This document shows positions 1-64,000 of a stretch of DNA of 64,000 bases, in pieces. Within the stretch, counting starts at the first letter, position 1. The number at the start of each line of letters is the position of its first letter. The notes under the pieces were generated by a model. It was not told the DNA's origin. It saw nothing but the letters and a program-made list of their open reading frames with translations, and ran no database searches. The stretch is taken from the IMG/VR virus record IMGVR_UViG_3300045999_008055, one strand, 5' to 3'. The DNA is from a virus. Made by a program: the position numbers and the translations under genes.

Positions 1-606
1 ACTTTAGGTAGATTTGATGAGATATTAAATAATAAATATGATGTTGCCGCTGGAAGAAATGATACAAATTTAATAAATAATAAAGACGAAAGAATTAATA
101 GACCAGATGAAATAAAAGAAATACCAAATAACGAATGGGTAAACGCAGATCTTATAGCTATAAGGAATAAAAATTTTTTAGATGAATATGTTAATTTAAC
201 TTTAGACTATGCTTTTGGAAGAAAAATGGCGATCAATTCTTTTGGTAAAACTTACAATGGAGATTGCCAAATGTCATTAAATGTCATCTTTAGAAATCGA
301 GGTTATAATAGTTTAATTTTAGATAAAGATACTTCTGGAGTTATATATAATGCTTCTGGTAATTGGACCGGTGGAGAAGATAAAAGACCAGCGTGTTTAC
401 AATGGCATCCAAATAATTGGACGAGTTGGAAATATATTTATTTTGATGAACAAAAATGTATAATGCCAGATTTAGGAATAGGTTGTGGAGATAGAGTAGT
501 TAAATGTCTTCATCATTGTGGTGGAGATTTAAAATATAAGCTTTCTTGGGATTTTTTTAATGAAGATTTCTTACCTTATTTAAGAAAAATTACTGGAGTT
601 AATTAA
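1..606 (+). CDS. Putative glycosyltransferase (GT-A-like), 5'-truncated by window edge
   Basis: Frame of the 226..606 ORF stays open back to base 1 (TLGRFDEILNNKYDVAAGRND...WVNADLIAIRN...). GT8-like features (NA motif, DCQ..LN, terminal LHH) and GT-cluster context. Confidence 0.5.
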   Translation, partial: TLGRFDEILNNKYDVAAGRNDTNLINNKDERINRPDEIKEIPNNEWVNADLIAIRNKNFLDEYVNLTLDYAFGRKMAINSFGKTYNGDCQMSLNVIFRNRGYNSLILDKDTSGVIYNASGNWTGGEDKRPACLQWHPNNWTSWKYIYFDEQKCIMPDLGIGCGDRVVKCLHHCGGDLKYKLSWDFFNEDFLPYLRKITGVN

Positions 607-607
607 T

Positions 608-964
608 ATGATTAAAATTTCTGTAGATTATGGATATGCATTTGATGTTCTAGCTATTGTAGAAGTAAAAAATAAAATTGTTGGTAAAAAAGGCGAAAAT
701 TATTATAGACTTTATAAAGATATCGAAGAGCAAATTGGACGAGAAAAGATGGATGAAGTTATAAATAGTAACGAATATATAAAATTAATAGACACAAATC
801 AAAAGGTATTTGATTTAGTTGATCAAGCTCAAAAAGATAATGGATTAGCTAAACAAGTAGACTCTGCAAATTATGAGAGATACATAGTTAAAACTAATTT
901 ACAAAAAAAATTCTTTAACGAAAATATCACAGAAATTAAACTAGGATATAATAATGAAAGTTAA
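608..964 (+). CDS. DUF6165-like small protein associated with GT clusters
   Basis: N-terminal ISVDYGYAFDVLAIVEVK and C-terminal N.ER..VK....ITEIK pattern resembles DUF6165 proteins. Confidence 0.55.
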   Translation: MIKISVDYGYAFDVLAIVEVKNKIVGKKGENYYRLYKDIEEQIGREKMDEVINSNEYIKLIDTNQKVFDLVDQAQKDNGLAKQVDSANYERYIVKTNLQKKFFNENITEIKLGYNNES

Positions 965-1826
965 AATTTTTGGTTGGAGAAATATAAACTTAGATCAAAT
1001 CTCAAGAATTGAAGAAGGTCTAAGATTCTTAGGGCAAGAAATTGTAGAAAATGATCCAGAGATAATATATTCCCACGATTTTACTGAGATAGATAAAGCT
1101 TATGAATATAAATTAAAATATCCAAATGCAAAATATTTACAAAAAGTATTAGATCTACCGATACATTTATTTAACACTCAATTTTTTGATCTTAATAAAA
1201 CTAAAGAAAAATTACTTAGAGCAGATATTATATTAAGTAATAGCCAAACAGTTAAAAATAATATTAAGAAATATTTAGGGCTAGATAGCTTTGTTGTTTA
1301 TGATGCAATTAAAGACGTTGAAAATATTAATTTAGATAAAGATATTCCATTTCTTTATATAGGTAGAGCAAATGATCCAAATAAAAGATTTAATTTAATT
1401 CGACAGACATTTAAGCTATTAAATTTATCTGAAGAGAAAATAACTATTATTGGTCCAGATAATCCTAATTTTGGCAATTATAAAGGGGTAGTTAATGATA
1501 TAGATCTAAATTCATATTATAATAGATCTAAATATATTATATTTCCTAGTTATATAGAAGGAATTGGATTACCACCTATAGAAGGTATTATATGTAATTC
1601 AATACCAATACTTTGTAGCGATAATGAAACAAGTTATGAATTCTTAGACCAAAAATTAATCTGTGATCCAAATCCTTATTCTATCGCAGGTAAGCTTATT
1701 GATATAGAGAATAATTATAAATTATATTTAAATTTAATTAATTTATATTCACCAAAATATAAGAACTTTTTTAATAAAAATACTATAGCTCAAAACATTA
1801 TTAATGCTTTCAACAGTATTAAATAA
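954..1826 (+). CDS. Glycosyltransferase family 4 (GT-B)
   Basis: YIGRA..NKRF and FPSYIEGIGLPPIEG (E-x7-E) motif. Confidence 0.85.
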   Translation: MKVKIFGWRNINLDQISRIEEGLRFLGQEIVENDPEIIYSHDFTEIDKAYEYKLKYPNAKYLQKVLDLPIHLFNTQFFDLNKTKEKLLRADIILSNSQTVKNNIKKYLGLDSFVVYDAIKDVENINLDKDIPFLYIGRANDPNKRFNLIRQTFKLLNLSEEKITIIGPDNPNFGNYKGVVNDIDLNSYYNRSKYIIFPSYIEGIGLPPIEGIICNSIPILCSDNETSYEFLDQKLICDPNPYSIAGKLIDIENNYKLYLNLINLYSPKYKNFFNKNTIAQNIINAFNSIK

Positions 1827-1830
1827 TCTC

Positions 1831-1859
1831 TTGATTTGATTTTAAATATATAGTAAAAT
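1831..1859 (+). promoter_or_regulatory. Sigma70-type promoter, near-leaderless
   Basis: TTGATT(1831-36)-17 nt-TAAAAT(1854-59); ATG at 1865. Confidence 0.6.
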
Positions 1860-1864
1860 TGACT

Positions 1865-2800
1865 ATGGTTAAGCCCTGGCTTCTTACAATGACGCAAGAG
1901 CGTCGAGAGCATATATCTTTAATGTTGAGAAATATATATCCTACATTTAAAGGAGTCATATCTTTAGTTAATTTACCATCAAATGATGGGACAATCGAAC
2001 TACTAGAACAAAACAAAGGCGAGGGTAGAGTTATTACTCAAAATTGGACTCAGAACCATGCATTTTTAATGAATCATCTTTTATATTATGGAAATATAAA
2101 AAATGGAGAATATTGTTTATATTTAGATTCTCCAGAATCATTAACAGATTATTTTGTAGAACAATTACCAAGTCTTTTAGAAGATTTTGAAAAAAATAAT
2201 GTTGGCGCATTATTTTGGGATCAAAGACCATATATATTTAAATATAATCCATATATGGAATTCTTTGGGGCAGTTCATTGGGGTTTAAGTAATATATATG
2301 GTAAAATTATAACTTTACCAGAAAAAGAAAAATATATTATAAATAGAAGAAAAGATACACCAAAATTTTTTGGATCAATTAATGGAACAAAATATTATGT
2401 ATGTTACTTTCTTGGTAATGATACTCAACTAGTATATGGAAAATATGGACAAAATATAGTAAATCATCATGAAAATCTAAGAAGACAATTCCAAATGTAT
2501 TGTATGGAAAAACTTAAATTAAATATTAATACATTAGATGACATGATTAATTATATGAAAAAAATTAAAAATAAAGAAATCTCTCCAGAGAATTATTTTA
2601 TTGAGATGGTTGAATTAGAGTTTAGACTAAGTGAGTTATTTCAGATAGAAGTTTTAAACCAAGATTTTATAAATGATGTTGTTCCAAGGAGATATAAGTT
2701 TTCTTTTAAAGATTATTTAAATGGTGGATCTGGATATCCAGAAGAATACCTTGGGACTATATTAAAATATAATAGACAATTCAATATACAAGATGATTAA
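1865..2800 (+). CDS. Putative GT2-like glycosyltransferase
   Basis: SNDGT..LL and LYLDSPE motifs. Start moved from TTG 1859 to ATG 1865 because of the promoter position. Confidence 0.6.
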   Translation: MVKPWLLTMTQERREHISLMLRNIYPTFKGVISLVNLPSNDGTIELLEQNKGEGRVITQNWTQNHAFLMNHLLYYGNIKNGEYCLYLDSPESLTDYFVEQLPSLLEDFEKNNVGALFWDQRPYIFKYNPYMEFFGAVHWGLSNIYGKIITLPEKEKYIINRRKDTPKFFGSINGTKYYVCYFLGNDTQLVYGKYGQNIVNHHENLRRQFQMYCMEKLKLNINTLDDMINYMKKIKNKEISPENYFIEMVELEFRLSELFQIEVLNQDFINDVVPRRYKFSFKDYLNGGSGYPEEYLGTILKYNRQFNIQDD

Positions 2801-3560
2801 ACCCAAAATAGGCATTTTATATTGCGCTTATAATTGCAAAACTTATTTAAAAGAAAGTTTAGATAATTTTTTTAAGGCCAAAAAGGATGGATTAATACAT
2901 GAGATCTGCGCGGTTTCGTTACCATTTCTTGAATATTATGATATAAACAATACTGACGACGGAACCACGGAAGAGATTGTAAATTTATATAAAGAAGGAA
3001 GCATAGATTACGCCTTTACTAACCCTAAATATATAAAAGAACATTTAGCAAGAGATCTTTGTCTGCAATATTTAAAATTCAAAGAATGTGATCTATTTTG
3101 GTTAGTTGATGGAGATGAATTCTATTCACTAGAAGATATTAAGAACATAATTTCATTCGTAGAATCAAATCAAGAATATTGTTGGTATACTATAAATTTT
3201 AAAAATTATATATTCGATGGCAAGCAGTGGATTGATGGTTTTTGTCCATCTAGAATTTTTAGAAAAAACTTTAATGATTTTAAAATACAGTCTTTCTATT
3301 GGGATAACGATATAGGTTATGAGAAAGATAATAAGATTTATAATTATAAAGACCTACCTAAACTAGAGGTTCCAAAAGATATAGCCCATATAAAGCATCT
3401 TACTTGGCTTCATCTGAATGGTAAAGATAAATATGAATATCAAATGAAACATTTTGGATATTGTGGATATATATGGAACTATGAGTTGAATCAATTAGAA
3501 TTTAATAAACAATTTTATTTGAAAACCAATCAACAATTACCTACGATATATTATGAATAA
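2793..3560 (+). CDS. GT2-like glycosyltransferase
   Basis: CAYN, TDDGT and WLVDGDEF (DxD) motifs. Confidence 0.75.
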   Translation: MIKPKIGILYCAYNCKTYLKESLDNFFKAKKDGLIHEICAVSLPFLEYYDINNTDDGTTEEIVNLYKEGSIDYAFTNPKYIKEHLARDLCLQYLKFKECDLFWLVDGDEFYSLEDIKNIISFVESNQEYCWYTINFKNYIFDGKQWIDGFCPSRIFRKNFNDFKIQSFYWDNDIGYEKDNKIYNYKDLPKLEVPKDIAHIKHLTWLHLNGKDKYEYQMKHFGYCGYIWNYELNQLEFNKQFYLKTNQQLPTIYYE

Positions 3561-4716
3561 TTTTAAATGGCCCCTAAATAATTCTAGTTTTAATCTATTA
3601 GATAGAATTAAAATATCAAGATTTATATTAAATAAGGCTAATTTTTGGACTCAAGGGAAATATGTAAAACAATTCGAAGATAAATTCAAGCGCTTTGTAG
3701 GCTCAAAGTATTCTGTATTTGTATCTAGTGGATCTACTGCAAATACCTTAATGGCTATGTTCTTAAAAGATAAGGTTTATACTAAAAATAAGAATATTGT
3801 AATATTTCCCTCAACAACTTGGACGACTTCAATATCTCCTTTTATAAGAGAGGGTTTTACGCCAAAATTTATAGACATTTCTTTAGAAGATTTTTGTTTA
3901 GATTTGAATCTAACAGAAAAATATCTTAAGAAAAATTACAAAAAGGTCGCAGCAATTGTTTGTGTGTCTTTAATTGGTCAGGTTCCAGATATTAAAAAAT
4001 TAAAAGAGTTAGAAGCAAAATATAAGGTTAAAATATTTTTAGATAACTGCGAAAATACACTTGGTAAATATAAAGATAAAAATATATCCTCATATTTTAC
4101 AAGCAGTACAAGTACATACTTCGGACATCAAGTACAAAGTGTAGAGGGTGGGTTTATTTTTACTAATTCTCAAGAAGAATATGAATATTTTATAATGAAT
4201 AGAAATCATGGTATGACTAGAGGATTGAAATTATATGGTTTAGACGATAAGAAATATTCAAATCAAGATGTTGATGAATCATTTGATTTTTGCACTTTAG
4301 GTAATAATTTTAGAAACACAGATATTAATGCTTTTATTGGTCTATTAGATTTTAATAGGATTGAAAATTATCTAAACAAAAGAGTTGAAATATTCAATAA
4401 AATTAAAAATACTTTATCATTAAAAGATATTATTCTTCCTCAAGAATATTCAGATAGAATGTCCGCACCTTTTTGTTTCCCGATTATTTCTAAAGATAGA
4501 TCTGTAGTAGATATGTTTAAACAATTCTGTAAAGATAATAAAATAGAAATTAGACCAATAATATCTGGCAATCTTCTTAGACAGACTTGTTATAAACAAT
4601 ATGCAAATTTTAAAGATTTTAAAAATAGCGAATTTTTGCATACAAATGGTTTTTATTTTGGAATATATCCAACTATAACAGATAAACAAATAGAAATATT
4701 AAAAAAATATGAATAA
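3553..4716 (+). CDS. colD: DegT/DnrJ-fold PLP enzyme, ColD-like GDP-4-keto-6-deoxymannose 3-dehydratase
   Basis: VSSGSTAN, DNCE, STYFGHQVQSVEGG (His in place of the Schiff-base Lys), RNHGMTR with no Fe-S cysteines, EIRPIISGNLLRQ. Confidence 0.7.
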   Translation: MNNFKWPLNNSSFNLLDRIKISRFILNKANFWTQGKYVKQFEDKFKRFVGSKYSVFVSSGSTANTLMAMFLKDKVYTKNKNIVIFPSTTWTTSISPFIREGFTPKFIDISLEDFCLDLNLTEKYLKKNYKKVAAIVCVSLIGQVPDIKKLKELEAKYKVKIFLDNCENTLGKYKDKNISSYFTSSTSTYFGHQVQSVEGGFIFTNSQEEYEYFIMNRNHGMTRGLKLYGLDDKKYSNQDVDESFDFCTLGNNFRNTDINAFIGLLDFNRIENYLNKRVEIFNKIKNTLSLKDIILPQEYSDRMSAPFCFPIISKDRSVVDMFKQFCKDNKIEIRPIISGNLLRQTCYKQYANFKDFKNSEFLHTNGFYFGIYPTITDKQIEILKKYE

Positions 4717-5515
4717 ATATAATACAAAAATTACAAAAATTGAAAATGTACAAGAGGTAACCCATCTAGAGGAATTTGATTTCTTATTCAACTCTGAAAA
4801 TTATAAAATTAAATATTTACATAACGTTCCTCATAGATCAACCGAAGATATAGAAAATGATCCATACGCAAAGTCATTTGGAGAATTTGTTGATAAAATG
4901 AAAGATTTTATTCCAAATAATTCAGAAGTTATTGATGTTGGAGCTTACGATGGCGATACATCCTTATCTTTAGCTTTAATGGCTGGAAAGAATGGAAGAT
5001 GTATAAATTTTGAATGTGGACCAGCATGGCAAAGACTTCAGATTAATTCCGCTTTAAATAAAGAACTTAATTTAGAGAATTATAACTATGCCGCTTCTAA
5101 TGTTTACGGAGTTGATAAATTTAATTATAATAACGATGTAGGTGGTAGCCAGCATAAAACTTCTTATATTGGAGAATATCCTTTAAAGAGATTTGTCAGA
5201 ACAATAGATATAGATAATTTTTTAAATAATTTAAATATATCTAATCTAAGTTTAATTAAATTGGATACAGAAGGATTTGATGTCCAAATATTAAATTTTA
5301 TGGATAAGTATATAGATAAATTTCGTCCGCTTGTTCATATAGAATGGTTTCCATCTACTGAAAATGAACTATATAATTTCTTGATAAATAAGAACTATAA
5401 TAGCGTGGACTTCTATACATTAAAGCTATTTGACATACTTCCGAATTATTGGGCGCAAGATTTAATTCTAATACCAAAAGAAAAAGTAAATAATTTTAAA
5501 ACTTTAGTTAGATGA
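4709..5515 (+). CDS. FkbM-family methyltransferase
   Basis: VIDVGAYDG and LIKLDTEGFD...RP.VHIE motifs. Confidence 0.85.
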   Translation: MNKYNTKITKIENVQEVTHLEEFDFLFNSENYKIKYLHNVPHRSTEDIENDPYAKSFGEFVDKMKDFIPNNSEVIDVGAYDGDTSLSLALMAGKNGRCINFECGPAWQRLQINSALNKELNLENYNYAASNVYGVDKFNYNNDVGGSQHKTSYIGEYPLKRFVRTIDIDNFLNNLNISNLSLIKLDTEGFDVQILNFMDKYIDKFRPLVHIEWFPSTENELYNFLINKNYNSVDFYTLKLFDILPNYWAQDLILIPKEKVNNFKTLVR

Positions 5516-6351
5516 ATTTTATATCAAAAAACAGAACTCAAGAAGATTTTGAGTTACTTGGTAAAATATGCTATGATACTTTAATTCAAAATATAGATAT
5601 AAGACAACAATCCGATGAATTTTGCGGTATATATTTCGAAGGTAGAGATAGAGAATTAAATTATTTAGAGGATTTTGCGGTAATTCATAGTTTTAAAATA
5701 TTTTCTGAATATAACTATCCTATATTTATTTTTAGTCCTAATTCAAATAATATTTTAAATAATGATATAAGATATAAAAATGCAAGGATCGAACATATAA
5801 AAATACCAATACAAGATTCTCATGATAAGTATTCATCATTTATGCTTAATGATATCTGGAAGTATTTACCAAAACAATTTGAAAATCTACTATTTTTTCA
5901 TCCAGATGGTTTTTTAATAAAAGAAGGATGGGAACAGTTTGTAATAAACAATAAATTAAAATATATAGGCTCTGCTTGGTGTCACGCTCCAAGTATTGAT
6001 ATATATGAAAATAATCAATGGTATAATTTAGGTTTTCCTAGAATACAATGTGGAAATGGAGGTTTTAGCTTCCGATCAAGAAAAGCTTGTGAAAATATTA
6101 GTTCAATTTATAGCAAATGTATTTTAAGAGAATCTGGCACAGATGGCACAAGAGTTCCAGAAGATTTATTCTATAGTCATCTTATTAATGGGACCGAAGG
6201 AGGAGTTGGTACTTTATCTCAATGTATGAAATTTTCACTTGACCCAATAACATTAAATGAGTATAATAATAAATTAAGTTATGGTTTCCATTATCCTAAA
6301 AAAATTAACGAATATCAAAGACACAGAGATTATTTTCTAAATGAATTTTAA
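5512..6351 (+). CDS. DUF5672-like putative glycosyltransferase
   Basis: HPDGF, YIGSAW, GNGGFSFRS, PEDLFY and YGFH motifs. Confidence 0.75.
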   Translation: MNFISKNRTQEDFELLGKICYDTLIQNIDIRQQSDEFCGIYFEGRDRELNYLEDFAVIHSFKIFSEYNYPIFIFSPNSNNILNNDIRYKNARIEHIKIPIQDSHDKYSSFMLNDIWKYLPKQFENLLFFHPDGFLIKEGWEQFVINNKLKYIGSAWCHAPSIDIYENNQWYNLGFPRIQCGNGGFSFRSRKACENISSIYSKCILRESGTDGTRVPEDLFYSHLINGTEGGVGTLSQCMKFSLDPITLNEYNNKLSYGFHYPKKINEYQRHRDYFLNEF

Positions 6352-7030
6352 ACTACATAATATAAATAATGAAACTATTTTACCCATAGTTTTATTTGGA
6401 AATAATCGGGATTCAGAAATAACAAATTACCATAGACAAGTTATGGTGGAGTATTTTAATATACCATTTAATTATGTCTCTTGTCCATTTCCATATGTTT
6501 CGCACGGATTATGCATGGATGAAGTAATAAATTTAACTATAGATTCTTTAAAACCTGATTATTATTGGTTTTGTGATAATGACGCTATAATTCTAAAGAA
6601 AGAATGCGTAGATATAATGTATGATATGGTAAAAAATAAAATGACTTTAGCAGGTCAGATTTGGCAAAGCAATCATAAAAAGGGGCCAAATGGTATGATT
6701 CCTCATCCTTATATAAGTCAAGCTTTTATGTGGTTATCTAGAGATCTTTATAATAATCTAGGAAGACCTACTTGCGATGACAAAACAGAAAGATCTGATA
6801 CTGCTGAAGAAATAACTTATCTAGCAAAAGAAAAAGGCTATTTTGTAGCAGGATGCTATCCTTCTCATTCAGTTTTAAGAAATGTAGATCTTGATAATGG
6901 ATTTAAATATGGATTAAGCAATACATATGGCCCAAATCTAATGTATCACGCAAGTCAACAAGATAATCCAAAAAGTAAAGATTTATTTATTGAAAAATGT
7001 AAAGAGGTTCTAAATGGAAAATTCTTATAA
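6341..7030 (+). CDS. Putative GT-A glycosyltransferase
   Basis: WFCDNDAI (DxD), RSDTAE and terminal YH; cluster context. Confidence 0.6.
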   Translation: MNFKLHNINNETILPIVLFGNNRDSEITNYHRQVMVEYFNIPFNYVSCPFPYVSHGLCMDEVINLTIDSLKPDYYWFCDNDAIILKKECVDIMYDMVKNKMTLAGQIWQSNHKKGPNGMIPHPYISQAFMWLSRDLYNNLGRPTCDDKTERSDTAEEITYLAKEKGYFVAGCYPSHSVLRNVDLDNGFKYGLSNTYGPNLMYHASQQDNPKSKDLFIEKCKEVLNGKFL

Positions 7031-8330
7031 AGAAGATATAAAATTATTTATCCAACAACTCACAAAGAAGTATGGATTCTTACCAAAGTTTGCTCACAAT
7101 TTAAATCCAGATTTAAAAAATAAAGTTTATTATTCTGGCGCATATTTTGATGAAAATGAAATCTCTGCAGCAATAGAGACTCTTTTATTTGGCAAATGGA
7201 GTTCTAGCGGAGAAGTTTGTGCGAAATTCGAGAAAGAATTTAGCAAAAAAATAAATCAAAAATACTCTTTCTTCACAAATTCTGGCTCTTCTGCTAATTT
7301 ACTATTAGTAGCAGCTTGTAAGGAATATTTTAATTGGCAAGATAATGATGAAGTGATTGTGTCTGCGGTAGGTTTTCCTACAACTACATCTCCACTTATT
7401 CACAATAATTTAAAGCCAGTATTTATTGATATTGAATGGGACACATTAAATTTTGATCTATCTAAAATAGAAGAAAAAATAACAGATAAAACTGTAGCAA
7501 TCTTTTTATCTCCAGTATTAGGTAATCCACCAGACATGGATAAATTAATCAATCTATTAAATAAATATCCAAAGATTAAACTTCTTTTAGATAATTGTGA
7601 TTCTTTGGGTTCAAAATGGAATGATAAGTATTTAAATGAATACGCAGTCGTATCGTCTTGTTCCTTTTATCCCGCTCATGAAATCACAACTCTAGAAGGT
7701 GGAATGGTATCCTCTAATATTGAAGAAATAATAAAACTAGCTCGAAGTTATGCAACTTGGGGAAGAGATTGCTGGTGCATTGGTACTGCAAATCTATTAT
7801 GCCAAGGATCTTGTAATAAAAGATTCTCTAACTGGCTCCAAGATTTTCCAGAGACAATTATAGATCATAAGTATGTATTCAATAGAATTGGATATAACTT
7901 AAAACCTTTAGATTTACAAGCTGCAATAGGAATTGAGCAACTTAAAAAGCTTGATTTTATCTGCCAAAAAAGAAAATCGAATCTTGATAAAATACTCTCT
8001 ATATTTCAGAAAAATCTAAATTCATTAAGAAGTGTCAATGTATTTGATAAAACTCATTGGGTTCCATTTGGCGTTCCTCTTATATGTAAATCAAAAGAAG
8101 AAAAGATGAAACTTGTAAATTATTTAGAAAATAATGGAATCCAAACCAGAAATTATTTTGCAGGTAATCTTTTAATGCATAAAGGTTATAAATATTTAGA
8201 TAATTATAAAAATTATCCAGAATCAAATAAAGTTCTAGATCTAGTATTCTTTATTGGCTGTTCTCCAACTATTGACGAAGAAAATATATCTTACATAGAA
8301 CAAAAGATAAAAGAATATGAACAAAATTAG
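7014..8330 (+). CDS. rfbH: RfbH/DdhC (E1)-type NDP-4-keto-6-deoxyglucose 3-dehydrase (PMP, 2Fe-2S)
   Basis: NSGSSANL, GFPTT, DNCDSLGS, SFYPAHEITTLEGG, WGRDCWC...C, DHKY, GYNLKP.DLQAAIG, TRNYFAGN. Confidence 0.9.
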   Translation: MENSYKEDIKLFIQQLTKKYGFLPKFAHNLNPDLKNKVYYSGAYFDENEISAAIETLLFGKWSSSGEVCAKFEKEFSKKINQKYSFFTNSGSSANLLLVAACKEYFNWQDNDEVIVSAVGFPTTTSPLIHNNLKPVFIDIEWDTLNFDLSKIEEKITDKTVAIFLSPVLGNPPDMDKLINLLNKYPKIKLLLDNCDSLGSKWNDKYLNEYAVVSSCSFYPAHEITTLEGGMVSSNIEEIIKLARSYATWGRDCWCIGTANLLCQGSCNKRFSNWLQDFPETIIDHKYVFNRIGYNLKPLDLQAAIGIEQLKKLDFICQKRKSNLDKILSIFQKNLNSLRSVNVFDKTHWVPFGVPLICKSKEEKMKLVNYLENNGIQTRNYFAGNLLMHKGYKYLDNYKNYPESNKVLDLVFFIGCSPTIDEENISYIEQKIKEYEQN

Positions 8331-9132
8331 CGTTTTTGGCTCTACAGGTTTTATTGGTAAAAAATGGATGGAGTTATATCCAATAGAATCTTTTGCCGAG
8401 GACAGATCTTCAATTATATCAAAAAATAAAGACATTCTATATTTCAGAGGAACAAATTCAAATTATTCCGTTTTCAAAGATCCAACATTAGAAATAAAAA
8501 CAAATTTATTATTATTAACAGAAATGTTTTCTAATTTAAATAAAGATAATACTTTCAATCTTATATCTTCCTGGTTTGTATATGGCAAAAACAATCTTAT
8601 TACAAATTCAGAGAATGATTATTGTAATCCAAAGGGTTTTTATTCTATTGCAAAATATGCCCAAGAACAATTTTTAGAATCTTACTGTAAAACTTTTGGT
8701 ATAAATTATAGGATATTAAGATTATGTAATATTATCGGAAAAGATGCTGGCGCTAATTCACAAAAGAATGCGACAGAATATCTAATTGAAAGATTGAAAA
8801 GGAATGAAGAGGTCAACGTATATAAAGGAGATAATTATAGAAACTTTCTTTTTGTAGAAGATGTTTGTCGAGCTATAAAATTAGTTTTAGATAAAGGCGA
8901 AAAAGATCAAATTTATAATATTGGTAATACAGAAAGCGTAAAACTAATAGACATTATTTATTATTGTAAAAAAATATTAAATTCTGAAAGTAAAATCAAC
9001 TTCATAGATCCTCCGCTTTTTCACCAACAAGTTCAAGCGAAAGATTTCCACATGAATATAAATAAATTATATAGTTTAGGATTTAAACCTAAATATTCTC
9101 TAGAGGACACATTAAAAATATTGTGCAAATAA
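8317..9132 (+). CDS. NAD-dependent epimerase/reductase (extended SDR)
   Basis: GSTGFIG, ISSWFVYG and YSIAK (YxxxK). Confidence 0.85.
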   Translation: MNKISVFGSTGFIGKKWMELYPIESFAEDRSSIISKNKDILYFRGTNSNYSVFKDPTLEIKTNLLLLTEMFSNLNKDNTFNLISSWFVYGKNNLITNSENDYCNPKGFYSIAKYAQEQFLESYCKTFGINYRILRLCNIIGKDAGANSQKNATEYLIERLKRNEEVNVYKGDNYRNFLFVEDVCRAIKLVLDKGEKDQIYNIGNTESVKLIDIIYYCKKILNSESKINFIDPPLFHQQVQAKDFHMNINKLYSLGFKPKYSLEDTLKILCK

Positions 9133-9133
9133 A

Positions 9134-9763
9134 ATGGCTAATGGAATTTATAAGATAACAGAAGAATTTGAACAAGCTTTATCAAAATATACAGGCGCAC
9201 CTTATGTCGTAACTGTAGATAATGCTAGTAATGCTTTATTTTTATCTTTAGTCTATGAAAATGTAAAAGGACAAGTAATAGATATCCCAGCTAGAACTTA
9301 TCCATCTGTTCCTTGTGAAATTATACATGCTGGAGGAAAAGTTAATTTTATACCAGTAAATAGTAATAAAATAAAAGGTGCATACCAATTAAAACCTACA
9401 AAAATTTGGGATAGTGCTTTAAGATTTACTTCAAATATGTATCTACCTAATAGCCATATGTGCATCTCTTTTACCGGTCCATATAAACACTTTAAACTTA
9501 GTAAAGGAGGAGCAATTTTAACTGATGATTATAAAGCTTATCTTTGGTTTAAAAGAGCTAGATATAGTGGTAGAAGAGAATGTTCGTATCATGACGATAA
9601 TTTTGATATGCTTGGTTGGAATTTTTATATGATGCCAGAACTAGCGGCTAGAGGATTACTTCTAATGAATCAATTTTATAATACAGATGGAACGCCTAAA
9701 CATAATGAAGATTTAGAATTACCTTATCCAGATCTATCAAAATTTGAGATATATAAAAAATAA
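9134..9763 (+). CDS. Shortened DegT/DnrJ sugar aminotransferase
   Basis: FEQAL..Y.GAPYVVTVDNASNAL, WDSA, SFTGPYKH (Lys), KGGAILTDD, GWNFYM; only 209 aa. Confidence 0.75.
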   Translation: MANGIYKITEEFEQALSKYTGAPYVVTVDNASNALFLSLVYENVKGQVIDIPARTYPSVPCEIIHAGGKVNFIPVNSNKIKGAYQLKPTKIWDSALRFTSNMYLPNSHMCISFTGPYKHFKLSKGGAILTDDYKAYLWFKRARYSGRRECSYHDDNFDMLGWNFYMMPELAARGLLLMNQFYNTDGTPKHNEDLELPYPDLSKFEIYKK

Positions 9764-9769
9764 TTTAAA

Positions 9770-10375
9770 ATGCAAAATACAATTTTAATTTTTGGCACAG
9801 GAGGATTGTGCAAGCAAATATTAAATAATCCTATTATTATAAAAGAAGATTTTTATTTGTATAATGATAATAATATATATGAAGAATTTTTTAAAAATTT
9901 TAAAATAGCTGATGAAATTTCTGAAAAATTTACTCATTTTATCTTAGCCGTATCTGGACCAAAAAATAGAAAAGATATAAGTAAAAAGTTATACGAAAAG
10001 GGTTTGGGAGATTATCAATATATTGATTCATTCTTATCAAAAGATGTTGATCTCGGAAATAATATTATTATATTAAAAAATGTTTTCATTGAACCAATGG
10101 TCAAGATTGGATCTGGTTCACTAATTAATGTAGGAGTACAACTTCATCACGATGTAAAAATTGGAGAATATTGTGAGATTAGTCCTATGTGTTGTTTATT
10201 AGGCAATGTAAATATTGGTAATAATACTTTTGTAGGAGCAAATACTACGATTTTACCAAAAATAAAAATTGGTAATAATTGTTTAATTGGCGCTGGTAGT
10301 GTTGTTACAGAAGATATACCCGATAATCAAGTTTGGTTTGGAAATCCAGCTAGGTTTAAATATAATAATCTATGA
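9770..10375 (+). CDS. NeuD/PglD-type sugar O/N-acetyltransferase (left-handed beta helix)
   Basis: IFGTGG N-domain, HHDV, hexapeptide repeats, GAGSVVT.D.P and GNPAR. Confidence 0.9.
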   Translation: MQNTILIFGTGGLCKQILNNPIIIKEDFYLYNDNNIYEEFFKNFKIADEISEKFTHFILAVSGPKNRKDISKKLYEKGLGDYQYIDSFLSKDVDLGNNIIILKNVFIEPMVKIGSGSLINVGVQLHHDVKIGEYCEISPMCCLLGNVNIGNNTFVGANTTILPKIKIGNNCLIGAGSVVTEDIPDNQVWFGNPARFKYNNL

Positions 10376-11118
10376 TACATATATTCTATCGAGCTACAAG
10401 TTATCCAGAGGTAGGAAATAAATGTAGACCAAATTATTTTTCATTAGAGAAATGTTTTAAGAATTTTTTAGATACGCTAAATTTTAATAAAGCGAAATTA
10501 ACAGTAGTTTTTGATGGGCCTATTAAAAATAGTTTTATTTTAAAATATAAAGACAAATATAAATTTGATATTCATTTAATTAATGCTGGAACAGATTTTA
10601 AGTCAAATACTATGACTTTTCAATATATTAAAGAACAAAAATTAGCAGATAATGATATAATTTATGTCTTGGAACAAGATTACCTTCATTTGCCTTGGGT
10701 TGACGCAGTTGAATTCTTATATCAAACAAATCCAAATTATAATATAAATAATTCTTATATATCCTTATATGATCACGGCGATAAATATACAAGAAATAAT
10801 CCAGATATGAAGAATACAGAATGGGGCATGTACCATGATTTAAAATCACAAATCTATTTTACTCCTTATAGATATCTTAGAACTGTACCTAACACTTGCG
10901 GTTCCTTTATATTAAGCAAACAACTCTTCGACAAAGATTATGAAATTCATATTTCTGGTAAAGCGGATAACACAAGATTTCATATTTTAACCCAAGAACC
11001 TTATAATCGAATAGTTTTAAGTTTTATGCCTGGATTTTCTACTCATATGCACACGCATTTTCTATCACCATTTGCAGATTGGGAAGAAGTAAACAAACAA
11101 ACAATTTTATTACCATGA
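10372..11118 (+). CDS. Putative GT-A glycosyltransferase
   Basis: IYVLEQDYLH, SLYDHGDKY, NTCGSF and PGFSTH motifs typical of phage GT2-like proteins. Confidence 0.65.
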   Translation: MIHIFYRATSYPEVGNKCRPNYFSLEKCFKNFLDTLNFNKAKLTVVFDGPIKNSFILKYKDKYKFDIHLINAGTDFKSNTMTFQYIKEQKLADNDIIYVLEQDYLHLPWVDAVEFLYQTNPNYNINNSYISLYDHGDKYTRNNPDMKNTEWGMYHDLKSQIYFTPYRYLRTVPNTCGSFILSKQLFDKDYEIHISGKADNTRFHILTQEPYNRIVLSFMPGFSTHMHTHFLSPFADWEEVNKQTILLP

Positions 11119-12086
11119 ATATTTTAGTTACAGGAGGTTTAGGATTTATAGGATCTAATTTTATTAGAACTATAATTAATAAGGATTCCATATCTTCTAT
11201 AGTAAATATAGATTGTCCAAGTAAATTAAGCGCAGCTGCAAATATAAATAATGCAAAAGATTTTAAAGACAATCCAAAATATCATTTTTATGATTTTTGG
11301 TTAGATCATCTAGAAGATCCTCAGACCTTTAAGAAATTTATTCAAGTGTTAAAAGATCATAAGATATCACATATAATACATTTCGCCGCAGAGACTCATG
11401 TTGACAATTCTATATCAAATCCTAGAGACTTTTTGAGATCTAATATAATTGGAACATTTAATCTTTTAGAATTATGTAAACAAGAAAACTTAAGAATTCA
11501 TTTAATTTCTACAGATGAAGTATACGGCAGTTTAGGACACGAAGGAAAATTTTCAGAAACTTCTTGCTATGCACCAAATTCTCCTTATTCCGCTTCTAAA
11601 GCTTCAGCCGATATGCTCGCTAGAGCTTATTATCATACATTTAAAGTTCCTATAACAATATCTAATTGTTCTAATAATTATGGCCCATATCAACATAATG
11701 AAAAATTTATACCTGTAGTTATAAATTCAATATTAAATAATCAAAAAATACCTGTTTATGGTACAGGAAAAAATATTAGAGACTGGATTTATGTAATAGA
11801 TCATTGCGAAGCTGTATTTGAGATTGTTAAAAATGGAAAGATTGGCGAGACATATAATATTGGTGGAGATTGCGAAAAAACTAATTTAGAAATTATATCT
11901 AACATCTGTAAAATATTACAAGTTAATCCAGAAGACTACATTAAATTTGTAGAAGATAGGAAAGGTCATGATTTTAGATACGCTATAGATAATACGAAGA
12001 TTAATAAAGAATTGAATTGGTATCCTAGAACTGATTTTTTACATGGTTTAGAAAAAACTATAGAATTTTATAAAAATAAATATTAG
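11115..12086 (+). CDS. rfbB: dTDP-glucose 4,6-dehydratase
   Basis: VTGGLGFIGSNF, HFAAETHVDNSI, ISTDEVYG, PYSASKA, NCSNNYGP, DRKGHDFRYA. Start moved to ATG 11115 (ATGA overlap). Confidence 0.95.
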   Translation: MNILVTGGLGFIGSNFIRTIINKDSISSIVNIDCPSKLSAAANINNAKDFKDNPKYHFYDFWLDHLEDPQTFKKFIQVLKDHKISHIIHFAAETHVDNSISNPRDFLRSNIIGTFNLLELCKQENLRIHLISTDEVYGSLGHEGKFSETSCYAPNSPYSASKASADMLARAYYHTFKVPITISNCSNNYGPYQHNEKFIPVVINSILNNQKIPVYGTGKNIRDWIYVIDHCEAVFEIVKNGKIGETYNIGGDCEKTNLEIISNICKILQVNPEDYIKFVEDRKGHDFRYAIDNTKINKELNWYPRTDFLHGLEKTIEFYKNKY

Positions 12087-12095
12087 TATTATATA

Positions 12096-13148
12096 ATGAA
12101 AAAAGTTATTATTACCGGCGTTACAGGTCAAGATGGATCTTATATGGTAGATTATATATTAAATAACACAAATTATTTTGTTTATGGTGTTAGAAGAAGA
12201 AGTTCTAATCCCAATCTAGAGAATATACAACATAACTTAAATAATGAAAGATTTAAATTTATAATAGGAGATTTATCTGATAGTAATTCTATAGATGAAA
12301 TTGTAAAAGACATAAAGCCAGATTATTTTATTAATTTTGCGGCACAATCTTTCGTTGGTAGTAGCTGGCAAATTCCCTTACAGACTTTTGATGCAACCGC
12401 ACTTGGTGTGCTTAGATGTTTAGAAGCTATAAGAAAATATGCTCCTAATTGTAGATTTTATTCAGCGGGTTCTAGTGAAGAAATGGGCGATGTTTTATAT
12501 AGCCCTCAAGACTTAAAACATCCAATTCGTCCTCGTAGCCCATATGGTGCAGCTAAAGCAGCCGCAAGACATATTACAAAGGTTTACAGAGATTCTTATA
12601 ATCTTTTTGCAATACATTCTATTCTTTATAATCACGAAAGCGAAAGACGAGGGGAAGAATTTGTCACCAGAAAAATTACAAAAGGTGTTGCTAGAATATA
12701 TAATGCATTAAAAAATAATATAGATTTTGCTCCAATTGAACTAGGTAACTTAGATGCAAAAAGAGATTGGAGTCATGCTGAAGATTTTATTAATGGTATA
12801 TGGTTAATGTTGAATCAAGATAAACCAAAAGAATATATCCTTTCCTCAGATGAAACGCATAGTATTAGAGAATTTGTTGAAAAAGCTTTTTTAGCTATTG
12901 ATATAAAAGGATCATGGATCTATAATGGAGATGGAAGAGATGAAGATGAAGCATTTTATTTTAAAGATAATCAAGGAAATTACAAACAGTTAGTAAAAAT
13001 TAACCCTAAATTCTTTCGTCCTGCTGAAGTAGATCTCTTATTGGGTAATTCATCAGAGGCAAGAAATGAACTAAATTGGAAACCAAAAGTATCTTTTAAT
13101 GAACTAGTTGAAAGAATGGTCAAATCAGATATACAGAACTATAAGTGA
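12096..13148 (+). CDS. gmd: GDP-mannose 4,6-dehydratase
   Basis: ITGVTGQDGSY, AAQSFV, PRSPYGAAK, NHESERRGEEFVTRKIT, LGNLDAKRDW, RPAEVDLLLG. Confidence 0.97.
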   Translation: MKKVIITGVTGQDGSYMVDYILNNTNYFVYGVRRRSSNPNLENIQHNLNNERFKFIIGDLSDSNSIDEIVKDIKPDYFINFAAQSFVGSSWQIPLQTFDATALGVLRCLEAIRKYAPNCRFYSAGSSEEMGDVLYSPQDLKHPIRPRSPYGAAKAAARHITKVYRDSYNLFAIHSILYNHESERRGEEFVTRKITKGVARIYNALKNNIDFAPIELGNLDAKRDWSHAEDFINGIWLMLNQDKPKEYILSSDETHSIREFVEKAFLAIDIKGSWIYNGDGRDEDEAFYFKDNQGNYKQLVKINPKFFRPAEVDLLLGNSSEARNELNWKPKVSFNELVERMVKSDIQNYK

Positions 13149-13876
13149 AAAATATATTAATTTCTACAATTATTAGAAATAGAAAAAATTTTTTACATAA
13201 TTGGTACGAACAGATAAAAAGTATTGTAGCGCTTGATAAGCAAAACAATTATTATCTTTCTGTATACGAAAATGATTCAACAGACGGAACACAAGATATA
13301 TTAAAAAACTTAGATTTTTCTTTCTTTTCAGATTTTAATATAAAATTAGAAATATTAAATACTCCTTCTTTTGGTAGCGTAGTTAATGAAGAAAGAGTAA
13401 AACTTTTATCGGAAGCAAGAAATCAAACAATTTATAATAATAAATTACTAGAGAAATGTTCTCATATATTAGTTGTAGAACCAGACGTAAAATATGAACC
13501 TAAAACATTAATAGATAATATTATAAATAATGGAGACTACGATATAATTTCCCCTAGAAGCGTAGAGATTAATGATGACAAACATCATTATCTTTATGAC
13601 GATTGGGGGACAAGACAGAATCCAGATTCTAGATCTTGGCATATTTTTAATCCTATTATTCTGAGAAATTTAGGTTTAATAAATGTTTGGACAACATTTA
13701 ACTGCTTCTGCTTCTATAAATCGGAACCTTTTAAAAGATTTTTGACGTTTGGATATTTCAATGAGAGATTTAATACATTTGATTGTGATACGGCAGTAGT
13801 TTGTGAAAACTTTAGAAAATATGGTTATTCAAATATTGTCTTAAATTCTTCAGTCGAAGTATATCATTCTAGATGA
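13145..13876 (+). CDS. Putative GT-A glycosyltransferase (Anp1/CAP59-like)
   Basis: YENDSTDGT, L..ARN, VVEPDV, YDDWGTR and DCD...VCE. Confidence 0.65.
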   Translation: MKNILISTIIRNRKNFLHNWYEQIKSIVALDKQNNYYLSVYENDSTDGTQDILKNLDFSFFSDFNIKLEILNTPSFGSVVNEERVKLLSEARNQTIYNNKLLEKCSHILVVEPDVKYEPKTLIDNIINNGDYDIISPRSVEINDDKHHYLYDDWGTRQNPDSRSWHIFNPIILRNLGLINVWTTFNCFCFYKSEPFKRFLTFGYFNERFNTFDCDTAVVCENFRKYGYSNIVLNSSVEVYHSR

Positions 13877-13881
13877 TTTAC

Positions 13882-13910
13882 TTGACAAATTATTAAAAAT
13901 AATATAATTT
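13882..13910 (+). promoter_or_regulatory. Sigma70-type promoter at start of the replication block
   Basis: TTGACA(13882-87) followed by TATAAT at 15 nt or TAATTT at 17 nt spacing; TTG start at 13920. Confidence 0.6.
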
Positions 13911-13919
13911 ATATATATA

Positions 13920-14264
13920 TTGAATAAGACAAACCATAAACTTTGCCAATTTATAGTAAAAAAATTTGTTAAAGGAAATATTAATTGGCCAAGAGAAATC
14001 AAAATAGCTCAAAAATTAATAAAGAAATTTAATTCATTTAATTTTTGGGACAATCTTCAAGATCTAAAAGCACCACCACCTTCACTTGCTTGGTTTCTAA
14101 AATCAGAAGGTAAAGCTTTCCTCTTAAAGGAATACGAAGCATTTAATTTAAATTTAAATAAAAATATTATTAAATTACAAGAAAATAAAGCTCAAGATGA
14201 TAAAAACATTTGCAAAAAACCTAAAACCTTGCTAGAATTTATAAGATATGGGAAGAAAACCTAA
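13920..14264 (+). CDS. Hypothetical protein
   Basis: ORF between a promoter and the recA-like gene, overlapping the recA start. Confidence 0.6.
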   Translation: MNKTNHKLCQFIVKKFVKGNINWPREIKIAQKLIKKFNSFNFWDNLQDLKAPPPSLAWFLKSEGKAFLLKEYEAFNLNLNKNIIKLQENKAQDDKNICKKPKTLLEFIRYGKKT

Positions 14265-15390
14265 AGAAGAAATCGTTGAATCATCTGGTCCAAGTGCATC
14301 AGATAGACTATTATCATTTCTAAAAGATAATAAAGAAGATCATTATAATTTTGAAGATGAAGTTTATTATAAAGTTTCTACTGGTAGTCTAAATTTAGAT
14401 ATTGCTACTGGAGGTGGACTTTGCCCAGGACTTCATAGATTCATTGGAATGAATGAAGGTGGTAAAACATCAGAAGCACTAGAAGTAACAAAGAACTTTC
14501 TCAAAACAGTAGAAAATTCCAGAGCTTTACTTTTTAAAGCCGAAGGAAGATTAAGTAAAGAAATTAAAGAGCGATCTGGGATTAAGTTTGTAACAGATCC
14601 TAAAGAATGGGTTGATGGAACTTGTTTTGTATTTGAATGTAATATCTTTGAAACAGTTTCAGAATTAATGAAAGATCTTATTCAATCTAATGATGAAGAT
14701 AAAAGGTATATGTTTATTCTCGATTCAGTTGATGGGTTGATGACTAAAGGTGATGCTCAAAAAAGCATGACAGAAGCAACAAAAGTTGCTGGAGGAGCAG
14801 TTATCTCGTCAATGTTAATGAAAAAGATTTCTCTTGCACTTTCTAAGCGTGGACATATGGCTATTTTTATAAGTCAAGTACGATCTGATATTAAACTTGA
14901 TCCTTATGCCGCAAATAAAGATATTCGTCAAACTACTGCTACTGGCGGAAATGCATTATTGCATTTTGCTAATTGGATTCTCGAATTTGAACCAAAGTTT
15001 AATAAAGATTTAATTTTAGAAAAACCAAATGATAAATATGATCCAATTAAAAATAAAATTATTGGTCATAATGTTAAGATCGTAATTAAAAAATCCACTA
15101 ATGAATCAACAAACTCTAAAGTTCAATATCCAATTAAATATGGCCGTAAAGATGGATCTTCTGTTTGGAGAGAATACGAAGTCATTGACCAAATCCTTTC
15201 TTGGGAATTCGCAACTGCAAAAGGCGCATGGGTTACTTTCTCAGATGAGATTATCGAAGAACTTAAGAACGCTAATTTAGAATTAAAGAAGCAACACCAA
15301 GGCATTGATAATCTAAGATCTTATCTAGAAGAAAATAAACCAATCGTAGATTATTTTTATAATAAATTTATTAAAACTCTTGCGTCATGA
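14248..15390 (+). CDS. recA: RecA/UvsX-like recombinase
   Basis: VSTGSLNLDIA.GGG, Walker A GMNEGGKT, ILDSV, FISQVR, TGGNALLH, GAWV. Confidence 0.9.
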   Translation: MGRKPKEEIVESSGPSASDRLLSFLKDNKEDHYNFEDEVYYKVSTGSLNLDIATGGGLCPGLHRFIGMNEGGKTSEALEVTKNFLKTVENSRALLFKAEGRLSKEIKERSGIKFVTDPKEWVDGTCFVFECNIFETVSELMKDLIQSNDEDKRYMFILDSVDGLMTKGDAQKSMTEATKVAGGAVISSMLMKKISLALSKRGHMAIFISQVRSDIKLDPYAANKDIRQTTATGGNALLHFANWILEFEPKFNKDLILEKPNDKYDPIKNKIIGHNVKIVIKKSTNESTNSKVQYPIKYGRKDGSSVWREYEVIDQILSWEFATAKGAWVTFSDEIIEELKNANLELKKQHQGIDNLRSYLEENKPIVDYFYNKFIKTLAS

Positions 15391-15806
15391 GATTATTAAA
15401 TATTAACGGCAAACTCGTTAATAAGAACGTAAGAGATTATCTTGTAGATTGGGATGGAAAATGCAGAAGTAAATTGCAGTTTAAATTTAAGCAATTCTTT
15501 TATCCTTATTGGAAAAATCATATTGTTTATGAAGAATTTCCAGTTTATGGAACTATGCTTAAGGTTGATATATTAAATGCAACAAAAAAGATTGCCGTTG
15601 AGATCCAAGGAGATCAACATGAATCATTTAATAAATTTTTCCATAACAACTCTAGATTAAAATATTTAAATAGCATAAAAAGAGATGTAAAAAAAGAAAA
15701 ATGGCTTGAATTAAATGGATTTAAATTCTTGGAATTGTATGAAAATGATTTAAAAAATTTATCACCACAATATATAGAAGAAAAATGCGGAATTCTTATT
15801 ATTTAA
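15387..15806 (+). CDS. DUF559/Vsr-like endonuclease
   Basis: EEFPV, VDILN, IAVEIQGDQH and RD..KEKWLELNG. Confidence 0.8.
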   Translation: MRLLNINGKLVNKNVRDYLVDWDGKCRSKLQFKFKQFFYPYWKNHIVYEEFPVYGTMLKVDILNATKKIAVEIQGDQHESFNKFFHNNSRLKYLNSIKRDVKKEKWLELNGFKFLELYENDLKNLSPQYIEEKCGILII

Positions 15807-15812
15807 GTGTAA
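15806..15812 (+). promoter_or_regulatory. AGTGTAA motif (putative late promoter)
   Basis: Same motif as upstream of - strand structural genes; lies just before 15816. Confidence 0.45.
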
Positions 15813-15815
15813 AAA

Positions 15816-16097
15816 ATGGTAGTGACTAATAAGAAAAAATTTAAAGTACCAGATTCTCTTTTAAAGCAAATTGATGAATGCAGTTTTGGCGGGTACATAA
15901 TGTTTAATTTTTCAAATAAAGGTGAACCACAGGTTTTCACAAAGTTTGATAATCAAATAAATGCTATGGCACTTTTATATTATGTTAATACTTGGAGTCA
16001 AAGTATTGATCAATTAAACCTAGAAGCAACAACAGATTTAATAGCAAGAAAAAATTTAGATGACGATGATTTAGATTCTCCAGAAGAAGAAAATTAA
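15816..16097 (+). CDS. Hypothetical protein with acidic tail
   Basis: Fills the gap between the nuclease and the dnaB promoter. Confidence 0.65.
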   Translation: MVVTNKKKFKVPDSLLKQIDECSFGGYIMFNFSNKGEPQVFTKFDNQINAMALLYYVNTWSQSIDQLNLEATTDLIARKNLDDDDLDSPEEEN

Positions 16098-16102
16098 AAC
16101 AC

Positions 16103-16131
16103 TTGACTTTTAATTTTTACTTTGGTATCAT
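16103..16131 (+). promoter_or_regulatory. Sigma70-type promoter with extended -10
   Basis: TTGACT-17-TATCAT, preceded by TGn; ATG at 16142. Confidence 0.75.
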
Positions 16132-16141
16132 CTATAATTGA

Positions 16142-17626
16142 ATGATATATTCGTTACAAGTAGAAAGACATGTATTAAGCGGACTTTTAAAGCATCAAGA
16201 TCTCTTTGCAGATATTGATGTTTTTCTAACCGAGAATGATTTTTATAATGATGTTCATGCATCAATATATACTGTCTTTAAAAATATAAAACATAGAGGC
16301 GAAAATGTAGATAAAGTATTATTAGCCGAAAAGATTAAAAATTTAGGTATTACATTTAAAGATGAAATAAATATATTTGATTATATTGATAATTTAAGCT
16401 TCTCTCAAATAACCGAAGAAGCCACAATGAATGCGTGTAAGGAGTTGATTAAATTAAGAATTCGTAGAGAGATATCTCAAACCGCAGACAAATTAAAAGA
16501 ATATGTAAATAAGAATTCCGAAGATTCAGTAGATCAAATTATAGGTAAGATAGATCATATTTATAATAAAAAGATTTCAGCATACTCAGAAAATGATATG
16601 CCTATTAATATTTTTGCAGAAGTCGAAGACCTTGTAGAAGAAATTGGTAATACTCCAAAAGATGATACTGGATTAATAACTCCATATTCAGAATTTAATA
16701 GAATGTATGGCGGTTTAAAGAACGGTAATATTTACGCTATTGCAAGTAGGCCAGGTCAAGGTAAATCTACTTGGCTTAATGACATTTGTTTTAAAACTTC
16801 AATTAACCCTAAAAATAAAACTAAAACATTAATTCTTGATACAGAAATGCAAACAGTGGATATTCAATTAAGAATGGTCGCATCATTAACAGATGTTCCA
16901 GTTTGGTATCTTGAAACTGGAAATTGGCGTAAGAATGAAGAGATGACCAAGAAAGTTAGAGCTGCTTGGGCAAAAGTAAAAACCTATGAATATTTTCATT
17001 ACCATGTAGGCAATAAGAATATTGATCAAGTATGTTCTATTATTCGTAGATGGTATCTTTCTAAAGTTGGGCGTGGAAATCAAGCGATGATTGCGTATGA
17101 TTATATTAAATTAACTGGCGAAAAAGTCAGCCAAAATTGGGCAGAGCATCAAGCCATTGGCGAAAAGATTGATAAACTAAAAAGAATATCAGAAGAAATA
17201 CATTGCCCAATAATAACTGCTATGCAATTAAATAGGACTGGAGAAAATTTCAATCGTAATTCAAATAACGTTGTTGATGATAGTTCTGTAATTTCTCTAT
17301 CAGACAGACTTCAATGGTTTGCATCATTCGTGGCTATCTTTAGGAGAAAAACTCTTGACGAGGTAACTCTCGATGGTCAAGCATTTGGAACACATAAATT
17401 AATTCCAACAAAAACTAGATTTCAAGGTAAAGACGCAGCTGGACATCAAGATTTAGTCAGGAGACTAGATTCTGCTGGTAAAGAAATTTGGGCACAAAAT
17501 TATCTTAATTATCAAGTAACTAATTTTAATATAGAAGAACGAGGTTCTTTAAGAGATGTAGCAGAGAGACAAAGAGAACAATATGAACTCACCGACCAAA
17601 ATGCAAATGATGGAGAATTATTATGA
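16142..17626 (+). CDS. dnaB: Replicative DNA helicase DnaB
   Basis: N-terminal ERHVLSGLL...DFY..H, ASRPGQGKS, DTEM, YDYIKL and MQLNR. Confidence 0.95.
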   Translation: MIYSLQVERHVLSGLLKHQDLFADIDVFLTENDFYNDVHASIYTVFKNIKHRGENVDKVLLAEKIKNLGITFKDEINIFDYIDNLSFSQITEEATMNACKELIKLRIRREISQTADKLKEYVNKNSEDSVDQIIGKIDHIYNKKISAYSENDMPINIFAEVEDLVEEIGNTPKDDTGLITPYSEFNRMYGGLKNGNIYAIASRPGQGKSTWLNDICFKTSINPKNKTKTLILDTEMQTVDIQLRMVASLTDVPVWYLETGNWRKNEEMTKKVRAAWAKVKTYEYFHYHVGNKNIDQVCSIIRRWYLSKVGRGNQAMIAYDYIKLTGEKVSQNWAEHQAIGEKIDKLKRISEEIHCPIITAMQLNRTGENFNRNSNNVVDDSSVISLSDRLQWFASFVAIFRRKTLDEVTLDGQAFGTHKLIPTKTRFQGKDAAGHQDLVRRLDSAGKEIWAQNYLNYQVTNFNIEERGSLRDVAERQREQYELTDQNANDGELL

Positions 17627-18279
17627 ACGTAGAATTAATATCAATAACAAAACCAGAAATTAAAGGAATTAAAAACGCGGAAGATCTTGTTGCGTTCTGC
17701 GCCAGAGTTAGTAATCCATCTAATCAGATGAATACAGAGACTGCTCCAAAACTTTTAAAGTTTCTAATAAAACATAAACATTGGAGTCCATTTGAATTAG
17801 TTGATATGTGTGTCGAAATTAAGACTAGTCGTGGTATTGCTGCTCAAATTCTTAGACATAGATCATTTAGCTTTCAAGAATTTAGTCAAAGATATAGCGT
17901 CGCCAATGAATTCGAAGATATTGAACTTCGTCTACAGGGAGATAAAAATAGACAAGTTGGTGAAAAATTAATGCCAATAGAGACGGACGCTTATGATAAG
18001 GTCAATGAATTACTAGTAGAATCATTATCTTTATCTCAACATTGTTATGAAACTATGATAGAAAATGGCGTTGCAAAGGAAGTCGCCAGAATGATATTAC
18101 CCTTAACAACACAAACGACTATGTACATGAAAGGTTCATTAAGAAGTTGGATTCATTATATTGAATTAAGAACCGAACAAAATACTCAGAAAGAACATAG
18201 ACAGATCGCTGAAAGATGTAAAAAAATATTTGTTAAGGAATTTCCTACAATAAGCGAGGCCCTAGAATGGACGAAGTAA
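17623..18279 (+). CDS. thyX: Flavin-dependent thymidylate synthase
   Basis: HWSPFE, QILRHRSFSFQEFSQRY (RHR-x7-S), EVARMILP and TQKEH. Confidence 0.97.
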   Translation: MNVELISITKPEIKGIKNAEDLVAFCARVSNPSNQMNTETAPKLLKFLIKHKHWSPFELVDMCVEIKTSRGIAAQILRHRSFSFQEFSQRYSVANEFEDIELRLQGDKNRQVGEKLMPIETDAYDKVNELLVESLSLSQHCYETMIENGVAKEVARMILPLTTQTTMYMKGSLRSWIHYIELRTEQNTQKEHRQIAERCKKIFVKEFPTISEALEWTK

Positions 18280-19172
18280 ATGTATATCAAATCCTAACTG
18301 ATCTAGGATATAAATTAAAAGACTATGGTAAAGAGTACAGAACTAAACCTTTGTATAGAGAGAGCGATAACGATACTGTTTTAAAGATATATAAAGATTC
18401 TGGACATTGGTTTGATTTTAAAGAAAATATTAGTGGTGATTTTAATTCTTTAGTCAGCATGACCCTTAAATTAGAAAGTCCATCTAAAGCGAAAGAATGG
18501 TTAAAAGATAAAAATTTTTCTTTCTCTCGATCATTTGAACCAACAAAACCTTTATTGAAATCTACAAAAAAATTTGATATAGAGATTCTTCAAAACCTTG
18601 AACTAAATCATCAATATTGGAATAAAAGAAATATCATGGATGAAACTTTAAGTCAATTTAAAGGTGGCGTTGCTAAAGCTGGTAAGATGAAAAATAGATA
18701 TGTTTTTCCGATATTTGATATCAATAATAATATTATTGGTTTTTCTGGCCGCGACATAACAAACCTATCAAAAATAAAATGGAAACATCTAGGAGAAAAG
18801 AATGATTTTCTCTATCCATTATTTTTAAATTCAAGTCAAATAGAAGCCCAAAAAGAAATAATCCTTGTTGAAAGTATTGGTGATATGCTAAGTTTATACC
18901 AAGCTGGAATTAAAAATGTTTTAGTTACATTTGGCACAAATCTTAGTTTATCAATTTTAAATTATTGTTTAAAGATTGATATGAAAAAAATCTATATAAG
19001 TTTGAACAATGATTCTAACAAAAACAATGCAGGAAATATTGCGGCGGAAAAAACTCACGCCAGACTAAAAAGATATTTTGACGATAAGCAACTAAAAATA
19101 TCATTGCCAACAAAAAAAGACTTTGGAGAAATGACTAAAGAAGAAATTTTACAATGGAAAACAAATCTTTAA
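18267..19172 (+). CDS. dnaG: DnaG-like primase (TOPRIM)
   Basis: RYVFPI.D...IIGFSGR, ILVESIGD, NND, KDFGE; next to DnaB/ThyX. Confidence 0.85.
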   Translation: MDEVNVYQILTDLGYKLKDYGKEYRTKPLYRESDNDTVLKIYKDSGHWFDFKENISGDFNSLVSMTLKLESPSKAKEWLKDKNFSFSRSFEPTKPLLKSTKKFDIEILQNLELNHQYWNKRNIMDETLSQFKGGVAKAGKMKNRYVFPIFDINNNIIGFSGRDITNLSKIKWKHLGEKNDFLYPLFLNSSQIEAQKEIILVESIGDMLSLYQAGIKNVLVTFGTNLSLSILNYCLKIDMKKIYISLNNDSNKNNAGNIAAEKTHARLKRYFDDKQLKISLPTKKDFGEMTKEEILQWKTNL

Positions 19173-20098
19173 AAGTATTATCAGCATCTAGAATAAAAAC
19201 TCTTGAGACTTGCTCTTGGGTCTATTGGAATAACTACCATACTAAAGTTCCACAATCTCAAAATGATGGAGCATTAAGGGGTACAATCTGTCATACAATC
19301 TTCGAACTTCTTTTAAACCCAAAACATAAGGCACATTACGATAAAATTATAAAGAAAAACTCTGTTAAAGGTAGTAAAGCAATTGCGCGACTAATAAAAA
19401 AATTAAAAGCTAAAGTTGGCCTAGATGAATCAAATTTTGAAATTTTAGATCAAATGATTATGGTTGGATTAAAGCATGACTTCTTTGGTGAAAAAGATGG
19501 CGAAATTGTATCTCCAGAGTATGCTTTTGAAATTAAAAATGATAGCCCAAAATATCATATTAAGGGCTTTATTGATAAGCCTATTAAATCAAAGAATAAA
19601 ATGGTTATAATTGACTACAAAAGCTCCAAGGCTAAATTTAGAGGAGATGACCTTGAAGCAAATATTCAAGCAATGATGTATAGTTTAGCTAGTAAAAAAT
19701 TATGGCCTAAACTTAAACCCATAGTAAGGTTTCTTTTTTTAAGATTCCCTAAACAGCCAATTCAAGAACTTCAATTTACAGAAGATCAGATAAAGGGATT
19801 TGAATATTATTTAGAACATATTAATGATTATATTAATAAATTTGATGAAAATTCTGCTAAAGCAAATTTTGCAATAGATAGCGATAAGAGTAAATGGATG
19901 TGTGGTATTGGTAATTGGAGATGTCCATATAGAGATCCTTATGAATATTATGTTAAATTAAATACTAATAATGATATTATTGAAACTAGTATTGATGGTA
20001 AATTTAAAGATATAACAGGATTTAAGGTAGAAAAAAGAAAATATACAGGATGCCCTAAATTTAATCTACAAAAAACAAATGACGAATTTTTAGATTGA
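19154..20098 (+). CDS. PD-(D/E)XK nuclease, Cas4/AddB-like
   Basis: LSASRI...C, GTICH, KGFIDK, IIDYKS, QAMMY and C-terminal C..WRCPY...CP. Confidence 0.85.
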   Translation: MENKSLKVLSASRIKTLETCSWVYWNNYHTKVPQSQNDGALRGTICHTIFELLLNPKHKAHYDKIIKKNSVKGSKAIARLIKKLKAKVGLDESNFEILDQMIMVGLKHDFFGEKDGEIVSPEYAFEIKNDSPKYHIKGFIDKPIKSKNKMVIIDYKSSKAKFRGDDLEANIQAMMYSLASKKLWPKLKPIVRFLFLRFPKQPIQELQFTEDQIKGFEYYLEHINDYINKFDENSAKANFAIDSDKSKWMCGIGNWRCPYRDPYEYYVKLNTNNDIIETSIDGKFKDITGFKVEKRKYTGCPKFNLQKTNDEFLD

Positions 20099-20123
20099 TT
20101 ATTATTAATATCTTTGTTATACT
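20095..20123 (+). promoter_or_regulatory. Sigma70-type promoter with extended -10
   Basis: TTGATT-17-TATACT with TGn; ATG at 20132. Confidence 0.7.
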
Positions 20124-20131
20124 AAAATAAA

Positions 20132-20878
20132 ATGATACCACTATTTAAGTCTCATTATTCTCTTGGCCGTTCTATATTAACTTTAGAAAATAAAGATGAA
20201 GCAGACGACTATCCAGATTCAATTATTCAAATTGCAAAACAAAATAATTTGAAAGAGATATTTTTAATTGAGGATAATATGTCTTCATTCCTTGAGGCTT
20301 ATACAAATACAAAATTAAATAATATTAAATTAAATTATGGTCTAAGAGTTTCAATTACTGAGTCTATAAATGATAAAAGTGACGAATCTAGACAGAAAAC
20401 TTCTAAAATCATTATATTCTTTAAGAATAAAAAAGGTCACGAGTTATTAACAAAATTATTTAGTATTGCAGCGAAAACAGGTTTTTATTACGAACCAAGG
20501 CTTGATTACGAAACTTTAAATAAAAATTGGACCGATGACTTAATATTAGCTATACCATTTTATGATTCATTTATATTTAATAATACATTAAGAAATTCAA
20601 TCTGTATTCCTCAATTTAATTTTACTAAACCAATAGTATTTATTGAAAATAATGATTTACCATTTGACATAATTGTGAAAGATAAGATGGAAAGATACGC
20701 TAAAGAAAATGATCTTGAATTATATAAAGTTAAAAGCGTATACTATAATAAGAGGAAGGATTTTAAAACATATCTTACTTTTAGATGCATTAATAATAGA
20801 AGTATTTTAAATAAACCAGAATTAGAACATATGTCTAGTAATGAATTTTGTTTTGAAAGTTATCTAGGTGCAAAATAA
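20132..20878 (+). CDS. Stand-alone PHP domain of DNA polymerase III alpha
   Basis: KSHYSL, IIQIAK, ED.M..F, YGLRV, FKNKKG..LL..L.S.A and GFYYEPRLD, all DnaE N-terminal hallmarks. Confidence 0.85.
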   Translation: MIPLFKSHYSLGRSILTLENKDEADDYPDSIIQIAKQNNLKEIFLIEDNMSSFLEAYTNTKLNNIKLNYGLRVSITESINDKSDESRQKTSKIIIFFKNKKGHELLTKLFSIAAKTGFYYEPRLDYETLNKNWTDDLILAIPFYDSFIFNNTLRNSICIPQFNFTKPIVFIENNDLPFDIIVKDKMERYAKENDLELYKVKSVYYNKRKDFKTYLTFRCINNRSILNKPELEHMSSNEFCFESYLGAK

Positions 20879-21516
20879 TGGACGAACATTTATTAAGATA
20901 TAATAAGAATAAAACATTAGTCTTTATAGACTGTGAAACTTTTAATCTTTGTTTAAATTTTTGTCATAATTTACCTTGGCAAATCGCAATGATTAAAGTC
21001 CAAGGAGATAAAAAGATTGATGAAAAGAATTTTTATATTAAGTGGCAAACAGATTTAAAAATAAGTCAAGATGCCGCTAGAATCACTAGATACGATCATA
21101 AAAAAGTACAGAAGGAAGGGCAAGATCCAAAAGAGTTATTCCCAACAATTAAAGATTGGTTAGATCATGCAGACTATATTATTGGTCATAACACTTTGGG
21201 GTTTGACATTTACCTTATAAAAGAATATTATAAATACATGGGTTGTAATTGGCATCATTTAGTAAATAAATTCATTGATACAAATGCCGTCGCCCGTGGA
21301 ATTAAATATGGAATACAATATAGTCCAAAAGAAAGCTTAATAGAATATCAATATAAAATATATCATACAAGGAAGAAAAATGTAAAAAGCTCATTGACAG
21401 TATTAGGCAAAGAAAATGGAATTGAACATGATTACGATAAATTGCATGATGCAATTAATGATCTTGACTTAAATTTAAAAGTATGGAATAAATTGAAATG
21501 GCAAATAGAGGTATAA
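20878..21516 (+). CDS. DEDDh 3'-5' exonuclease (DnaQ-like)
   Basis: FIDCET, IGHN..GFD, IDT and LHDAINDL. Confidence 0.9.
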   Translation: MDEHLLRYNKNKTLVFIDCETFNLCLNFCHNLPWQIAMIKVQGDKKIDEKNFYIKWQTDLKISQDAARITRYDHKKVQKEGQDPKELFPTIKDWLDHADYIIGHNTLGFDIYLIKEYYKYMGCNWHHLVNKFIDTNAVARGIKYGIQYSPKESLIEYQYKIYHTRKKNVKSSLTVLGKENGIEHDYDKLHDAINDLDLNLKVWNKLKWQIEV

Positions 21517-21517
21517 T

Positions 21518-21733
21518 ATGGCATCATTAGATGATATTTATGACATGATTCAGAAATTAGATGATTCAAATATAGAATATCTCTTGATTACTATTCAAAA
21601 AGGAAAGAAAAATGGGAAAGCTGATGTGTTCTATTCTCTAAAAGATAAAAATTCAATGAAGATTTTAACTCAAGGATTAAATGAATTTACAAAAGAGGTT
21701 GATAGATTAGATGATGAAGGAAAATTTGAATAA
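21518..21733 (+). CDS. Small hypothetical protein within the polymerase operon
   Basis: GAGG SD upstream; tightly packed between the exonuclease and DnaE core. Confidence 0.65.
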   Translation: MASLDDIYDMIQKLDDSNIEYLLITIQKGKKNGKADVFYSLKDKNSMKILTQGLNEFTKEVDRLDDEGKFE

Positions 21734-24320
21734 CCTTCGCGCTGATAAAGATCTATCTTCAAAATTTGAAGATCTAGATTTAGGCTTACATGGAGTAAGA
21801 CTTCCAGAGTTTAATATTGAATCTTCAGCGAAAAGGCATCTTAATCTTAGTGAGGATGTTTTAAATTATGATTTTCTTAGAGCATTAGCCTTAAATGGAT
21901 TTAAAGATCTAAAGATAGATAAAAGTCTGCCAGAATATAAAAAATATGTAGATCGCGCTAAATACGAATTAGATACATTAAAAGAACTTGGATTTATTGA
22001 TTATATTTTATTAGTTTGGGATGTTATTAACTTTTGTAAAACTAATAATATTCCTGTTGGTTTAGGTAGAGGTTCTGCCGCAGGGTCTCTAATTCTTTAT
22101 CTTATAGGGGTGACAAGAATAGATCCAGTTAAATATAACCTTTATTTTGAAAGATTTATATCCAAGATTCGAGCTAAAAAGCAGGTTGTTGATGGGGTAA
22201 CGTACTTAGATGGTAGTTTAATGTGCGACGTAGATCTTGACATTTGTTACTATAATCGTCATAAAGTATTGGAGTATCTTGAGAATAAATTTAAAGGCAA
22301 AACAAGTAAGATTTTAACTCTTAATACCCTTAGCGGAAAATTACTCATAAAGGAATGTGGTAAAATTGTAGGCGAGAAAACTGAAGAGGAAATGACTACG
22401 ATATCTTCTTTGATCCCAAAAGTATTCGGTCAAGTTAAAGACATAACAACTGCCTATAAAGAAGTATCTAAATTTCAAGAATGGTGCGATGAGAATAAAG
22501 AAGTATACGAAATAGCACTAAAACTAAGAGATTTAATTAAAAATAAAGGCGTACATCCATCTGGCGTGTTGCTTTCTTACGATGATTTAGAAAAAGTATG
22601 TCCAACAGAATTTTCTTCTGATAAAGAACCTGTTTCAAGTTTTGATATGAATTGGGTAAGTTTATTTAATATTAAACTAGATATTTTAGGTTTAAGAAGC
22701 GTATCTGTAGTTCATGATGTATGCAAAAATATAGGAATAAAAGTTGAAGATATCAATCTAAATGACGAATCAATTTATAGAAATCTTCAAGACCTAAGAA
22801 GTCCACATGGATTATTCCAAATTGAGGCAGATACAAATTTTAAAGTTTGCCAAAAAGTAAAACCAAAAAATCTAGAAGAACTTAGTGGGGTTCTTGCGTT
22901 AGCTAGACCTGGAGCGCTTCAATTTGTTGATAAGTATGCAAAATATACAAATACAGAAGATTATGAGAGCATTCACCCATTCTTTGATGAGATTCTAAAA
23001 CAAACTGGTGGAGTTGCACTTTATCAAGAGCAATTGATGCAAATGGCCCACAAGATTGGATTTACGCTCGATGAAGCAGAAATCTTAAGAAGAATCGTGG
23101 GTAAGAAGAAGATCGAAGAGATTAAAGCATGGCAAAAGAAAATTGATGCAAAAATAAAACAAAATAAATTACCAAAAGAGGTCGGAGATATCTTATGGAA
23201 GATCATGGAAGACTCTGCAAATTATTCATTTAATAAATCTCATTCACTTGCATATGCAGCTTTGGCCGCGGTTACAATTTATCTTAAATTTAATTATCCA
23301 CAACAATTTTTCTTATCCTTATTAAAGATGAGCAGAAATGAACCAGACCCAATTGGTGAAATATCTAAAATTCAAAAAGAAATGCATGAATTTAAAATTG
23401 AATTATTACCACCCCACATCATTAAATCTGATATGGATTTTTCTATTGAAGATAGAGATATTAGATTTGGCTTACTTTCTATCAAGGGAATATCAGATAA
23501 ATCAATTGAGAAACTAAATAGTTTTAGGAATAAATATTCTAATAAATTTGAAATTTTTCAAGCGGCAGAAGAAGCAGATCTAAACATTGGAGTTTTATCT
23601 GCCTTAATTCAAGCTGGAGCATTAAGTGGATTTAAACAATCAAGATCTAAAATAGTTTTAGAAGCTCAATTATGGAACATTTTAACCTCTAAAGAAAAGA
23701 AATATGCTATTTCATTTGCAGAGAAATTTGATTATGATCTAATTAAAATCATTAAACATTTAAATAAATTTACAGATGAAAAAAATCATATAGTCGTTAA
23801 AGATAATAGACTTAAAACAATAAAAAATAAATATGATCCATATTTAAAGATATACAATCAAAATAGTAAGAGTGAAAGTTTTGCAAATTGGTATTATGAA
23901 AAGAGATTATTAGGTTATACTTATAATAAGAATCTAAAAGAAATATTTTCAGAGAAAAGAGAGAATCTAATACATATATCCGATATATCTGATATACCTT
24001 TAAATACAAAAATTGCATTTGTTGGTCAAATTGACGATGTATTCTCTGGAGTTTCAAAAAATGAAAAGAAAACTAGATATGTTCGACTTAAGATTTCTGA
24101 TGAAACTGGATATATTAATACGTTAATATTTAACGATAATATTGAAAATAATAAATTATTAAATAATAGGAATTTTGAAGAAGGAAATATTGTTATAGTT
24201 AAAGGATTAAAGAAAGATGATTGTATATTTGGCGATCTTGTCGCGATCCAAGACCAAGAAATATATATGAAATTAAATGATCTAAAGAAAATAGTTGACA
24301 ATACTAATAATAAAGAGTAA
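21711..24320 (+). CDS. dnaE: DNA polymerase III alpha catalytic core (lacking PHP domain)
   Basis: GRGSAAGSL, FERF, DVDLD, HPSGV, KLDILGL, RPG, YQEQ, YSFNKSH, FGL.SIKG and C-terminal OB fold. Exact start uncertain (21711/21714/21726). Confidence 0.95.
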   Translation: MMKENLNNLRADKDLSSKFEDLDLGLHGVRLPEFNIESSAKRHLNLSEDVLNYDFLRALALNGFKDLKIDKSLPEYKKYVDRAKYELDTLKELGFIDYILLVWDVINFCKTNNIPVGLGRGSAAGSLILYLIGVTRIDPVKYNLYFERFISKIRAKKQVVDGVTYLDGSLMCDVDLDICYYNRHKVLEYLENKFKGKTSKILTLNTLSGKLLIKECGKIVGEKTEEEMTTISSLIPKVFGQVKDITTAYKEVSKFQEWCDENKEVYEIALKLRDLIKNKGVHPSGVLLSYDDLEKVCPTEFSSDKEPVSSFDMNWVSLFNIKLDILGLRSVSVVHDVCKNIGIKVEDINLNDESIYRNLQDLRSPHGLFQIEADTNFKVCQKVKPKNLEELSGVLALARPGALQFVDKYAKYTNTEDYESIHPFFDEILKQTGGVALYQEQLMQMAHKIGFTLDEAEILRRIVGKKKIEEIKAWQKKIDAKIKQNKLPKEVGDILWKIMEDSANYSFNKSHSLAYAALAAVTIYLKFNYPQQFFLSLLKMSRNEPDPIGEISKIQKEMHEFKIELLPPHIIKSDMDFSIEDRDIRFGLLSIKGISDKSIEKLNSFRNKYSNKFEIFQAAEEADLNIGVLSALIQAGALSGFKQSRSKIVLEAQLWNILTSKEKKYAISFAEKFDYDLIKIIKHLNKFTDEKNHIVVKDNRLKTIKNKYDPYLKIYNQNSKSESFANWYYEKRLLGYTYNKNLKEIFSEKRENLIHISDISDIPLNTKIAFVGQIDDVFSGVSKNEKKTRYVRLKISDETGYINTLIFNDNIENNKLLNNRNFEEGNIVIVKGLKKDDCIFGDLVAIQDQEIYMKLNDLKKIVDNTNNKE

Positions 24321-24323
24321 TAT
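24295..24323 (+). promoter_or_regulatory. Sigma70-type promoter
   Basis: TTGACA-17-TAATAT; ATG at 24331. Confidence 0.7.
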
Positions 24324-24330
24324 ATTTATT

Positions 24331-24873
24331 ATGATATCATTTTATAAACCAAATAGTAAAAATACAGGTACGGCTTGTAGTTTTAGCGTAAATTCAAAAG
24401 AAGGCTCAATCTGGAGTTCTTTAATTAAACAGAGTTCTTGGAATGAAGCCACGAAAACTGGTTCGTTCTCTGATAATAGAGATAATCCTCAAAAAAGTGC
24501 TAGAGTTAAATTCTCTCAAACAGAGGTCGCTGGCTTACTTGAAGCTCTTGATAAAAATGTAGAATTTTCTGCTTATCATTCTTCTGATAAACAAATTACA
24601 AAAATTAAATTTTCACCTTATATTAAAGATAATAAACAAGTCGGCTTCTCTTATAGTGTTAATAAGGAAAGTAAAGAAAATATAGAGAATAAACAATCAT
24701 TTTTGCTTGGCTTCTATTTTAGCGAAGCTAGACTACTAAGAGAGTTCTTGGTTCATTCTTTACATTCAATATTTAAAGCTCAAGAAGTTGAAGCAATTAA
24801 AAAATTTAAAAACTCAAAATCATCTCAAGAATCAAATAAATCTAACGCCGAAGAAGATGGCGAACTTTGGTAA
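24331..24873 (+). CDS. Putative single-stranded DNA-binding protein, Whirly-like
   Basis: Pattern FYK...KFSQTEVAGLL...AYH...FSP...GFSYSV...SEARLLREFL parallels Whirly domains; acidic-aromatic tail AEEDGELW; directly after dnaE. Start moved to 24331. Confidence 0.55.
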   Translation: MISFYKPNSKNTGTACSFSVNSKEGSIWSSLIKQSSWNEATKTGSFSDNRDNPQKSARVKFSQTEVAGLLEALDKNVEFSAYHSSDKQITKIKFSPYIKDNKQVGFSYSVNKESKENIENKQSFLLGFYFSEARLLREFLVHSLHSIFKAQEVEAIKKFKNSKSSQESNKSNAEEDGELW

Positions 24874-24875
24874 TT

Positions 24876-26804
24876 GTGTCTCGCAAGAAGAAAATAGTCT
24901 ATCAATCTGATTTCTCTCTTGCCAAAACTGGTTTTGGTAGAGCAGCAAAAGCTCTTTTAACTTTCTTATATAAAACTGGAAAGTATGATATAGTACATTA
25001 TTGTTGCGGATTGCAATATTCAAATCCAGAACTTAAAAAGACTCCTTGGAAGTCCATAGGTTCATTGCCAGATAATCCACAAGAAATAGAACAATTAAAT
25101 AAAGATCCAAATATAGCTAGACTAGCAAGTTATGGCTCGCATTATCTGGATAGAGTTATTCAAGAAGAGAAGCCTGATGTTTATATAGCTGTTCAAGATA
25201 TTTGGGGTATAGATTTTGCTATTGATAAAAAATGGTTTAATAAGATTTCTTCGGTATTATGGACTACTTTAGATTCTTTACCGATTCTTCCTTCTGCGGT
25301 TGAAAAAGCTCCAAAAATCAAAAATTATTGGATATGGAGTGATTTCGCTACAAAAGCATTACATGAACTTGGGCATAAACATGTAAAAACTTTACATGGA
25401 CCTCTTGATGTTTCTAATTTTTACAGATTAGAAAATTACAGAAGAGAAGAGATTAGGAAAAAATATAATATCCCCTTAGATTCTTTTATTATAGGATTTG
25501 TATTTAGAAACCAACTTAGAAAAAGTGTCCCCAATCTTTTAGAAGGATATTCCTTATGGAAAAGATCTAACCCTCAAATTAAAAATACTTTTTTACTTTT
25601 ACATACTCATTGGAGTGAGGGATGGAACATACCTAAATTATCAAAAGAATATGGAATTGATCCAAGAGAAATCTTAACAACCTATATTTGTAAAAAATGT
25701 GGCGAGTATGAAATTAAAAATTTTCATGGACAAGATGTAGACTGTAGATTTTGTAAGAGTGAAAAAAGTCAAGTAACTACTAATGTAGGGATAGGAGTAA
25801 CAGAAGAACAATTAAATGAGGTCTACAATCTAATGGATGTATATTGTCATCCATTTACAAGTGGAGGTCAAGAGATACCAATTCAAGAAGCAAAACTCAC
25901 AGAGTTAATTACATTGGTAACAAATTATTCTTGCGGAGAGGAAATGTGTCAAGAATCAGCTGGGTCTTTTGAATTAGAATGGAGTGAATATAGAGAGCAT
26001 GGAACAGAATTTATAAAAGCTTCTACCAAACCTAATTCTATAGCTAAACAAATAAATAAAGTCTATAATATGTCCATTCTAAAAAGAAGAGAAATGGGAA
26101 TAAAAGCTAGAGAATGGACTATACAAAATTATGCAGTTGAAAACATAGCAAAAGAGATTGAAAAGTTTATAGATCAATCAGAATACACAACTTACGACTT
26201 CTCTCTCAAGGAAGAAGATAAAGATCCATTTCATCAAATTCCAGAGATAAAAAATGATAGTGAATGGATAACTTATATGTATCATAATCTTTTAAAGATG
26301 AAAGATATTAATGGAGATGATGATGGACATAAATATTGGATGACAGAGATTTCAAAAGGAGCAAAAAGACAAGACATAGAAAATTATTTTAGAAATGTTG
26401 CCGCACAAGAGAATCAAAAGAATAAAAAAATAGATTTTTCAGATCTTTTAGATAAAGATGACGAAGGAAGAAGGATTATATATGTAATGCCCGAGAGTAT
26501 TGGAGATATATATATTTCAACTTCTTTGTTTGAAAATATTAAAAAACAATATCCTAATCATAATCTATATGTAGCAACAAAGCCCGAATATTTTGAAATA
26601 CTCGAAGGAAATCCTCACATACATAAATTATTACAATTTATACCTCAGATGAATCAACTGCTATGGCTAGAAGGAGCTGGAGAACATAAAGGATACTTTG
26701 AAGTCGCCTTTCTTCCTCATGCAGGAACACAATTATTTTTAGATTATATACATAATGGTAAGACTAATATACAATTCAATATAAAGGATGAAATATGCAC
26801 TTAA
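24876..26804 (+). CDS. GT4 glycosyltransferase with zinc-ribbon insert and C-terminal GT9-like domain
   Basis: TGFG, RNQLRKSVP, CKKC...CRFC, HPFTSGGQEIPIQEA; C-terminal PESIGDIY.....IKKQYP..L.....NPHI. GTG start at 24876 is likely. Confidence 0.8.
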   Translation: MSRKKKIVYQSDFSLAKTGFGRAAKALLTFLYKTGKYDIVHYCCGLQYSNPELKKTPWKSIGSLPDNPQEIEQLNKDPNIARLASYGSHYLDRVIQEEKPDVYIAVQDIWGIDFAIDKKWFNKISSVLWTTLDSLPILPSAVEKAPKIKNYWIWSDFATKALHELGHKHVKTLHGPLDVSNFYRLENYRREEIRKKYNIPLDSFIIGFVFRNQLRKSVPNLLEGYSLWKRSNPQIKNTFLLLHTHWSEGWNIPKLSKEYGIDPREILTTYICKKCGEYEIKNFHGQDVDCRFCKSEKSQVTTNVGIGVTEEQLNEVYNLMDVYCHPFTSGGQEIPIQEAKLTELITLVTNYSCGEEMCQESAGSFELEWSEYREHGTEFIKASTKPNSIAKQINKVYNMSILKRREMGIKAREWTIQNYAVENIAKEIEKFIDQSEYTTYDFSLKEEDKDPFHQIPEIKNDSEWITYMYHNLLKMKDINGDDDGHKYWMTEISKGAKRQDIENYFRNVAAQENQKNKKIDFSDLLDKDDEGRRIIYVMPESIGDIYISTSLFENIKKQYPNHNLYVATKPEYFEILEGNPHIHKLLQFIPQMNQLLWLEGAGEHKGYFEVAFLPHAGTQLFLDYIHNGKTNIQFNIKDEICT

Positions 26805-27934
26805 TTGAAAGATATGCAACTTCTTGCGGAGTAAAGATAGGAAAGCCCTATATTTACGAAACATTTTTCCCTATACCTGTTGAAAAATACATATCTTTTC
26901 AACCTTTTAGTAAATATCAATCAAAAAATTATGATTATTGGGATGAAGTCATCGCAATGATTTCTCCGTATTTAAATGAACAAAATATAAAAATTATACA
27001 AATTGGCGCAAAAGACGATAAACATATTAATGGAACAATTAATCTATCTGGACAAACAAAGATATCTCAAGCCGCTTATATAGTTAATAACTCAATTTTG
27101 CATTTGGGCGCAGATAGTTTTGCGGCTCATATTGCTTCAGGCTTTAATAAGAAGATAGTATGCATCTATTCAAATAATAATATTAATAATGTAAAACCTT
27201 ATTGGTCAAAATCACAGGACTTAGTATTATTAAAACCAAATACAGATAAGAAACCTCAATACTCTGCTAATGAATTCCCAAAAAGTATAAATAATATTAA
27301 ACCAGAAGAAATAGCCAAAGGAGTTTTAGACTTACTAAATATAACATATAAAAAGACTCCCAAGACTATCTATATTGGAGATGATTACAAATCAAAAACA
27401 TTTGAAATTATTCCAGATAAACCAATTAATATTTCTTCAATTAATATAGAGACATTTATTATTAGAATGGATTATCATTTTGATGAACAAGTTTTGGAAT
27501 ATTACTTACAGAATAGAAAATGTATTATTATTACGAATAAACCTATTAATGAGAATCTCTTAAAACAATATAAGAATAATATAGTACAATTCGTTTATTT
27601 GGTTGAGAATGATAACGATTCAAAATTTATTAAGATTCTAAAGAATAACACTATAAATACAGTTTATATGTCATATCTTAATGAGGATGAATTAAATCAA
27701 TTTAAATTAGACTATATGGATTATGGTTTAATTATAAGAAGAGATTATCCTAAAGATCATATAAATTTTGCAGATAATATTTATTTCAAATCTTCTAGAA
27801 TTATTTTATCTTCAGAAGGGCAATTTAATACTAAATATCAATGGTTAACCAAAGACTTATCAAATAAATATATAGAGAATAAAGAACTACAAAAAGAATT
27901 AAATAATCTTTATATCTTTTCTCTTGACCAGTAA
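26795..27934 (+). CDS. GT9 (heptosyltransferase-like) C-terminal half plus extension
   Basis: HLIERYA, KNYDYW, IIQIG, LSGQT, HLGADSFAAHIA and INNIKPEEI. Confidence 0.75.
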   Translation: MHLIERYATSCGVKIGKPYIYETFFPIPVEKYISFQPFSKYQSKNYDYWDEVIAMISPYLNEQNIKIIQIGAKDDKHINGTINLSGQTKISQAAYIVNNSILHLGADSFAAHIASGFNKKIVCIYSNNNINNVKPYWSKSQDLVLLKPNTDKKPQYSANEFPKSINNIKPEEIAKGVLDLLNITYKKTPKTIYIGDDYKSKTFEIIPDKPINISSINIETFIIRMDYHFDEQVLEYYLQNRKCIIITNKPINENLLKQYKNNIVQFVYLVENDNDSKFIKILKNNTINTVYMSYLNEDELNQFKLDYMDYGLIIRRDYPKDHINFADNIYFKSSRIILSSEGQFNTKYQWLTKDLSNKYIENKELQKELNNLYIFSLDQ

Positions 27935-27952
27935 TAAAAATTACAGTATCAT
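27924..27952 (+). promoter_or_regulatory. Sigma70-type promoter
   Basis: TTGACC-17-TATCAT; ATG at 27960. Confidence 0.7.
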
Positions 27953-27959
27953 TATTAAA

Positions 27960-28763
27960 ATGAGCCCAAAAATTAAAGAAAATCAAGAGACTATTACGAT
28001 AGGTAGTTCAGAGTTAAATAACATTGATATACTAAGTGAGCCAAGTAAAGCTATAGAAGAGGTTCAGATTCCACCAAAAATAATTACCAGAAATAAATAT
28101 GGTTTGTTAGAGAATAAAAATATAAATTATATCTATAATGAAGATGGTTCTATTAATTGGCGTAAGATGGTAAAGACAGAGTATCTTGTTCCAAATCGTC
28201 AAAAGACACAAGAAACAGATGTATCAAAATTAGAAGATAAAGACCTATTAATTCTATTAGGTGGTATTAAAGAATTAGCTCAAATTAGAGGTTATTCAAA
28301 GGTTGAATACAAAGTAGTTACCGCTTCTGAGAATTATTTTGCCACAAGCTGTAGAATTACTTGGATGCCAAACTATGAAACCGATGGCAGAGAAATTATC
28401 TTCGAGGCTCTGGCTGATGCGACATCTAGTAATACAAAATCTTTCGCTCGCTTCTTTCTTGCAGCAATAGCTGAGAACAGAGCTTTTGTTCGTTGTGTAC
28501 GTAACTTCTTAAAAATTAATATCGTTTCTCAAGAGGAACTAGGAGACGCTAAACTCCTTGATGAATCTCCCTCCGTACAGGAGAATCCAACTTCTCCTCA
28601 TGTTTTACTAGAGAAAGTCATGAAAGAAAAAGGAATTTCTTTTGACCAATTAAAAAAGAAATTAATTAAAGAAAAATTTGAAAATGCAGAAAATATTAAT
28701 AATATATCAGATATATCGAAGAGCAAAATCTTTGAACTTATTGAAAGGATAAAGAATGTATGA
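27960..28763 (+). CDS. Putative Rad52/Sak-like ssDNA annealing protein
   Basis: LGGIKELA, ALADA..N, AIAENRAFVRCVRNFL.I...SQEEL. Start moved to 27960. Confidence 0.55.
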   Translation: MSPKIKENQETITIGSSELNNIDILSEPSKAIEEVQIPPKIITRNKYGLLENKNINYIYNEDGSINWRKMVKTEYLVPNRQKTQETDVSKLEDKDLLILLGGIKELAQIRGYSKVEYKVVTASENYFATSCRITWMPNYETDGREIIFEALADATSSNTKSFARFFLAAIAENRAFVRCVRNFLKINIVSQEELGDAKLLDESPSVQENPTSPHVLLEKVMKEKGISFDQLKKKLIKEKFENAENINNISDISKSKIFELIERIKNV

Positions 28764-28918
28764 ATAAAGAAGATCAAGAATCAAGTTACACTTTCTCTTT
28801 AACTCTAAAAGAAGTAGAGGCTCTATTTAAATATCTATCTCGTACAGAGTTAAAAGGAGTTGAAGTACCAGAATTTAATAATATCTTGAATATCTTTAAG
28901 ATAAAGAAAGATGATTAA
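28760..28918 (+). CDS. Small hypothetical protein (52 aa), absent from ORF track
   Basis: MNKEDQESSYTFSLTLKEVEALFKYLSRTELKGVEVPEFNNILNIFKIKKDD; ATGA overlap upstream, overlaps the next start and exactly fills the gap. Confidence 0.7.
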   Translation: MNKEDQESSYTFSLTLKEVEALFKYLSRTELKGVEVPEFNNILNIFKIKKDD

Positions 28919-29759
28919 TAAAATTTTATCTTTTTTTAAAAAAGATGATCCAGAGATAGAATTCTATTCTATAATTCCTGGCTTAGAAGAAGTAAGTCAA
29001 CCAATTAAAGCCTTTCACGACGAGAATCCTTCTTGGCTAAAGAATAGATTAGAAAAAACCAAGATCTATATTGACGATTTTCACGATAACAAGAATTTAA
29101 ATCCAAAAGGTAATACTTTCTTTGTTGAAAAATGTCCTGGCATTAGATCTATAATGAACGAGGGAATTCATTTAAAAACTTGGCAAGATATAAGAGTTAC
29201 CTTAATATCAAATGATGATGATGGTAAATTTCTTATAGAAACTCCTACTCCAGCTGGAAATCTTAAAAATGGACAATTTATAAATCCAGAAGTTCAATCT
29301 CATAATGGTAATCAATTTCCAGAATTTGCGAGAAGTAGAGAAGATACATGGCCGCATTTATTAAAAATTATGTCTAATTGGAGAGTGAATATGAATAAAG
29401 ATTGGCAATTAATGTTATTACCAGTATATTATTCTAATACTTCTAATTTATTCTCAGCTGTTCCAGGAATATTTAATCCAGAATTTGGAAGTCATCTTAA
29501 TATAAATATACAAATTCATAGAAAAGCTCCGTTCTCCTTCTTAATTCCGGCTGGAACATCTATAGTTAAAATGATTCCTATAAAGAAAAATAATAATTTT
29601 AATTTTAATGTAAGGAAAGTAACAGATAACGATATTTTTAAAGAAGAGGCGACTTTGGCTTTATTAAAGAAGAGATATATATCTTCTAGGAAAGATCAAA
29701 TAAACGATCTAAATAAATTAAGAAGTTCCATATCAAAATGTCCATTCTTTCATAAATGA
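28911..29759 (+). CDS. Hypothetical protein (DUF6065-like / beta-clip-like)
   Basis: KCPGI..IM..G, AVPGIF and IPAGTSIVKMIP. Confidence 0.5.
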   Translation: MINKILSFFKKDDPEIEFYSIIPGLEEVSQPIKAFHDENPSWLKNRLEKTKIYIDDFHDNKNLNPKGNTFFVEKCPGIRSIMNEGIHLKTWQDIRVTLISNDDDGKFLIETPTPAGNLKNGQFINPEVQSHNGNQFPEFARSREDTWPHLLKIMSNWRVNMNKDWQLMLLPVYYSNTSNLFSAVPGIFNPEFGSHLNINIQIHRKAPFSFLIPAGTSIVKMIPIKKNNNFNFNVRKVTDNDIFKEEATLALLKKRYISSRKDQINDLNKLRSSISKCPFFHK

Positions 29760-30490
29760 AAACGGCAATAGTAACTTATTATTGGTTCGAGCCTTCATAT
29801 AAAGAAGCTTTTGAAAAAGTTGTTGTGCCACGTTTGAATTTTTTAGCTAACAAATGGAATGCAGAATTAATTATTGAAAATAGAATAGATAAAAATTTAA
29901 AAAATGAAGATTGGCCAGAAAATTACGAATTAAATCAATATAATAAGTCCTTAATACTAAAAAATATAATAGGAAAATTTGATAAAACTTTATGTATAGA
30001 TGCTGATATGGTAGTGTCCAGAAAAATTCCTAATATTTTTGAGATATATGAAGATGGATATTTCTATGCGGTTTTAGACGGAGCAGCTGGAGATGAATAT
30101 TGCTTTCATAGAGTAGATGAAATGATTAGCTCTCAAGCAATGTTAGGCAGTATAAATTGGACTTATGGTTATTATAATGCAGGATTTATGATGATGGAAA
30201 AAGAGCATAAAGTTATCTTTGATGACGAAAATTATAAAATATTTTTTAATTTTTCTGATCAAACAAAAATTAATTATCTTTTAAGAAAATATAAAATACC
30301 TCATCGCGCATTACCTAAACAATATAACTCAATGGCTATAAATTGCATTCGTTCTAAACTATCTCCGAGAGTTGTAAATCTAGTTCCACCAGATATACTT
30401 TCTAAAGATGTATACGTAGCTCACGCTGCCGCAATTCCTAAAGAAATAAAGAACGACTATATCTTTAGACTAGATACATTGATGGAATAA
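29756..30490 (+). CDS. GT8-like glycosyltransferase
   Basis: IDADM, YYNAGFM, DQT.IN, LP.QYN and HAA. Confidence 0.85.
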   Translation: MKTAIVTYYWFEPSYKEAFEKVVVPRLNFLANKWNAELIIENRIDKNLKNEDWPENYELNQYNKSLILKNIIGKFDKTLCIDADMVVSRKIPNIFEIYEDGYFYAVLDGAAGDEYCFHRVDEMISSQAMLGSINWTYGYYNAGFMMMEKEHKVIFDDENYKIFFNFSDQTKINYLLRKYKIPHRALPKQYNSMAINCIRSKLSPRVVNLVPPDILSKDVYVAHAAAIPKEIKNDYIFRLDTLME

Positions 30491-31473
30491 TGAATAAAGA
30501 AAATATTTTTTTTAATGGTTCTATTTTGGGTCTAGGCGATTCTATAGCGGTAATGCCTTTGATAGAAATATACGCAAATATAAATAAAAATAAAAAAGTT
30601 TTTTTTTCAAATAAATTTTACTACCTTTTTTATAAAGAATATAAAAATATATTTTTCTTAAAGGATGATCAAGATTTTTTTACAAAAAATAATGATTTAT
30701 TCTTAGTTTACGATGATAACGTATATTCATTAAATGAAATGTATAATCTAGCTTATACAACCACCTATCTCAAGAAAGAAAATAATAAAATTATTAAAAA
30801 AGAATTAAAAAATAAAAGACTTCCACTTCAAGCACAAATGGCGGATTTTTTAGATTTAGAGATCACAGAGGAGATTAAACCAAAAATTTCATTTAATCCT
30901 CAACCAATTTTTATGGATAAGATGGGCGTAAATGGATACGTATGCATAGCTACACAGACAACGGTACAAGGTAAATATTGGAATAATACTACTGGATGGA
31001 AAAATATAATAGATTTTCTAAATATAAAAGGATATTCAGTTATATGCGTAGATCAGCATAGAAACTATGGAAACTTAGTATACTATAATAGTATACCAAA
31101 TAATTGTATAGATTTCACTGGTTTGCCATTAAAAGATTTAGTTAATATAATATATAATTGTAGTTTTTTCATAGGTTTAGATTCAGGTCTTTCTTGGTTA
31201 GCGTGGGCACTAGATAAGAAGGTTATACAGATTTTAGGTTTAACAGGAAGAAGGATTGCTTTTAAAAATCCTTATTCAATATTAAATAAGGATGTTTGTA
31301 ATTCTTGTTTTGAAGACAAATCAATAACTGGATTCTCTACAGATAACCCATTTAATGATTTCTTAATGTGTCCAAGGCATAAAAATACCAAAAGAATGTT
31401 CGAGTGTACAAAAAAAATAAATTCTAATATGGTTATCGAAGTTATAAACCAAGTAATAAAATCAAATGAATAA
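30490..31473 (+). CDS. Aah/TibC-family protein O-heptosyltransferase homologue 1
   Basis: LGDSIA, YVCIATQTT.QGKYWNN..GW, FFIGLDSGLSWLAWA, VCNSC...CPRH....FECTK (4-Cys iron finger). Confidence 0.85.
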   Translation: MNKENIFFNGSILGLGDSIAVMPLIEIYANINKNKKVFFSNKFYYLFYKEYKNIFFLKDDQDFFTKNNDLFLVYDDNVYSLNEMYNLAYTTTYLKKENNKIIKKELKNKRLPLQAQMADFLDLEITEEIKPKISFNPQPIFMDKMGVNGYVCIATQTTVQGKYWNNTTGWKNIIDFLNIKGYSVICVDQHRNYGNLVYYNSIPNNCIDFTGLPLKDLVNIIYNCSFFIGLDSGLSWLAWALDKKVIQILGLTGRRIAFKNPYSILNKDVCNSCFEDKSITGFSTDNPFNDFLMCPRHKNTKRMFECTKKINSNMVIEVINQVIKSNE

Positions 31474-32344
31474 CATTTTAATAAAATTTTTAAGTAATTG
31501 TCTAGGAGACTCTCTAGCTTGGATGCCTATGGTTGAAGAATATAGAAAATTAAGTAACGCTAATATTTTTTGTATAAATGAATATTATAAAATATTTAAT
31601 TACCCAAATATTAATTTTATAAATTCGACTCAAATACAAGATTTTAATTTTAATAAAATTTATGAATTAGGATTTTTTATAGAAGATCTAAAATTTAAAG
31701 AATTAAATCTAAAAGATCCGAGATCTTTAAATTTACAAGAAGTAGCTTGTGATATACTAAGAATTCCATATAGATCAATTAAACCTAATCTATTAATAAG
31801 AGATACAAAAAATCAAGAAAATCAAAAATATGTATGCATATCAGTTCAGAGTACAAATCAAGCTAAATACTGGAATTATCCAAATGGATGGGAAATTATT
31901 ACAGACTATTTAAATAGATTAGACTATAAAGTAATATGCATAGATAAATATTCATCTTATGGCAATTTAGTATATATTAATAATATACCTAGAAATGCAG
32001 TAGATAAAACTGGAAATATAAATATTCAAGAAAGAATAACGGATATTTATAATTGTGAATTTTTTATTGGCCTACCATCTGGTCTCTCTTGGTTAGCTTG
32101 GGCTTTAAATAAAAAAGTTATATTAATTAGTGGATTTAGTGATCCTAAAACAGAATTTTATACACCATATAGAATCATCAATAAAAATGTGTGCAATAGT
32201 TGTTGGAATGATGAGAATTTTATTTTTTCATATAAAGATTTTATATATTGTCCTAGACATAAAAATACAGATAAAATGTTCGAATGTACAAAACAAATAC
32301 ATCCAAATATAATTATTGAAAATATAAATAAATTACTTAACTAA
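31466..32344 (+). CDS. Aah/TibC-family protein O-heptosyltransferase homologue 2
   Basis: LGDSLAW, YVCISVQSTNQAKYWNYPNGW, FFIGLPSGLSWLAWA, ISGFS.P.TEFYTPYR, VCNSCWND...CPRH....FECTK. Confidence 0.9.
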   Translation: MNNILIKFLSNCLGDSLAWMPMVEEYRKLSNANIFCINEYYKIFNYPNINFINSTQIQDFNFNKIYELGFFIEDLKFKELNLKDPRSLNLQEVACDILRIPYRSIKPNLLIRDTKNQENQKYVCISVQSTNQAKYWNYPNGWEIITDYLNRLDYKVICIDKYSSYGNLVYINNIPRNAVDKTGNINIQERITDIYNCEFFIGLPSGLSWLAWALNKKVILISGFSDPKTEFYTPYRIINKNVCNSCWNDENFIFSYKDFIYCPRHKNTDKMFECTKQIHPNIIIENINKLLN

Positions 32345-34210
32345 AAATGTTTTTGATGTAGTAGTACCGCCAACGCAAACACTAATTGCTAGTTCAGTAA
32401 ATCCTACAACTCCTGCTGAACGATTTGAATAACTTGCATATGAAGAATTTGTTGCAAATGCAGAATTCGATGCGGTTCCTGCATATCCCGCATTTGTTGA
32501 TGAGGTTGCGTTTGTCGCAAAGGCTGCGTTGGTAGCAGTCCCTGCGTATCCAGCGTTGGTTGCGTAAGATGAATTCGTCGCGAATGCTGCGTTGGTAGCG
32601 GTTCCTGCGTATCCAGCGTTGGTTGCGTAAGATGAATTCGTCGCGAAAGCTGCGTTTGTAGCGGTTCCAGCGTATCCCGCAGCAAGTGCATATGAAGAGG
32701 GTCCACCAGGGGAACTTAAAGCGTAACTTGCAGTAGTAGAAAATTGAGCATTTGTTGCCGTTCCAGCATATCCAGCATTTGTTGCAAATGTCGAATTCGT
32801 CGCGAATGCTGCGTTTGTAGCGGTTCCAGCGTATCCCGCATTTGTTGCAAATGTCGAATTCGTCGCGAATGCCGCGTTGGTAGCAGTCCCTGCGTATCCA
32901 GCGTTGGTTGCGTAAGATGAATTCGTCGCGAATGCTGCGTTGGTAGCGGTTCCTGCGTATCCAGCGTTGGTTGCGTAAGATGAATTCGTCGCGAAAGCTG
33001 CGTTGGTAGCGGTTCCTGCGTATCCAGCGTTGGTTGCGTAAGATGAACTTCCGGCAGAACTTAAAGAATATGAAGATGTAGTTGCAAATGCTGCGTCAGT
33101 AGCTGTTCCAGCATATCCGGCATTTGTAGCGTAAGATGAATTTGTGGCAAAGGCTGCGTTAGTAGCTGTTCCAGCATACCCAGCGTTGGTTGAACTATTT
33201 GCAAATGCCGCAAACTGAGAGTTAGTAGCTGTTCCTGCGTATCCAGCGTTGGTTGCGTAAGATGAATTCGTCGCGAAAGCTGCGTCTGTAGCGGTTCCTG
33301 CGTATCCAGCGTTTACTGCATAAGACGAGGCTGAAGAGAAGTCAGAAAAAGCTGCATTTGTAGCTGTTCCCGCATAACCAGCAGAGATAGCGTATGTACC
33401 TCCTGGACTAGATAATGCATAGCTTGCGGTAGTGGCAAATTGTGCATTTGTGGCAGTACCGGCGTATCCTGCGTTGGCCGCATACGAAGTACCACCCGCA
33501 GCAGTTAAAGCATAAGAGGCTGTATCAGCATTATTAGCAAAAATAGCAATACCAGCATTATTTGCAGTTCCAGCATAAGCAGCGTAAGATGATCTAGTTG
33601 CATCTGCAGTTACTAATGAGTAAGAGCTATCTCTTGCAATCTCAGAATAAAAAGAATAAGTTGCATAAGAAGCTTGGGCTGCATTATTAGCTGAGCTCGC
33701 ATTTGATGCAATTAATGCAAATCTAACACCAAGATTTGGCAAATAACTATCTCCATTCGCATTTGAAGCCACATATATTGGATTATTTGTTGTTCCCCAA
33801 TTTCTTAAATATACATTTGTATTCGCTACAATATCAGCAGAATCTAATTCTATTATTTTATTATTAACTGTATCTTGTATACTTAACAAAGAAGCTGAAT
33901 TATTAGTTTTAAGTAATGAAAAAGTATTTTGACTTTTTGTATATACATTCATTGAGTTTCCATCTGTATATATTTGAGTATATAAATTTGGAAATTCTGC
34001 TGGCCTAAAAGTTATACCGGCATTATTTAAAAAAGATTCAAAATAAGGAGATGAACTTGATGTATGTCTTATTGAATTTAATTGTAATACGTTTGAACAG
34101 TAATCATTATAAAATTGATTTGTTCCAAATTTTAAATCTCTAGTTCTTGGATCTAAACAGTCTGCTCCTAGTAATTTATTTCCGTAATCTGGTTTAATTT
34201 GAGCTGCCAT
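32333..34210 (-). CDS. Virion fibre/spike protein with Ala-periodic 21-residue repeats
   Basis: Tandem ATNAGYAGTATNAAFATNSSY units; last gene of the structural arm. Confidence 0.75.
   Translation of the reverse strand: MAAQIKPDYGNKLLGADCLDPRTRDLKFGTNQFYNDYCSNVLQLNSIRHTSSSSPYFESFLNNAGITFRPAEFPNLYTQIYTDGNSMNVYTKSQNTFSLLKTNNSASLLSIQDTVNNKIIELDSADIVANTNVYLRNWGTTNNPIYVASNANGDSYLPNLGVRFALIASNASSANNAAQASYATYSFYSEIARDSSYSLVTADATRSSYAAYAGTANNAGIAIFANNADTASYALTAAGGTSYAANAGYAGTATNAQFATTASYALSSPGGTYAISAGYAGTATNAAFSDFSSASSYAVNAGYAGTATDAAFATNSSYATNAGYAGTATNSQFAAFANSSTNAGYAGTATNAAFATNSSYATNAGYAGTATDAAFATTSSYSLSSAGSSSYATNAGYAGTATNAAFATNSSYATNAGYAGTATNAAFATNSSYATNAGYAGTATNAAFATNSTFATNAGYAGTATNAAFATNSTFATNAGYAGTATNAQFSTTASYALSSPGGPSSYALAAGYAGTATNAAFATNSSYATNAGYAGTATNAAFATNSSYATNAGYAGTATNAAFATNATSSTNAGYAGTASNSAFATNSSYASYSNRSAGVVGFTELAISVCVGGTTTSKTFLVK
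32430..33480. repeat. 63-bp coding tandem repeat array, GC-richer than flanks
   Basis: Near-identical units such as gcggttcctgcgtatccagcgttggttgcgtaagatgaattcgtcgcgaa at a 63-bp period; boundaries approximate. Confidence 0.9.
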
Positions 34211-34211
34211 T

Positions 34212-37200
34212 TTACCTTATACCTGTTATTATAGTATTAATTACACTGTTTGTATATTTTCCAGTTTCATAACCACTTACTATTAATAGACCACTTATAA
34301 TATCATTACTAAAATAATTTCTTGTTTTTGCTTGAATATATAGTTGACTTACATCATTAGAGATAAAACCAGAGTTAATATAAGAATTATTTAATATATA
34401 ATTATTTAATTTAAAGTCTTGAAGACCTGTTAGAGTTCCATTTAAATAATATCCCGTAATTAAATTAAATGCATCAGTAAATGTTTTATTATATCTTTGT
34501 CCAGTTAATAAACCTGTTAATAGATAATTATTCTCATTTAGTTGTATAACTCCAGAACCAGTAAGGTATCCAATAAATCCAGTTTGATTTATATTTGATA
34601 CTACCTGCACATATCCAGTATTTGAAAAATAATCCGAGAAGAATAAAAGATCAGCATATTCATTATTAATAAATTCTAAACCAGATTTTAAATTTAAATT
34701 AGAATTACCATTTATAATAACTTCATCAATAGTTCTTAGTTTTACCCATTGCTGTTTGTTATCTCCGCTGCCTGTATATAAATGTATTGCCCCACTTATA
34801 TTTGGATATGTTATTGGATCTGTGTTGTAAGATGCTACTGCTAAAAGATCACCTAAATCATTTAATTTTAAAACATGCCCAAATTCAGTTGGCGCATTTA
34901 CTGTTCCGCTAATAAATGAATTCTGAAACCATTGATTATTTAAGTTTCCTGTAAATATGTATATTGCTCCTCTTGAAGAAGAATATCCTGGCGCACCAAT
35001 TGCGGCAATATTGCCTAGTTTATTTAGAGATGTAGAATATCCAAATAAATCTCCATTCTGACCATTTGTTCTATTTAATATTGATACTAATTCATAGTTA
35101 GCATTATAACTTCCTGTAAAAATATAAGCATAACCACTAGATGGCGCGTTTATTGCTCCAATTAATAAATTATTTCCATTGTTATTTATAGAAATAGATT
35201 GACTAAAATTATGACTACTATTTGATATCTGCCCGACGATTCTCTGAGTTTCATTAAAGCCTGTTAGTAAAATATTTCTATAAAAATTAAGTGCACCACC
35301 ATTTAAAGTAATAGTACTATTCCGTGGTTCACCAACTACAAGTGCATTTCCAGACTGTAAAATCTTCGAGCGAGATCCAAATTGAGCATTAGTATTTCTA
35401 CCTTTTATTTTATCAAAAAATTTAAAATTATTTGGTGCACCAGTATAGATATATACTGCACCAGCTAGTGAAACATCATCAGAATTTCGAACCGCTCCAA
35501 CGGAAAGAATATTTCCACTATCATTTAAAGATACTGAAATACCAAAATAATCTGCCACATTTTCCCCAGTAAAGATATCTGTTTGAATCCAATTATTTCC
35601 ACTTCCTGTATAGATATATGCATATCCAGGGTTATTAAAATTATTACTTCCAATAGCGATAATATCTCCTTTTTTATTTATATCAACTGCAGTACCAAAG
35701 TATGACAACGCGGAGGGTGGTAAAATTTTCGCTCCAGTATTCCAAATAAAATTATCTCCAGTTATTATCCATACCGCTCCAGCATCAGAGCCTACTTGTC
35801 TATCTAAAGGAGAGCCTACAACAGCTATATTTCCACTGCTATTTAACGCAACTGACCGACCCATAGCGCTATTAATCGTATTTCCCGTGATTTTTGGCTC
35901 TATTTTAGACCAAATAATACCACTACCAGTTATAAACCATACTGCACCAACATTAGAATTATCATTAGAAGCTCCAACTAATCCTATATTACCATAATCA
36001 TTTATAGCTACACTTGTCCCAAATTGATCAGTTCCACCATCTCCTGTTAGTCTTGCGCCTGTTGCCCACGTAATTCCATTTCCAGTTAAGATAAAAACTT
36101 GACCAGCAAAATTAGTAGCCCCTTCTTGATGGGAGGAAGCACCGATTAAACCTAAATAACCATTCCCATTTAAAGCTACGCTAGCTCCAAAATTATCAAC
36201 GCCTATTCTATCGCCATATATTTTTATACTTTTTTCATAAAAATTACCATCACCAGTCAATATCCAAACTCCTCCATTTAACGAAAAGAAAGTGCTATTA
36301 TTTGGAATACCAGCTAAAATAACTTTTTCATCTCTACTTACGCTTATTGATGTTCCAAGAGCGTCTGCTCCAGGATCAGAATATATTATATTAGTTCGTG
36401 AATATCCGCTAATATTTTCAGATTTATAAACAAAAGCTGCTCCAGTTCCACCATCTGCATAATTTGCGCCAATTATTAATATATTTCCAGAATTTATCGC
36501 TAAACTATTTCCAAAGTTTCCACTTTTTTCAAAATACTCCGCATCAATAATATTCTGAGTATAATCTATAAATCTATAAACTCTTCCAGAAATTCCTGTG
36601 TTATTTAATAGAGATCCTCTTTTTGACGTAATAAAGATTTCATCTCCTCTTCTATCTATTATTGTCTGACCGAAATATTTATCGCCTCTTAAACCAGAAA
36701 TAAAATTTACATTTCTCCAATTAATTTGATTACCAGTAAATGCATAAACTCGTCCAGTAGAATGATTTATATTAACAAAATCTAAATTAGAAACAAAAAC
36801 TACAGATCCAGATTCATTAGAACTTATAAATTGTCCAAACGATCCAGTTAAACCAGTTGGAAAAGTTTCTACTTTAATAGGAAAATTATTTGTTATATAA
36901 TTATTATAGTCTATAATTCCAGTTGATGTAAATGCCGTAACATCAAAACTTCTATTTCCAGTAATAACTCTAGATAAATAATATCCTGTAGTTGGTAGAT
37001 TTAAATTAAAATTAGAAAAACCAGTAAAAAATGTAAATTCGCTTGCGTAACCAGTTAAGAGTCCTGTTATGTTAATTCCAGACAAAGCATGATATCCTGT
37101 CATTGGCAAACTAGATAATCCATTTAAGAATCCACTACCATTTATAAATCCAGTTAAAATTAAATTTTTATAACCTGTAGCAAGTAAATTTCCAGTTATT

Positions 37201-38072
37201 TCTCCTGTGTAACCAGTATAATATTTAAGTTGAATATTTATATATTTATCTAAATTAACTTGAGGGGATCTTAAACTACCACTTATTATAGAATAGATGA
37301 GAGAATAATCATTATCTTTAAAATCTCCTAATCCAGTTTGTAGGCCTGTTCGAGCAAAAAAGTTCGTAATATTTTCTAAATTTAAATTTACATTTAAGTA
37401 TCCTGAGAAAGATCCTGTAGTAGTAAAATTCTTGGTTATTGTTCCAAAATTTGTAAATAGATTTAATTGTACTTCGTAGAGTCTTTCGTCTTCTAATTGG
37501 TTTTGAGTAGCACTATAAGTGTTTATATTAAAATACCCAGTGTCATAGACAAATTCAGATATACTTTGTATACTGAAATTAGAAGGTATTGTTATAGATC
37601 CACTATATATTTTAAAATTTAAATTATTTAAGTTGGTAATTGAACCAGTTAAATATTCTGTACCAGTAATATAAAATACAGGACTTAGATATAATTCATA
37701 TTGGGGTCTTGTTCCTTGTATTCTGATATCAGAATTTACTATTGAATCTGGGCTATTTATATAATAGCCACTAATAATAAAATTATCTTTTTTTCCATTT
37801 AAGCATAAAAGATTATCATTAATATAATAAGAATAATTCCTAGGAGAGATATCTCCGGAAATATTTATATTCTCACCAGAAGAATAAAAAGAGACCAAAC
37901 GATTCTCTGGATCAAAGATTTTTCCTGATTCAAATTTAAAATTTAAGTTTTTATTTTCTCCACTAAATCCTAAATTACAAATACTATTTATATTATTAAT
38001 AGAAAAGTCTAGTTCAAATGATAGACCAGTTTGATAACTTAAAGATAAATATTTATTGCCTAAGAATTCCAT
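34212..38072 (-). CDS. Tail-tip/baseplate protein with ~14 FG-GAP repeats
   Basis: FGxSVA...VGAP...GAVWI repeats; Thr-Gly-rich flanks. Confidence 0.75.
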   Translation of the reverse strand: MEFLGNKYLSLSYQTGLSFELDFSINNINSICNLGFSGENKNLNFKFESGKIFDPENRLVSFYSSGENINISGDISPRNYSYYINDNLLCLNGKKDNFIISGYYINSPDSIVNSDIRIQGTRPQYELYLSPVFYITGTEYLTGSITNLNNLNFKIYSGSITIPSNFSIQSISEFVYDTGYFNINTYSATQNQLEDERLYEVQLNLFTNFGTITKNFTTTGSFSGYLNVNLNLENITNFFARTGLQTGLGDFKDNDYSLIYSIISGSLRSPQVNLDKYINIQLKYYTGYTGEITGNLLATGYKNLILTGFINGSGFLNGLSSLPMTGYHALSGINITGLLTGYASEFTFFTGFSNFNLNLPTTGYYLSRVITGNRSFDVTAFTSTGIIDYNNYITNNFPIKVETFPTGLTGSFGQFISSNESGSVVFVSNLDFVNINHSTGRVYAFTGNQINWRNVNFISGLRGDKYFGQTIIDRRGDEIFITSKRGSLLNNTGISGRVYRFIDYTQNIIDAEYFEKSGNFGNSLAINSGNILIIGANYADGGTGAAFVYKSENISGYSRTNIIYSDPGADALGTSISVSRDEKVILAGIPNNSTFFSLNGGVWILTGDGNFYEKSIKIYGDRIGVDNFGASVALNGNGYLGLIGASSHQEGATNFAGQVFILTGNGITWATGARLTGDGGTDQFGTSVAINDYGNIGLVGASNDNSNVGAVWFITGSGIIWSKIEPKITGNTINSAMGRSVALNSSGNIAVVGSPLDRQVGSDAGAVWIITGDNFIWNTGAKILPPSALSYFGTAVDINKKGDIIAIGSNNFNNPGYAYIYTGSGNNWIQTDIFTGENVADYFGISVSLNDSGNILSVGAVRNSDDVSLAGAVYIYTGAPNNFKFFDKIKGRNTNAQFGSRSKILQSGNALVVGEPRNSTITLNGGALNFYRNILLTGFNETQRIVGQISNSSHNFSQSISINNNGNNLLIGAINAPSSGYAYIFTGSYNANYELVSILNRTNGQNGDLFGYSTSLNKLGNIAAIGAPGYSSSRGAIYIFTGNLNNQWFQNSFISGTVNAPTEFGHVLKLNDLGDLLAVASYNTDPITYPNISGAIHLYTGSGDNKQQWVKLRTIDEVIINGNSNLNLKSGLEFINNEYADLLFFSDYFSNTGYVQVVSNINQTGFIGYLTGSGVIQLNENNYLLTGLLTGQRYNKTFTDAFNLITGYYLNGTLTGLQDFKLNNYILNNSYINSGFISNDVSQLYIQAKTRNYFSNDIISGLLIVSGYETGKYTNSVINTIITGIR
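34241..34247 (-). promoter_or_regulatory. AGTGTAA motif (putative late promoter)
   Basis: About 30 nt upstream of the 34210 start, inside the end of the previous gene. Confidence 0.5.
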
Positions 38073-38073
38073 A

Positions 38074-40326
38074 TTATTTTAATATACTCGTTTTTCTAGG
38101 ACCAACTTTTTTCATAGTTACTTCTGGATCTGGTCTTTTTGCAGGTCTATTTTGAAATCCTAAATCTGAAAATACACCATTATCATTTAGATATATACTA
38201 AAGTTGGTAAGTCCATAGTTTGGGTTTAAATATTGAGCAAGATTTCCATAGTCCATTCCAATAATTTTTAAATTTAAATTTTTCTTTAAATTTGTTTGCA
38301 CAATATCTAGATTATCGCTATTTTGATCAATAGTAGAAAAATTAATTGTTTGGCCGACAGTAGGTTCGTCAGTAGTAACATCGTTTAGATTAACAGAATA
38401 ATTCATAACATTTGAATTAGCCTGAAAATTTGTGTTACCTTGCATTTGTTTTACTCCTGGCTCAACATAACTAAATGACCCTTCTGCTTTTATGTATCCT
38501 AGATAATTCTGTTGAGATGGTAAACCTATTGTCATACTTGATCCATTTAATGTATTTGTTATTGTATAAAGAGAACTGGATTTGCTAACTAACCCATTCG
38601 CTGGGGCAGTTAAATTATTACAAGATTTTCTGCATATTTCTGAATTTGAATCTTTTTCACAGATCGTTTGACATTCACTTAGGTTTTCTTGTTCAAAGGC
38701 GGCTTGTATATATCCTTCTTCAGCGTTATTCCAATAATTATAGCTTATTTGTCTAGATAAATATGGTTTATATGCAATTAATGTTAGACCTCTATATTTA
38801 TCTGCATCAGCACGATTAGGACTTAAGATTAAGAGTGCATCTCTAACTTGATCTGCTATTTCACCAACTATATCTACGTATATTGGACCTAAACCATCAA
38901 CATTAAAATTATTGGAATTTATATTCCATACAGGATTTCTTTGAATTAGCCATGTAACTCCTATAGGTAATGCTGGATTTCCTCCATAAGCTTTCCATGG
39001 ACTTATTCCAATTATAGGTTGAGGTTCGTAACTTATTGATATATTATATTTAGAATTATCATTGCAAGTTAAACTTTTCCAAGCAACATAATTTAAATTT
39101 ACATAATATCTTCCTAAATCTTCTGCTGCAGAACTAACTTTTTCTGCATAGGCTTCTTCTTGATCTCTATAATAATAACCAATTTTTATAACTGCTCTGC
39201 CATCTGCGCTAAATTCTTGGATATTCTGCAATACAGTTTGAAGTATATATGTTTCAATGCCATCATATACTTTAACAAAACCCATTTCAGAAAATCTATT
39301 TTGCGTCAATAAATGCAAAGTAAAAGCTTCTCTATTTGTTTTTGATAAAACTAAATCTAGTTCTGAAAATGAAGTATTTGGATAAATTGCACTATAAGTA
39401 ATAGGAAAAAATTCTATAATACCTTTTTCTTTTGTTCTCGCTGGTTTTAATACATAGTCAATATTATCCTGTTGATACGTACCTTCTAAACTCTCTTCTT
39501 CTGAAAAGCTTGATAATGGAACATTAGAATTTGGATTATTTCTGTTAAAATTACTTGTTATAAAATTCTCTATTGGGGTTAGATCTATTGGGTTTCTAAG
39601 ATCTAAACATACTAAAGTATTATTTAGTGAATCCCAGTAGAAAGTAAATCCAAAATCACTGCACCAATTAGATAAAACTTCTCTTAGTGTGCCGGTATAA
39701 GACGTTTTATAAGCTGGATTAATATCTGAAAAATTTGTAAAAGAAAAGTTAGGTATCTTACTCATTGCGGCCAATAGATCAGAAAAACTATATTTAACAT
39801 CTGGAATATCGCATGCTTGATCTATAAATTCCTCTTCTCCAACAACAATTAAATTATTGATAAGTAAATTAGGAGAATTCGCCACAACAGATCTTGATAC
39901 ACTTCCATTTTGAACGCTTATTGTATTATCACAATTTGCACATGTTACAGATATATCAAAATTTTGATTCGATTCTGATACTCTATAATGTCTATTTGAT
40001 AAACCTACGAAATATCTATCTAAAATAACAGAATTATCTATAAATGTACAGGTTATAACTTCTTCATTTACTGCAACATTTTTCGTATGTTTTATAAAAT
40101 AATTAACAGGAAAAACTAAACTTCCGAACTCTATTCTATAAGAAGTAGTTAAATTTTTCTCTGGTAAAACTATTGATTGATTTTGTTCATATACAATGTC
40201 CACTGTTAAACTATTTGAATTTTCTGCATATCCCTGATTTATTTCAGCAGAATATATATATCCATTTCCAAATCTACCATATGGATAATTCCCTATCTTA
40301 ATCTTTTCTATAGACCTTATTGGCAT
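38074..40326 (-). CDS. Putative tail-tip hub/baseplate protein
   Basis: Position downstream of the tape measure; GTLREVLSNWCSDFGFTFYWD resembles hub/Tal segments. Confidence 0.55.
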   Translation of the reverse strand: MPIRSIEKIKIGNYPYGRFGNGYIYSAEINQGYAENSNSLTVDIVYEQNQSIVLPEKNLTTSYRIEFGSLVFPVNYFIKHTKNVAVNEEVITCTFIDNSVILDRYFVGLSNRHYRVSESNQNFDISVTCANCDNTISVQNGSVSRSVVANSPNLLINNLIVVGEEEFIDQACDIPDVKYSFSDLLAAMSKIPNFSFTNFSDINPAYKTSYTGTLREVLSNWCSDFGFTFYWDSLNNTLVCLDLRNPIDLTPIENFITSNFNRNNPNSNVPLSSFSEEESLEGTYQQDNIDYVLKPARTKEKGIIEFFPITYSAIYPNTSFSELDLVLSKTNREAFTLHLLTQNRFSEMGFVKVYDGIETYILQTVLQNIQEFSADGRAVIKIGYYYRDQEEAYAEKVSSAAEDLGRYYVNLNYVAWKSLTCNDNSKYNISISYEPQPIIGISPWKAYGGNPALPIGVTWLIQRNPVWNINSNNFNVDGLGPIYVDIVGEIADQVRDALLILSPNRADADKYRGLTLIAYKPYLSRQISYNYWNNAEEGYIQAAFEQENLSECQTICEKDSNSEICRKSCNNLTAPANGLVSKSSSLYTITNTLNGSSMTIGLPSQQNYLGYIKAEGSFSYVEPGVKQMQGNTNFQANSNVMNYSVNLNDVTTDEPTVGQTINFSTIDQNSDNLDIVQTNLKKNLNLKIIGMDYGNLAQYLNPNYGLTNFSIYLNDNGVFSDLGFQNRPAKRPDPEVTMKKVGPRKTSILK

Positions 40327-40353
40327 AACCTTATTCCTTGAACCTTATTATAT

Positions 40354-40360
40354 TTACACT
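40354..40360 (-). promoter_or_regulatory. AGTGTAA motif (putative late promoter)
   Basis: Intergenic, ~28 nt upstream of the 40326 start. Confidence 0.65.
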
Positions 40361-40361
40361 A

Positions 40362-43259
40362 TTAATTAAATCTATAATATTCATTATTAAATATAGTTTC
40401 ATTTTTAGATTCTATATCTCCGGTAGGCCTCATCATCTCATTAATACATGATGTTAGTATATAATTTTCATTTTTATTTTGATATATACCATTTAGCCAG
40501 ATTTTTTCATTATTATAATTTAAATTTGCATTATATGTTTTTATATTTGTTCCAGTTAAAGAGTTAACATAATCATCCTCTTTAATATATATCTGATCAT
40601 TACCATCAATATTTGGATTTAAAAATGTAACTTGCTGTTTTTCGTTATAAAAATAAGCTGTTCCGCTTAAAGCATCAGAAGCTGGAGATCCAAAAACTAT
40701 ACTGTTTACATCTTCACTAAAATCGAAATTATCTAAAACTGAAAATTTAAATATTTCTTTATAAAATTCCCAATTATTTTTATTGCCAGAATATAGTCTC
40801 AATCTATAAGAAAATGGATATTCATCTAAGACTCCAAGAATATTCTCTTCTTTACTCATTTTAATTCTACTACCAAATCTTTGACTATTATATGTGCCAC
40901 TAAATGTTTTTATAATATTCCAGTTATTATTATTACCAGTGTATAAATAAACGATGCCAGACAAATTATTTGACCATGGCGCACCAACTGCAGCAATATT
41001 TCCTTCTTTATTTATAGCAACGCTTGAACCAAAATAACTAAAGCCACTTATTAGACCCGTTAAACTTGCTGCAATATCCCATTTGTAATTATTTCCGGTT
41101 ATAATGTAAGCAACGCCGCTATTATCATTTGAAGCGCGTGCTCCTATAATTCCTGTTTTATTTGTTAGATCTATATCTATGCTATTTCCAAAATAATTTA
41201 GTCCTCCTGCAATTGGACCATCAATTCTTTGTGTAAGAGCCCAATTTGAACCATTATTTCCAGTATAGATCCATACGGCTCCACGATTAATGCCAACTGG
41301 TTGAAATGGATCATTTACGAAAAGAATATCTCCAGAGTAATTAAGTTTTAAAAAATTTCCATAAAGTAGCGAAGAATTATTGCCGCTTAAACCTGTATTT
41401 AAAAATAAATTTCCATTTATACCTGTGAATATATATGCTGTTCCCCCATTTACGTATGGATCAGATATCGCAGCGATGGTTCCGTTATAATTAGTTGAAG
41501 AACTCAAACCAAAATAATTACTCCCAACAGTACGATAAATACCAGATAATCTTTTAAATTTTGACCATTTTTCTCCATCATATTTAGCTACCCATGCGGC
41601 TCCTGTTGGAGTTTGAGCATTATTATGATTGAATCGATACTCGCCAATGATAGCAATATTTCCGTCAGCACTCATTGCCGTAGAATTTCCAAAATATCCA
41701 GTTGTATTTAACTCTTGAGAACCGCTTAATTCAGTGTTTAAAACATAAACGTTCTCTCCAGAATAATTGTAATTATTTATTAGTTTTTGGCCATTTAGAA
41801 ATAAATTATATTTATCTAAATTTATACCTGTAAGAAAAATTGAATTATTTCCGATTGAAACTTGGTCTTTAAAATTTCTTTGACTTGATAGAGTATATAA
41901 TATTAGATCATTTTGATCTCTATCATATTTTGATATCTTGAACCTATCTTCACTTGCGCTAATTTGATATTCATTTGAAGCTATATTTACTCCATTAAAA
42001 AATATTAAAACATTCTTTTCGCCTAAATCGTTATCAGCAATATAGGTTTTATCTAAATATGAATAGTTCGGATAATCTACAATTGCATTTACGTCTTTAT
42101 AGAAATTAATATTAAAAATATCTTGTGAATCTAATGCTGGAGTAAAAACTATGTAATTTTTAGTAAATTTAGACGCGTAATCTTGATCATAAAGATTGTT
42201 CTTTGTTTCTTGTTGAGTTACTGCATAACTTTCTTGTCCAACAACAACGTATTCTATTTTTTCCCCTGTAATTATACCAGTTACTCCAGATTTTACATAT
42301 ACAACACAAGATTCTCCACAGCTGGCATTTATTACCTCTTCTGATGGAACAATTTGATAGCCAGTAATTCCTGTTCCTAATATTCCTGTAGGATTTAAAA
42401 ATCCACTTTGAATAACATTATATGAAACTCCAGTTATATCTGTAACTATAGTCTCTTCTCCAGTTTTTATAAAAAGTTTAGAGATTCCGGCTGAAATATT
42501 CAAATCAAAATATTCATTAAATCCAATAAAATCATCAACGACTCCCAAAAATCCAGTATAACCATCTCTATATTTACCTGTAGGCATATTTCCAATATAG
42601 ATATTTTTTTCTTGGCTAAAATATGATCCTGTTAAATTGATTATGTTGTTGCTAATTTCATTTTCTATGATATCAAAATAACTAAATTCTAAATTTTTAT
42701 TATTAATTCTTATTGCTCCGGCGTTCTCAAAAGCTAATTCTGCATAATTTGTAGACCTATACTTCTCTTCTTGATTTCCATTAATTTTACCAGAAAATTC
42801 TAGGGTAAGTTTATATGCATCATTTAAACCTAATATTATCTCGAATGGATTAGATTGATCTTTAGATTCTATATAACTTAAAATTTGAATTTTACCTGTT
42901 GGAGTAATTATATTCTTAGAATTAATAGAAAAATCTTTATTACAATTTAATCTGCCGAAATTATAAAATAAACTAATATTATCTCCACTAAGATTATTAA
43001 ATACTTTTAATGTATTTATCCCTTCAAAGATTCCAGACCCAGTAAACCCCGTTTCTTGATAACAAGAAATAAATATGCCTGGGTAGTATTCTTTATTTAC
43101 TTGAAAACCTCCTCCGATTTTAGAAAACTGCACTTCGTTTTGGTAGAACCTATTAGGCACAAAAAAGCCCGATATACCACTAAAATCATAAAATATTTCA
43201 AGAGATCCTGTATTTCTTTGATTTTCTGATAAATATCCTGTAATAAATTTTATATTCAT
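40362..43259 (-). CDS. Tail protein: LamG-like N-domain plus inserted FG-GAP propeller
   Basis: IYIGN...FLGVVDDF; about seven FG-GAP blades at ~40640-41730. Confidence 0.7.
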   Translation of the reverse strand: MNIKFITGYLSENQRNTGSLEIFYDFSGISGFFVPNRFYQNEVQFSKIGGGFQVNKEYYPGIFISCYQETGFTGSGIFEGINTLKVFNNLSGDNISLFYNFGRLNCNKDFSINSKNIITPTGKIQILSYIESKDQSNPFEIILGLNDAYKLTLEFSGKINGNQEEKYRSTNYAELAFENAGAIRINNKNLEFSYFDIIENEISNNIINLTGSYFSQEKNIYIGNMPTGKYRDGYTGFLGVVDDFIGFNEYFDLNISAGISKLFIKTGEETIVTDITGVSYNVIQSGFLNPTGILGTGITGYQIVPSEEVINASCGESCVVYVKSGVTGIITGEKIEYVVVGQESYAVTQQETKNNLYDQDYASKFTKNYIVFTPALDSQDIFNINFYKDVNAIVDYPNYSYLDKTYIADNDLGEKNVLIFFNGVNIASNEYQISASEDRFKISKYDRDQNDLILYTLSSQRNFKDQVSIGNNSIFLTGINLDKYNLFLNGQKLINNYNYSGENVYVLNTELSGSQELNTTGYFGNSTAMSADGNIAIIGEYRFNHNNAQTPTGAAWVAKYDGEKWSKFKRLSGIYRTVGSNYFGLSSSTNYNGTIAAISDPYVNGGTAYIFTGINGNLFLNTGLSGNNSSLLYGNFLKLNYSGDILFVNDPFQPVGINRGAVWIYTGNNGSNWALTQRIDGPIAGGLNYFGNSIDIDLTNKTGIIGARASNDNSGVAYIITGNNYKWDIAASLTGLISGFSYFGSSVAINKEGNIAAVGAPWSNNLSGIVYLYTGNNNNWNIIKTFSGTYNSQRFGSRIKMSKEENILGVLDEYPFSYRLRLYSGNKNNWEFYKEIFKFSVLDNFDFSEDVNSIVFGSPASDALSGTAYFYNEKQQVTFLNPNIDGNDQIYIKEDDYVNSLTGTNIKTYNANLNYNNEKIWLNGIYQNKNENYILTSCINEMMRPTGDIESKNETIFNNEYYRFN

Positions 43260-46033
43260 ATTGTATTAAATTTAGGTAATAGTCCATTTTGATTAGATAA
43301 GTCTACTTTATCTAGTTTATATGATATATCAGTAATAGAATTAAAATTATTATATTTTTTAGTATAAGACTCAGAATCTTGTAACTTTGTATTAAAACTA
43401 TAATTGCTTGGAATAATATTATTAGTTATATTCTTTATCTCTGATCTTAATATATTTTCGTTATTTATTCCAGTAAGATTCTTATATTTTAAAGAAGTAT
43501 TAATTGACATTTTTGGTAAAGTAGTGATATCAAAATCATTTATAATATGAAATCCTTTAATATTACAGGTTGGTTGATTATTCATATACCATCTTGGAGC
43601 TTCTACGGATATATTATATGATCCATCTGTAGCATTACCAGAAGGCATAAACTTATCATCATATGATGCGTTTGCTGAAACTGTCCCCTCATTAGGATTT
43701 TCATCTATTGTTATATTTAATAGCCTCAAATTTGATTGATATGTATCTCCATTAAAATCCTTAAAACCAGTTAAAATTCCGCTTGCTACAGAAATAAATT
43801 GACCAGTTAGATTTATTATATTGCCTGTGGATAGAGAATATCTATAATTTCTGTTTCCTCTAGCGACTATTTCTCCTCTAACTTGTACATTGTAAATTTG
43901 TTGTATTTCATCCTTAGATATATTTGATTCATATCTATAATAAGGATTAGGTAAATTAATATTATCAAAAGAATAATCAAAATTTATTGAATTTTCGCCT
44001 GTGTTTTCTGTTATATTATATTCAATTGGAATAGGATTAAAATATCCAGAATATGTGCCCGTTATTAATCCTGTAACATTTAAACTTCCTCTTAGATCTG
44101 ATATGTTTCCATTTCTTGGGCCTTTATATTGTCCTCGCACGTTAATTTGAAGAAAATTAGATTCACTACCAGAATTTACATCTATTGTATAGGTTAAATT
44201 ACCAGATAAACTATTATCTAAATAATTATTAATATAAGTTTCTTGAACGGAATAAGAGCCATTTAATCGGTCTATTGATTCTGAAAAATTTTGTAAATAG
44301 AATTTATTAATATTTCCGGAAATAAACTTTGTAGATGGTACGTTAGCTAAACCAGTATTTAATCTAACAAAAGAAATGGCATTATTTAATGCGTTTGATT
44401 TCGCAGAACTAAGATTGGTATTTATTCCTTTTGCAGATATATTATGAGATAGAGTTACAGTTTTATTTTCATTCTCTGAGAATTGAAATTCATTTACAGG
44501 ATCTAATACATTTCCACTAATTCTAATTGAGTTTAATTCTATAGAATAATCTACTACTCCTGCGTAGTTAGAATTATCAAAATTTATTGATCTTATTATA
44601 ATCCCACTATTCTCATAAATCTTTTCATAAAATTCATCTTGTTCATAAAAATATGCTGCCCCTCGATAGACATTGTGACCTTCATCTCCAATTAAAACTT
44701 TGTTACCAATATTATTACAGGCTATACTACTACCGAAAAGATCTCCAAATAAGTCAAGACTATCACTTATACGAAGTAATTGTGAATTTACCCAATTATT
44801 ATTTTTTCCAGTAAATGCATAAACTGCTCCATTTGAAAATTCAATTTGATCTGTTTGCGCTCCAATAAATGCTATATTACCAGAACTATTTAAAGCTACA
44901 CTATATCCAAAATTTCCTTGAGTAGCTCTTCCGCTTAGTTTAGATGCTTTGCTCCATATATTACCTGTTCCAGTAAAGATATAAGCCATTCCAGTGTTTT
45001 GATTGTGTAAATTATTTCCAATTAAAACTATATTACCTTGAGAATTTATAGATACAGCATTACCAAATCTGCTTTGATCAATATTATCGCCTGTCAAAAT
45101 TATTGCTTTATCCCAATTTATTCCATTTCCTGTTATAATCCATACCGCTCCTGTTTCTAAATTTCTTTTAAATTCGCCAACGACCCCAACGTTTCCATCA
45201 GAATTTAAAGATATAGAATTACCAAAATTTCCAGATATTGTATCGCTAACAATTTTATTTTTTAATGTCCAATTTGTTGAATAGCCAGTAAATATAAAAA
45301 CCGCTCCAGCATTTTGTGAAACCTGTTGATCTAATCCCGCTCCAATAGCTAATACATTTCCAGTCGAGTTAAATGATAAAGATTGGCCAAAAAATTTTGA
45401 ATTAATATCTCCAGTTAAAATAGAAGCTAATCCCCAATTAGTTTTCTCTCCAGAAAAGATATATACTTTTCCAGCTTGACTATAATCTGTTGATTCTACT
45501 GGCGCGCCAATTGCTAATATATTTCCTTGCGAATTAGTACTTACAGAAGATCCAAATCTTCCTACCCCAGTATTTCCTGTTATCCTTATTATGTTGGTAA
45601 ATATATCATTTTCTTTATATGATACATATAAAGCTCCAGTTGATACATTTGCAGATGGAGAACCTATTAATAATAAATTACCACTAAGATCGAGATCTAC
45701 AGAAGAACCGAATATTTGATCTGTATTTGATCCTGTTAATTGAGTTACTTTGTATATTCCAGACTGAATTGTAAAAGTTTCTGGTTGAATTAAAGCTGGT
45801 TCGAAAATTTGTAAATTATTAAAATTTTTACTGAATATATTTAATATTTTTTGTTGACCACTTGTAATCTCGTTAAATGGCGAACATCCATATCCAGTAA
45901 TTTGACCATTTAATGTAATCTTATCGGAATTTCCCCAATATTGGTTATAATATAAATTTTCCCTTTCCAAAAGGACAAAAGGTGTAGGTTCTGGTATTAC
46001 TTTGCCATTATAAAATATATAAGTATTAGACAT
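43256..46033 (-). CDS. Tail protein with inserted 7-blade FG-GAP propeller
   Basis: Seven FGxS...GAP blades at ~44640-45750 within a beta-rich structural scaffold. Confidence 0.7.
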   Translation of the reverse strand: MSNTYIFYNGKVIPEPTPFVLLERENLYYNQYWGNSDKITLNGQITGYGCSPFNEITSGQQKILNIFSKNFNNLQIFEPALIQPETFTIQSGIYKVTQLTGSNTDQIFGSSVDLDLSGNLLLIGSPSANVSTGALYVSYKENDIFTNIIRITGNTGVGRFGSSVSTNSQGNILAIGAPVESTDYSQAGKVYIFSGEKTNWGLASILTGDINSKFFGQSLSFNSTGNVLAIGAGLDQQVSQNAGAVFIFTGYSTNWTLKNKIVSDTISGNFGNSISLNSDGNVGVVGEFKRNLETGAVWIITGNGINWDKAIILTGDNIDQSRFGNAVSINSQGNIVLIGNNLHNQNTGMAYIFTGTGNIWSKASKLSGRATQGNFGYSVALNSSGNIAFIGAQTDQIEFSNGAVYAFTGKNNNWVNSQLLRISDSLDLFGDLFGSSIACNNIGNKVLIGDEGHNVYRGAAYFYEQDEFYEKIYENSGIIIRSINFDNSNYAGVVDYSIELNSIRISGNVLDPVNEFQFSENENKTVTLSHNISAKGINTNLSSAKSNALNNAISFVRLNTGLANVPSTKFISGNINKFYLQNFSESIDRLNGSYSVQETYINNYLDNSLSGNLTYTIDVNSGSESNFLQINVRGQYKGPRNGNISDLRGSLNVTGLITGTYSGYFNPIPIEYNITENTGENSINFDYSFDNINLPNPYYRYESNISKDEIQQIYNVQVRGEIVARGNRNYRYSLSTGNIINLTGQFISVASGILTGFKDFNGDTYQSNLRLLNITIDENPNEGTVSANASYDDKFMPSGNATDGSYNISVEAPRWYMNNQPTCNIKGFHIINDFDITTLPKMSINTSLKYKNLTGINNENILRSEIKNITNNIIPSNYSFNTKLQDSESYTKKYNNFNSITDISYKLDKVDLSNQNGLLPKFNTI

Positions 46034-46037
46034 ATAT

Positions 46038-47930
46038 TTATTCTACTGTTCTTAAATATTTTAGATCTAAAGAAAAAGAAAAATTATAATCTGAATCATA
46101 ATTATAGGCTATATTATCAATATAGGCTTCATCTGACACCAAATCTAAAGCACCAGAAACACTTTTTGATTTTAAATCATTTAATGGTAAAGTTATTGGG
46201 GTAGACCAAGGGTTATTGGTTGGTCTTACTAATGTGCCATTTATTGTAACAGATCTATTACCGATCTCGACTTGATTTCCAAATAAAAACAATACATTTT
46301 TAGGATTTTTATTAGCAATAATATACTCTTTATATAAGTCATATGGGGCAGTATCATTTATTTCAAAAGAGAGACTTTTGTAATAAGGATTGCCTTCAAT
46401 TATAGAATTATCACTAGTTTTTTCTATTGAATAAGAGAAGTTATTATTATATGTATTTTCTAACACAGGATAAACTCCATAGACTGGATCAAAAGCAAAC
46501 CAAGGGTATTTGTAATCACCAACTGCTCCATCTACTGGACCAAAACCACCTAGTGATGCTGCTATTTTCCATCTATTCTCTGATGCAGAAAAATATATTG
46601 TATAGGATGGATTTGAAATTAATACATAATAATTCTTTCCATTATACAGATCTGGTTGCACAAGATATAATCCTTGAAAAGAACTTGCTATTTGTACATA
46701 TGTTACATATACGTTTGTTTTTCCTATTAAATTTGAATCACTAAAAGTACTATTTTTTAATTTTAAATTTGGATATCTTGTATTGTTTCTAGACTTTGCG
46801 GTTAAATATTTGCTTTTTATTAAACTTAGCCCACTTATACTACCAATTTGTCCAACTTGAATAAGCTGACCTTCTTCAGAGTAATTTGTAATATCTTGTA
46901 TATCTTTACTTATACTTATATTATAAGTATTGATTATATTTCCTTCAAAAGCTGGATCATTAACATAACTAACATTATATTCTAATAAATTATTAAAAAC
47001 ATCTGAGGTTTTCCCTAGCGTAAAAGGTTGATTGAATAAGGAATCTTTTTGGCCTAAACCATACTTTTCCGTATAAGTATTAAATATATCTTGACATCTT
47101 AAATATGAATTAGATAATTCTATATTAAAATAATTATCTGCAGTATATTGTAGAGAATTGTCTAACGCTTTAATCGTTCCGTTTTCAGTAACTGTTATCT
47201 TTCCATTTCCATCAAAAGTTAAATTATGTGATAAACTAGTTGTATAATTTGTATTAAAATTTTTATTAATTAATATTCTTTTAGAAAAATTACATCTTTT
47301 ATTAACAATATCATAGTTTTCGGAAAAGTAGTTCTTTTTATTTTTTAAGACGTTATAGAAACCAGAGAATTGTCCAATTAATCCTACTTCTAAAGCATCA
47401 TTAAAAACTTGATAAGCGAAATCTTTTGCTTTTGATATTATATCAGATCCATCTTCATAATATTGTATATTAATATCATGATTATACGAGTAATCTCCAT
47501 TATCTTCATTTTCGAAATTTAAATTTTCTTCTAAATTTAAAATTTTATCATTTGTGCCAGTTGATAAAAATGAACCATAGATTGTGTCATTTGGCGCGAA
47601 ACTAAAATCCCCACTTTCTAAAATCTCAATATCATAGATATATCTTCCTAATCTAATTGGATTATCTTCTGGAAAAGAAATACTAGTGATCTTTCCACTT
47701 CCTAAGTTGTAGTCATTTATTACTATTGAATCATAAACATTTGTAATTCCAGTTAGAAAACCTGATATTTTTTGTATGCTTTCTCTGACCCCTTCTGTTG
47801 CTGTTGGATTTAAAAAGATTCCCTCGATTGAAACATTCTTAGTCGTATTAATAGAAAATAATCCTTCTCCTAAGTAATTTCTATTTACTTGATATCCTAG
47901 TATTGTTGCATCTGTAAATGTATAAGCCAT
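46038..47930 (-). CDS. Putative distal tail/baseplate protein
   Basis: Immediately downstream of the tape measure; scaffold resembles 43256..46033. Confidence 0.55.
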   Translation of the reverse strand: MAYTFTDATILGYQVNRNYLGEGLFSINTTKNVSIEGIFLNPTATEGVRESIQKISGFLTGITNVYDSIVINDYNLGSGKITSISFPEDNPIRLGRYIYDIEILESGDFSFAPNDTIYGSFLSTGTNDKILNLEENLNFENEDNGDYSYNHDINIQYYEDGSDIISKAKDFAYQVFNDALEVGLIGQFSGFYNVLKNKKNYFSENYDIVNKRCNFSKRILINKNFNTNYTTSLSHNLTFDGNGKITVTENGTIKALDNSLQYTADNYFNIELSNSYLRCQDIFNTYTEKYGLGQKDSLFNQPFTLGKTSDVFNNLLEYNVSYVNDPAFEGNIINTYNISISKDIQDITNYSEEGQLIQVGQIGSISGLSLIKSKYLTAKSRNNTRYPNLKLKNSTFSDSNLIGKTNVYVTYVQIASSFQGLYLVQPDLYNGKNYYVLISNPSYTIYFSASENRWKIAASLGGFGPVDGAVGDYKYPWFAFDPVYGVYPVLENTYNNNFSYSIEKTSDNSIIEGNPYYKSLSFEINDTAPYDLYKEYIIANKNPKNVLFLFGNQVEIGNRSVTINGTLVRPTNNPWSTPITLPLNDLKSKSVSGALDLVSDEAYIDNIAYNYDSDYNFSFSLDLKYLRTVE

Positions 47931-47958
47931 AATCCTTTAAATCCTTTTTCCTTTTAAA

Positions 47959-50900
47959 TTATCTACCTCCAATTGGTGCTGGTTGCCTCCTTAATCCTGC
48001 GTCTTCTCTAAGCTGAAATATCTGATTATTAAATTGATTTTGTATATCTAATTTAAGTTGCTCAGTAAGACTATTAACTATTGGCGTAACCAATGTTGTT
48101 AAATCAGAGTCTGGAGAAATAGTTACCTGTATATTTCCTCCATCAAAAGATACTCTACCACCAACATTAAGTTCTAATAAATTATTTGGTATATTTAAAT
48201 CAACTGCACCTTGGATTGTTTGTGGCGCTGCTAATCCACCAATTGGAGTTACATTTTGTCCAAGGGAAAGTAAAGCGGCAGCAGCATCAACAGCCCTTGA
48301 ATTTAATTGATCTAGAGCTTGAGTTGAGTTTTGAACTGCGGCGCGAGAAGATTCTAAAATACTAATTTGATTATTATATTGATCTAAAAGTTGACCAAAT
48401 TGAGTATTTGATTTACTTTGTAAGCCAAGTTCTGTTAATGTAATTTTCTTGCCTTGATCTAGCGCTTCGAAGAATGCATTAATTCTACCTTGATTTTGTA
48501 ATTCTGCGGATGAATATTGTCCTCCACCAGTAGGTAAAACTGTTTGAATTAAAGATCTAAGCTGTGGATTTAAATTAGCGATCTGTTCTTGTGCGGTAGC
48601 TAATTGTCTCTGTCCTCCAGCTTGTCTTAAAGTCGCTACTCCAATTTCTTCTCCAATACTTTGATATGTTTCTCTTGTAGCAAATACATCTGCGGCTCTA
48701 GATAAAGATTCTTTTAGTTCTTGTATAGCTGGAGTTAAATCTGATTGTACTGCCGTTATAGCACTTTGTATTGAATTATTTAATTCTGGTATTACTGTAG
48801 ATTTCTGAGCAGTTTCTATCTGTCTTAATAATTGAGTTATTTCATCAACATTCTGACCAATTCTTTCGTCTTTTAAAAGATTATCAATTTGTCTCGTGGC
48901 TATTTCTGTAGATCTTTTTGAAATATCAGATAAAACTGCTCTTACTCCAGAAGGTGCACCTACGCTCAATTGTCTTGCTTGTCTTCTTAAATCTTCTGCT
49001 CTTCCAGAGATTGCTGCTGTTCTTAATCCTCTAAATCCTGCGCCAAGACCTGGACTCAAACCTCCGCCAGCTAGTCCTAATGTTTCAGAAATTAAACCGG
49101 CGGCACCACGACCTCTTTGAATTACTCCTCTACCACTTCTATATAGATTTAAACTTCTTGAGAAGTTTTCAAAAGTTGATTTAAGAGACTCTGGATCAAT
49201 AAAACCTCTAATTCCACCGAAAGTTTCAATATCTCTACGCGCTTGAAGAATTCTTTGTTGAATCTGTAAGTTAGATTGAGCTATAGCATTCGCTTTCTTT
49301 TGTTCTTCTCCTAGTAAAGCTAATTTTTCGTTCTGCTCTCTTGCAATATCTCTAATCTTTGATTGTACTTCTGAATTCTTATCAAATCCTGCTCCAAATA
49401 TAGACACTATAGACTCGGAGAGAAGTTTTGCTGTATCGGCAGAAGATAATGTATTTTGACTAATAGAAAGTAATTGACTTTCAAAAGCATCAATTGCGGC
49501 TCTTGATTGAGGTTCCTCTTGATCTGGTCTTCTTAGATTTTGTAGTAATGAAGCTCCAACTTCTAAGATTGATTGTCTAGCAGAAGAAGAAATTTGTCTC
49601 GCTTGAGAACTGAACTCCTCCGTTCTTGTTAGAGCGTCAATTCTTGATTTAATTGCATTTGTAGAATCTTCTGATCTAAATAATTGTTGATAATTTAATA
49701 GGTCTCCTGCTCTAGCTAAACCAACGCCCCTAGTATTTGCAGCACTAATCCCACCAAATGTCTGTCTAAAAGTTTGAGATCTTATGCTAATATTAATTAG
49801 ATCAATTAATGATTGATTTAAATTATCTAATGATATTTTAGCTCGATCTGTTTCTTTTTTAAGCTCTGTTTGAGTTTTAATCTGTTCTCTTCTTACTGCG
49901 TCAGTTTCTTCAAATTCTTTTTGAGCATTTTTAACACCTTCAGCAAATAAAAATAATCCTGTTGATAAATTTTTAAATTCTTCTTCTCCTAATCTAGATA
50001 GAACATTGGAAATATCTGAATTTAATCCATAATATTTCTCTAGATAAGATATCAATTCTGGTTGATTTAATTTAAATAGTTGTTGATTTAAGTCTTGTAA
50101 AAATTTAACTTGTCCTTCTTTAGATAGTCCACCAAAAATTTCCCTTGCAGCCCCTCTTGTCGCACCAGAAGTTCCAAATACAGTTGGGGCACCAAATATT
50201 CCACCTTCTGCAAGTCTTGCGTTAACTTTTGTAGCAAATTCTAAACTTCTTTGTTCTTGAGCTAGGCCAGCTTGTATTTTATTTACTTCTTCTTGAAGTC
50301 TTGTATTATCTGTTATAGCTAGTAATTGTAATCGATACTTTTCTGGTAATTCCATTGCGGCTTTAGCTAAATCTTGATTTAATTTAACTATTGTTTCTGC
50401 TGGTGTTTTTGTATTTTTATAAGCGTCAGTTAATTTTTGTAAAGCTTGTGAATAGTTAGAAGTAGAATTAGTAAACGTTGTTGTTTCTTCTTTGATTTTT
50501 TCTAAATTCCTGCCGATTTGCTCACCATTATCTCTAAAGGTTTTTGCCAGAAAATTTACCCCTGCATATAACGCTCCTAATCCTCCAACAACTAAACCTA
50601 TTGGACCAGGAATTAATTGTGTAGCAGTCAATGCTGTTGATAAACCCTGCGAAAATCCATTAATATTTTTAGCCATTATTTCATTGTCTCCGGCTAATTC
50701 AGAAAAGAAAGAGCCAGCGATAGATAGACCGAAAGATGCAAATATTAATTTTTCTCTATATTTTTCCAGATCAAACTTAGTTTTATTTTGTACTACTGCA
50801 GTTTGTTCTACTTCTTGATATAATTTTCTAAGTGGTGTATCTCCAGTTATACCTTTTGCAAGCGTAGCGCTTGTTGCCATTTCCTGTGCGGTTAATGTCG

Positions 50901-53808
50901 CAAAATTTGGAACAAACCCAAAAGCCGCCATACTTTTTTGCATAGCATATGAATTACTCATAGCTTTAGATAAGCCTTCTGGATGATCTCTTTTTACTGC
51001 AGCAAAATTTGGTTGAGTTTTACGATCTCGAACATATAATCCTACTCCAGATTGATAATCTAATACTGGTGATCCACCAAGACCTTTTTCAGTTTGAAAA
51101 GCTTTACTAATTGGAGAAAAATTAGGAACAAATCCAAAACTCTTATTTAATCTACTATTTAATATTTTTCCTGCCATACTATCTAAATTGTATGGACTTA
51201 GCGCATTTTTAAAATCTCCACCTAGGTATTTACCAGAAGTTAAAGAAGGAATCTTAAATGTCTCTCCAAGTTTTTTGATTTCTGATTGATTTAAGTCTAA
51301 AATTCTTGATCTATCATCTGGTACAATATTTAGAGAGGCAAGTATTCCACCTTCAAAAGCATTACCAACTAAAGTGCCAATTTGATCTTGGCTTATATTA
51401 CTATATAAATAATTTTTAAATTTTTGATCATTTATGACATCTGGATCAACTCCAGCGAGATTAACTAAGAAATCAGAAGCATTATCTACAAGAGCTTTTA
51501 ATGAATTTTTATAGAGATTTGGACCAATTATATTATTACTTTGACCTTTTATATTTCCTGGAAATGGTACTACATCAAAGCCTACAGATTTACCTCCCGC
51601 TCTTCCTGCACTTGTGAATGGTTTAGACATACCAAAACTTGGATAAACTAATGCATATGGCTCTATTTTTCCTTCAAATTTTCCTCCCCTTGCTGCGGCT
51701 CCCTTTTCTAAATCTTGTTTTGAAGCTTTAATTAATTTTTCATAATTATTAAATGGAACATAGAAATTACCTTCTGGCCCTTTAACAACACCAAGAGCTT
51801 TACCGATTTTACTTATTGATACTCCAGCTGCTCCTACGCTTGCAATATTCTTAAGTTCGCCTTGGAGCTTTACATAATTTTGTTGATAAGGATTTCCTTC
51901 TAAAGCGGCGAAATTAGGGATAAATCCTTGATTTGCATATGGATTAAAGCCATGCGCTGCCTGAAAATTTTTCTTATATGATTTACCTGCCAAACTATCA
52001 CTAGGAGGCATAATAGCTGGTTGAGACATTCCACTAAATTTTTTAACTGTTTCTGCGCTATTATAAGTTACTTTTCCATAGTTTGGTATAAATGTACTTC
52101 GTATTTGTCCTGGAGCATAGCCGCCAGCCAAGGCTCCCATGATTTCTTGTGATGCACTAAAATTAGGAATAAAACCAAAAGACTTGGGCTTTACAGCTGT
52201 TCCTCTCATTGCTCCTGTTTGAGCTACTCTAACTCCTGCGCTCATTAGACTTTTTGTTAAAGAATCGGCAACAGCAACTTGTCTTTGCATGGCTACAGTT
52301 TCTTGTTCTATAAGACTTAGGATCTGTCTATGTAAATTTGCTGTATTTAAACTTCCATTATTAATCTGCTCAATAATCTGAGGATTTCTGCCTATAAGAT
52401 TTAAAATCTGAGTTTGAAGAACTCTTTGTTCTGCAGTTTGAGTATTTAATCCAGTTAATTGTTTAAATGCATCTGCGGTAAATACAGTTAATCTTTCGAA
52501 AATTTTAATTAGTGATGCTGCGCCTAATAATAAACCTGGTCCACTTAAAAAGTTACCGAGCCCTCTAGCGAGACCTTCTCCAATTTTCGCTCCAACTCCT
52601 TCGCTCTCTTCTGTGCCAAAATTCTCTAATACATAATTTAATCCACCTAAAGCTTTTTGTAGTGCTGGAGCTATTGCTAAATTACCAATATCTGTAGCTG
52701 CATTTTGTAAATTAACTACTGTTTTATTTACAGTCGCTGCTAGAGTTTGATTTAAAGCTTCATTTCTTCTATTTGCTTCGTCTGTAGCTCCTGTTGAAAT
52801 TTCTAAAGCTCTTGAGAAGATAGAATATTCTCTAGATAAATCGCCTAGAGCGGCTTTTAATATGTTGATTTGAAATACTCCACCAATCGTTTCTGCTAAT
52901 TGAGCTTTCTGTACAGAACCTAATTTATCATAAGTTTGAGAAAGTTGATTTAGGATCTGTATAAGAGGTAATATATTTCCTTCTTGATCTCTTGTCGCGA
53001 CGCCAATCTCTTCTAATGCTTCAAGTGTTTTTGGTCTTTGTAATCTTGTAAAGATTGTTTTAAATGAATTACCAATAACACTACCACCTCTCGAAGTAAT
53101 TTGTTGAGCAGATGTAACTAAACTAATTAATTGATCAAATGTAACACCTACGTCGTCAGCAGAACTACCTACTCTTTTAATTGCTTCTGCTAAATCCGCT
53201 GAACTTACTGCGAAAGCTGCGTCAACAGCTGCTAATTTATTAACTATTTGAGTAGAAGTTAAAGCTGTGCTATTAAATGAATTAATTGCGGCAGTTAAAG
53301 CCTCAACGCTAGCGACTGTATCAAGACCACTTAATCTAGTTAATATGAGCGCATCGCTTGTTCGCTTTAGAGTATCTTCTATTCCTAAACCTTGACGAGA
53401 AAATTCTGTAGCAGCTTTAGCAACTTCGGCGAATGATAATCCAGTATTCTTTGCTATGTCAAACAATCTATTACCAAAAGTAGCTAAACTTTTTTGACTA
53501 ACATTTAGGATTACGTTAATATCTGCTAATGACTTCTCTACTTCAATTACGCTTTTAATTGTAGCATCAAAAGCTCTTTGGATTGCAAAAATTGCTCCAG
53601 CAGAGGCGCCGAAGGCGATAACACGAGCATTAGATGCGGCTAATGATTTTTCAAATTCACCTAATTGACCACTAATTTTACCTAATGGCTGAGAGAAGTT
53701 CTTGGTATTTAAAGTTAAGGCTTGATTAGCTACTTTGGCAATATTCTTCTCTAGTGGCTTTGTATTGCCAAGAACATCGATAATGATCTGGTCCCGACCT
53801 TGTGCCAT
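47959..53808 (-). CDS. Tail tape measure protein
   Basis: 1949 aa helical protein with TP901-type N-terminal region (EFSRQG, EALTAAINSF, DLAEAIKRVGS, GNSFKTIFTRL), hydrophobic segments and canonical position. Confidence 0.92.
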   Translation of the reverse strand: MAQGRDQIIIDVLGNTKPLEKNIAKVANQALTLNTKNFSQPLGKISGQLGEFEKSLAASNARVIAFGASAGAIFAIQRAFDATIKSVIEVEKSLADINVILNVSQKSLATFGNRLFDIAKNTGLSFAEVAKAATEFSRQGLGIEDTLKRTSDALILTRLSGLDTVASVEALTAAINSFNSTALTSTQIVNKLAAVDAAFAVSSADLAEAIKRVGSSADDVGVTFDQLISLVTSAQQITSRGGSVIGNSFKTIFTRLQRPKTLEALEEIGVATRDQEGNILPLIQILNQLSQTYDKLGSVQKAQLAETIGGVFQINILKAALGDLSREYSIFSRALEISTGATDEANRRNEALNQTLAATVNKTVVNLQNAATDIGNLAIAPALQKALGGLNYVLENFGTEESEGVGAKIGEGLARGLGNFLSGPGLLLGAASLIKIFERLTVFTADAFKQLTGLNTQTAEQRVLQTQILNLIGRNPQIIEQINNGSLNTANLHRQILSLIEQETVAMQRQVAVADSLTKSLMSAGVRVAQTGAMRGTAVKPKSFGFIPNFSASQEIMGALAGGYAPGQIRSTFIPNYGKVTYNSAETVKKFSGMSQPAIMPPSDSLAGKSYKKNFQAAHGFNPYANQGFIPNFAALEGNPYQQNYVKLQGELKNIASVGAAGVSISKIGKALGVVKGPEGNFYVPFNNYEKLIKASKQDLEKGAAARGGKFEGKIEPYALVYPSFGMSKPFTSAGRAGGKSVGFDVVPFPGNIKGQSNNIIGPNLYKNSLKALVDNASDFLVNLAGVDPDVINDQKFKNYLYSNISQDQIGTLVGNAFEGGILASLNIVPDDRSRILDLNQSEIKKLGETFKIPSLTSGKYLGGDFKNALSPYNLDSMAGKILNSRLNKSFGFVPNFSPISKAFQTEKGLGGSPVLDYQSGVGLYVRDRKTQPNFAAVKRDHPEGLSKAMSNSYAMQKSMAAFGFVPNFATLTAQEMATSATLAKGITGDTPLRKLYQEVEQTAVVQNKTKFDLEKYREKLIFASFGLSIAGSFFSELAGDNEIMAKNINGFSQGLSTALTATQLIPGPIGLVVGGLGALYAGVNFLAKTFRDNGEQIGRNLEKIKEETTTFTNSTSNYSQALQKLTDAYKNTKTPAETIVKLNQDLAKAAMELPEKYRLQLLAITDNTRLQEEVNKIQAGLAQEQRSLEFATKVNARLAEGGIFGAPTVFGTSGATRGAAREIFGGLSKEGQVKFLQDLNQQLFKLNQPELISYLEKYYGLNSDISNVLSRLGEEEFKNLSTGLFLFAEGVKNAQKEFEETDAVRREQIKTQTELKKETDRAKISLDNLNQSLIDLINISIRSQTFRQTFGGISAANTRGVGLARAGDLLNYQQLFRSEDSTNAIKSRIDALTRTEEFSSQARQISSSARQSILEVGASLLQNLRRPDQEEPQSRAAIDAFESQLLSISQNTLSSADTAKLLSESIVSIFGAGFDKNSEVQSKIRDIAREQNEKLALLGEEQKKANAIAQSNLQIQQRILQARRDIETFGGIRGFIDPESLKSTFENFSRSLNLYRSGRGVIQRGRGAAGLISETLGLAGGGLSPGLGAGFRGLRTAAISGRAEDLRRQARQLSVGAPSGVRAVLSDISKRSTEIATRQIDNLLKDERIGQNVDEITQLLRQIETAQKSTVIPELNNSIQSAITAVQSDLTPAIQELKESLSRAADVFATRETYQSIGEEIGVATLRQAGGQRQLATAQEQIANLNPQLRSLIQTVLPTGGGQYSSAELQNQGRINAFFEALDQGKKITLTELGLQSKSNTQFGQLLDQYNNQISILESSRAAVQNSTQALDQLNSRAVDAAAALLSLGQNVTPIGGLAAPQTIQGAVDLNIPNNLLELNVGGRVSFDGGNIQVTISPDSDLTTLVTPIVNSLTEQLKLDIQNQFNNQIFQLREDAGLRRQPAPIGGR
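50902..52176 (-). repeat. Four GF[IV]PNF peptide repeats in the tape measure
   Basis: At 52159-76, 51910-27, 51118-35 and 50902-19. Confidence 0.9.
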
Positions 53809-53829
53809 TTAAGTAATCCTTTAATATTA

Positions 53830-53835
53830 TTACAC
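53830..53835 (-). promoter_or_regulatory. GTGTAA motif (putative late promoter)
   Basis: Intergenic, ~21 nt upstream of the tape measure start. Confidence 0.65.
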
Positions 53836-53852
53836 AGAAATTTAATTAATAA

Positions 53853-54851
53853 CTAAACACCATGAATTTTTAATATCTGATCAAAGGATAGATTTCCGCC
53901 AGCCTTTTTTGCTTCTTCTGCTAGGTCAACAACTTCATCTTTAGAGTTCGATGTCATTAACTTGAGCTCCTCTTTAGAAGCTCCTACGTAACTTTGACCC
54001 ATTTTGTTAGAGTCTTTTTCTTTTAGATTGCTAATTATCTGTCTATTTTCATACCAAGATACTAATTCACCAAGACTTTTAACATTTGCGGGAGGATTTT
54101 CTCCTGACTTTGACAAGTAATATTTATAGTTTCTAGCTAAAGAAAATAAATCACATTGATATTGAGTCAAGTTAACTACTGGTTTACCAAAAAATAAAAA
54201 AGGATCATCTTCACATAGAAAAAATGTATTCATAAAGAACGGGGACACAGCTATCTTTTTAATATTATCAATCTTAAAATTATTAATGAATTCTTTGTAT
54301 ATCTGTATATATTCAATCAGATCTACCTCATTTAATTCGGCAAATTCATCTTCCTGTTTAAACATTGGAGTCTTTCCGTCTGATTCATATAAACTTGAAT
54401 ATATTATATATTCATTAGATTTTTTATAAGCAAAATTATCAGCAGTAAGCCCAAGGAGTTCATCTCTTTCTTTTATTATATTTTTTAAAAGGTTTTCTTT
54501 TTCTTTTAGATCATTTTTAACCTTATTGACTTGAGATTTAATAACTAATTTTTTAATTGTATTTTGTAATGTTATAATTTGATCTGATAACTTTTGTATT
54601 TCAGCCTCTTTCTCTTCAGACCATACTTTATCTCTACATAATAATTTTATCTTGTCTTCTGCAGATAAAAGACCTTGCATTTTGGCTTTATCAAATTCTT
54701 TTATGTATACCTCGTTACTAGAGCAAACTTCAACTTCCGACAGATGCCTAAATGAAAAAGATTTTTCTTTTAAATAAAAAACAGAAAAACCATTTAATAT
54801 ATCTCTATATAATTTCCTAACAAAATTCTGTTCTTTAGCGATATCATTCAC
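53853..54851 (-). CDS. Putative tail assembly chaperone
   Basis: Charged helical protein directly upstream of the tape measure. Confidence 0.5.
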   Translation of the reverse strand: MNDIAKEQNFVRKLYRDILNGFSVFYLKEKSFSFRHLSEVEVCSSNEVYIKEFDKAKMQGLLSAEDKIKLLCRDKVWSEEKEAEIQKLSDQIITLQNTIKKLVIKSQVNKVKNDLKEKENLLKNIIKERDELLGLTADNFAYKKSNEYIIYSSLYESDGKTPMFKQEDEFAELNEVDLIEYIQIYKEFINNFKIDNIKKIAVSPFFMNTFFLCEDDPFLFFGKPVVNLTQYQCDLFSLARNYKYYLSKSGENPPANVKSLGELVSWYENRQIISNLKEKDSNKMGQSYVGASKEELKLMTSNSKDEVVDLAEEAKKAGGNLSFDQILKIHGV

Positions 54852-55626
54852 TCTTTACTTCTTCTTTTGGAAGCTCGTCTTGGGAGAAAAGAGTTTCAAG
54901 ATTTTTAAAATCTTCAAATTTGTTAGCTTTACCCATGTACCATAAACTAATAAAATAGGCTAATTTTGCTAATATTTCTCTAAAGAAAATATCATCTTTT
55001 TCTTCTATTTCATCATATTTCTCTATCTTTTTATCATAATTTCCCTCACCGAAGAATGGTTGATAATCTTTATTATTTTCAGAAATGTAAGATAGTTGTA
55101 GAACCCACCACATAATAGTTTGATTTCTTGCTCGATTCTCTGCGGTTTGATCAAATAATGTTGAATGATAATTCTCTATTTCTTGTAACTCTTTCTTTGC
55201 GCTATTAATTTCATTTAAAAGATCAGTAATTTTTTTGGTCTGATCTTCTTTATTTAATTTATCTAGATTTACCTCTAATCTTTGAAGATCATTTTGTAGT
55301 TTGTAAAGTTCTATGTAAAGCGTAGCATATCTTTGCTTTTCTGATTCACTCATTGCGCCGCCATCATTTTGATACCTTTTAGCTAAAAGTGAACGAGTCA
55401 ATAATCCAGCTTTAATTCCTTCTGATAATTTAATCCCGTAATGTAATTCTGCTTCGTCAAAAAGTTTTCTATTTGGTTTTAAAATTCTGAAATGAACAGG
55501 AACATTAGATTTTACTTTTTTTATAGTCTTTACTTCTTCGCCTTTTTCGTTTTTAGAAGATTCGATCTCTTCGACTTCACTTTCTTTATTTACTGTAAAT
55601 TCATATAGATATTTATCTGTTTTCAT
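54844..55626 (-). CDS. Putative tail assembly chaperone
   Basis: Coiled-coil protein between tube and TMP; similar layout to 53853..54851 (GLL...coiled coil...TAEN/TADN). Confidence 0.5.
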   Translation of the reverse strand: MKTDKYLYEFTVNKESEVEEIESSKNEKGEEVKTIKKVKSNVPVHFRILKPNRKLFDEAELHYGIKLSEGIKAGLLTRSLLAKRYQNDGGAMSESEKQRYATLYIELYKLQNDLQRLEVNLDKLNKEDQTKKITDLLNEINSAKKELQEIENYHSTLFDQTAENRARNQTIMWWVLQLSYISENNKDYQPFFGEGNYDKKIEKYDEIEEKDDIFFREILAKLAYFISLWYMGKANKFEDFKNLETLFSQDELPKEEVKSE

Positions 55627-55876
55627 TTTGTATTTTTCCTTCTATAAAAGATTTGGTTTTTTTAAAATTAACTTTGCCGCCAATTGTTAATATAAATTCT
55701 TTTCTTTTTTCTTCTGGCCATTTTGTATAATTTGATATGTATCTAAGATTTGTCAAAACGTCAAAAGATGATTTTATTAGACCAAATTTCTCTTTTAATG
55801 CTCTTTGTACGCTTTGCGTTTCTAAATTAGCTTTAATTACGTCTTCTATATTATATCTAATTAGTTTATTTTTCAT
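55613..55876 (-). CDS. Hypothetical protein
   Basis: Overlapping, co-oriented ORF. Confidence 0.6.
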   Translation of the reverse strand: MKNKLIRYNIEDVIKANLETQSVQRALKEKFGLIKSSFDVLTNLRYISNYTKWPEEKRKEFILTIGGKVNFKKTKSFIEGKIQNENR

Positions 55877-56150
55877 TTTTATCTTCGAATAGATCTAGGG
55901 TCTTGTCTATTTCTCTTATAGTTTCATTTCCTAAATCTAATACTCTTTTTCTTAGGTAATTATATTTATTTTCATCAAAATAGTCAACATTTTTTAGTGT
56001 TTCTTGATCAATTTTTGAGTTTAATTTATTTAACATATTAAGATGTTCTTCTTGAAGATCTTCTATTAAATTAAGGTATCTTTTATATAAGTTTATTATA
56101 TTTCTATGTACTTGAAAAGATAACAAATCTTTAAATTTTAAAGTAATCAT
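55866..56150 (-). CDS. Hypothetical protein
   Basis: AAGG SD-like upstream; co-oriented. Confidence 0.65.
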   Translation of the reverse strand: MITLKFKDLLSFQVHRNIINLYKRYLNLIEDLQEEHLNMLNKLNSKIDQETLKNVDYFDENKYNYLRKRVLDLGNETIREIDKTLDLFEDKNEK

Positions 56151-56190
56151 ATACCTTAAACCAATTTTAGTCCTTATTCCTTATATATCA

Positions 56191-56197
56191 TTACACT
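56191..56197 (-). promoter_or_regulatory. AGTGTAA motif (putative late promoter)
   Basis: Immediately downstream of the terminator U-tract. Confidence 0.65.
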
Positions 56198-56220
56198 AAA
56201 AACCCCGCTTTCGCGGGGTC
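56198..56220 (-). terminator. Rho-independent terminator after the tail tube gene
   Basis: On the - strand: ACCCCGC-GAAA-GCGGGGT followed by TTTT. Confidence 0.9.
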
Positions 56221-56248
56221 TCTAGTAATTTTAATTTATTTTAAAATT

Positions 56249-57316
56249 TTAACTATTTTCGATGAACAAACCTTTATTAGTGTCATTTGGACCACCAATT
56301 TGAGCACTAAAGTTTAATGTTACAGATTTGTTATCTCCAATTGAAGAGCTAAATGATTGTGAATCAAGTTTTGCTCCTTTAAGCGTATATTTTAATGCGT
56401 ATGGACTATAACTAGCATCACAACTATTACTTGGTTGACCAAGAGCAAATACTAAGTCATAGCTTGCTGAATCATCGCATACGATATTAGATAATGCATT
56501 TCCTAGGTTATTTGTATCATCTCCAATATCACCGATAATTGCTTCTACTGAAGCACTTACTGTTACTGGGAAGGTGATTTCTCTGGAGAATGCAAATTTA
56601 CTTCCTAATCTTTGAATTGCGTCTCTACCAATATCAGTTGATAATGTAAAGCTTTGAATCTTTAGATCGCTTGCATCAACGCCTAGGCCACTAACGGAAA
56701 GACTAATATCTCCTGGGCGTAAAGCAGTAAATCCTAAACCAGTATCTGGAGTTGGAATATTAAATGTATTTACAGAATTTGGTGTGCCAAATGAAGCGTT
56801 TACATCTGGAGTAAATCCAGTTGTTTGAGGATAAAACTTCATGTTTAAACCTTCTGCATTTACTGTTACTGTTGGAAAACCTCCAACTGCAGCCTCAACA
56901 GAATATGAAGTCAATCCTGCGTTACCAATACCAATTACTCTACCTTGACCTGTGGCAGCTAATTTATCAATGTTTGCGTCTGTACCTTCTGGAGAAACAA
57001 GAATATAATAATTTTTAATATCTTTGCCACCAGAAAGAATATCGGCTAATGCGCCCTTCGTAGTTCCAAGAACAAAACCTAAACCAGTTTCATTAAAACC
57101 ATTATTTGCATAATAGCTAAAATCTAAACTTACAGTTGGTTGTTCTACGATAACTCTATCAATAGCGGCCAATTGACCATATTGATTAACATCTTGTCTA
57201 GCAATATCAAAACCATAATTTGCACTTTGTACACGACTTAATTGTGTTAAAGTATTAGCGCCTGTTGGCCCTGTGAAAAGTGCTTCACTTTGATAAATTA
57301 CTCTTTTTCTTGCCAT
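56249..57316 (-). CDS. Major tail tube protein
   Basis: Strong SD (AAGGAG), own terminator, beta-rich RVQSANYGFDIARQDVNQYG...PTVSLDFSY; position between neck genes and TMP. Confidence 0.75.
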   Translation of the reverse strand: MARKRVIYQSEALFTGPTGANTLTQLSRVQSANYGFDIARQDVNQYGQLAAIDRVIVEQPTVSLDFSYYANNGFNETGLGFVLGTTKGALADILSGGKDIKNYYILVSPEGTDANIDKLAATGQGRVIGIGNAGLTSYSVEAAVGGFPTVTVNAEGLNMKFYPQTTGFTPDVNASFGTPNSVNTFNIPTPDTGLGFTALRPGDISLSVSGLGVDASDLKIQSFTLSTDIGRDAIQRLGSKFAFSREITFPVTVSASVEAIIGDIGDDTNNLGNALSNIVCDDSASYDLVFALGQPSNSCDASYSPYALKYTLKGAKLDSQSFSSSIGDNKSVTLNFSAQIGGPNDTNKGLFIENS

Positions 57317-57350
57317 ATAATTATTTCTCCTTTAGAAATCTTTCCTAATA

Positions 57351-57356
57351 TTACAG
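57351..57356 (-). promoter_or_regulatory. CTGTAA variant of the late motif
   Basis: Intergenic, ~34 nt upstream of the tube gene. Confidence 0.5.
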
Positions 57357-57383
57357 TTAATTTTATATCAAGAGAAGTCGTTT

Positions 57384-58223
57384 TTAACACCTTGGATATC
57401 TAATATTACTAAGAGTAAAATCAACAAAAGCAGGATAAATTTGAGTGCTTTTTACATTTAAATTAGCGAATATTTTACTTATATTTACTTCTTCTATATA
57501 GAAGGCTTGGTTAGATAAGTCTATATTTGAGGTTAAACTGTTATAGTTATAATAACCACTATTTAAGGCTCCATAATTATTAAATGGAGGATTATATACC
57601 AAAGGAACATATCTTCTTGCGGTATCCTTTAATATACTACATATAGCGTCTAAAGAGAACATATTATTTGCTATAACTATTGCTCTAACTTGCATTATTG
57701 TATTATCTTGGCCTCCTAATGCAAATGGCTCATTTGTTCCACCATTATTCTTTAGAAATATACATGGATATGTAATTGAATCAATAGCTAAACCAGTAGG
57801 ATTTTGTGTAGTTTTTGGCCTTACTTCGAATTGACTTTCAAATAGCAATTTTTCTTCTGGTTCGCTTGTTAAATATATATTAAAGTCTTTTACTGCATAA
57901 TTTCCACTTAAGGTATTTGCGTTTTGATTTGAATTAAAATATACTTGACCATTATTTGGATTAATGCCAGTTAGCCCATTTTGACCAACAGTTGTAAATA
58001 CATTGTTGATATAAACACCAGATAATAAATTAGCTCCAGTTATAGAACTATCTGAAACTACTTGTCTAAATGGTAGACCATATGTATAAAAACCATTATA
58101 TATATTTGTAACTGGATAAAATTTACTAGAATAATTTTGAAAAGCTTCTCCATTTTCTAATACGATATTATCCATCCACATTATCATACTAGACATTAAG
58201 ATATTATCTAATTGAGCTTTCAT
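57384..58223 (-). CDS. Putative tail terminator/completion protein
   Basis: Directly upstream of the tube gene; YPCIFL...PFALGG...VRAIV. Confidence 0.5.
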   Translation of the reverse strand: MKAQLDNILMSSMIMWMDNIVLENGEAFQNYSSKFYPVTNIYNGFYTYGLPFRQVVSDSSITGANLLSGVYINNVFTTVGQNGLTGINPNNGQVYFNSNQNANTLSGNYAVKDFNIYLTSEPEEKLLFESQFEVRPKTTQNPTGLAIDSITYPCIFLKNNGGTNEPFALGGQDNTIMQVRAIVIANNMFSLDAICSILKDTARRYVPLVYNPPFNNYGALNSGYYNYNSLTSNIDLSNQAFYIEEVNISKIFANLNVKSTQIYPAFVDFTLSNIRYPRC

Positions 58224-58786
58224 TTAGTCATGTTCCTTATAAAATTATTTATCATTTGAGATAAATATCTAGTTTTTTTGTAAGAGCCACCTCTTACTCT
58301 ATTTTCTGTTTGTAAGGCTTCTTTTGATCTACCTTCCACAAATCTTTTATATAAATAATTACTAAATCCAGAGATTCCTCTTTCAATACCAATTACCCAA
58401 CTATTTCCGCCTTCAAAAGGCATTGGCGTTTCAGCTTTAACTCCTTCTAATGTAGGAAAATCAATTGTATATCTAATCGTATCGTTTTTTCTTTTACTTC
58501 TTATCGAAAAACTTCTTTTTAAAAAATCAGCTAAATCTTTAATTGGCGCAGAAGAACTTGAGAATCCTATAAAACTAAATAAATTACCAACTCCATCCAA
58601 AGTATTTGATATATTACTTGACTTTGGGCCAGCATTAATTTCTTGAGTTACAAGGTGAGATTCAAATTCATCAAAAAACATATCTTTGGTATCTTCATAT
58701 TTTTGCATTACAATATCATCGCCAGTTTTTCTAAAACTCTTACTGTTTTTTGTTACTTTTTTGAAATCTACATTTACTCTTTTCAT
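58220..58786 (-). CDS. Putative neck/tail completion protein
   Basis: Basic protein in the head-tail gene order (W..GIERG). Confidence 0.45.
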   Translation of the reverse strand: MKRVNVDFKKVTKNSKSFRKTGDDIVMQKYEDTKDMFFDEFESHLVTQEINAGPKSSNISNTLDGVGNLFSFIGFSSSSAPIKDLADFLKRSFSIRSKRKNDTIRYTIDFPTLEGVKAETPMPFEGGNSWVIGIERGISGFSNYLYKRFVEGRSKEALQTENRVRGGSYKKTRYLSQMINNFIRNMTK

Positions 58787-59229
58787 TAGGTTGTTTCTTT
58801 TAAGTAGTAAACATAATATGTTTTATTTTGATAATGTTTAGCAATACTTGAACTATAGACATTAAAATCTTTGCCATCAAATGTAATTTTTTCTGTGGTA
58901 TCTGTATCTATATATTTTTTAGCATCATTTTGAACATAAATCATAACTGGTTGATCTGTTATTTTTATATTAATTTCTTTATCATTTGTCAAATTATCGG
59001 TAGGATTATACTTTATGACTGCATAAAATGACTGATTTCTTGGGGTATATGTATAATCTACAATATTAGAATCTTCACTATAACCTAGCATTTGATTCGT
59101 AGTATTTTGAACAATATTCTTAATTGGTTCTTTATGTACAACAATAGGCTTCTTAAAAGTTTCAAACCATGTATCTATGGCGTTTTCATACCAAGTTTGA
59201 TCATTGGAGCTTAAGAAGCTTGTTGCCAT
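58786..59229 (-). CDS. Putative head-closure/stopper protein
   Basis: KITFDGKDFNV...YYVYYL pattern; size and position. Confidence 0.5.
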   Translation of the reverse strand: MATSFLSSNDQTWYENAIDTWFETFKKPIVVHKEPIKNIVQNTTNQMLGYSEDSNIVDYTYTPRNQSFYAVIKYNPTDNLTNDKEINIKITDQPVMIYVQNDAKKYIDTDTTEKITFDGKDFNVYSSSIAKHYQNKTYYVYYLKETT

Positions 59230-59233
59230 AAAA

Positions 59234-59782
59234 TTAATTTGTAAATGGATTATCTATATTTCTTATATAACCATTTCCGTATGTATATGGATATCCTAAA
59301 GCTTCAACCGTATCATCACCCGCAACTTGCAATGGACGAGCTTCATTAAGATTGTAATTTTGGACAAGAGTAATAAGTTCATCATTAATTTGTTTTCTTA
59401 ATTGTGCGTATGTTTTTGCGAGTTCATTTTTATTAATTTTACGTGCAGAAAATCCATTTTGGTTAATTTCTATTACGCTATCTGTGCTTGCTGCGCCAAG
59501 AGCATTTCTTAAAAGACGTTCATAATAGTGAATACTAAATAACATTTTAAATATACTTTTCTCAGCTAAACCAAATGTATCTCCGGAAGTAGTTGATCCC
59601 TCAATTTCTAAAGTGGTTTCATTTATGAAGAAAGTCTTGTTTATTGTAATATTTAAATCCCCAATATTACTTCTAAGCCAATAAGCTATAGAGGCTATGC
59701 TTAGATCTGCTGGTTCGCCCATTTCACGATAAAGCTCGTCAGCAATATCAACAATTTTAACTGGTGTATACGCATTTGCCAT
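59234..59782 (-). CDS. Putative head-tail adaptor
   Basis: Helical protein of ~180 aa leading the neck gene series. Confidence 0.5.
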   Translation of the reverse strand: MANAYTPVKIVDIADELYREMGEPADLSIASIAYWLRSNIGDLNITINKTFFINETTLEIEGSTTSGDTFGLAEKSIFKMLFSIHYYERLLRNALGAASTDSVIEINQNGFSARKINKNELAKTYAQLRKQINDELITLVQNYNLNEARPLQVAGDDTVEALGYPYTYGNGYIRNIDNPFTN

Positions 59783-59792
59783 ATAATAGATA

Positions 59793-59799
59793 TTACACT
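59793..59799 (-). promoter_or_regulatory. AGTGTAA motif (putative late promoter)
   Basis: 10 nt upstream of the 59782 start. Confidence 0.65.
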
Positions 59800-59832
59800 A
59801 TAATAATATATATTATAATCAAATTTGGGATT

Positions 59833-60714
59833 TTAATTTAATTTAAATAGTTCCATCTTAGTCCAAGTGCCAACTGCTTCACCAATAATATTTTGACTTG
59901 TTGGATTTGCTGAATACGCAGTCGCCTCAACATAATCGCCAGTTGTTCCATTTAAAGTTGTTATACCACATGCATAAACTGAAAAATTTAATCCAGATTC
60001 AACTGGAACTTGACTAATAGCAAATGTATTGCCAGCTTTTCTTATTTGAATGTTAGTTTGAATATTTCTAGCAGCTGACCCCTGCTTCCATGACACCATA
60101 AGATTGACGCAATAATTACCAGATATAGTAGGGCTTATTCTATAACTTCCTGTATTATACCAATTATTAGGATCTGTTATTCTAGAAAATTGAATAATTG
60201 TATCTGTATCTTGCAGTACTGTTTGATCTGAGAGTCTAGCTACTTTTACATAATAATTGCCTAATGCATTTAAATTGCCACTAATTGTAGCATTTCCACT
60301 AACAAGTAATTTAGTAGTTCCTGTATTTGGTACTGCGCCTATTCCTAATGAATTACCAGTTAATACGAAATCATTTCTATTATAAGCGCCCATAATAACA
60401 GTATTATCATCAAAAGCTTCTATAATAGGAAGACCAGCTATATCGTTAACGCTAAAAAGAGATCCAGAAAGATTATCTGTTACAGAGAATAATCTACCAT
60501 TTGTGCCATCTATGTTAAATCTATCTTGACCAGAAATAAATCCAACACCTGTGATATTAACATAGCTTGTTAAATTTAATCCTCCAAAATTATCATAACT
60601 TAATCTAGCGGCGCGATTTCCACCAGTTATACCAGCATCAAAAGTTGATCCACCAGCAGTTCCTGTAGTAAATTCCATTATTCCCGAGTTTGGATTGATT
60701 AATATATTAGGCAT
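59833..60714 (-). CDS. Fibre/decoration protein with C-terminal C1q/TNF-like domain
   Basis: GRLFSVTDNLSGSLFSVNDIAGLP phage module; IQF...D....NTGSYR.SPT.SGNY...LNGTTGDYVE. Confidence 0.65.
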   Translation of the reverse strand: MPNILINPNSGIMEFTTGTAGGSTFDAGITGGNRAARLSYDNFGGLNLTSYVNITGVGFISGQDRFNIDGTNGRLFSVTDNLSGSLFSVNDIAGLPIIEAFDDNTVIMGAYNRNDFVLTGNSLGIGAVPNTGTTKLLVSGNATISGNLNALGNYYVKVARLSDQTVLQDTDTIIQFSRITDPNNWYNTGSYRISPTISGNYCVNLMVSWKQGSAARNIQTNIQIRKAGNTFAISQVPVESGLNFSVYACGITTLNGTTGDYVEATAYSANPTSQNIIGEAVGTWTKMELFKLN

Positions 60715-60723
60715 ATAGATAAA

Positions 60724-60730
60724 TTACACT
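60724..60730 (-). promoter_or_regulatory. AGTGTAA motif (putative late promoter)
   Basis: 9 nt upstream of the 60714 start; overlaps the previous TAG stop. Confidence 0.65.
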
Positions 60731-61379
60731 ATGTTAATAAAAACCTTCCTTTTAAAGCGTTATAGTTCTTTAAAACTTCATCGGCTGTAAGAGCTCGATT
60801 ATAAGCTACAATATGAGATAATACTACATCAACAGCTTCATTATCTGTATATCTGGAAAAAAATCTTATTGTACAATCATAATTAGCATTATTAACTATC
60901 GTAATATTTCTCCAACCACCAACCGATAATAAACCAGAAAAAGCTCCTATTAAACTATTAAGAGGAACCCCAGAAGATATGTTTCTTCCATTTTGATACA
61001 CAGTTGATGAATCCCAACCGCCAGATCCCGGACCAAATCCACCACCCCAAATATAACCATTACTCATACCAGTTCTTGCATCTAAAAAATAAGCAGAACT
61101 AAAACCAAAATCTCTTCTATTATACCAAATACTTATTGTTCTTAAGTTTACTGTATTAGCTTGAACAAGATTTGATACTGGAGAACTTACGCTTGTGAAA
61201 GAAAGACCGCGAACTCCTTCTACCGTTGCTAATGAATATGTTCCATTTAATGTTCCATTTTTTCTATTTCCAGAAAGATCAAATATTGTAGAACCAGAAG
61301 TATAGGATTTTATATTCGATGGATCGAAACAAAATTCAATTGAATCTTCAATAATACTTGGTCCACCTGATGCACTCAT
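60729..61379 (-). CDS. LamG/ConA-like lectin domain protein
   Basis: P.I....FCFDPSN.KSY...DLSGN...YNRALTADEVLKNYNALKGRF. Confidence 0.8.
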   Translation of the reverse strand: MSASGGPSIIEDSIEFCFDPSNIKSYTSGSTIFDLSGNRKNGTLNGTYSLATVEGVRGLSFTSVSSPVSNLVQANTVNLRTISIWYNRRDFGFSSAYFLDARTGMSNGYIWGGGFGPGSGGWDSSTVYQNGRNISSGVPLNSLIGAFSGLLSVGGWRNITIVNNANYDCTIRFFSRYTDNEAVDVVLSHIVAYNRALTADEVLKNYNALKGRFLLT

Positions 61380-62065
61380 AAATTAAATCTTCCTTTTGTA
61401 GCATTATAATTTTGCAAAACTTCAGAAGGAGATAAATTTCTATTATAGACTCTAATAATTGACATAGATCCATTATAGTAATATGCATCTAAATTAGGAC
61501 CACCACCATTATACGCCCCGATTGTCATACCTGAATTATTTGTACTTATTGTTCCAGCTTGAGAGTCTGAAGTAATTAATACTCCATTTAAATATAATCT
61601 CCTAGTTCCAGAAATGAATGTTCCAACTAATTGATACCATGTATTGGTAATTAAATTAGTTGTTGGTATATCTAGAGATGTATAGCCAGCGCCAAAATTT
61701 TGCCTCCATCTTATTCCATTCGTTCCTTCCATGAATAAACTATATTGAGTATTAACAGATCCTTTTTCAAAAAAGAAACCAAATTGATTTAAATTTGATG
61801 TTCTAAACCAAACTTCCACAGATGGAGTTTGAGTATTTAATAATGTATTATTTGGTATTGTTCCGCCTTGAGTACTTCCATTAAAAGAAAAATTACCAAA
61901 ATTACTTGTTGAAAAAGTAGGAGAATTAATTAAAGTTACATTATTATTATTTTGAGATAAATCTCGCCAAGTACTTCCAGTGCCTAAATAGCTTTTTCTA
62001 TTTCCAGCGTCTAAGCATAATACAAGACCATTTGTTACTATTCTTGGAGAATGATGAAAGCTCAT
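61376..62065 (-). CDS. LamG/ConA-like lectin domain protein
   Basis: PRIVTNGLVLCLDAGN, WYQLVGT, LYLNG and RVYNRNLS..EVLQNYNATKGRF. Confidence 0.9.
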   Translation of the reverse strand: MSFHHSPRIVTNGLVLCLDAGNRKSYLGTGSTWRDLSQNNNNVTLINSPTFSTSNFGNFSFNGSTQGGTIPNNTLLNTQTPSVEVWFRTSNLNQFGFFFEKGSVNTQYSLFMEGTNGIRWRQNFGAGYTSLDIPTTNLITNTWYQLVGTFISGTRRLYLNGVLITSDSQAGTISTNNSGMTIGAYNGGGPNLDAYYYNGSMSIIRVYNRNLSPSEVLQNYNATKGRFNL

Positions 62066-62856
62066 AAATTAAACCTTCCTTTTAGGGCATTATAGTTTTG
62101 AAGTACTTGTGTAGCATTTAATGCTATATCATATAACTTAATTTGTGATATAGCTGTTTGTGAATTTTCTGCGACATTTGTCAATGCTCCAAAACTATTC
62201 ATACCAAGAGTAATAGTACTTGCGTCTGTAGAGTAACCAGATCTCGTAATCACACTTGAATTTCTAGCAACTCTACCTTGAACAAAATAATTAAAAGTCA
62301 TATTTCCTCCAGAAGAAGAGTAGGTTATAACAATGTTGAAATATCTTGTTGTATTAAATAATATTACAGGATTCGTCGAAAAAGCTGAAGGATTACCTCC
62401 ATACCATAAAGCAAAATTTTGGACATTATCTTGATTATTTACCGCTAAACAATAGAAGTCGCTATAATCTCTGTTTGAACCTTGAGTTGAGCTATTATCT
62501 GATCCAGTTCCCGCAGCATCTGCAACGCTAATTATTCTAGCATAACTAGTTGAAGCAGCATTTAAATCATTATTTATACTTCTAAACCATATATCTATTG
62601 TACCATTGTTATTTGTTCGTTTTATGATATTAGAATTTGTTCTTCTAGCGTAATCATTATTTGCACTAAATTCTATTGCAGGGCTACCATTGGAATTTCT
62701 ATTAAATACAGGATTATTATAAAGAATAAAATGCTCTTCATTTCCACTTATATCTCTCCAAATATTTCCACTTCCAGAATAACTTTTTCTATTACCAGCA
62801 TCTAAACACAAAACAAGACCATTTGTTACTATTTTGGGACTATATAATACTCCCAT
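62062..62856 (-). CDS. LamG/ConA-like lectin domain protein
   Basis: PKIVTNGLVLCLDAGN...LYDIALNATQVLQNYNALKGRF. Confidence 0.85.
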   Translation of the reverse strand: MGVLYSPKIVTNGLVLCLDAGNRKSYSGSGNIWRDISGNEEHFILYNNPVFNRNSNGSPAIEFSANNDYARRTNSNIIKRTNNNGTIDIWFRSINNDLNAASTSYARIISVADAAGTGSDNSSTQGSNRDYSDFYCLAVNNQDNVQNFALWYGGNPSAFSTNPVILFNTTRYFNIVITYSSSGGNMTFNYFVQGRVARNSSVITRSGYSTDASTITLGMNSFGALTNVAENSQTAISQIKLYDIALNATQVLQNYNALKGRFNL

Positions 62857-62857
62857 A

Positions 62858-64000
62858 TTAAAACTCCACAGTTAGTTTTGGTATATCTTTTCGTTCTGCT
62901 GTAAAGCTCCAATAAAATTCATATTCATTTTTATCAAACCAGCCGCGATTTATTCCTACGATGAAATTATTTTGGTTTACATTGATCTCTTTAACAAACA
63001 ATACTTTATCATGATTAATGTTTGTGAGTTGAACATTTACTTTATCTTCATTTACTAAAGCGGAAATATAATCTGGCAAGTTTACTTGAACTGAATCGGC
63101 GCTGATTTTATTTTTATCTGTTAATCTAATTCCATGATAAGGAGACTCTAAACTTCCATATTGGAGTTTTTTACCAGCTTGAGTTGGATGATCTATTAAG
63201 AATGATTTAGAAGCTGCAGAAAGATGACCAGTGATTGTTGTGTTGCCACTTACTGTTAGATTGCCTACGATGTTTGTGTTATCAAAAATATTAAAGACAC
63301 CAGAAGCATTGATGTTAATATTATTACCTGTTAAAGTTAAATCTCGAAGAACGCCAGAGTTTGTTTGTTGAGGGCCAACTACTAAACTATTATTGGTCCA
63401 ACCAACTAAACCAAATTCACCACTATTAGTTCCTGTGCGATTAAATACTCGGATTGATTGAGAACTTGTGCCGCTATAAATATCTATGCCAGATGTGAAT
63501 GTTTTTAAGCCATTGATAGTTTGATTTGACGTTGTATTAACATAAATAGCTGGAGTTACAGCAACACCACTAATTCTAAATCCAAGTCCAGCTTGAGTAG
63601 AATTTATTGGAGTATTAATTGAAAACCAATCATTATCAATAGTTACTGCGGGTATAGCGCTTGGTAGAAACATCGAAGATAAACCAGTTTTATAAATAGT
63701 AATTGTTTTAGCAACAAGAGGAGAACTAATATTATTAATATCTATATTACCAATAAGACCAATTGTTCCATATCTTGGAGCATTAGTAAATATTACTCTT
63801 CCTGTGCCTGCAGTTAAAGTAATATTATTTGGAGTCATATCACCTGCTCCTCCAACCACGCCAGAATTAGAAGCACTTATATTTATATTTTGGATTGGAG
63901 GACCAAAAATATCAGTAACACCAGTTAATATAGTATTTCTTAATATTCCAGAATTTGTGGCTTGCGAACCTATAATTAAGTTGTTATTTTGCCAACCAAA
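62858..64000 (-). CDS. Tail fibre protein, 5'-truncated by window edge
   Basis: Frame is open to 64000 (FGWQNNNLIIGSQATNSGILR...); NQTINGLKTF fibre motif; C-terminal KSFLIDHP...LQYGSLESP domain. Confidence 0.75.
   Translation of the reverse strand, partial: FGWQNNNLIIGSQATNSGILRNTILTGVTDIFGPPIQNINISASNSGVVGGAGDMTPNNITLTAGTGRVIFTNAPRYGTIGLIGNIDINNISSPLVAKTITIYKTGLSSMFLPSAIPAVTIDNDWFSINTPINSTQAGLGFRISGVAVTPAIYVNTTSNQTINGLKTFTSGIDIYSGTSSQSIRVFNRTGTNSGEFGLVGWTNNSLVVGPQQTNSGVLRDLTLTGNNININASGVFNIFDNTNIVGNLTVSGNTTITGHLSAASKSFLIDHPTQAGKKLQYGSLESPYHGIRLTDKNKISADSVQVNLPDYISALVNEDKVNVQLTNINHDKVLFVKEINVNQNNFIVGINRGWFDKNEYEFYWSFTAERKDIPKLTVEF

Follow-up and report, generated by a model that had tools for sequence, protein, structure and literature searches.

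A candidate protein O-glycosylation system in an uncultured freshwater phage: two tandem barrel-less TibC/Aah-type glycosyltransferases abutting a repetitive tail-arm protein

Results

The stretch of DNA analysed here, referred to as the window (64,000 nucleotides of IMG/VR record IMGVR_UViG_3300045999_008055), comes from an uncultured low-GC freshwater phage. On the plus strand, Pfam places genes for sugar-nucleotide tailoring and further glycosyltransferases (GTs) at 954..13876: three DegT-type proteins, an FkbM methyltransferase, a hexapeptide acyltransferase, Gmd/RmlB-type dehydratases, a GT4 and a CAP59-type transferase, none with a predicted membrane segment. A GT block sits among replication genes on the same strand, with a ThyX gene nearby. 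It includes a 645-aa protein with GT4 and a GT9 N-lobe-like end and an overlapping 379-aa protein with the GT9 C-lobe (24867..27934, Pfam). The NCBIfam heptosyltransferase II profile matches the end of the former through its positions 1-55 and the start of the latter through 230-337, far below its cut-off. These proteins are 86% and 70% identical to counterparts in L363, a locus of a related phage with a similar layout. Two proteins of 279 and 282 aa (27924..29759, plus strand) match nothing in Pfam or NCBIfam but are conserved, with 78% and 71% identity to L363. They are followed by a 244-aa GT8-family enzyme (29756..30490, plus strand; PF01501, E 2.6e-7; 61% identity in L363), whose gene overlaps the next start by 1 nt. 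The GT8, GT9, GT4 and sugar genes that an earlier note on this DNA had listed are therefore present.

Next on the plus strand are P0002 (30490..31473, 327 aa) and P0003 (31466..32344, 292 aa). Their scores against TIGR04414, 210.4 and 300.7 bits, exceed the curated cut-off of 200 bits, and both fall far below the cut-off on LPS heptosyltransferase models. By sequence family, they are genuine TibC/Aah-type (BAHT, GT9) glycosyltransferases. P0002 and P0003 are 43% identical, and both align to residues 99-386 of TibC (PDB 4rap; E 2e-61 for P0003). The N-terminal beta-barrel, residues 1-97 of TibC, is missing from both. The LGD motif, the catalytic Asp and the four Cys of the iron finger (CxxC ... 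CP ... FEC) are kept in both. The earlier note had recognised this paralogous pair and ascribed QAKYWN to each member; the motif is found in P0003, whereas P0002 reads QGKYWN. P0003 has equivalents of TibC D110, T226, K230, R286, P300 and W305, and thus keeps all ADP-heptose contacts. P0002, the diverged paralogue, retains the catalytic Asp and the equivalents of T226, K230 and W305, but its donor pocket is changed, with Leu at the R286 equivalent and Asp at the P300 equivalent. In the L363 orthologue of P0002 (55% identity) the corresponding residues are Val and Asp; that of P0003 is 72% identical. Since L363 thus shows changes at both the adenine-contact Arg and the Pro of heptose stereoselectivity, they reflect maintained divergence, not decay. 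Genes of the ADP-heptose pathway were seen neither in the window nor in five large phage records that carry BAHT, of which one is rated 100% complete, so the donor would have to be supplied by the host.

The last gene of the minus-strand structural arm encodes P0001 (32333..34210, 625 aa), the candidate acceptor. It is convergent with the P0003 gene and overlaps it by 12 nt, as the earlier note had observed. The translation and its repeat unit table give 15 units, most of 21 aa, with the consensus NAGYAGTATNAAFATNSSYAT and Ala or Ser at each third position; the DNA consists correspondingly of 63-bp tandem repeats. Ser and Thr make up 26% of P0001, and an AF2 model of the repeats is all-beta with pLDDT 80-95. 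The N-terminal domain is an orphan, and the location of P0001 in the virion is assumed from gene position only. Each unit contains an N-S-S-[YF]-A segment, similar to the NTSAA site at which AIDA-I is heptosylated. P0001 contains no Thr-Gly or Ser-Gly ([TS]G) dipeptide, versus 13 expected. Its 15 x 21-aa Ala-X-Y repeat is unlike the Gly-X-Y tracts of BAHT-paired fibres elsewhere; no Gly-X-Y run of at least five triplets occurs in any frame of the window. L363 encodes a P0001 homologue, also convergent, and the enzyme-P0001 layout is kept although the proteins of the two loci are only 41-86% identical.

The other genes considered on the structural arm, all on the minus strand, encode three FG-GAP_2 proteins: a propeller tail protein of 1286 aa (34212..38072; 79 [TS]G, observed/expected (O/E) 3.0) and proteins of 965 aa (40362..43259; 45 [TS]G, O/E 3.4) and 925 aa (43256..46033; 38 [TS]G, O/E 2.5). 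They also encode a 750-aa protein with no family match and one [TS]G (38074..40326), a 630-aa protein with [TS]G at expectation (46038..47930) and, upstream of the fibre genes, a 1949-aa protein (47959..53808) interpreted as the tape measure on the grounds of size and position. The latter has the sole predicted hydrophobic segment of the whole window. The earlier note had described the structural neighbours as saturated with [TS]G and full of Ser/Thr repeats. Saturation applies to the three FG-GAP proteins but not to the 625-, 750- and 630-aa proteins, and the Ser/Thr-rich repeats are found in P0001, though without [TS]G. Pfam detected no autotransporter domain among the ORFs scanned, which on the structural arm extend to 47930, in keeping with the earlier note.

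Enzymes of this family recur beside large repetitive proteins. In cellular genomes, an S/T/A/G/N-rich protein of 600 aa or more lies within two genes at 26 of 62 BAHT loci. On viral contigs, a Ser/Thr-rich repeat protein lies within 6-10 kb at 17 of 82 loci in one sample; a second sample gave 28 of 77. At least 12 viral pairs are directly adjacent, and several are convergent like that of the window (L219, L228, L241, L244, L252, L272). The adjoining fibres in IMG/VR are of several kinds, mostly with proline-free Gly-Ser/Thr-Ser collagen-like tracts, and their N and C termini are unrelated among themselves. In reverse, BAHT is just upstream in 18 of 22 loci picked by the N-terminal domain of one fibre, and within the flank in 16 of 79 loci picked for Gly-Ser/Thr-Ser tracts alone, against a background of at least about 600 contigs with BAHT in 2.9 million. 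Records L120 and L121 share synteny with one clade but lack its BAHT cassette, and their fibres have no Gly-Ser/Thr-Ser tracts; no BAHT was matched anywhere in the L120, L121, L124 and L125 records, while the positive control was. Within this syntenic clade, the tracts track the presence of the enzyme cassette. Only a limited set of independent lineages accounts for the enzyme-fibre pairs.

In a tree, viral BAHT domains fall into groups apart from the cellular clade. The enzymes of the window group with fibre-clade enzymes at a support of only 0.18, and the closest IMG/VR relatives of P0003 among the matches listed (44-49% identity) are barrel-less domains of one fibre-adjoining clade. Viral BAHT domains are usually fused with GT4, GT2, second GT9 or FkbM methyltransferase domains, in agreement with a glycan assembled stepwise on an acceptor that is soluble. 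Most sampled viral BAHT loci have no Ser/Thr-rich neighbour and adjoin genes for tail sheath, terminase/portal, PhoH or gp32/gp59-like proteins, perhaps merely variable junctions. Only 4-5 GenBank phage records contain BAHT.

Discussion

On balance, the gene content makes it likely that the phage carries, in the window, its own cytoplasmic system for protein O-glycosylation, with P0001 as its most likely acceptor. In the E. coli pairs TibC-TibA and Aah-AIDA-I (TIGR04414; PDB 4rap, 4rb4), the Ser/Thr-rich neighbour protein is the substrate of the enzyme. The window resembles these pairs in a GT-B catalytic domain ~45% identical to TibC, in the catalytic Asp, the Thr/Lys phosphate contacts, the Trp heptose contact and the four-Cys iron finger, and in a soluble, cytoplasmic enzyme whose gene adjoins that of a large, Ser/Thr-rich, repetitive beta protein. 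Only in P0003 are the adenine-contact Arg and the D,D-heptose-selecting Pro retained as well. Unlike the E. coli loci, the window has two diverged tandem paralogues, one with a changed donor pocket, within a large phage glycan-gene arm, and instead of an autotransporter with a 19-aa beta-helix repeat the enzymes adjoin a phage tail-arm protein carrying 21-aa Ala-X-Y units. The missing barrel counts against the assignment, since deletion of the beta-barrel abolishes TibC activity on TibA. P0001 also lacks both Ser-Gly and a Gly-X-Y tract, unlike BAHT-paired fibres elsewhere. P0001 lies on the other arm, convergent with the enzyme genes and outside their transcription unit, which makes its adjacency less telling than that of co-directional pairs. 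Also against the assignment are the limited set of independent enzyme-fibre lineages, the majority of sampled viral BAHT loci with no Ser/Thr-rich neighbour, and the ADP-heptose pathway genes missing from the window.

BclA of the Bacillus anthracis exosporium is a collagen-like filamentous repeat glycoprotein, O-glycosylated along its repeats, that forms a hairy surface layer. An O-glycosylated filamentous repeat protein is what is proposed for the window, but BclA, which belongs to a bacterial spore and not to a phage, has Gly-Pro-Thr triplets and is modified by other glycosyltransferases. The window also resembles uncultured aquatic phages in which the same enzyme family directly adjoins a giant Ser/Thr-rich repeat fibre, often convergently. 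There, BAHT is usually one domain of a 700-1700-aa GT4/GT2/GT9/FkbM fusion and the fibre has a Gly-X-Y tract, whereas the enzymes of the window are stand-alone and its other GTs are separate genes. No paper on the pairing of BAHT enzymes with phage fibres was found in a literature search, and BAHT-type enzymes are absent from the phage papers that it found. Phage GTs that modify the phage's own structural proteins are described for mycobacteriophages (Freeman et al. 2023, as cited in PMC12619734); PMC12619734 places those glycans at the C-termini of subunits of the capsid and tail tube. The system proposed here would share with it phage-encoded GTs directed at the phage's own structural proteins.

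Alternatively, the glycan arm, including the BAHT-like enzymes, may modify the LPS core, capsule, S-layer or an adhesin or pilin of the host, for example to block superinfection, with the fibre adjacency incidental. This is the usual reading of phage GTs and sugar genes, as for cyanophage S-SCSM2R, and it accords with the position of the enzymes on the early/replication arm, with GT9 being otherwise an LPS-core heptosyltransferase family, with the WaaF-like split GT9 in the same block and with the lack of a fibre neighbour at most sampled viral BAHT loci. It is nevertheless unlikely. No plus-arm ORF of at least 70 aa has a predicted hydrophobic segment, indicating that these ORFs include no flippase, polymerase or polyprenyl-phosphate initiator, which is more in line with an acceptor that is soluble and cytoplasmic than with a polysaccharide pathway on a lipid carrier. 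Moreover, both enzymes belong to the protein-specific BAHT branch, and the recurrent fibre pairing and the contrast between L120/L121 and their relatives speak against this reading.

A specific form of the earlier note's proposal would place the acceptor sites in the [TS]G dipeptides of the 1286-, 965- and 925-aa FG-GAP proteins, not in the abutting repeat protein. The over-representation of these dipeptides is real and is densest in the non-propeller parts (O/E 3.0-4.1), reaching 7.6 per 100 aa in that of the 1286-aa protein, whose L363 homologue is likewise rich in [TS]G. BAHT is elsewhere paired with tracts of SG and TG, and the Ser of NSGG is one known Aah/TibC site, in line with the Ser-Gly turns named in the note; the Ser of NTSAA is another, and Thr was not modified, yet the FG-GAP dipeptides are mostly Thr-Gly. 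Many of them occupy fixed propeller-blade positions (YxFtG..W, LsG/LtG before FG). Equal enrichment in related phages lacking GTs was to count against the proposal, and this is partly what is seen for the propeller segments, with 3.2-3.6 blade-position [TS]G per 100 aa in FG-GAP proteins of the BAHT-less phages Vibrio phage nt-1, LR797314 and S-SCSM2R versus 4.6-5.1 here. The three genes also lie 2-14 kb from the enzymes, and these proteins seem doubtful as the principal acceptors. The broader idea that the family has been turned onto the phage's own virion proteins fits the recurrent BAHT-fibre pairs; it is the specific link to [TS]G that is weak.

It is less probable still that the enzymes have no functional link to P0001, and either act on another soluble acceptor (a phage or host protein or a small molecule) or are inactive, P0001 being merely the last tail gene. 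The inactivation of TibC by barrel loss, the convergent genes without an operon and the orphan status and presumed virion location of P0001 would all be accommodated. However, catalytic and donor residues are all conserved in 17 barrel-less homologues, such forms are numerous in phages, and the layout persists in L363 despite the divergence of its proteins. Glycosylation of modified phage bases to escape restriction is highly improbable: phage GTs can hypermodify DNA, according to the literature, and the GT block has replication genes and ThyX for neighbours, but the window showed no base hydroxymethylase or comparable enzyme, BAHT enzymes are specific for protein Ser, and DNA hypermodification would not account for the repeated occurrence of BAHT beside Ser/Thr-rich fibres.

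The comparison across phages supports fibre glycosylation as the role of P0002 and P0003, and this phage probably adds sugars to its tail fibre. From the genes, we infer that transfer occurs, which protein accepts it, which sugar is involved and that the product is on the virion. The two tandem barrel-less transferases would form the core of the system. P0003 most likely starts the glycan by adding heptose to Ser, and P0002, with its rebuilt donor pocket, most likely uses another sugar or works in a second step. P0001, as a distal tail or fibre protein, is the most likely acceptor, and other virion proteins may be modified too. Extension and decoration of the glycan would fall to the GT8, GT9 and GT4 enzymes nearby and to the sugar-tailoring genes of the phage, and the result may be a glycan shield that coats the virion.

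Results

By sequence, the last two genes of the + arm of the window, P0002 (30490-31473) and P0003 (31466-32344), encode genuine TibC/Aah-family catalytic proteins. Against TIGR04414, the bacterial autotransporter heptosyltransferase (BAHT) model, P0003 scored 300.7 bits and P0002 210.4 bits, where the curated equivalog cut-off is a whole-protein score of 200 bits; coverage was confined to profile positions 84-374 and 89-374, respectively. TibC residues 99-386 align with P0003 at an E value of 2e-61. Both proteins were mapped with the functional residues named in the TibC structure paper (PMC4358343). The catalytic base, Asp-110 of the LGD motif, is aligned in both and is invariant among 17 barrel-less homologues. 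Equivalents of Thr-226 and Lys-230 (phosphate), Arg-286 (adenine), Trp-305 (heptose) and Pro-300 (D,D-heptose selector) are all present in P0003. P0002 retains the equivalents of Thr-226, Lys-230 and Trp-305, and has Leu at the Arg-286 position and Asp at the Pro-300 position. A CxxC ... C ... C motif, a predicted iron finger, is aligned in both enzymes and invariant across homologues. TibC assembles into a dodecamer and carries Phe-265 and Val-266 at the thumb tip, a hydrophobic beta-hairpin; the aligned residues of P0003 are Val-Tyr, hydrophobic yet different. The earlier note had assigned both enzymes to the Aah/TibC type, which is borne out by the profile scores, the TibC alignment and the residue mapping; it had also stated that no autotransporter is present here, and Pfam indeed gave no autotransporter domain among the ORFs submitted.

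The related phage contig L363 carries counterparts of P0003 and P0002 in identical order. Its P0002 orthologue has Val at the Arg-286 position and Asp at the Pro-300 position, which argues that the donor-pocket changes in P0002 are not the result of decay.

TibC loses its activity on TibA when the N-terminal beta-barrel (residues 1-97) is deleted (PMC4358343), whereas P0003 and P0002 both begin at the catalytic domain and lack this barrel. Searches with an HMM made from 60 cellular BAHT N-termini detected the barrel in many viral BAHT forms and gave no match in P0003, P0002 or any other ORF of the window. The idea that the final part of the upstream GT8 gene supplies the barrel was considered and dropped, as the HMM had no match there. 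P0003 and P0002 are therefore members of the catalytic family with a variant architecture. They are also free-standing, unlike most viral BAHTs, which are fusions. The nearest protein relatives of P0003 are 56-86% identical and lie on contigs of up to 158 kb; in a metagenome scan with P0003, no relative exceeded 50% identity. In a FastTree phylogeny of 114 domains, P0003 and P0002 are sisters (support 0.96), the cellular BAHT enzymes form a separate clade (support 0.999), and the window pair joins the barrel-less domains of a fibre-associated phage clade weakly (support 0.18).

The gene of P0001, a 625-aa protein (32333-34210, - strand), converges on that of P0003 with an overlap of 12 nt. Ser, Thr, Ala, Gly and Asn (S/T/A/G/N) make up 68% of P0001. 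The N-terminal 245 aa are non-repetitive, and no relatives of this domain were found except one near-identical fragment. The repeat region has 15 units with the consensus NAGYAGTATNAAFATNSSYAT, encoded by 63-bp repeats; units are mostly 21 aa long, with longer hinge units of 24-32 aa interspersed, and Ala or Ser occurs at each third residue inside the unit. The AF2 single-sequence model of the repeats is all-beta with pLDDT of 80-95. Foldseek found no PDB match to this model with an E value under 1; its weak best-ranked entries were beta-solenoids, among them curli CsgA, TPS domains and tailspikes. The ESM Atlas pointed to phage fibre families, at sub-threshold level only. An N-S-S-[YF]-A segment occurs in every unit and is similar to the AIDA-I site NTSAA, which is no more than a resemblance. 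The layout of P0001 and the enzymes is conserved in L363, where the proteins are 41-86% identical and the number of repeats is different. In the TibC-TibA and Aah-AIDA-I pairs the partner is an autotransporter with a beta-helical passenger, whereas the candidate partner here is a phage tail-arm repeat protein.

The earlier note had placed its emphasis on structural proteins saturated with Thr-Gly or Ser-Gly dipeptides ([TS]G). This is correct for the 1286-, 965- and 925-aa tail-arm proteins (observed/expected ratios of 3.0, 3.4 and 2.5), but P0001, which abuts the enzymes, has none. Within FG-GAP segments, [TS]G recurs at fixed propeller-blade positions. FG-GAP proteins of Vibrio phage nt-1, LR797314 and S-SCSM2R have [TS]G at the same positions, with 3.2-3.6 per 100 aa compared to 4.6-5.1 in the window; these three phages are absent from the small set of GenBank phage records matching BAHT. 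For these three reasons the [TS]G argument is weak; in large part it follows from the FG-GAP fold, and it overlooks the true neighbour, P0001. An excess does remain in the non-propeller parts, where the ratio is 3.0-4.1 and the 1286-aa protein reaches 7.6 per 100 aa, a density for which the FG-GAP fold does not account. Residues 1-430 and 1100-1286 of that protein (34212-38072) contain one [TS]G per approximately 13 residues (ratio 4.1), often as hydrophobic-x-TG-hydrophobic, and the L363 homologue is enriched too. The dipeptides of the window are mostly Thr-Gly; TibC and Aah modified Ser in NSGG and NTSAA, and Thr was unmodified.

The window has a GC content of approximately 28% and two convergent gene arms. 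The + arm (1-32344) comprises three blocks. The first, for sugar-nucleotide tailoring and glycosyl transfer, encodes DegT-type enzymes, FkbM methyltransferase, hexapeptide acyltransferase, Gmd/RmlB-type dehydratases, GT4 and CAP59-type transferase. The second is a replication block (RecA-like protein, DnaB, ThyX, primase, PD-(D/E)XK nuclease and DnaE in pieces), and the third encodes GT4, GT9, two proteins of no assigned family and GT8. The - arm begins with the 625-aa gene, followed by genes for proteins of 1286, 750, 965, 925, 630 and 1949 aa; Pfam found FG-GAP_2 propeller repeats in three - arm proteins, and a PHROGs search of the six large tail-arm proteins gave no match.

Several + arm genes have unusual boundaries. 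In the 24867-27934 region, the C-terminal piece of a 645-aa GT4 protein matches positions 1-55 of the LPS heptosyltransferase II profile, and the corresponding C-lobe (positions 230-337) opens the overlapping 379-aa gene, so that the region looks like a GT-B enzyme divided between two genes. Both genes are kept in L363 (86% and 70% identity), and the split is therefore not a sequencing error of the window contig alone. At 8317-9763, a 271-aa epimerase/dehydratase matches profile positions 81-240 only, without the N-terminal Rossmann part, and for the following 209-aa gene the match to the DegT aminotransferase profile is limited to positions 24-97. By these profile matches, the genes are truncated or oddly divided sugar-tailoring genes.

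BAHT-like domains are rare among GenBank phages, with five matching records; the BAHT domain proper is carried there by a single cultured phage (Microcystis phage Mel-JY01) and by three uncultured phages of huge size. In IMG/VR the domains are common: at least 592 contigs have a confirmed BAHT, mostly as one domain in 700-1700-aa fusions with GT4, GT2, a second GT9 or FkbM methyltransferase. The Mel-JY01 protein (L082, 4750-8430) is a 1226-aa BAHT fusion annotated only as "methyltransferase FkbM", and its gene adjoins one annotated as "structural protein" and lies near another annotated as "cytidylyltransferase like protein". At L006, L008, L010, L019, L025, L027, L054, L064 and other loci, a long BAHT, either fused or free-standing with a barrel, is directly followed by a barrel-less BAHT of 271-295 aa. 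The adenine-contact Arg is replaced in the L010 protein, the sole such form aligned, as in P0002. A two-enzyme pair may be the normal unit. In the record G005, which includes L119, a BAHT match (50361-51221) falls within a 1018-aa open frame with one in-frame TGA; this codon could be a frameshift or error, could separate two genes, or could be recoded.

In T4-like contigs (L058:10962-14876 and approximately 25 similar loci), a GT4-barrel-BAHT fusion lies directly upstream of a gene for a 1300-aa tail sheath protein with approximately 1000 extra Ser/Thr-rich residues before the sheath domains. This adjacency was dropped as a sign of a structural role; in other groups the enzyme adjoins PhoH or gp32/gp59-like genes, and the junctions may therefore be just variable sites.

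Pairing of enzyme and fibre was assessed by the presence, within 10 kb of a BAHT gene, of a protein with a 100-aa window of at least 70% S/T/A/G/N. Such a neighbour occurred in 17 of 82 loci, and within approximately 420 bp in 11, ten of which belong to one clade. The gene order in this clade is a phrog_8510-like structural gene, the enzyme gene with a 130-aa ORF, and the fibre gene; the fibre starts with MAVKRYVGDK, followed by a proline-free Gly-Ser/Thr-Ser tract. The conserved ORF of approximately 130 aa (L010:11727-12119 and counterparts), of no assigned family, always separates BAHT from the collagen-like fibre gene here and could encode a chaperone or adaptor. When 77 further loci were sampled, 28 had a neighbour of this kind within 6 kb; many neighbours were directly adjacent and several convergent as in the window, and the fibre N and C termini were unrelated. 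The fibres at L252:7852-13113 and L272:7776-13031 are Gly-Thr-Asn/Gly-Thr-Ser proteins of more than 1750 aa; their Cys-rich C-terminal domain sets them apart from the other fibres seen.

In the reverse direction, BAHT lay just upstream in 18 of 22 loci picked by the N-terminal domain of the clade fibre. Contigs L120 and L121 share the synteny of the clade but lack the cassette, and their fibre repeat is different. The cassette, of approximately 4 kb (BAHT fusion and 130-aa ORF), is situated between the structural and fibre genes in L001, L013 and L104-L119; fibres with it have Gly-Ser/Thr-Ser tracts, whereas those of L120 and L121 have TTGNLLHRDVHVVSG-type units. The L120, L121, L124 and L125 records were devoid of BAHT matches throughout, and the positive control matched. 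Among loci picked solely for Gly-Ser/Thr-Ser tracts, many of them cut at contig ends, BAHT was within the flank in 16 of 79. Cellular BAHT loci had a large S/T/A/G/N-rich neighbour within two genes in 26 of 62 cases, which is the known enzyme-substrate layout.

Compared to the phages with Gly-Ser/Thr-Ser fibres, the neighbour in the window has 21-aa units with Ala or Ser at each third position and no Gly-X-Y tract; in no frame of the window do five or more Gly-X-Y triplets follow one another. The common feature is a BAHT gene adjoining a large Ser/Thr-rich repetitive structural protein, in convergent orientation in the window.

Discussion

The genomic evidence is circumstantial but good, and tips slightly towards the phage applying TibC-type enzymes to its own Ser/Thr-rich fibre. 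The main rival explanation, that the glycan arm serves to remodel the host surface, is unlikely. O-antigen- or capsule-type membrane parts (an initiating polyprenyl-phosphate transferase, a flippase or ABC exporter, a polymerase) were not seen among + arm ORFs of at least 70 aa, and a Kyte-Doolittle scan of these ORFs (19-residue window, threshold 1.6) revealed no hydrophobic segment, which disfavours a conventional lipid-linked polysaccharide pathway. Host membrane components could stand in for the missing parts.

Pfam found no heptose-pathway genes in the window, nor did a search for GmhA and the HldE adenylyltransferase domain find any in five BAHT-bearing phage records, one of which is rated complete; the sole match was weak, cytidylyltransferase-like and below the cut-off. 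The donor would be host-derived, or would not be ADP-heptose.

A broader scheme can be envisioned in which the barrel-less BAHTs form a branch of the adhesin-heptosylating family that is specific to phages and whose target has shifted, away from the beta-helices of autotransporters, to fibres with period-3 repeats (Gly-Ser/Thr-Ser in many phages, Ala-X-Y here). The two-enzyme pair would combine a canonical ADP-heptose enzyme with one whose donor pocket has been rebuilt, and would start a phage-made glycan of methylated deoxy and amino sugars on the fibre, leading to heavily glycosylated "bottle-brush" fibres in aquatic phages. As a whole, from the phage-specific branch, the retargeting and the enzyme pair to bottle-brush fibres as a widespread virion modification unrecognised in the literature, this reading is tentative and rather doubtful. 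To our knowledge, virulence adhesins of Gram-negative bacteria are the only proteins for which O-heptosylation by TibC/Aah enzymes is known. Literature searches on TibC, heptosyltransferase or collagen-like fibres in phage found no paper making the link, and none was found on phage BAHT enzymes; experimental virion glycosylation appeared in the literature searched only for a few mycobacteriophages.

If fibre modification by these enzymes is true, common genes of aquatic phages annotated as "autotransporter heptosyltransferase" or "FkbM methyltransferase" gain a function, and fibre glycosylation would come to bear on host recognition, particle stability, and evasion of grazing or immunity. The window, with two small enzymes and a short, regular candidate acceptor repeat, provides a compact test case suited to expression in E. 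coli, and the barrel-less enzymes would illustrate how substrate choice is rewired within the TibC/Aah family.
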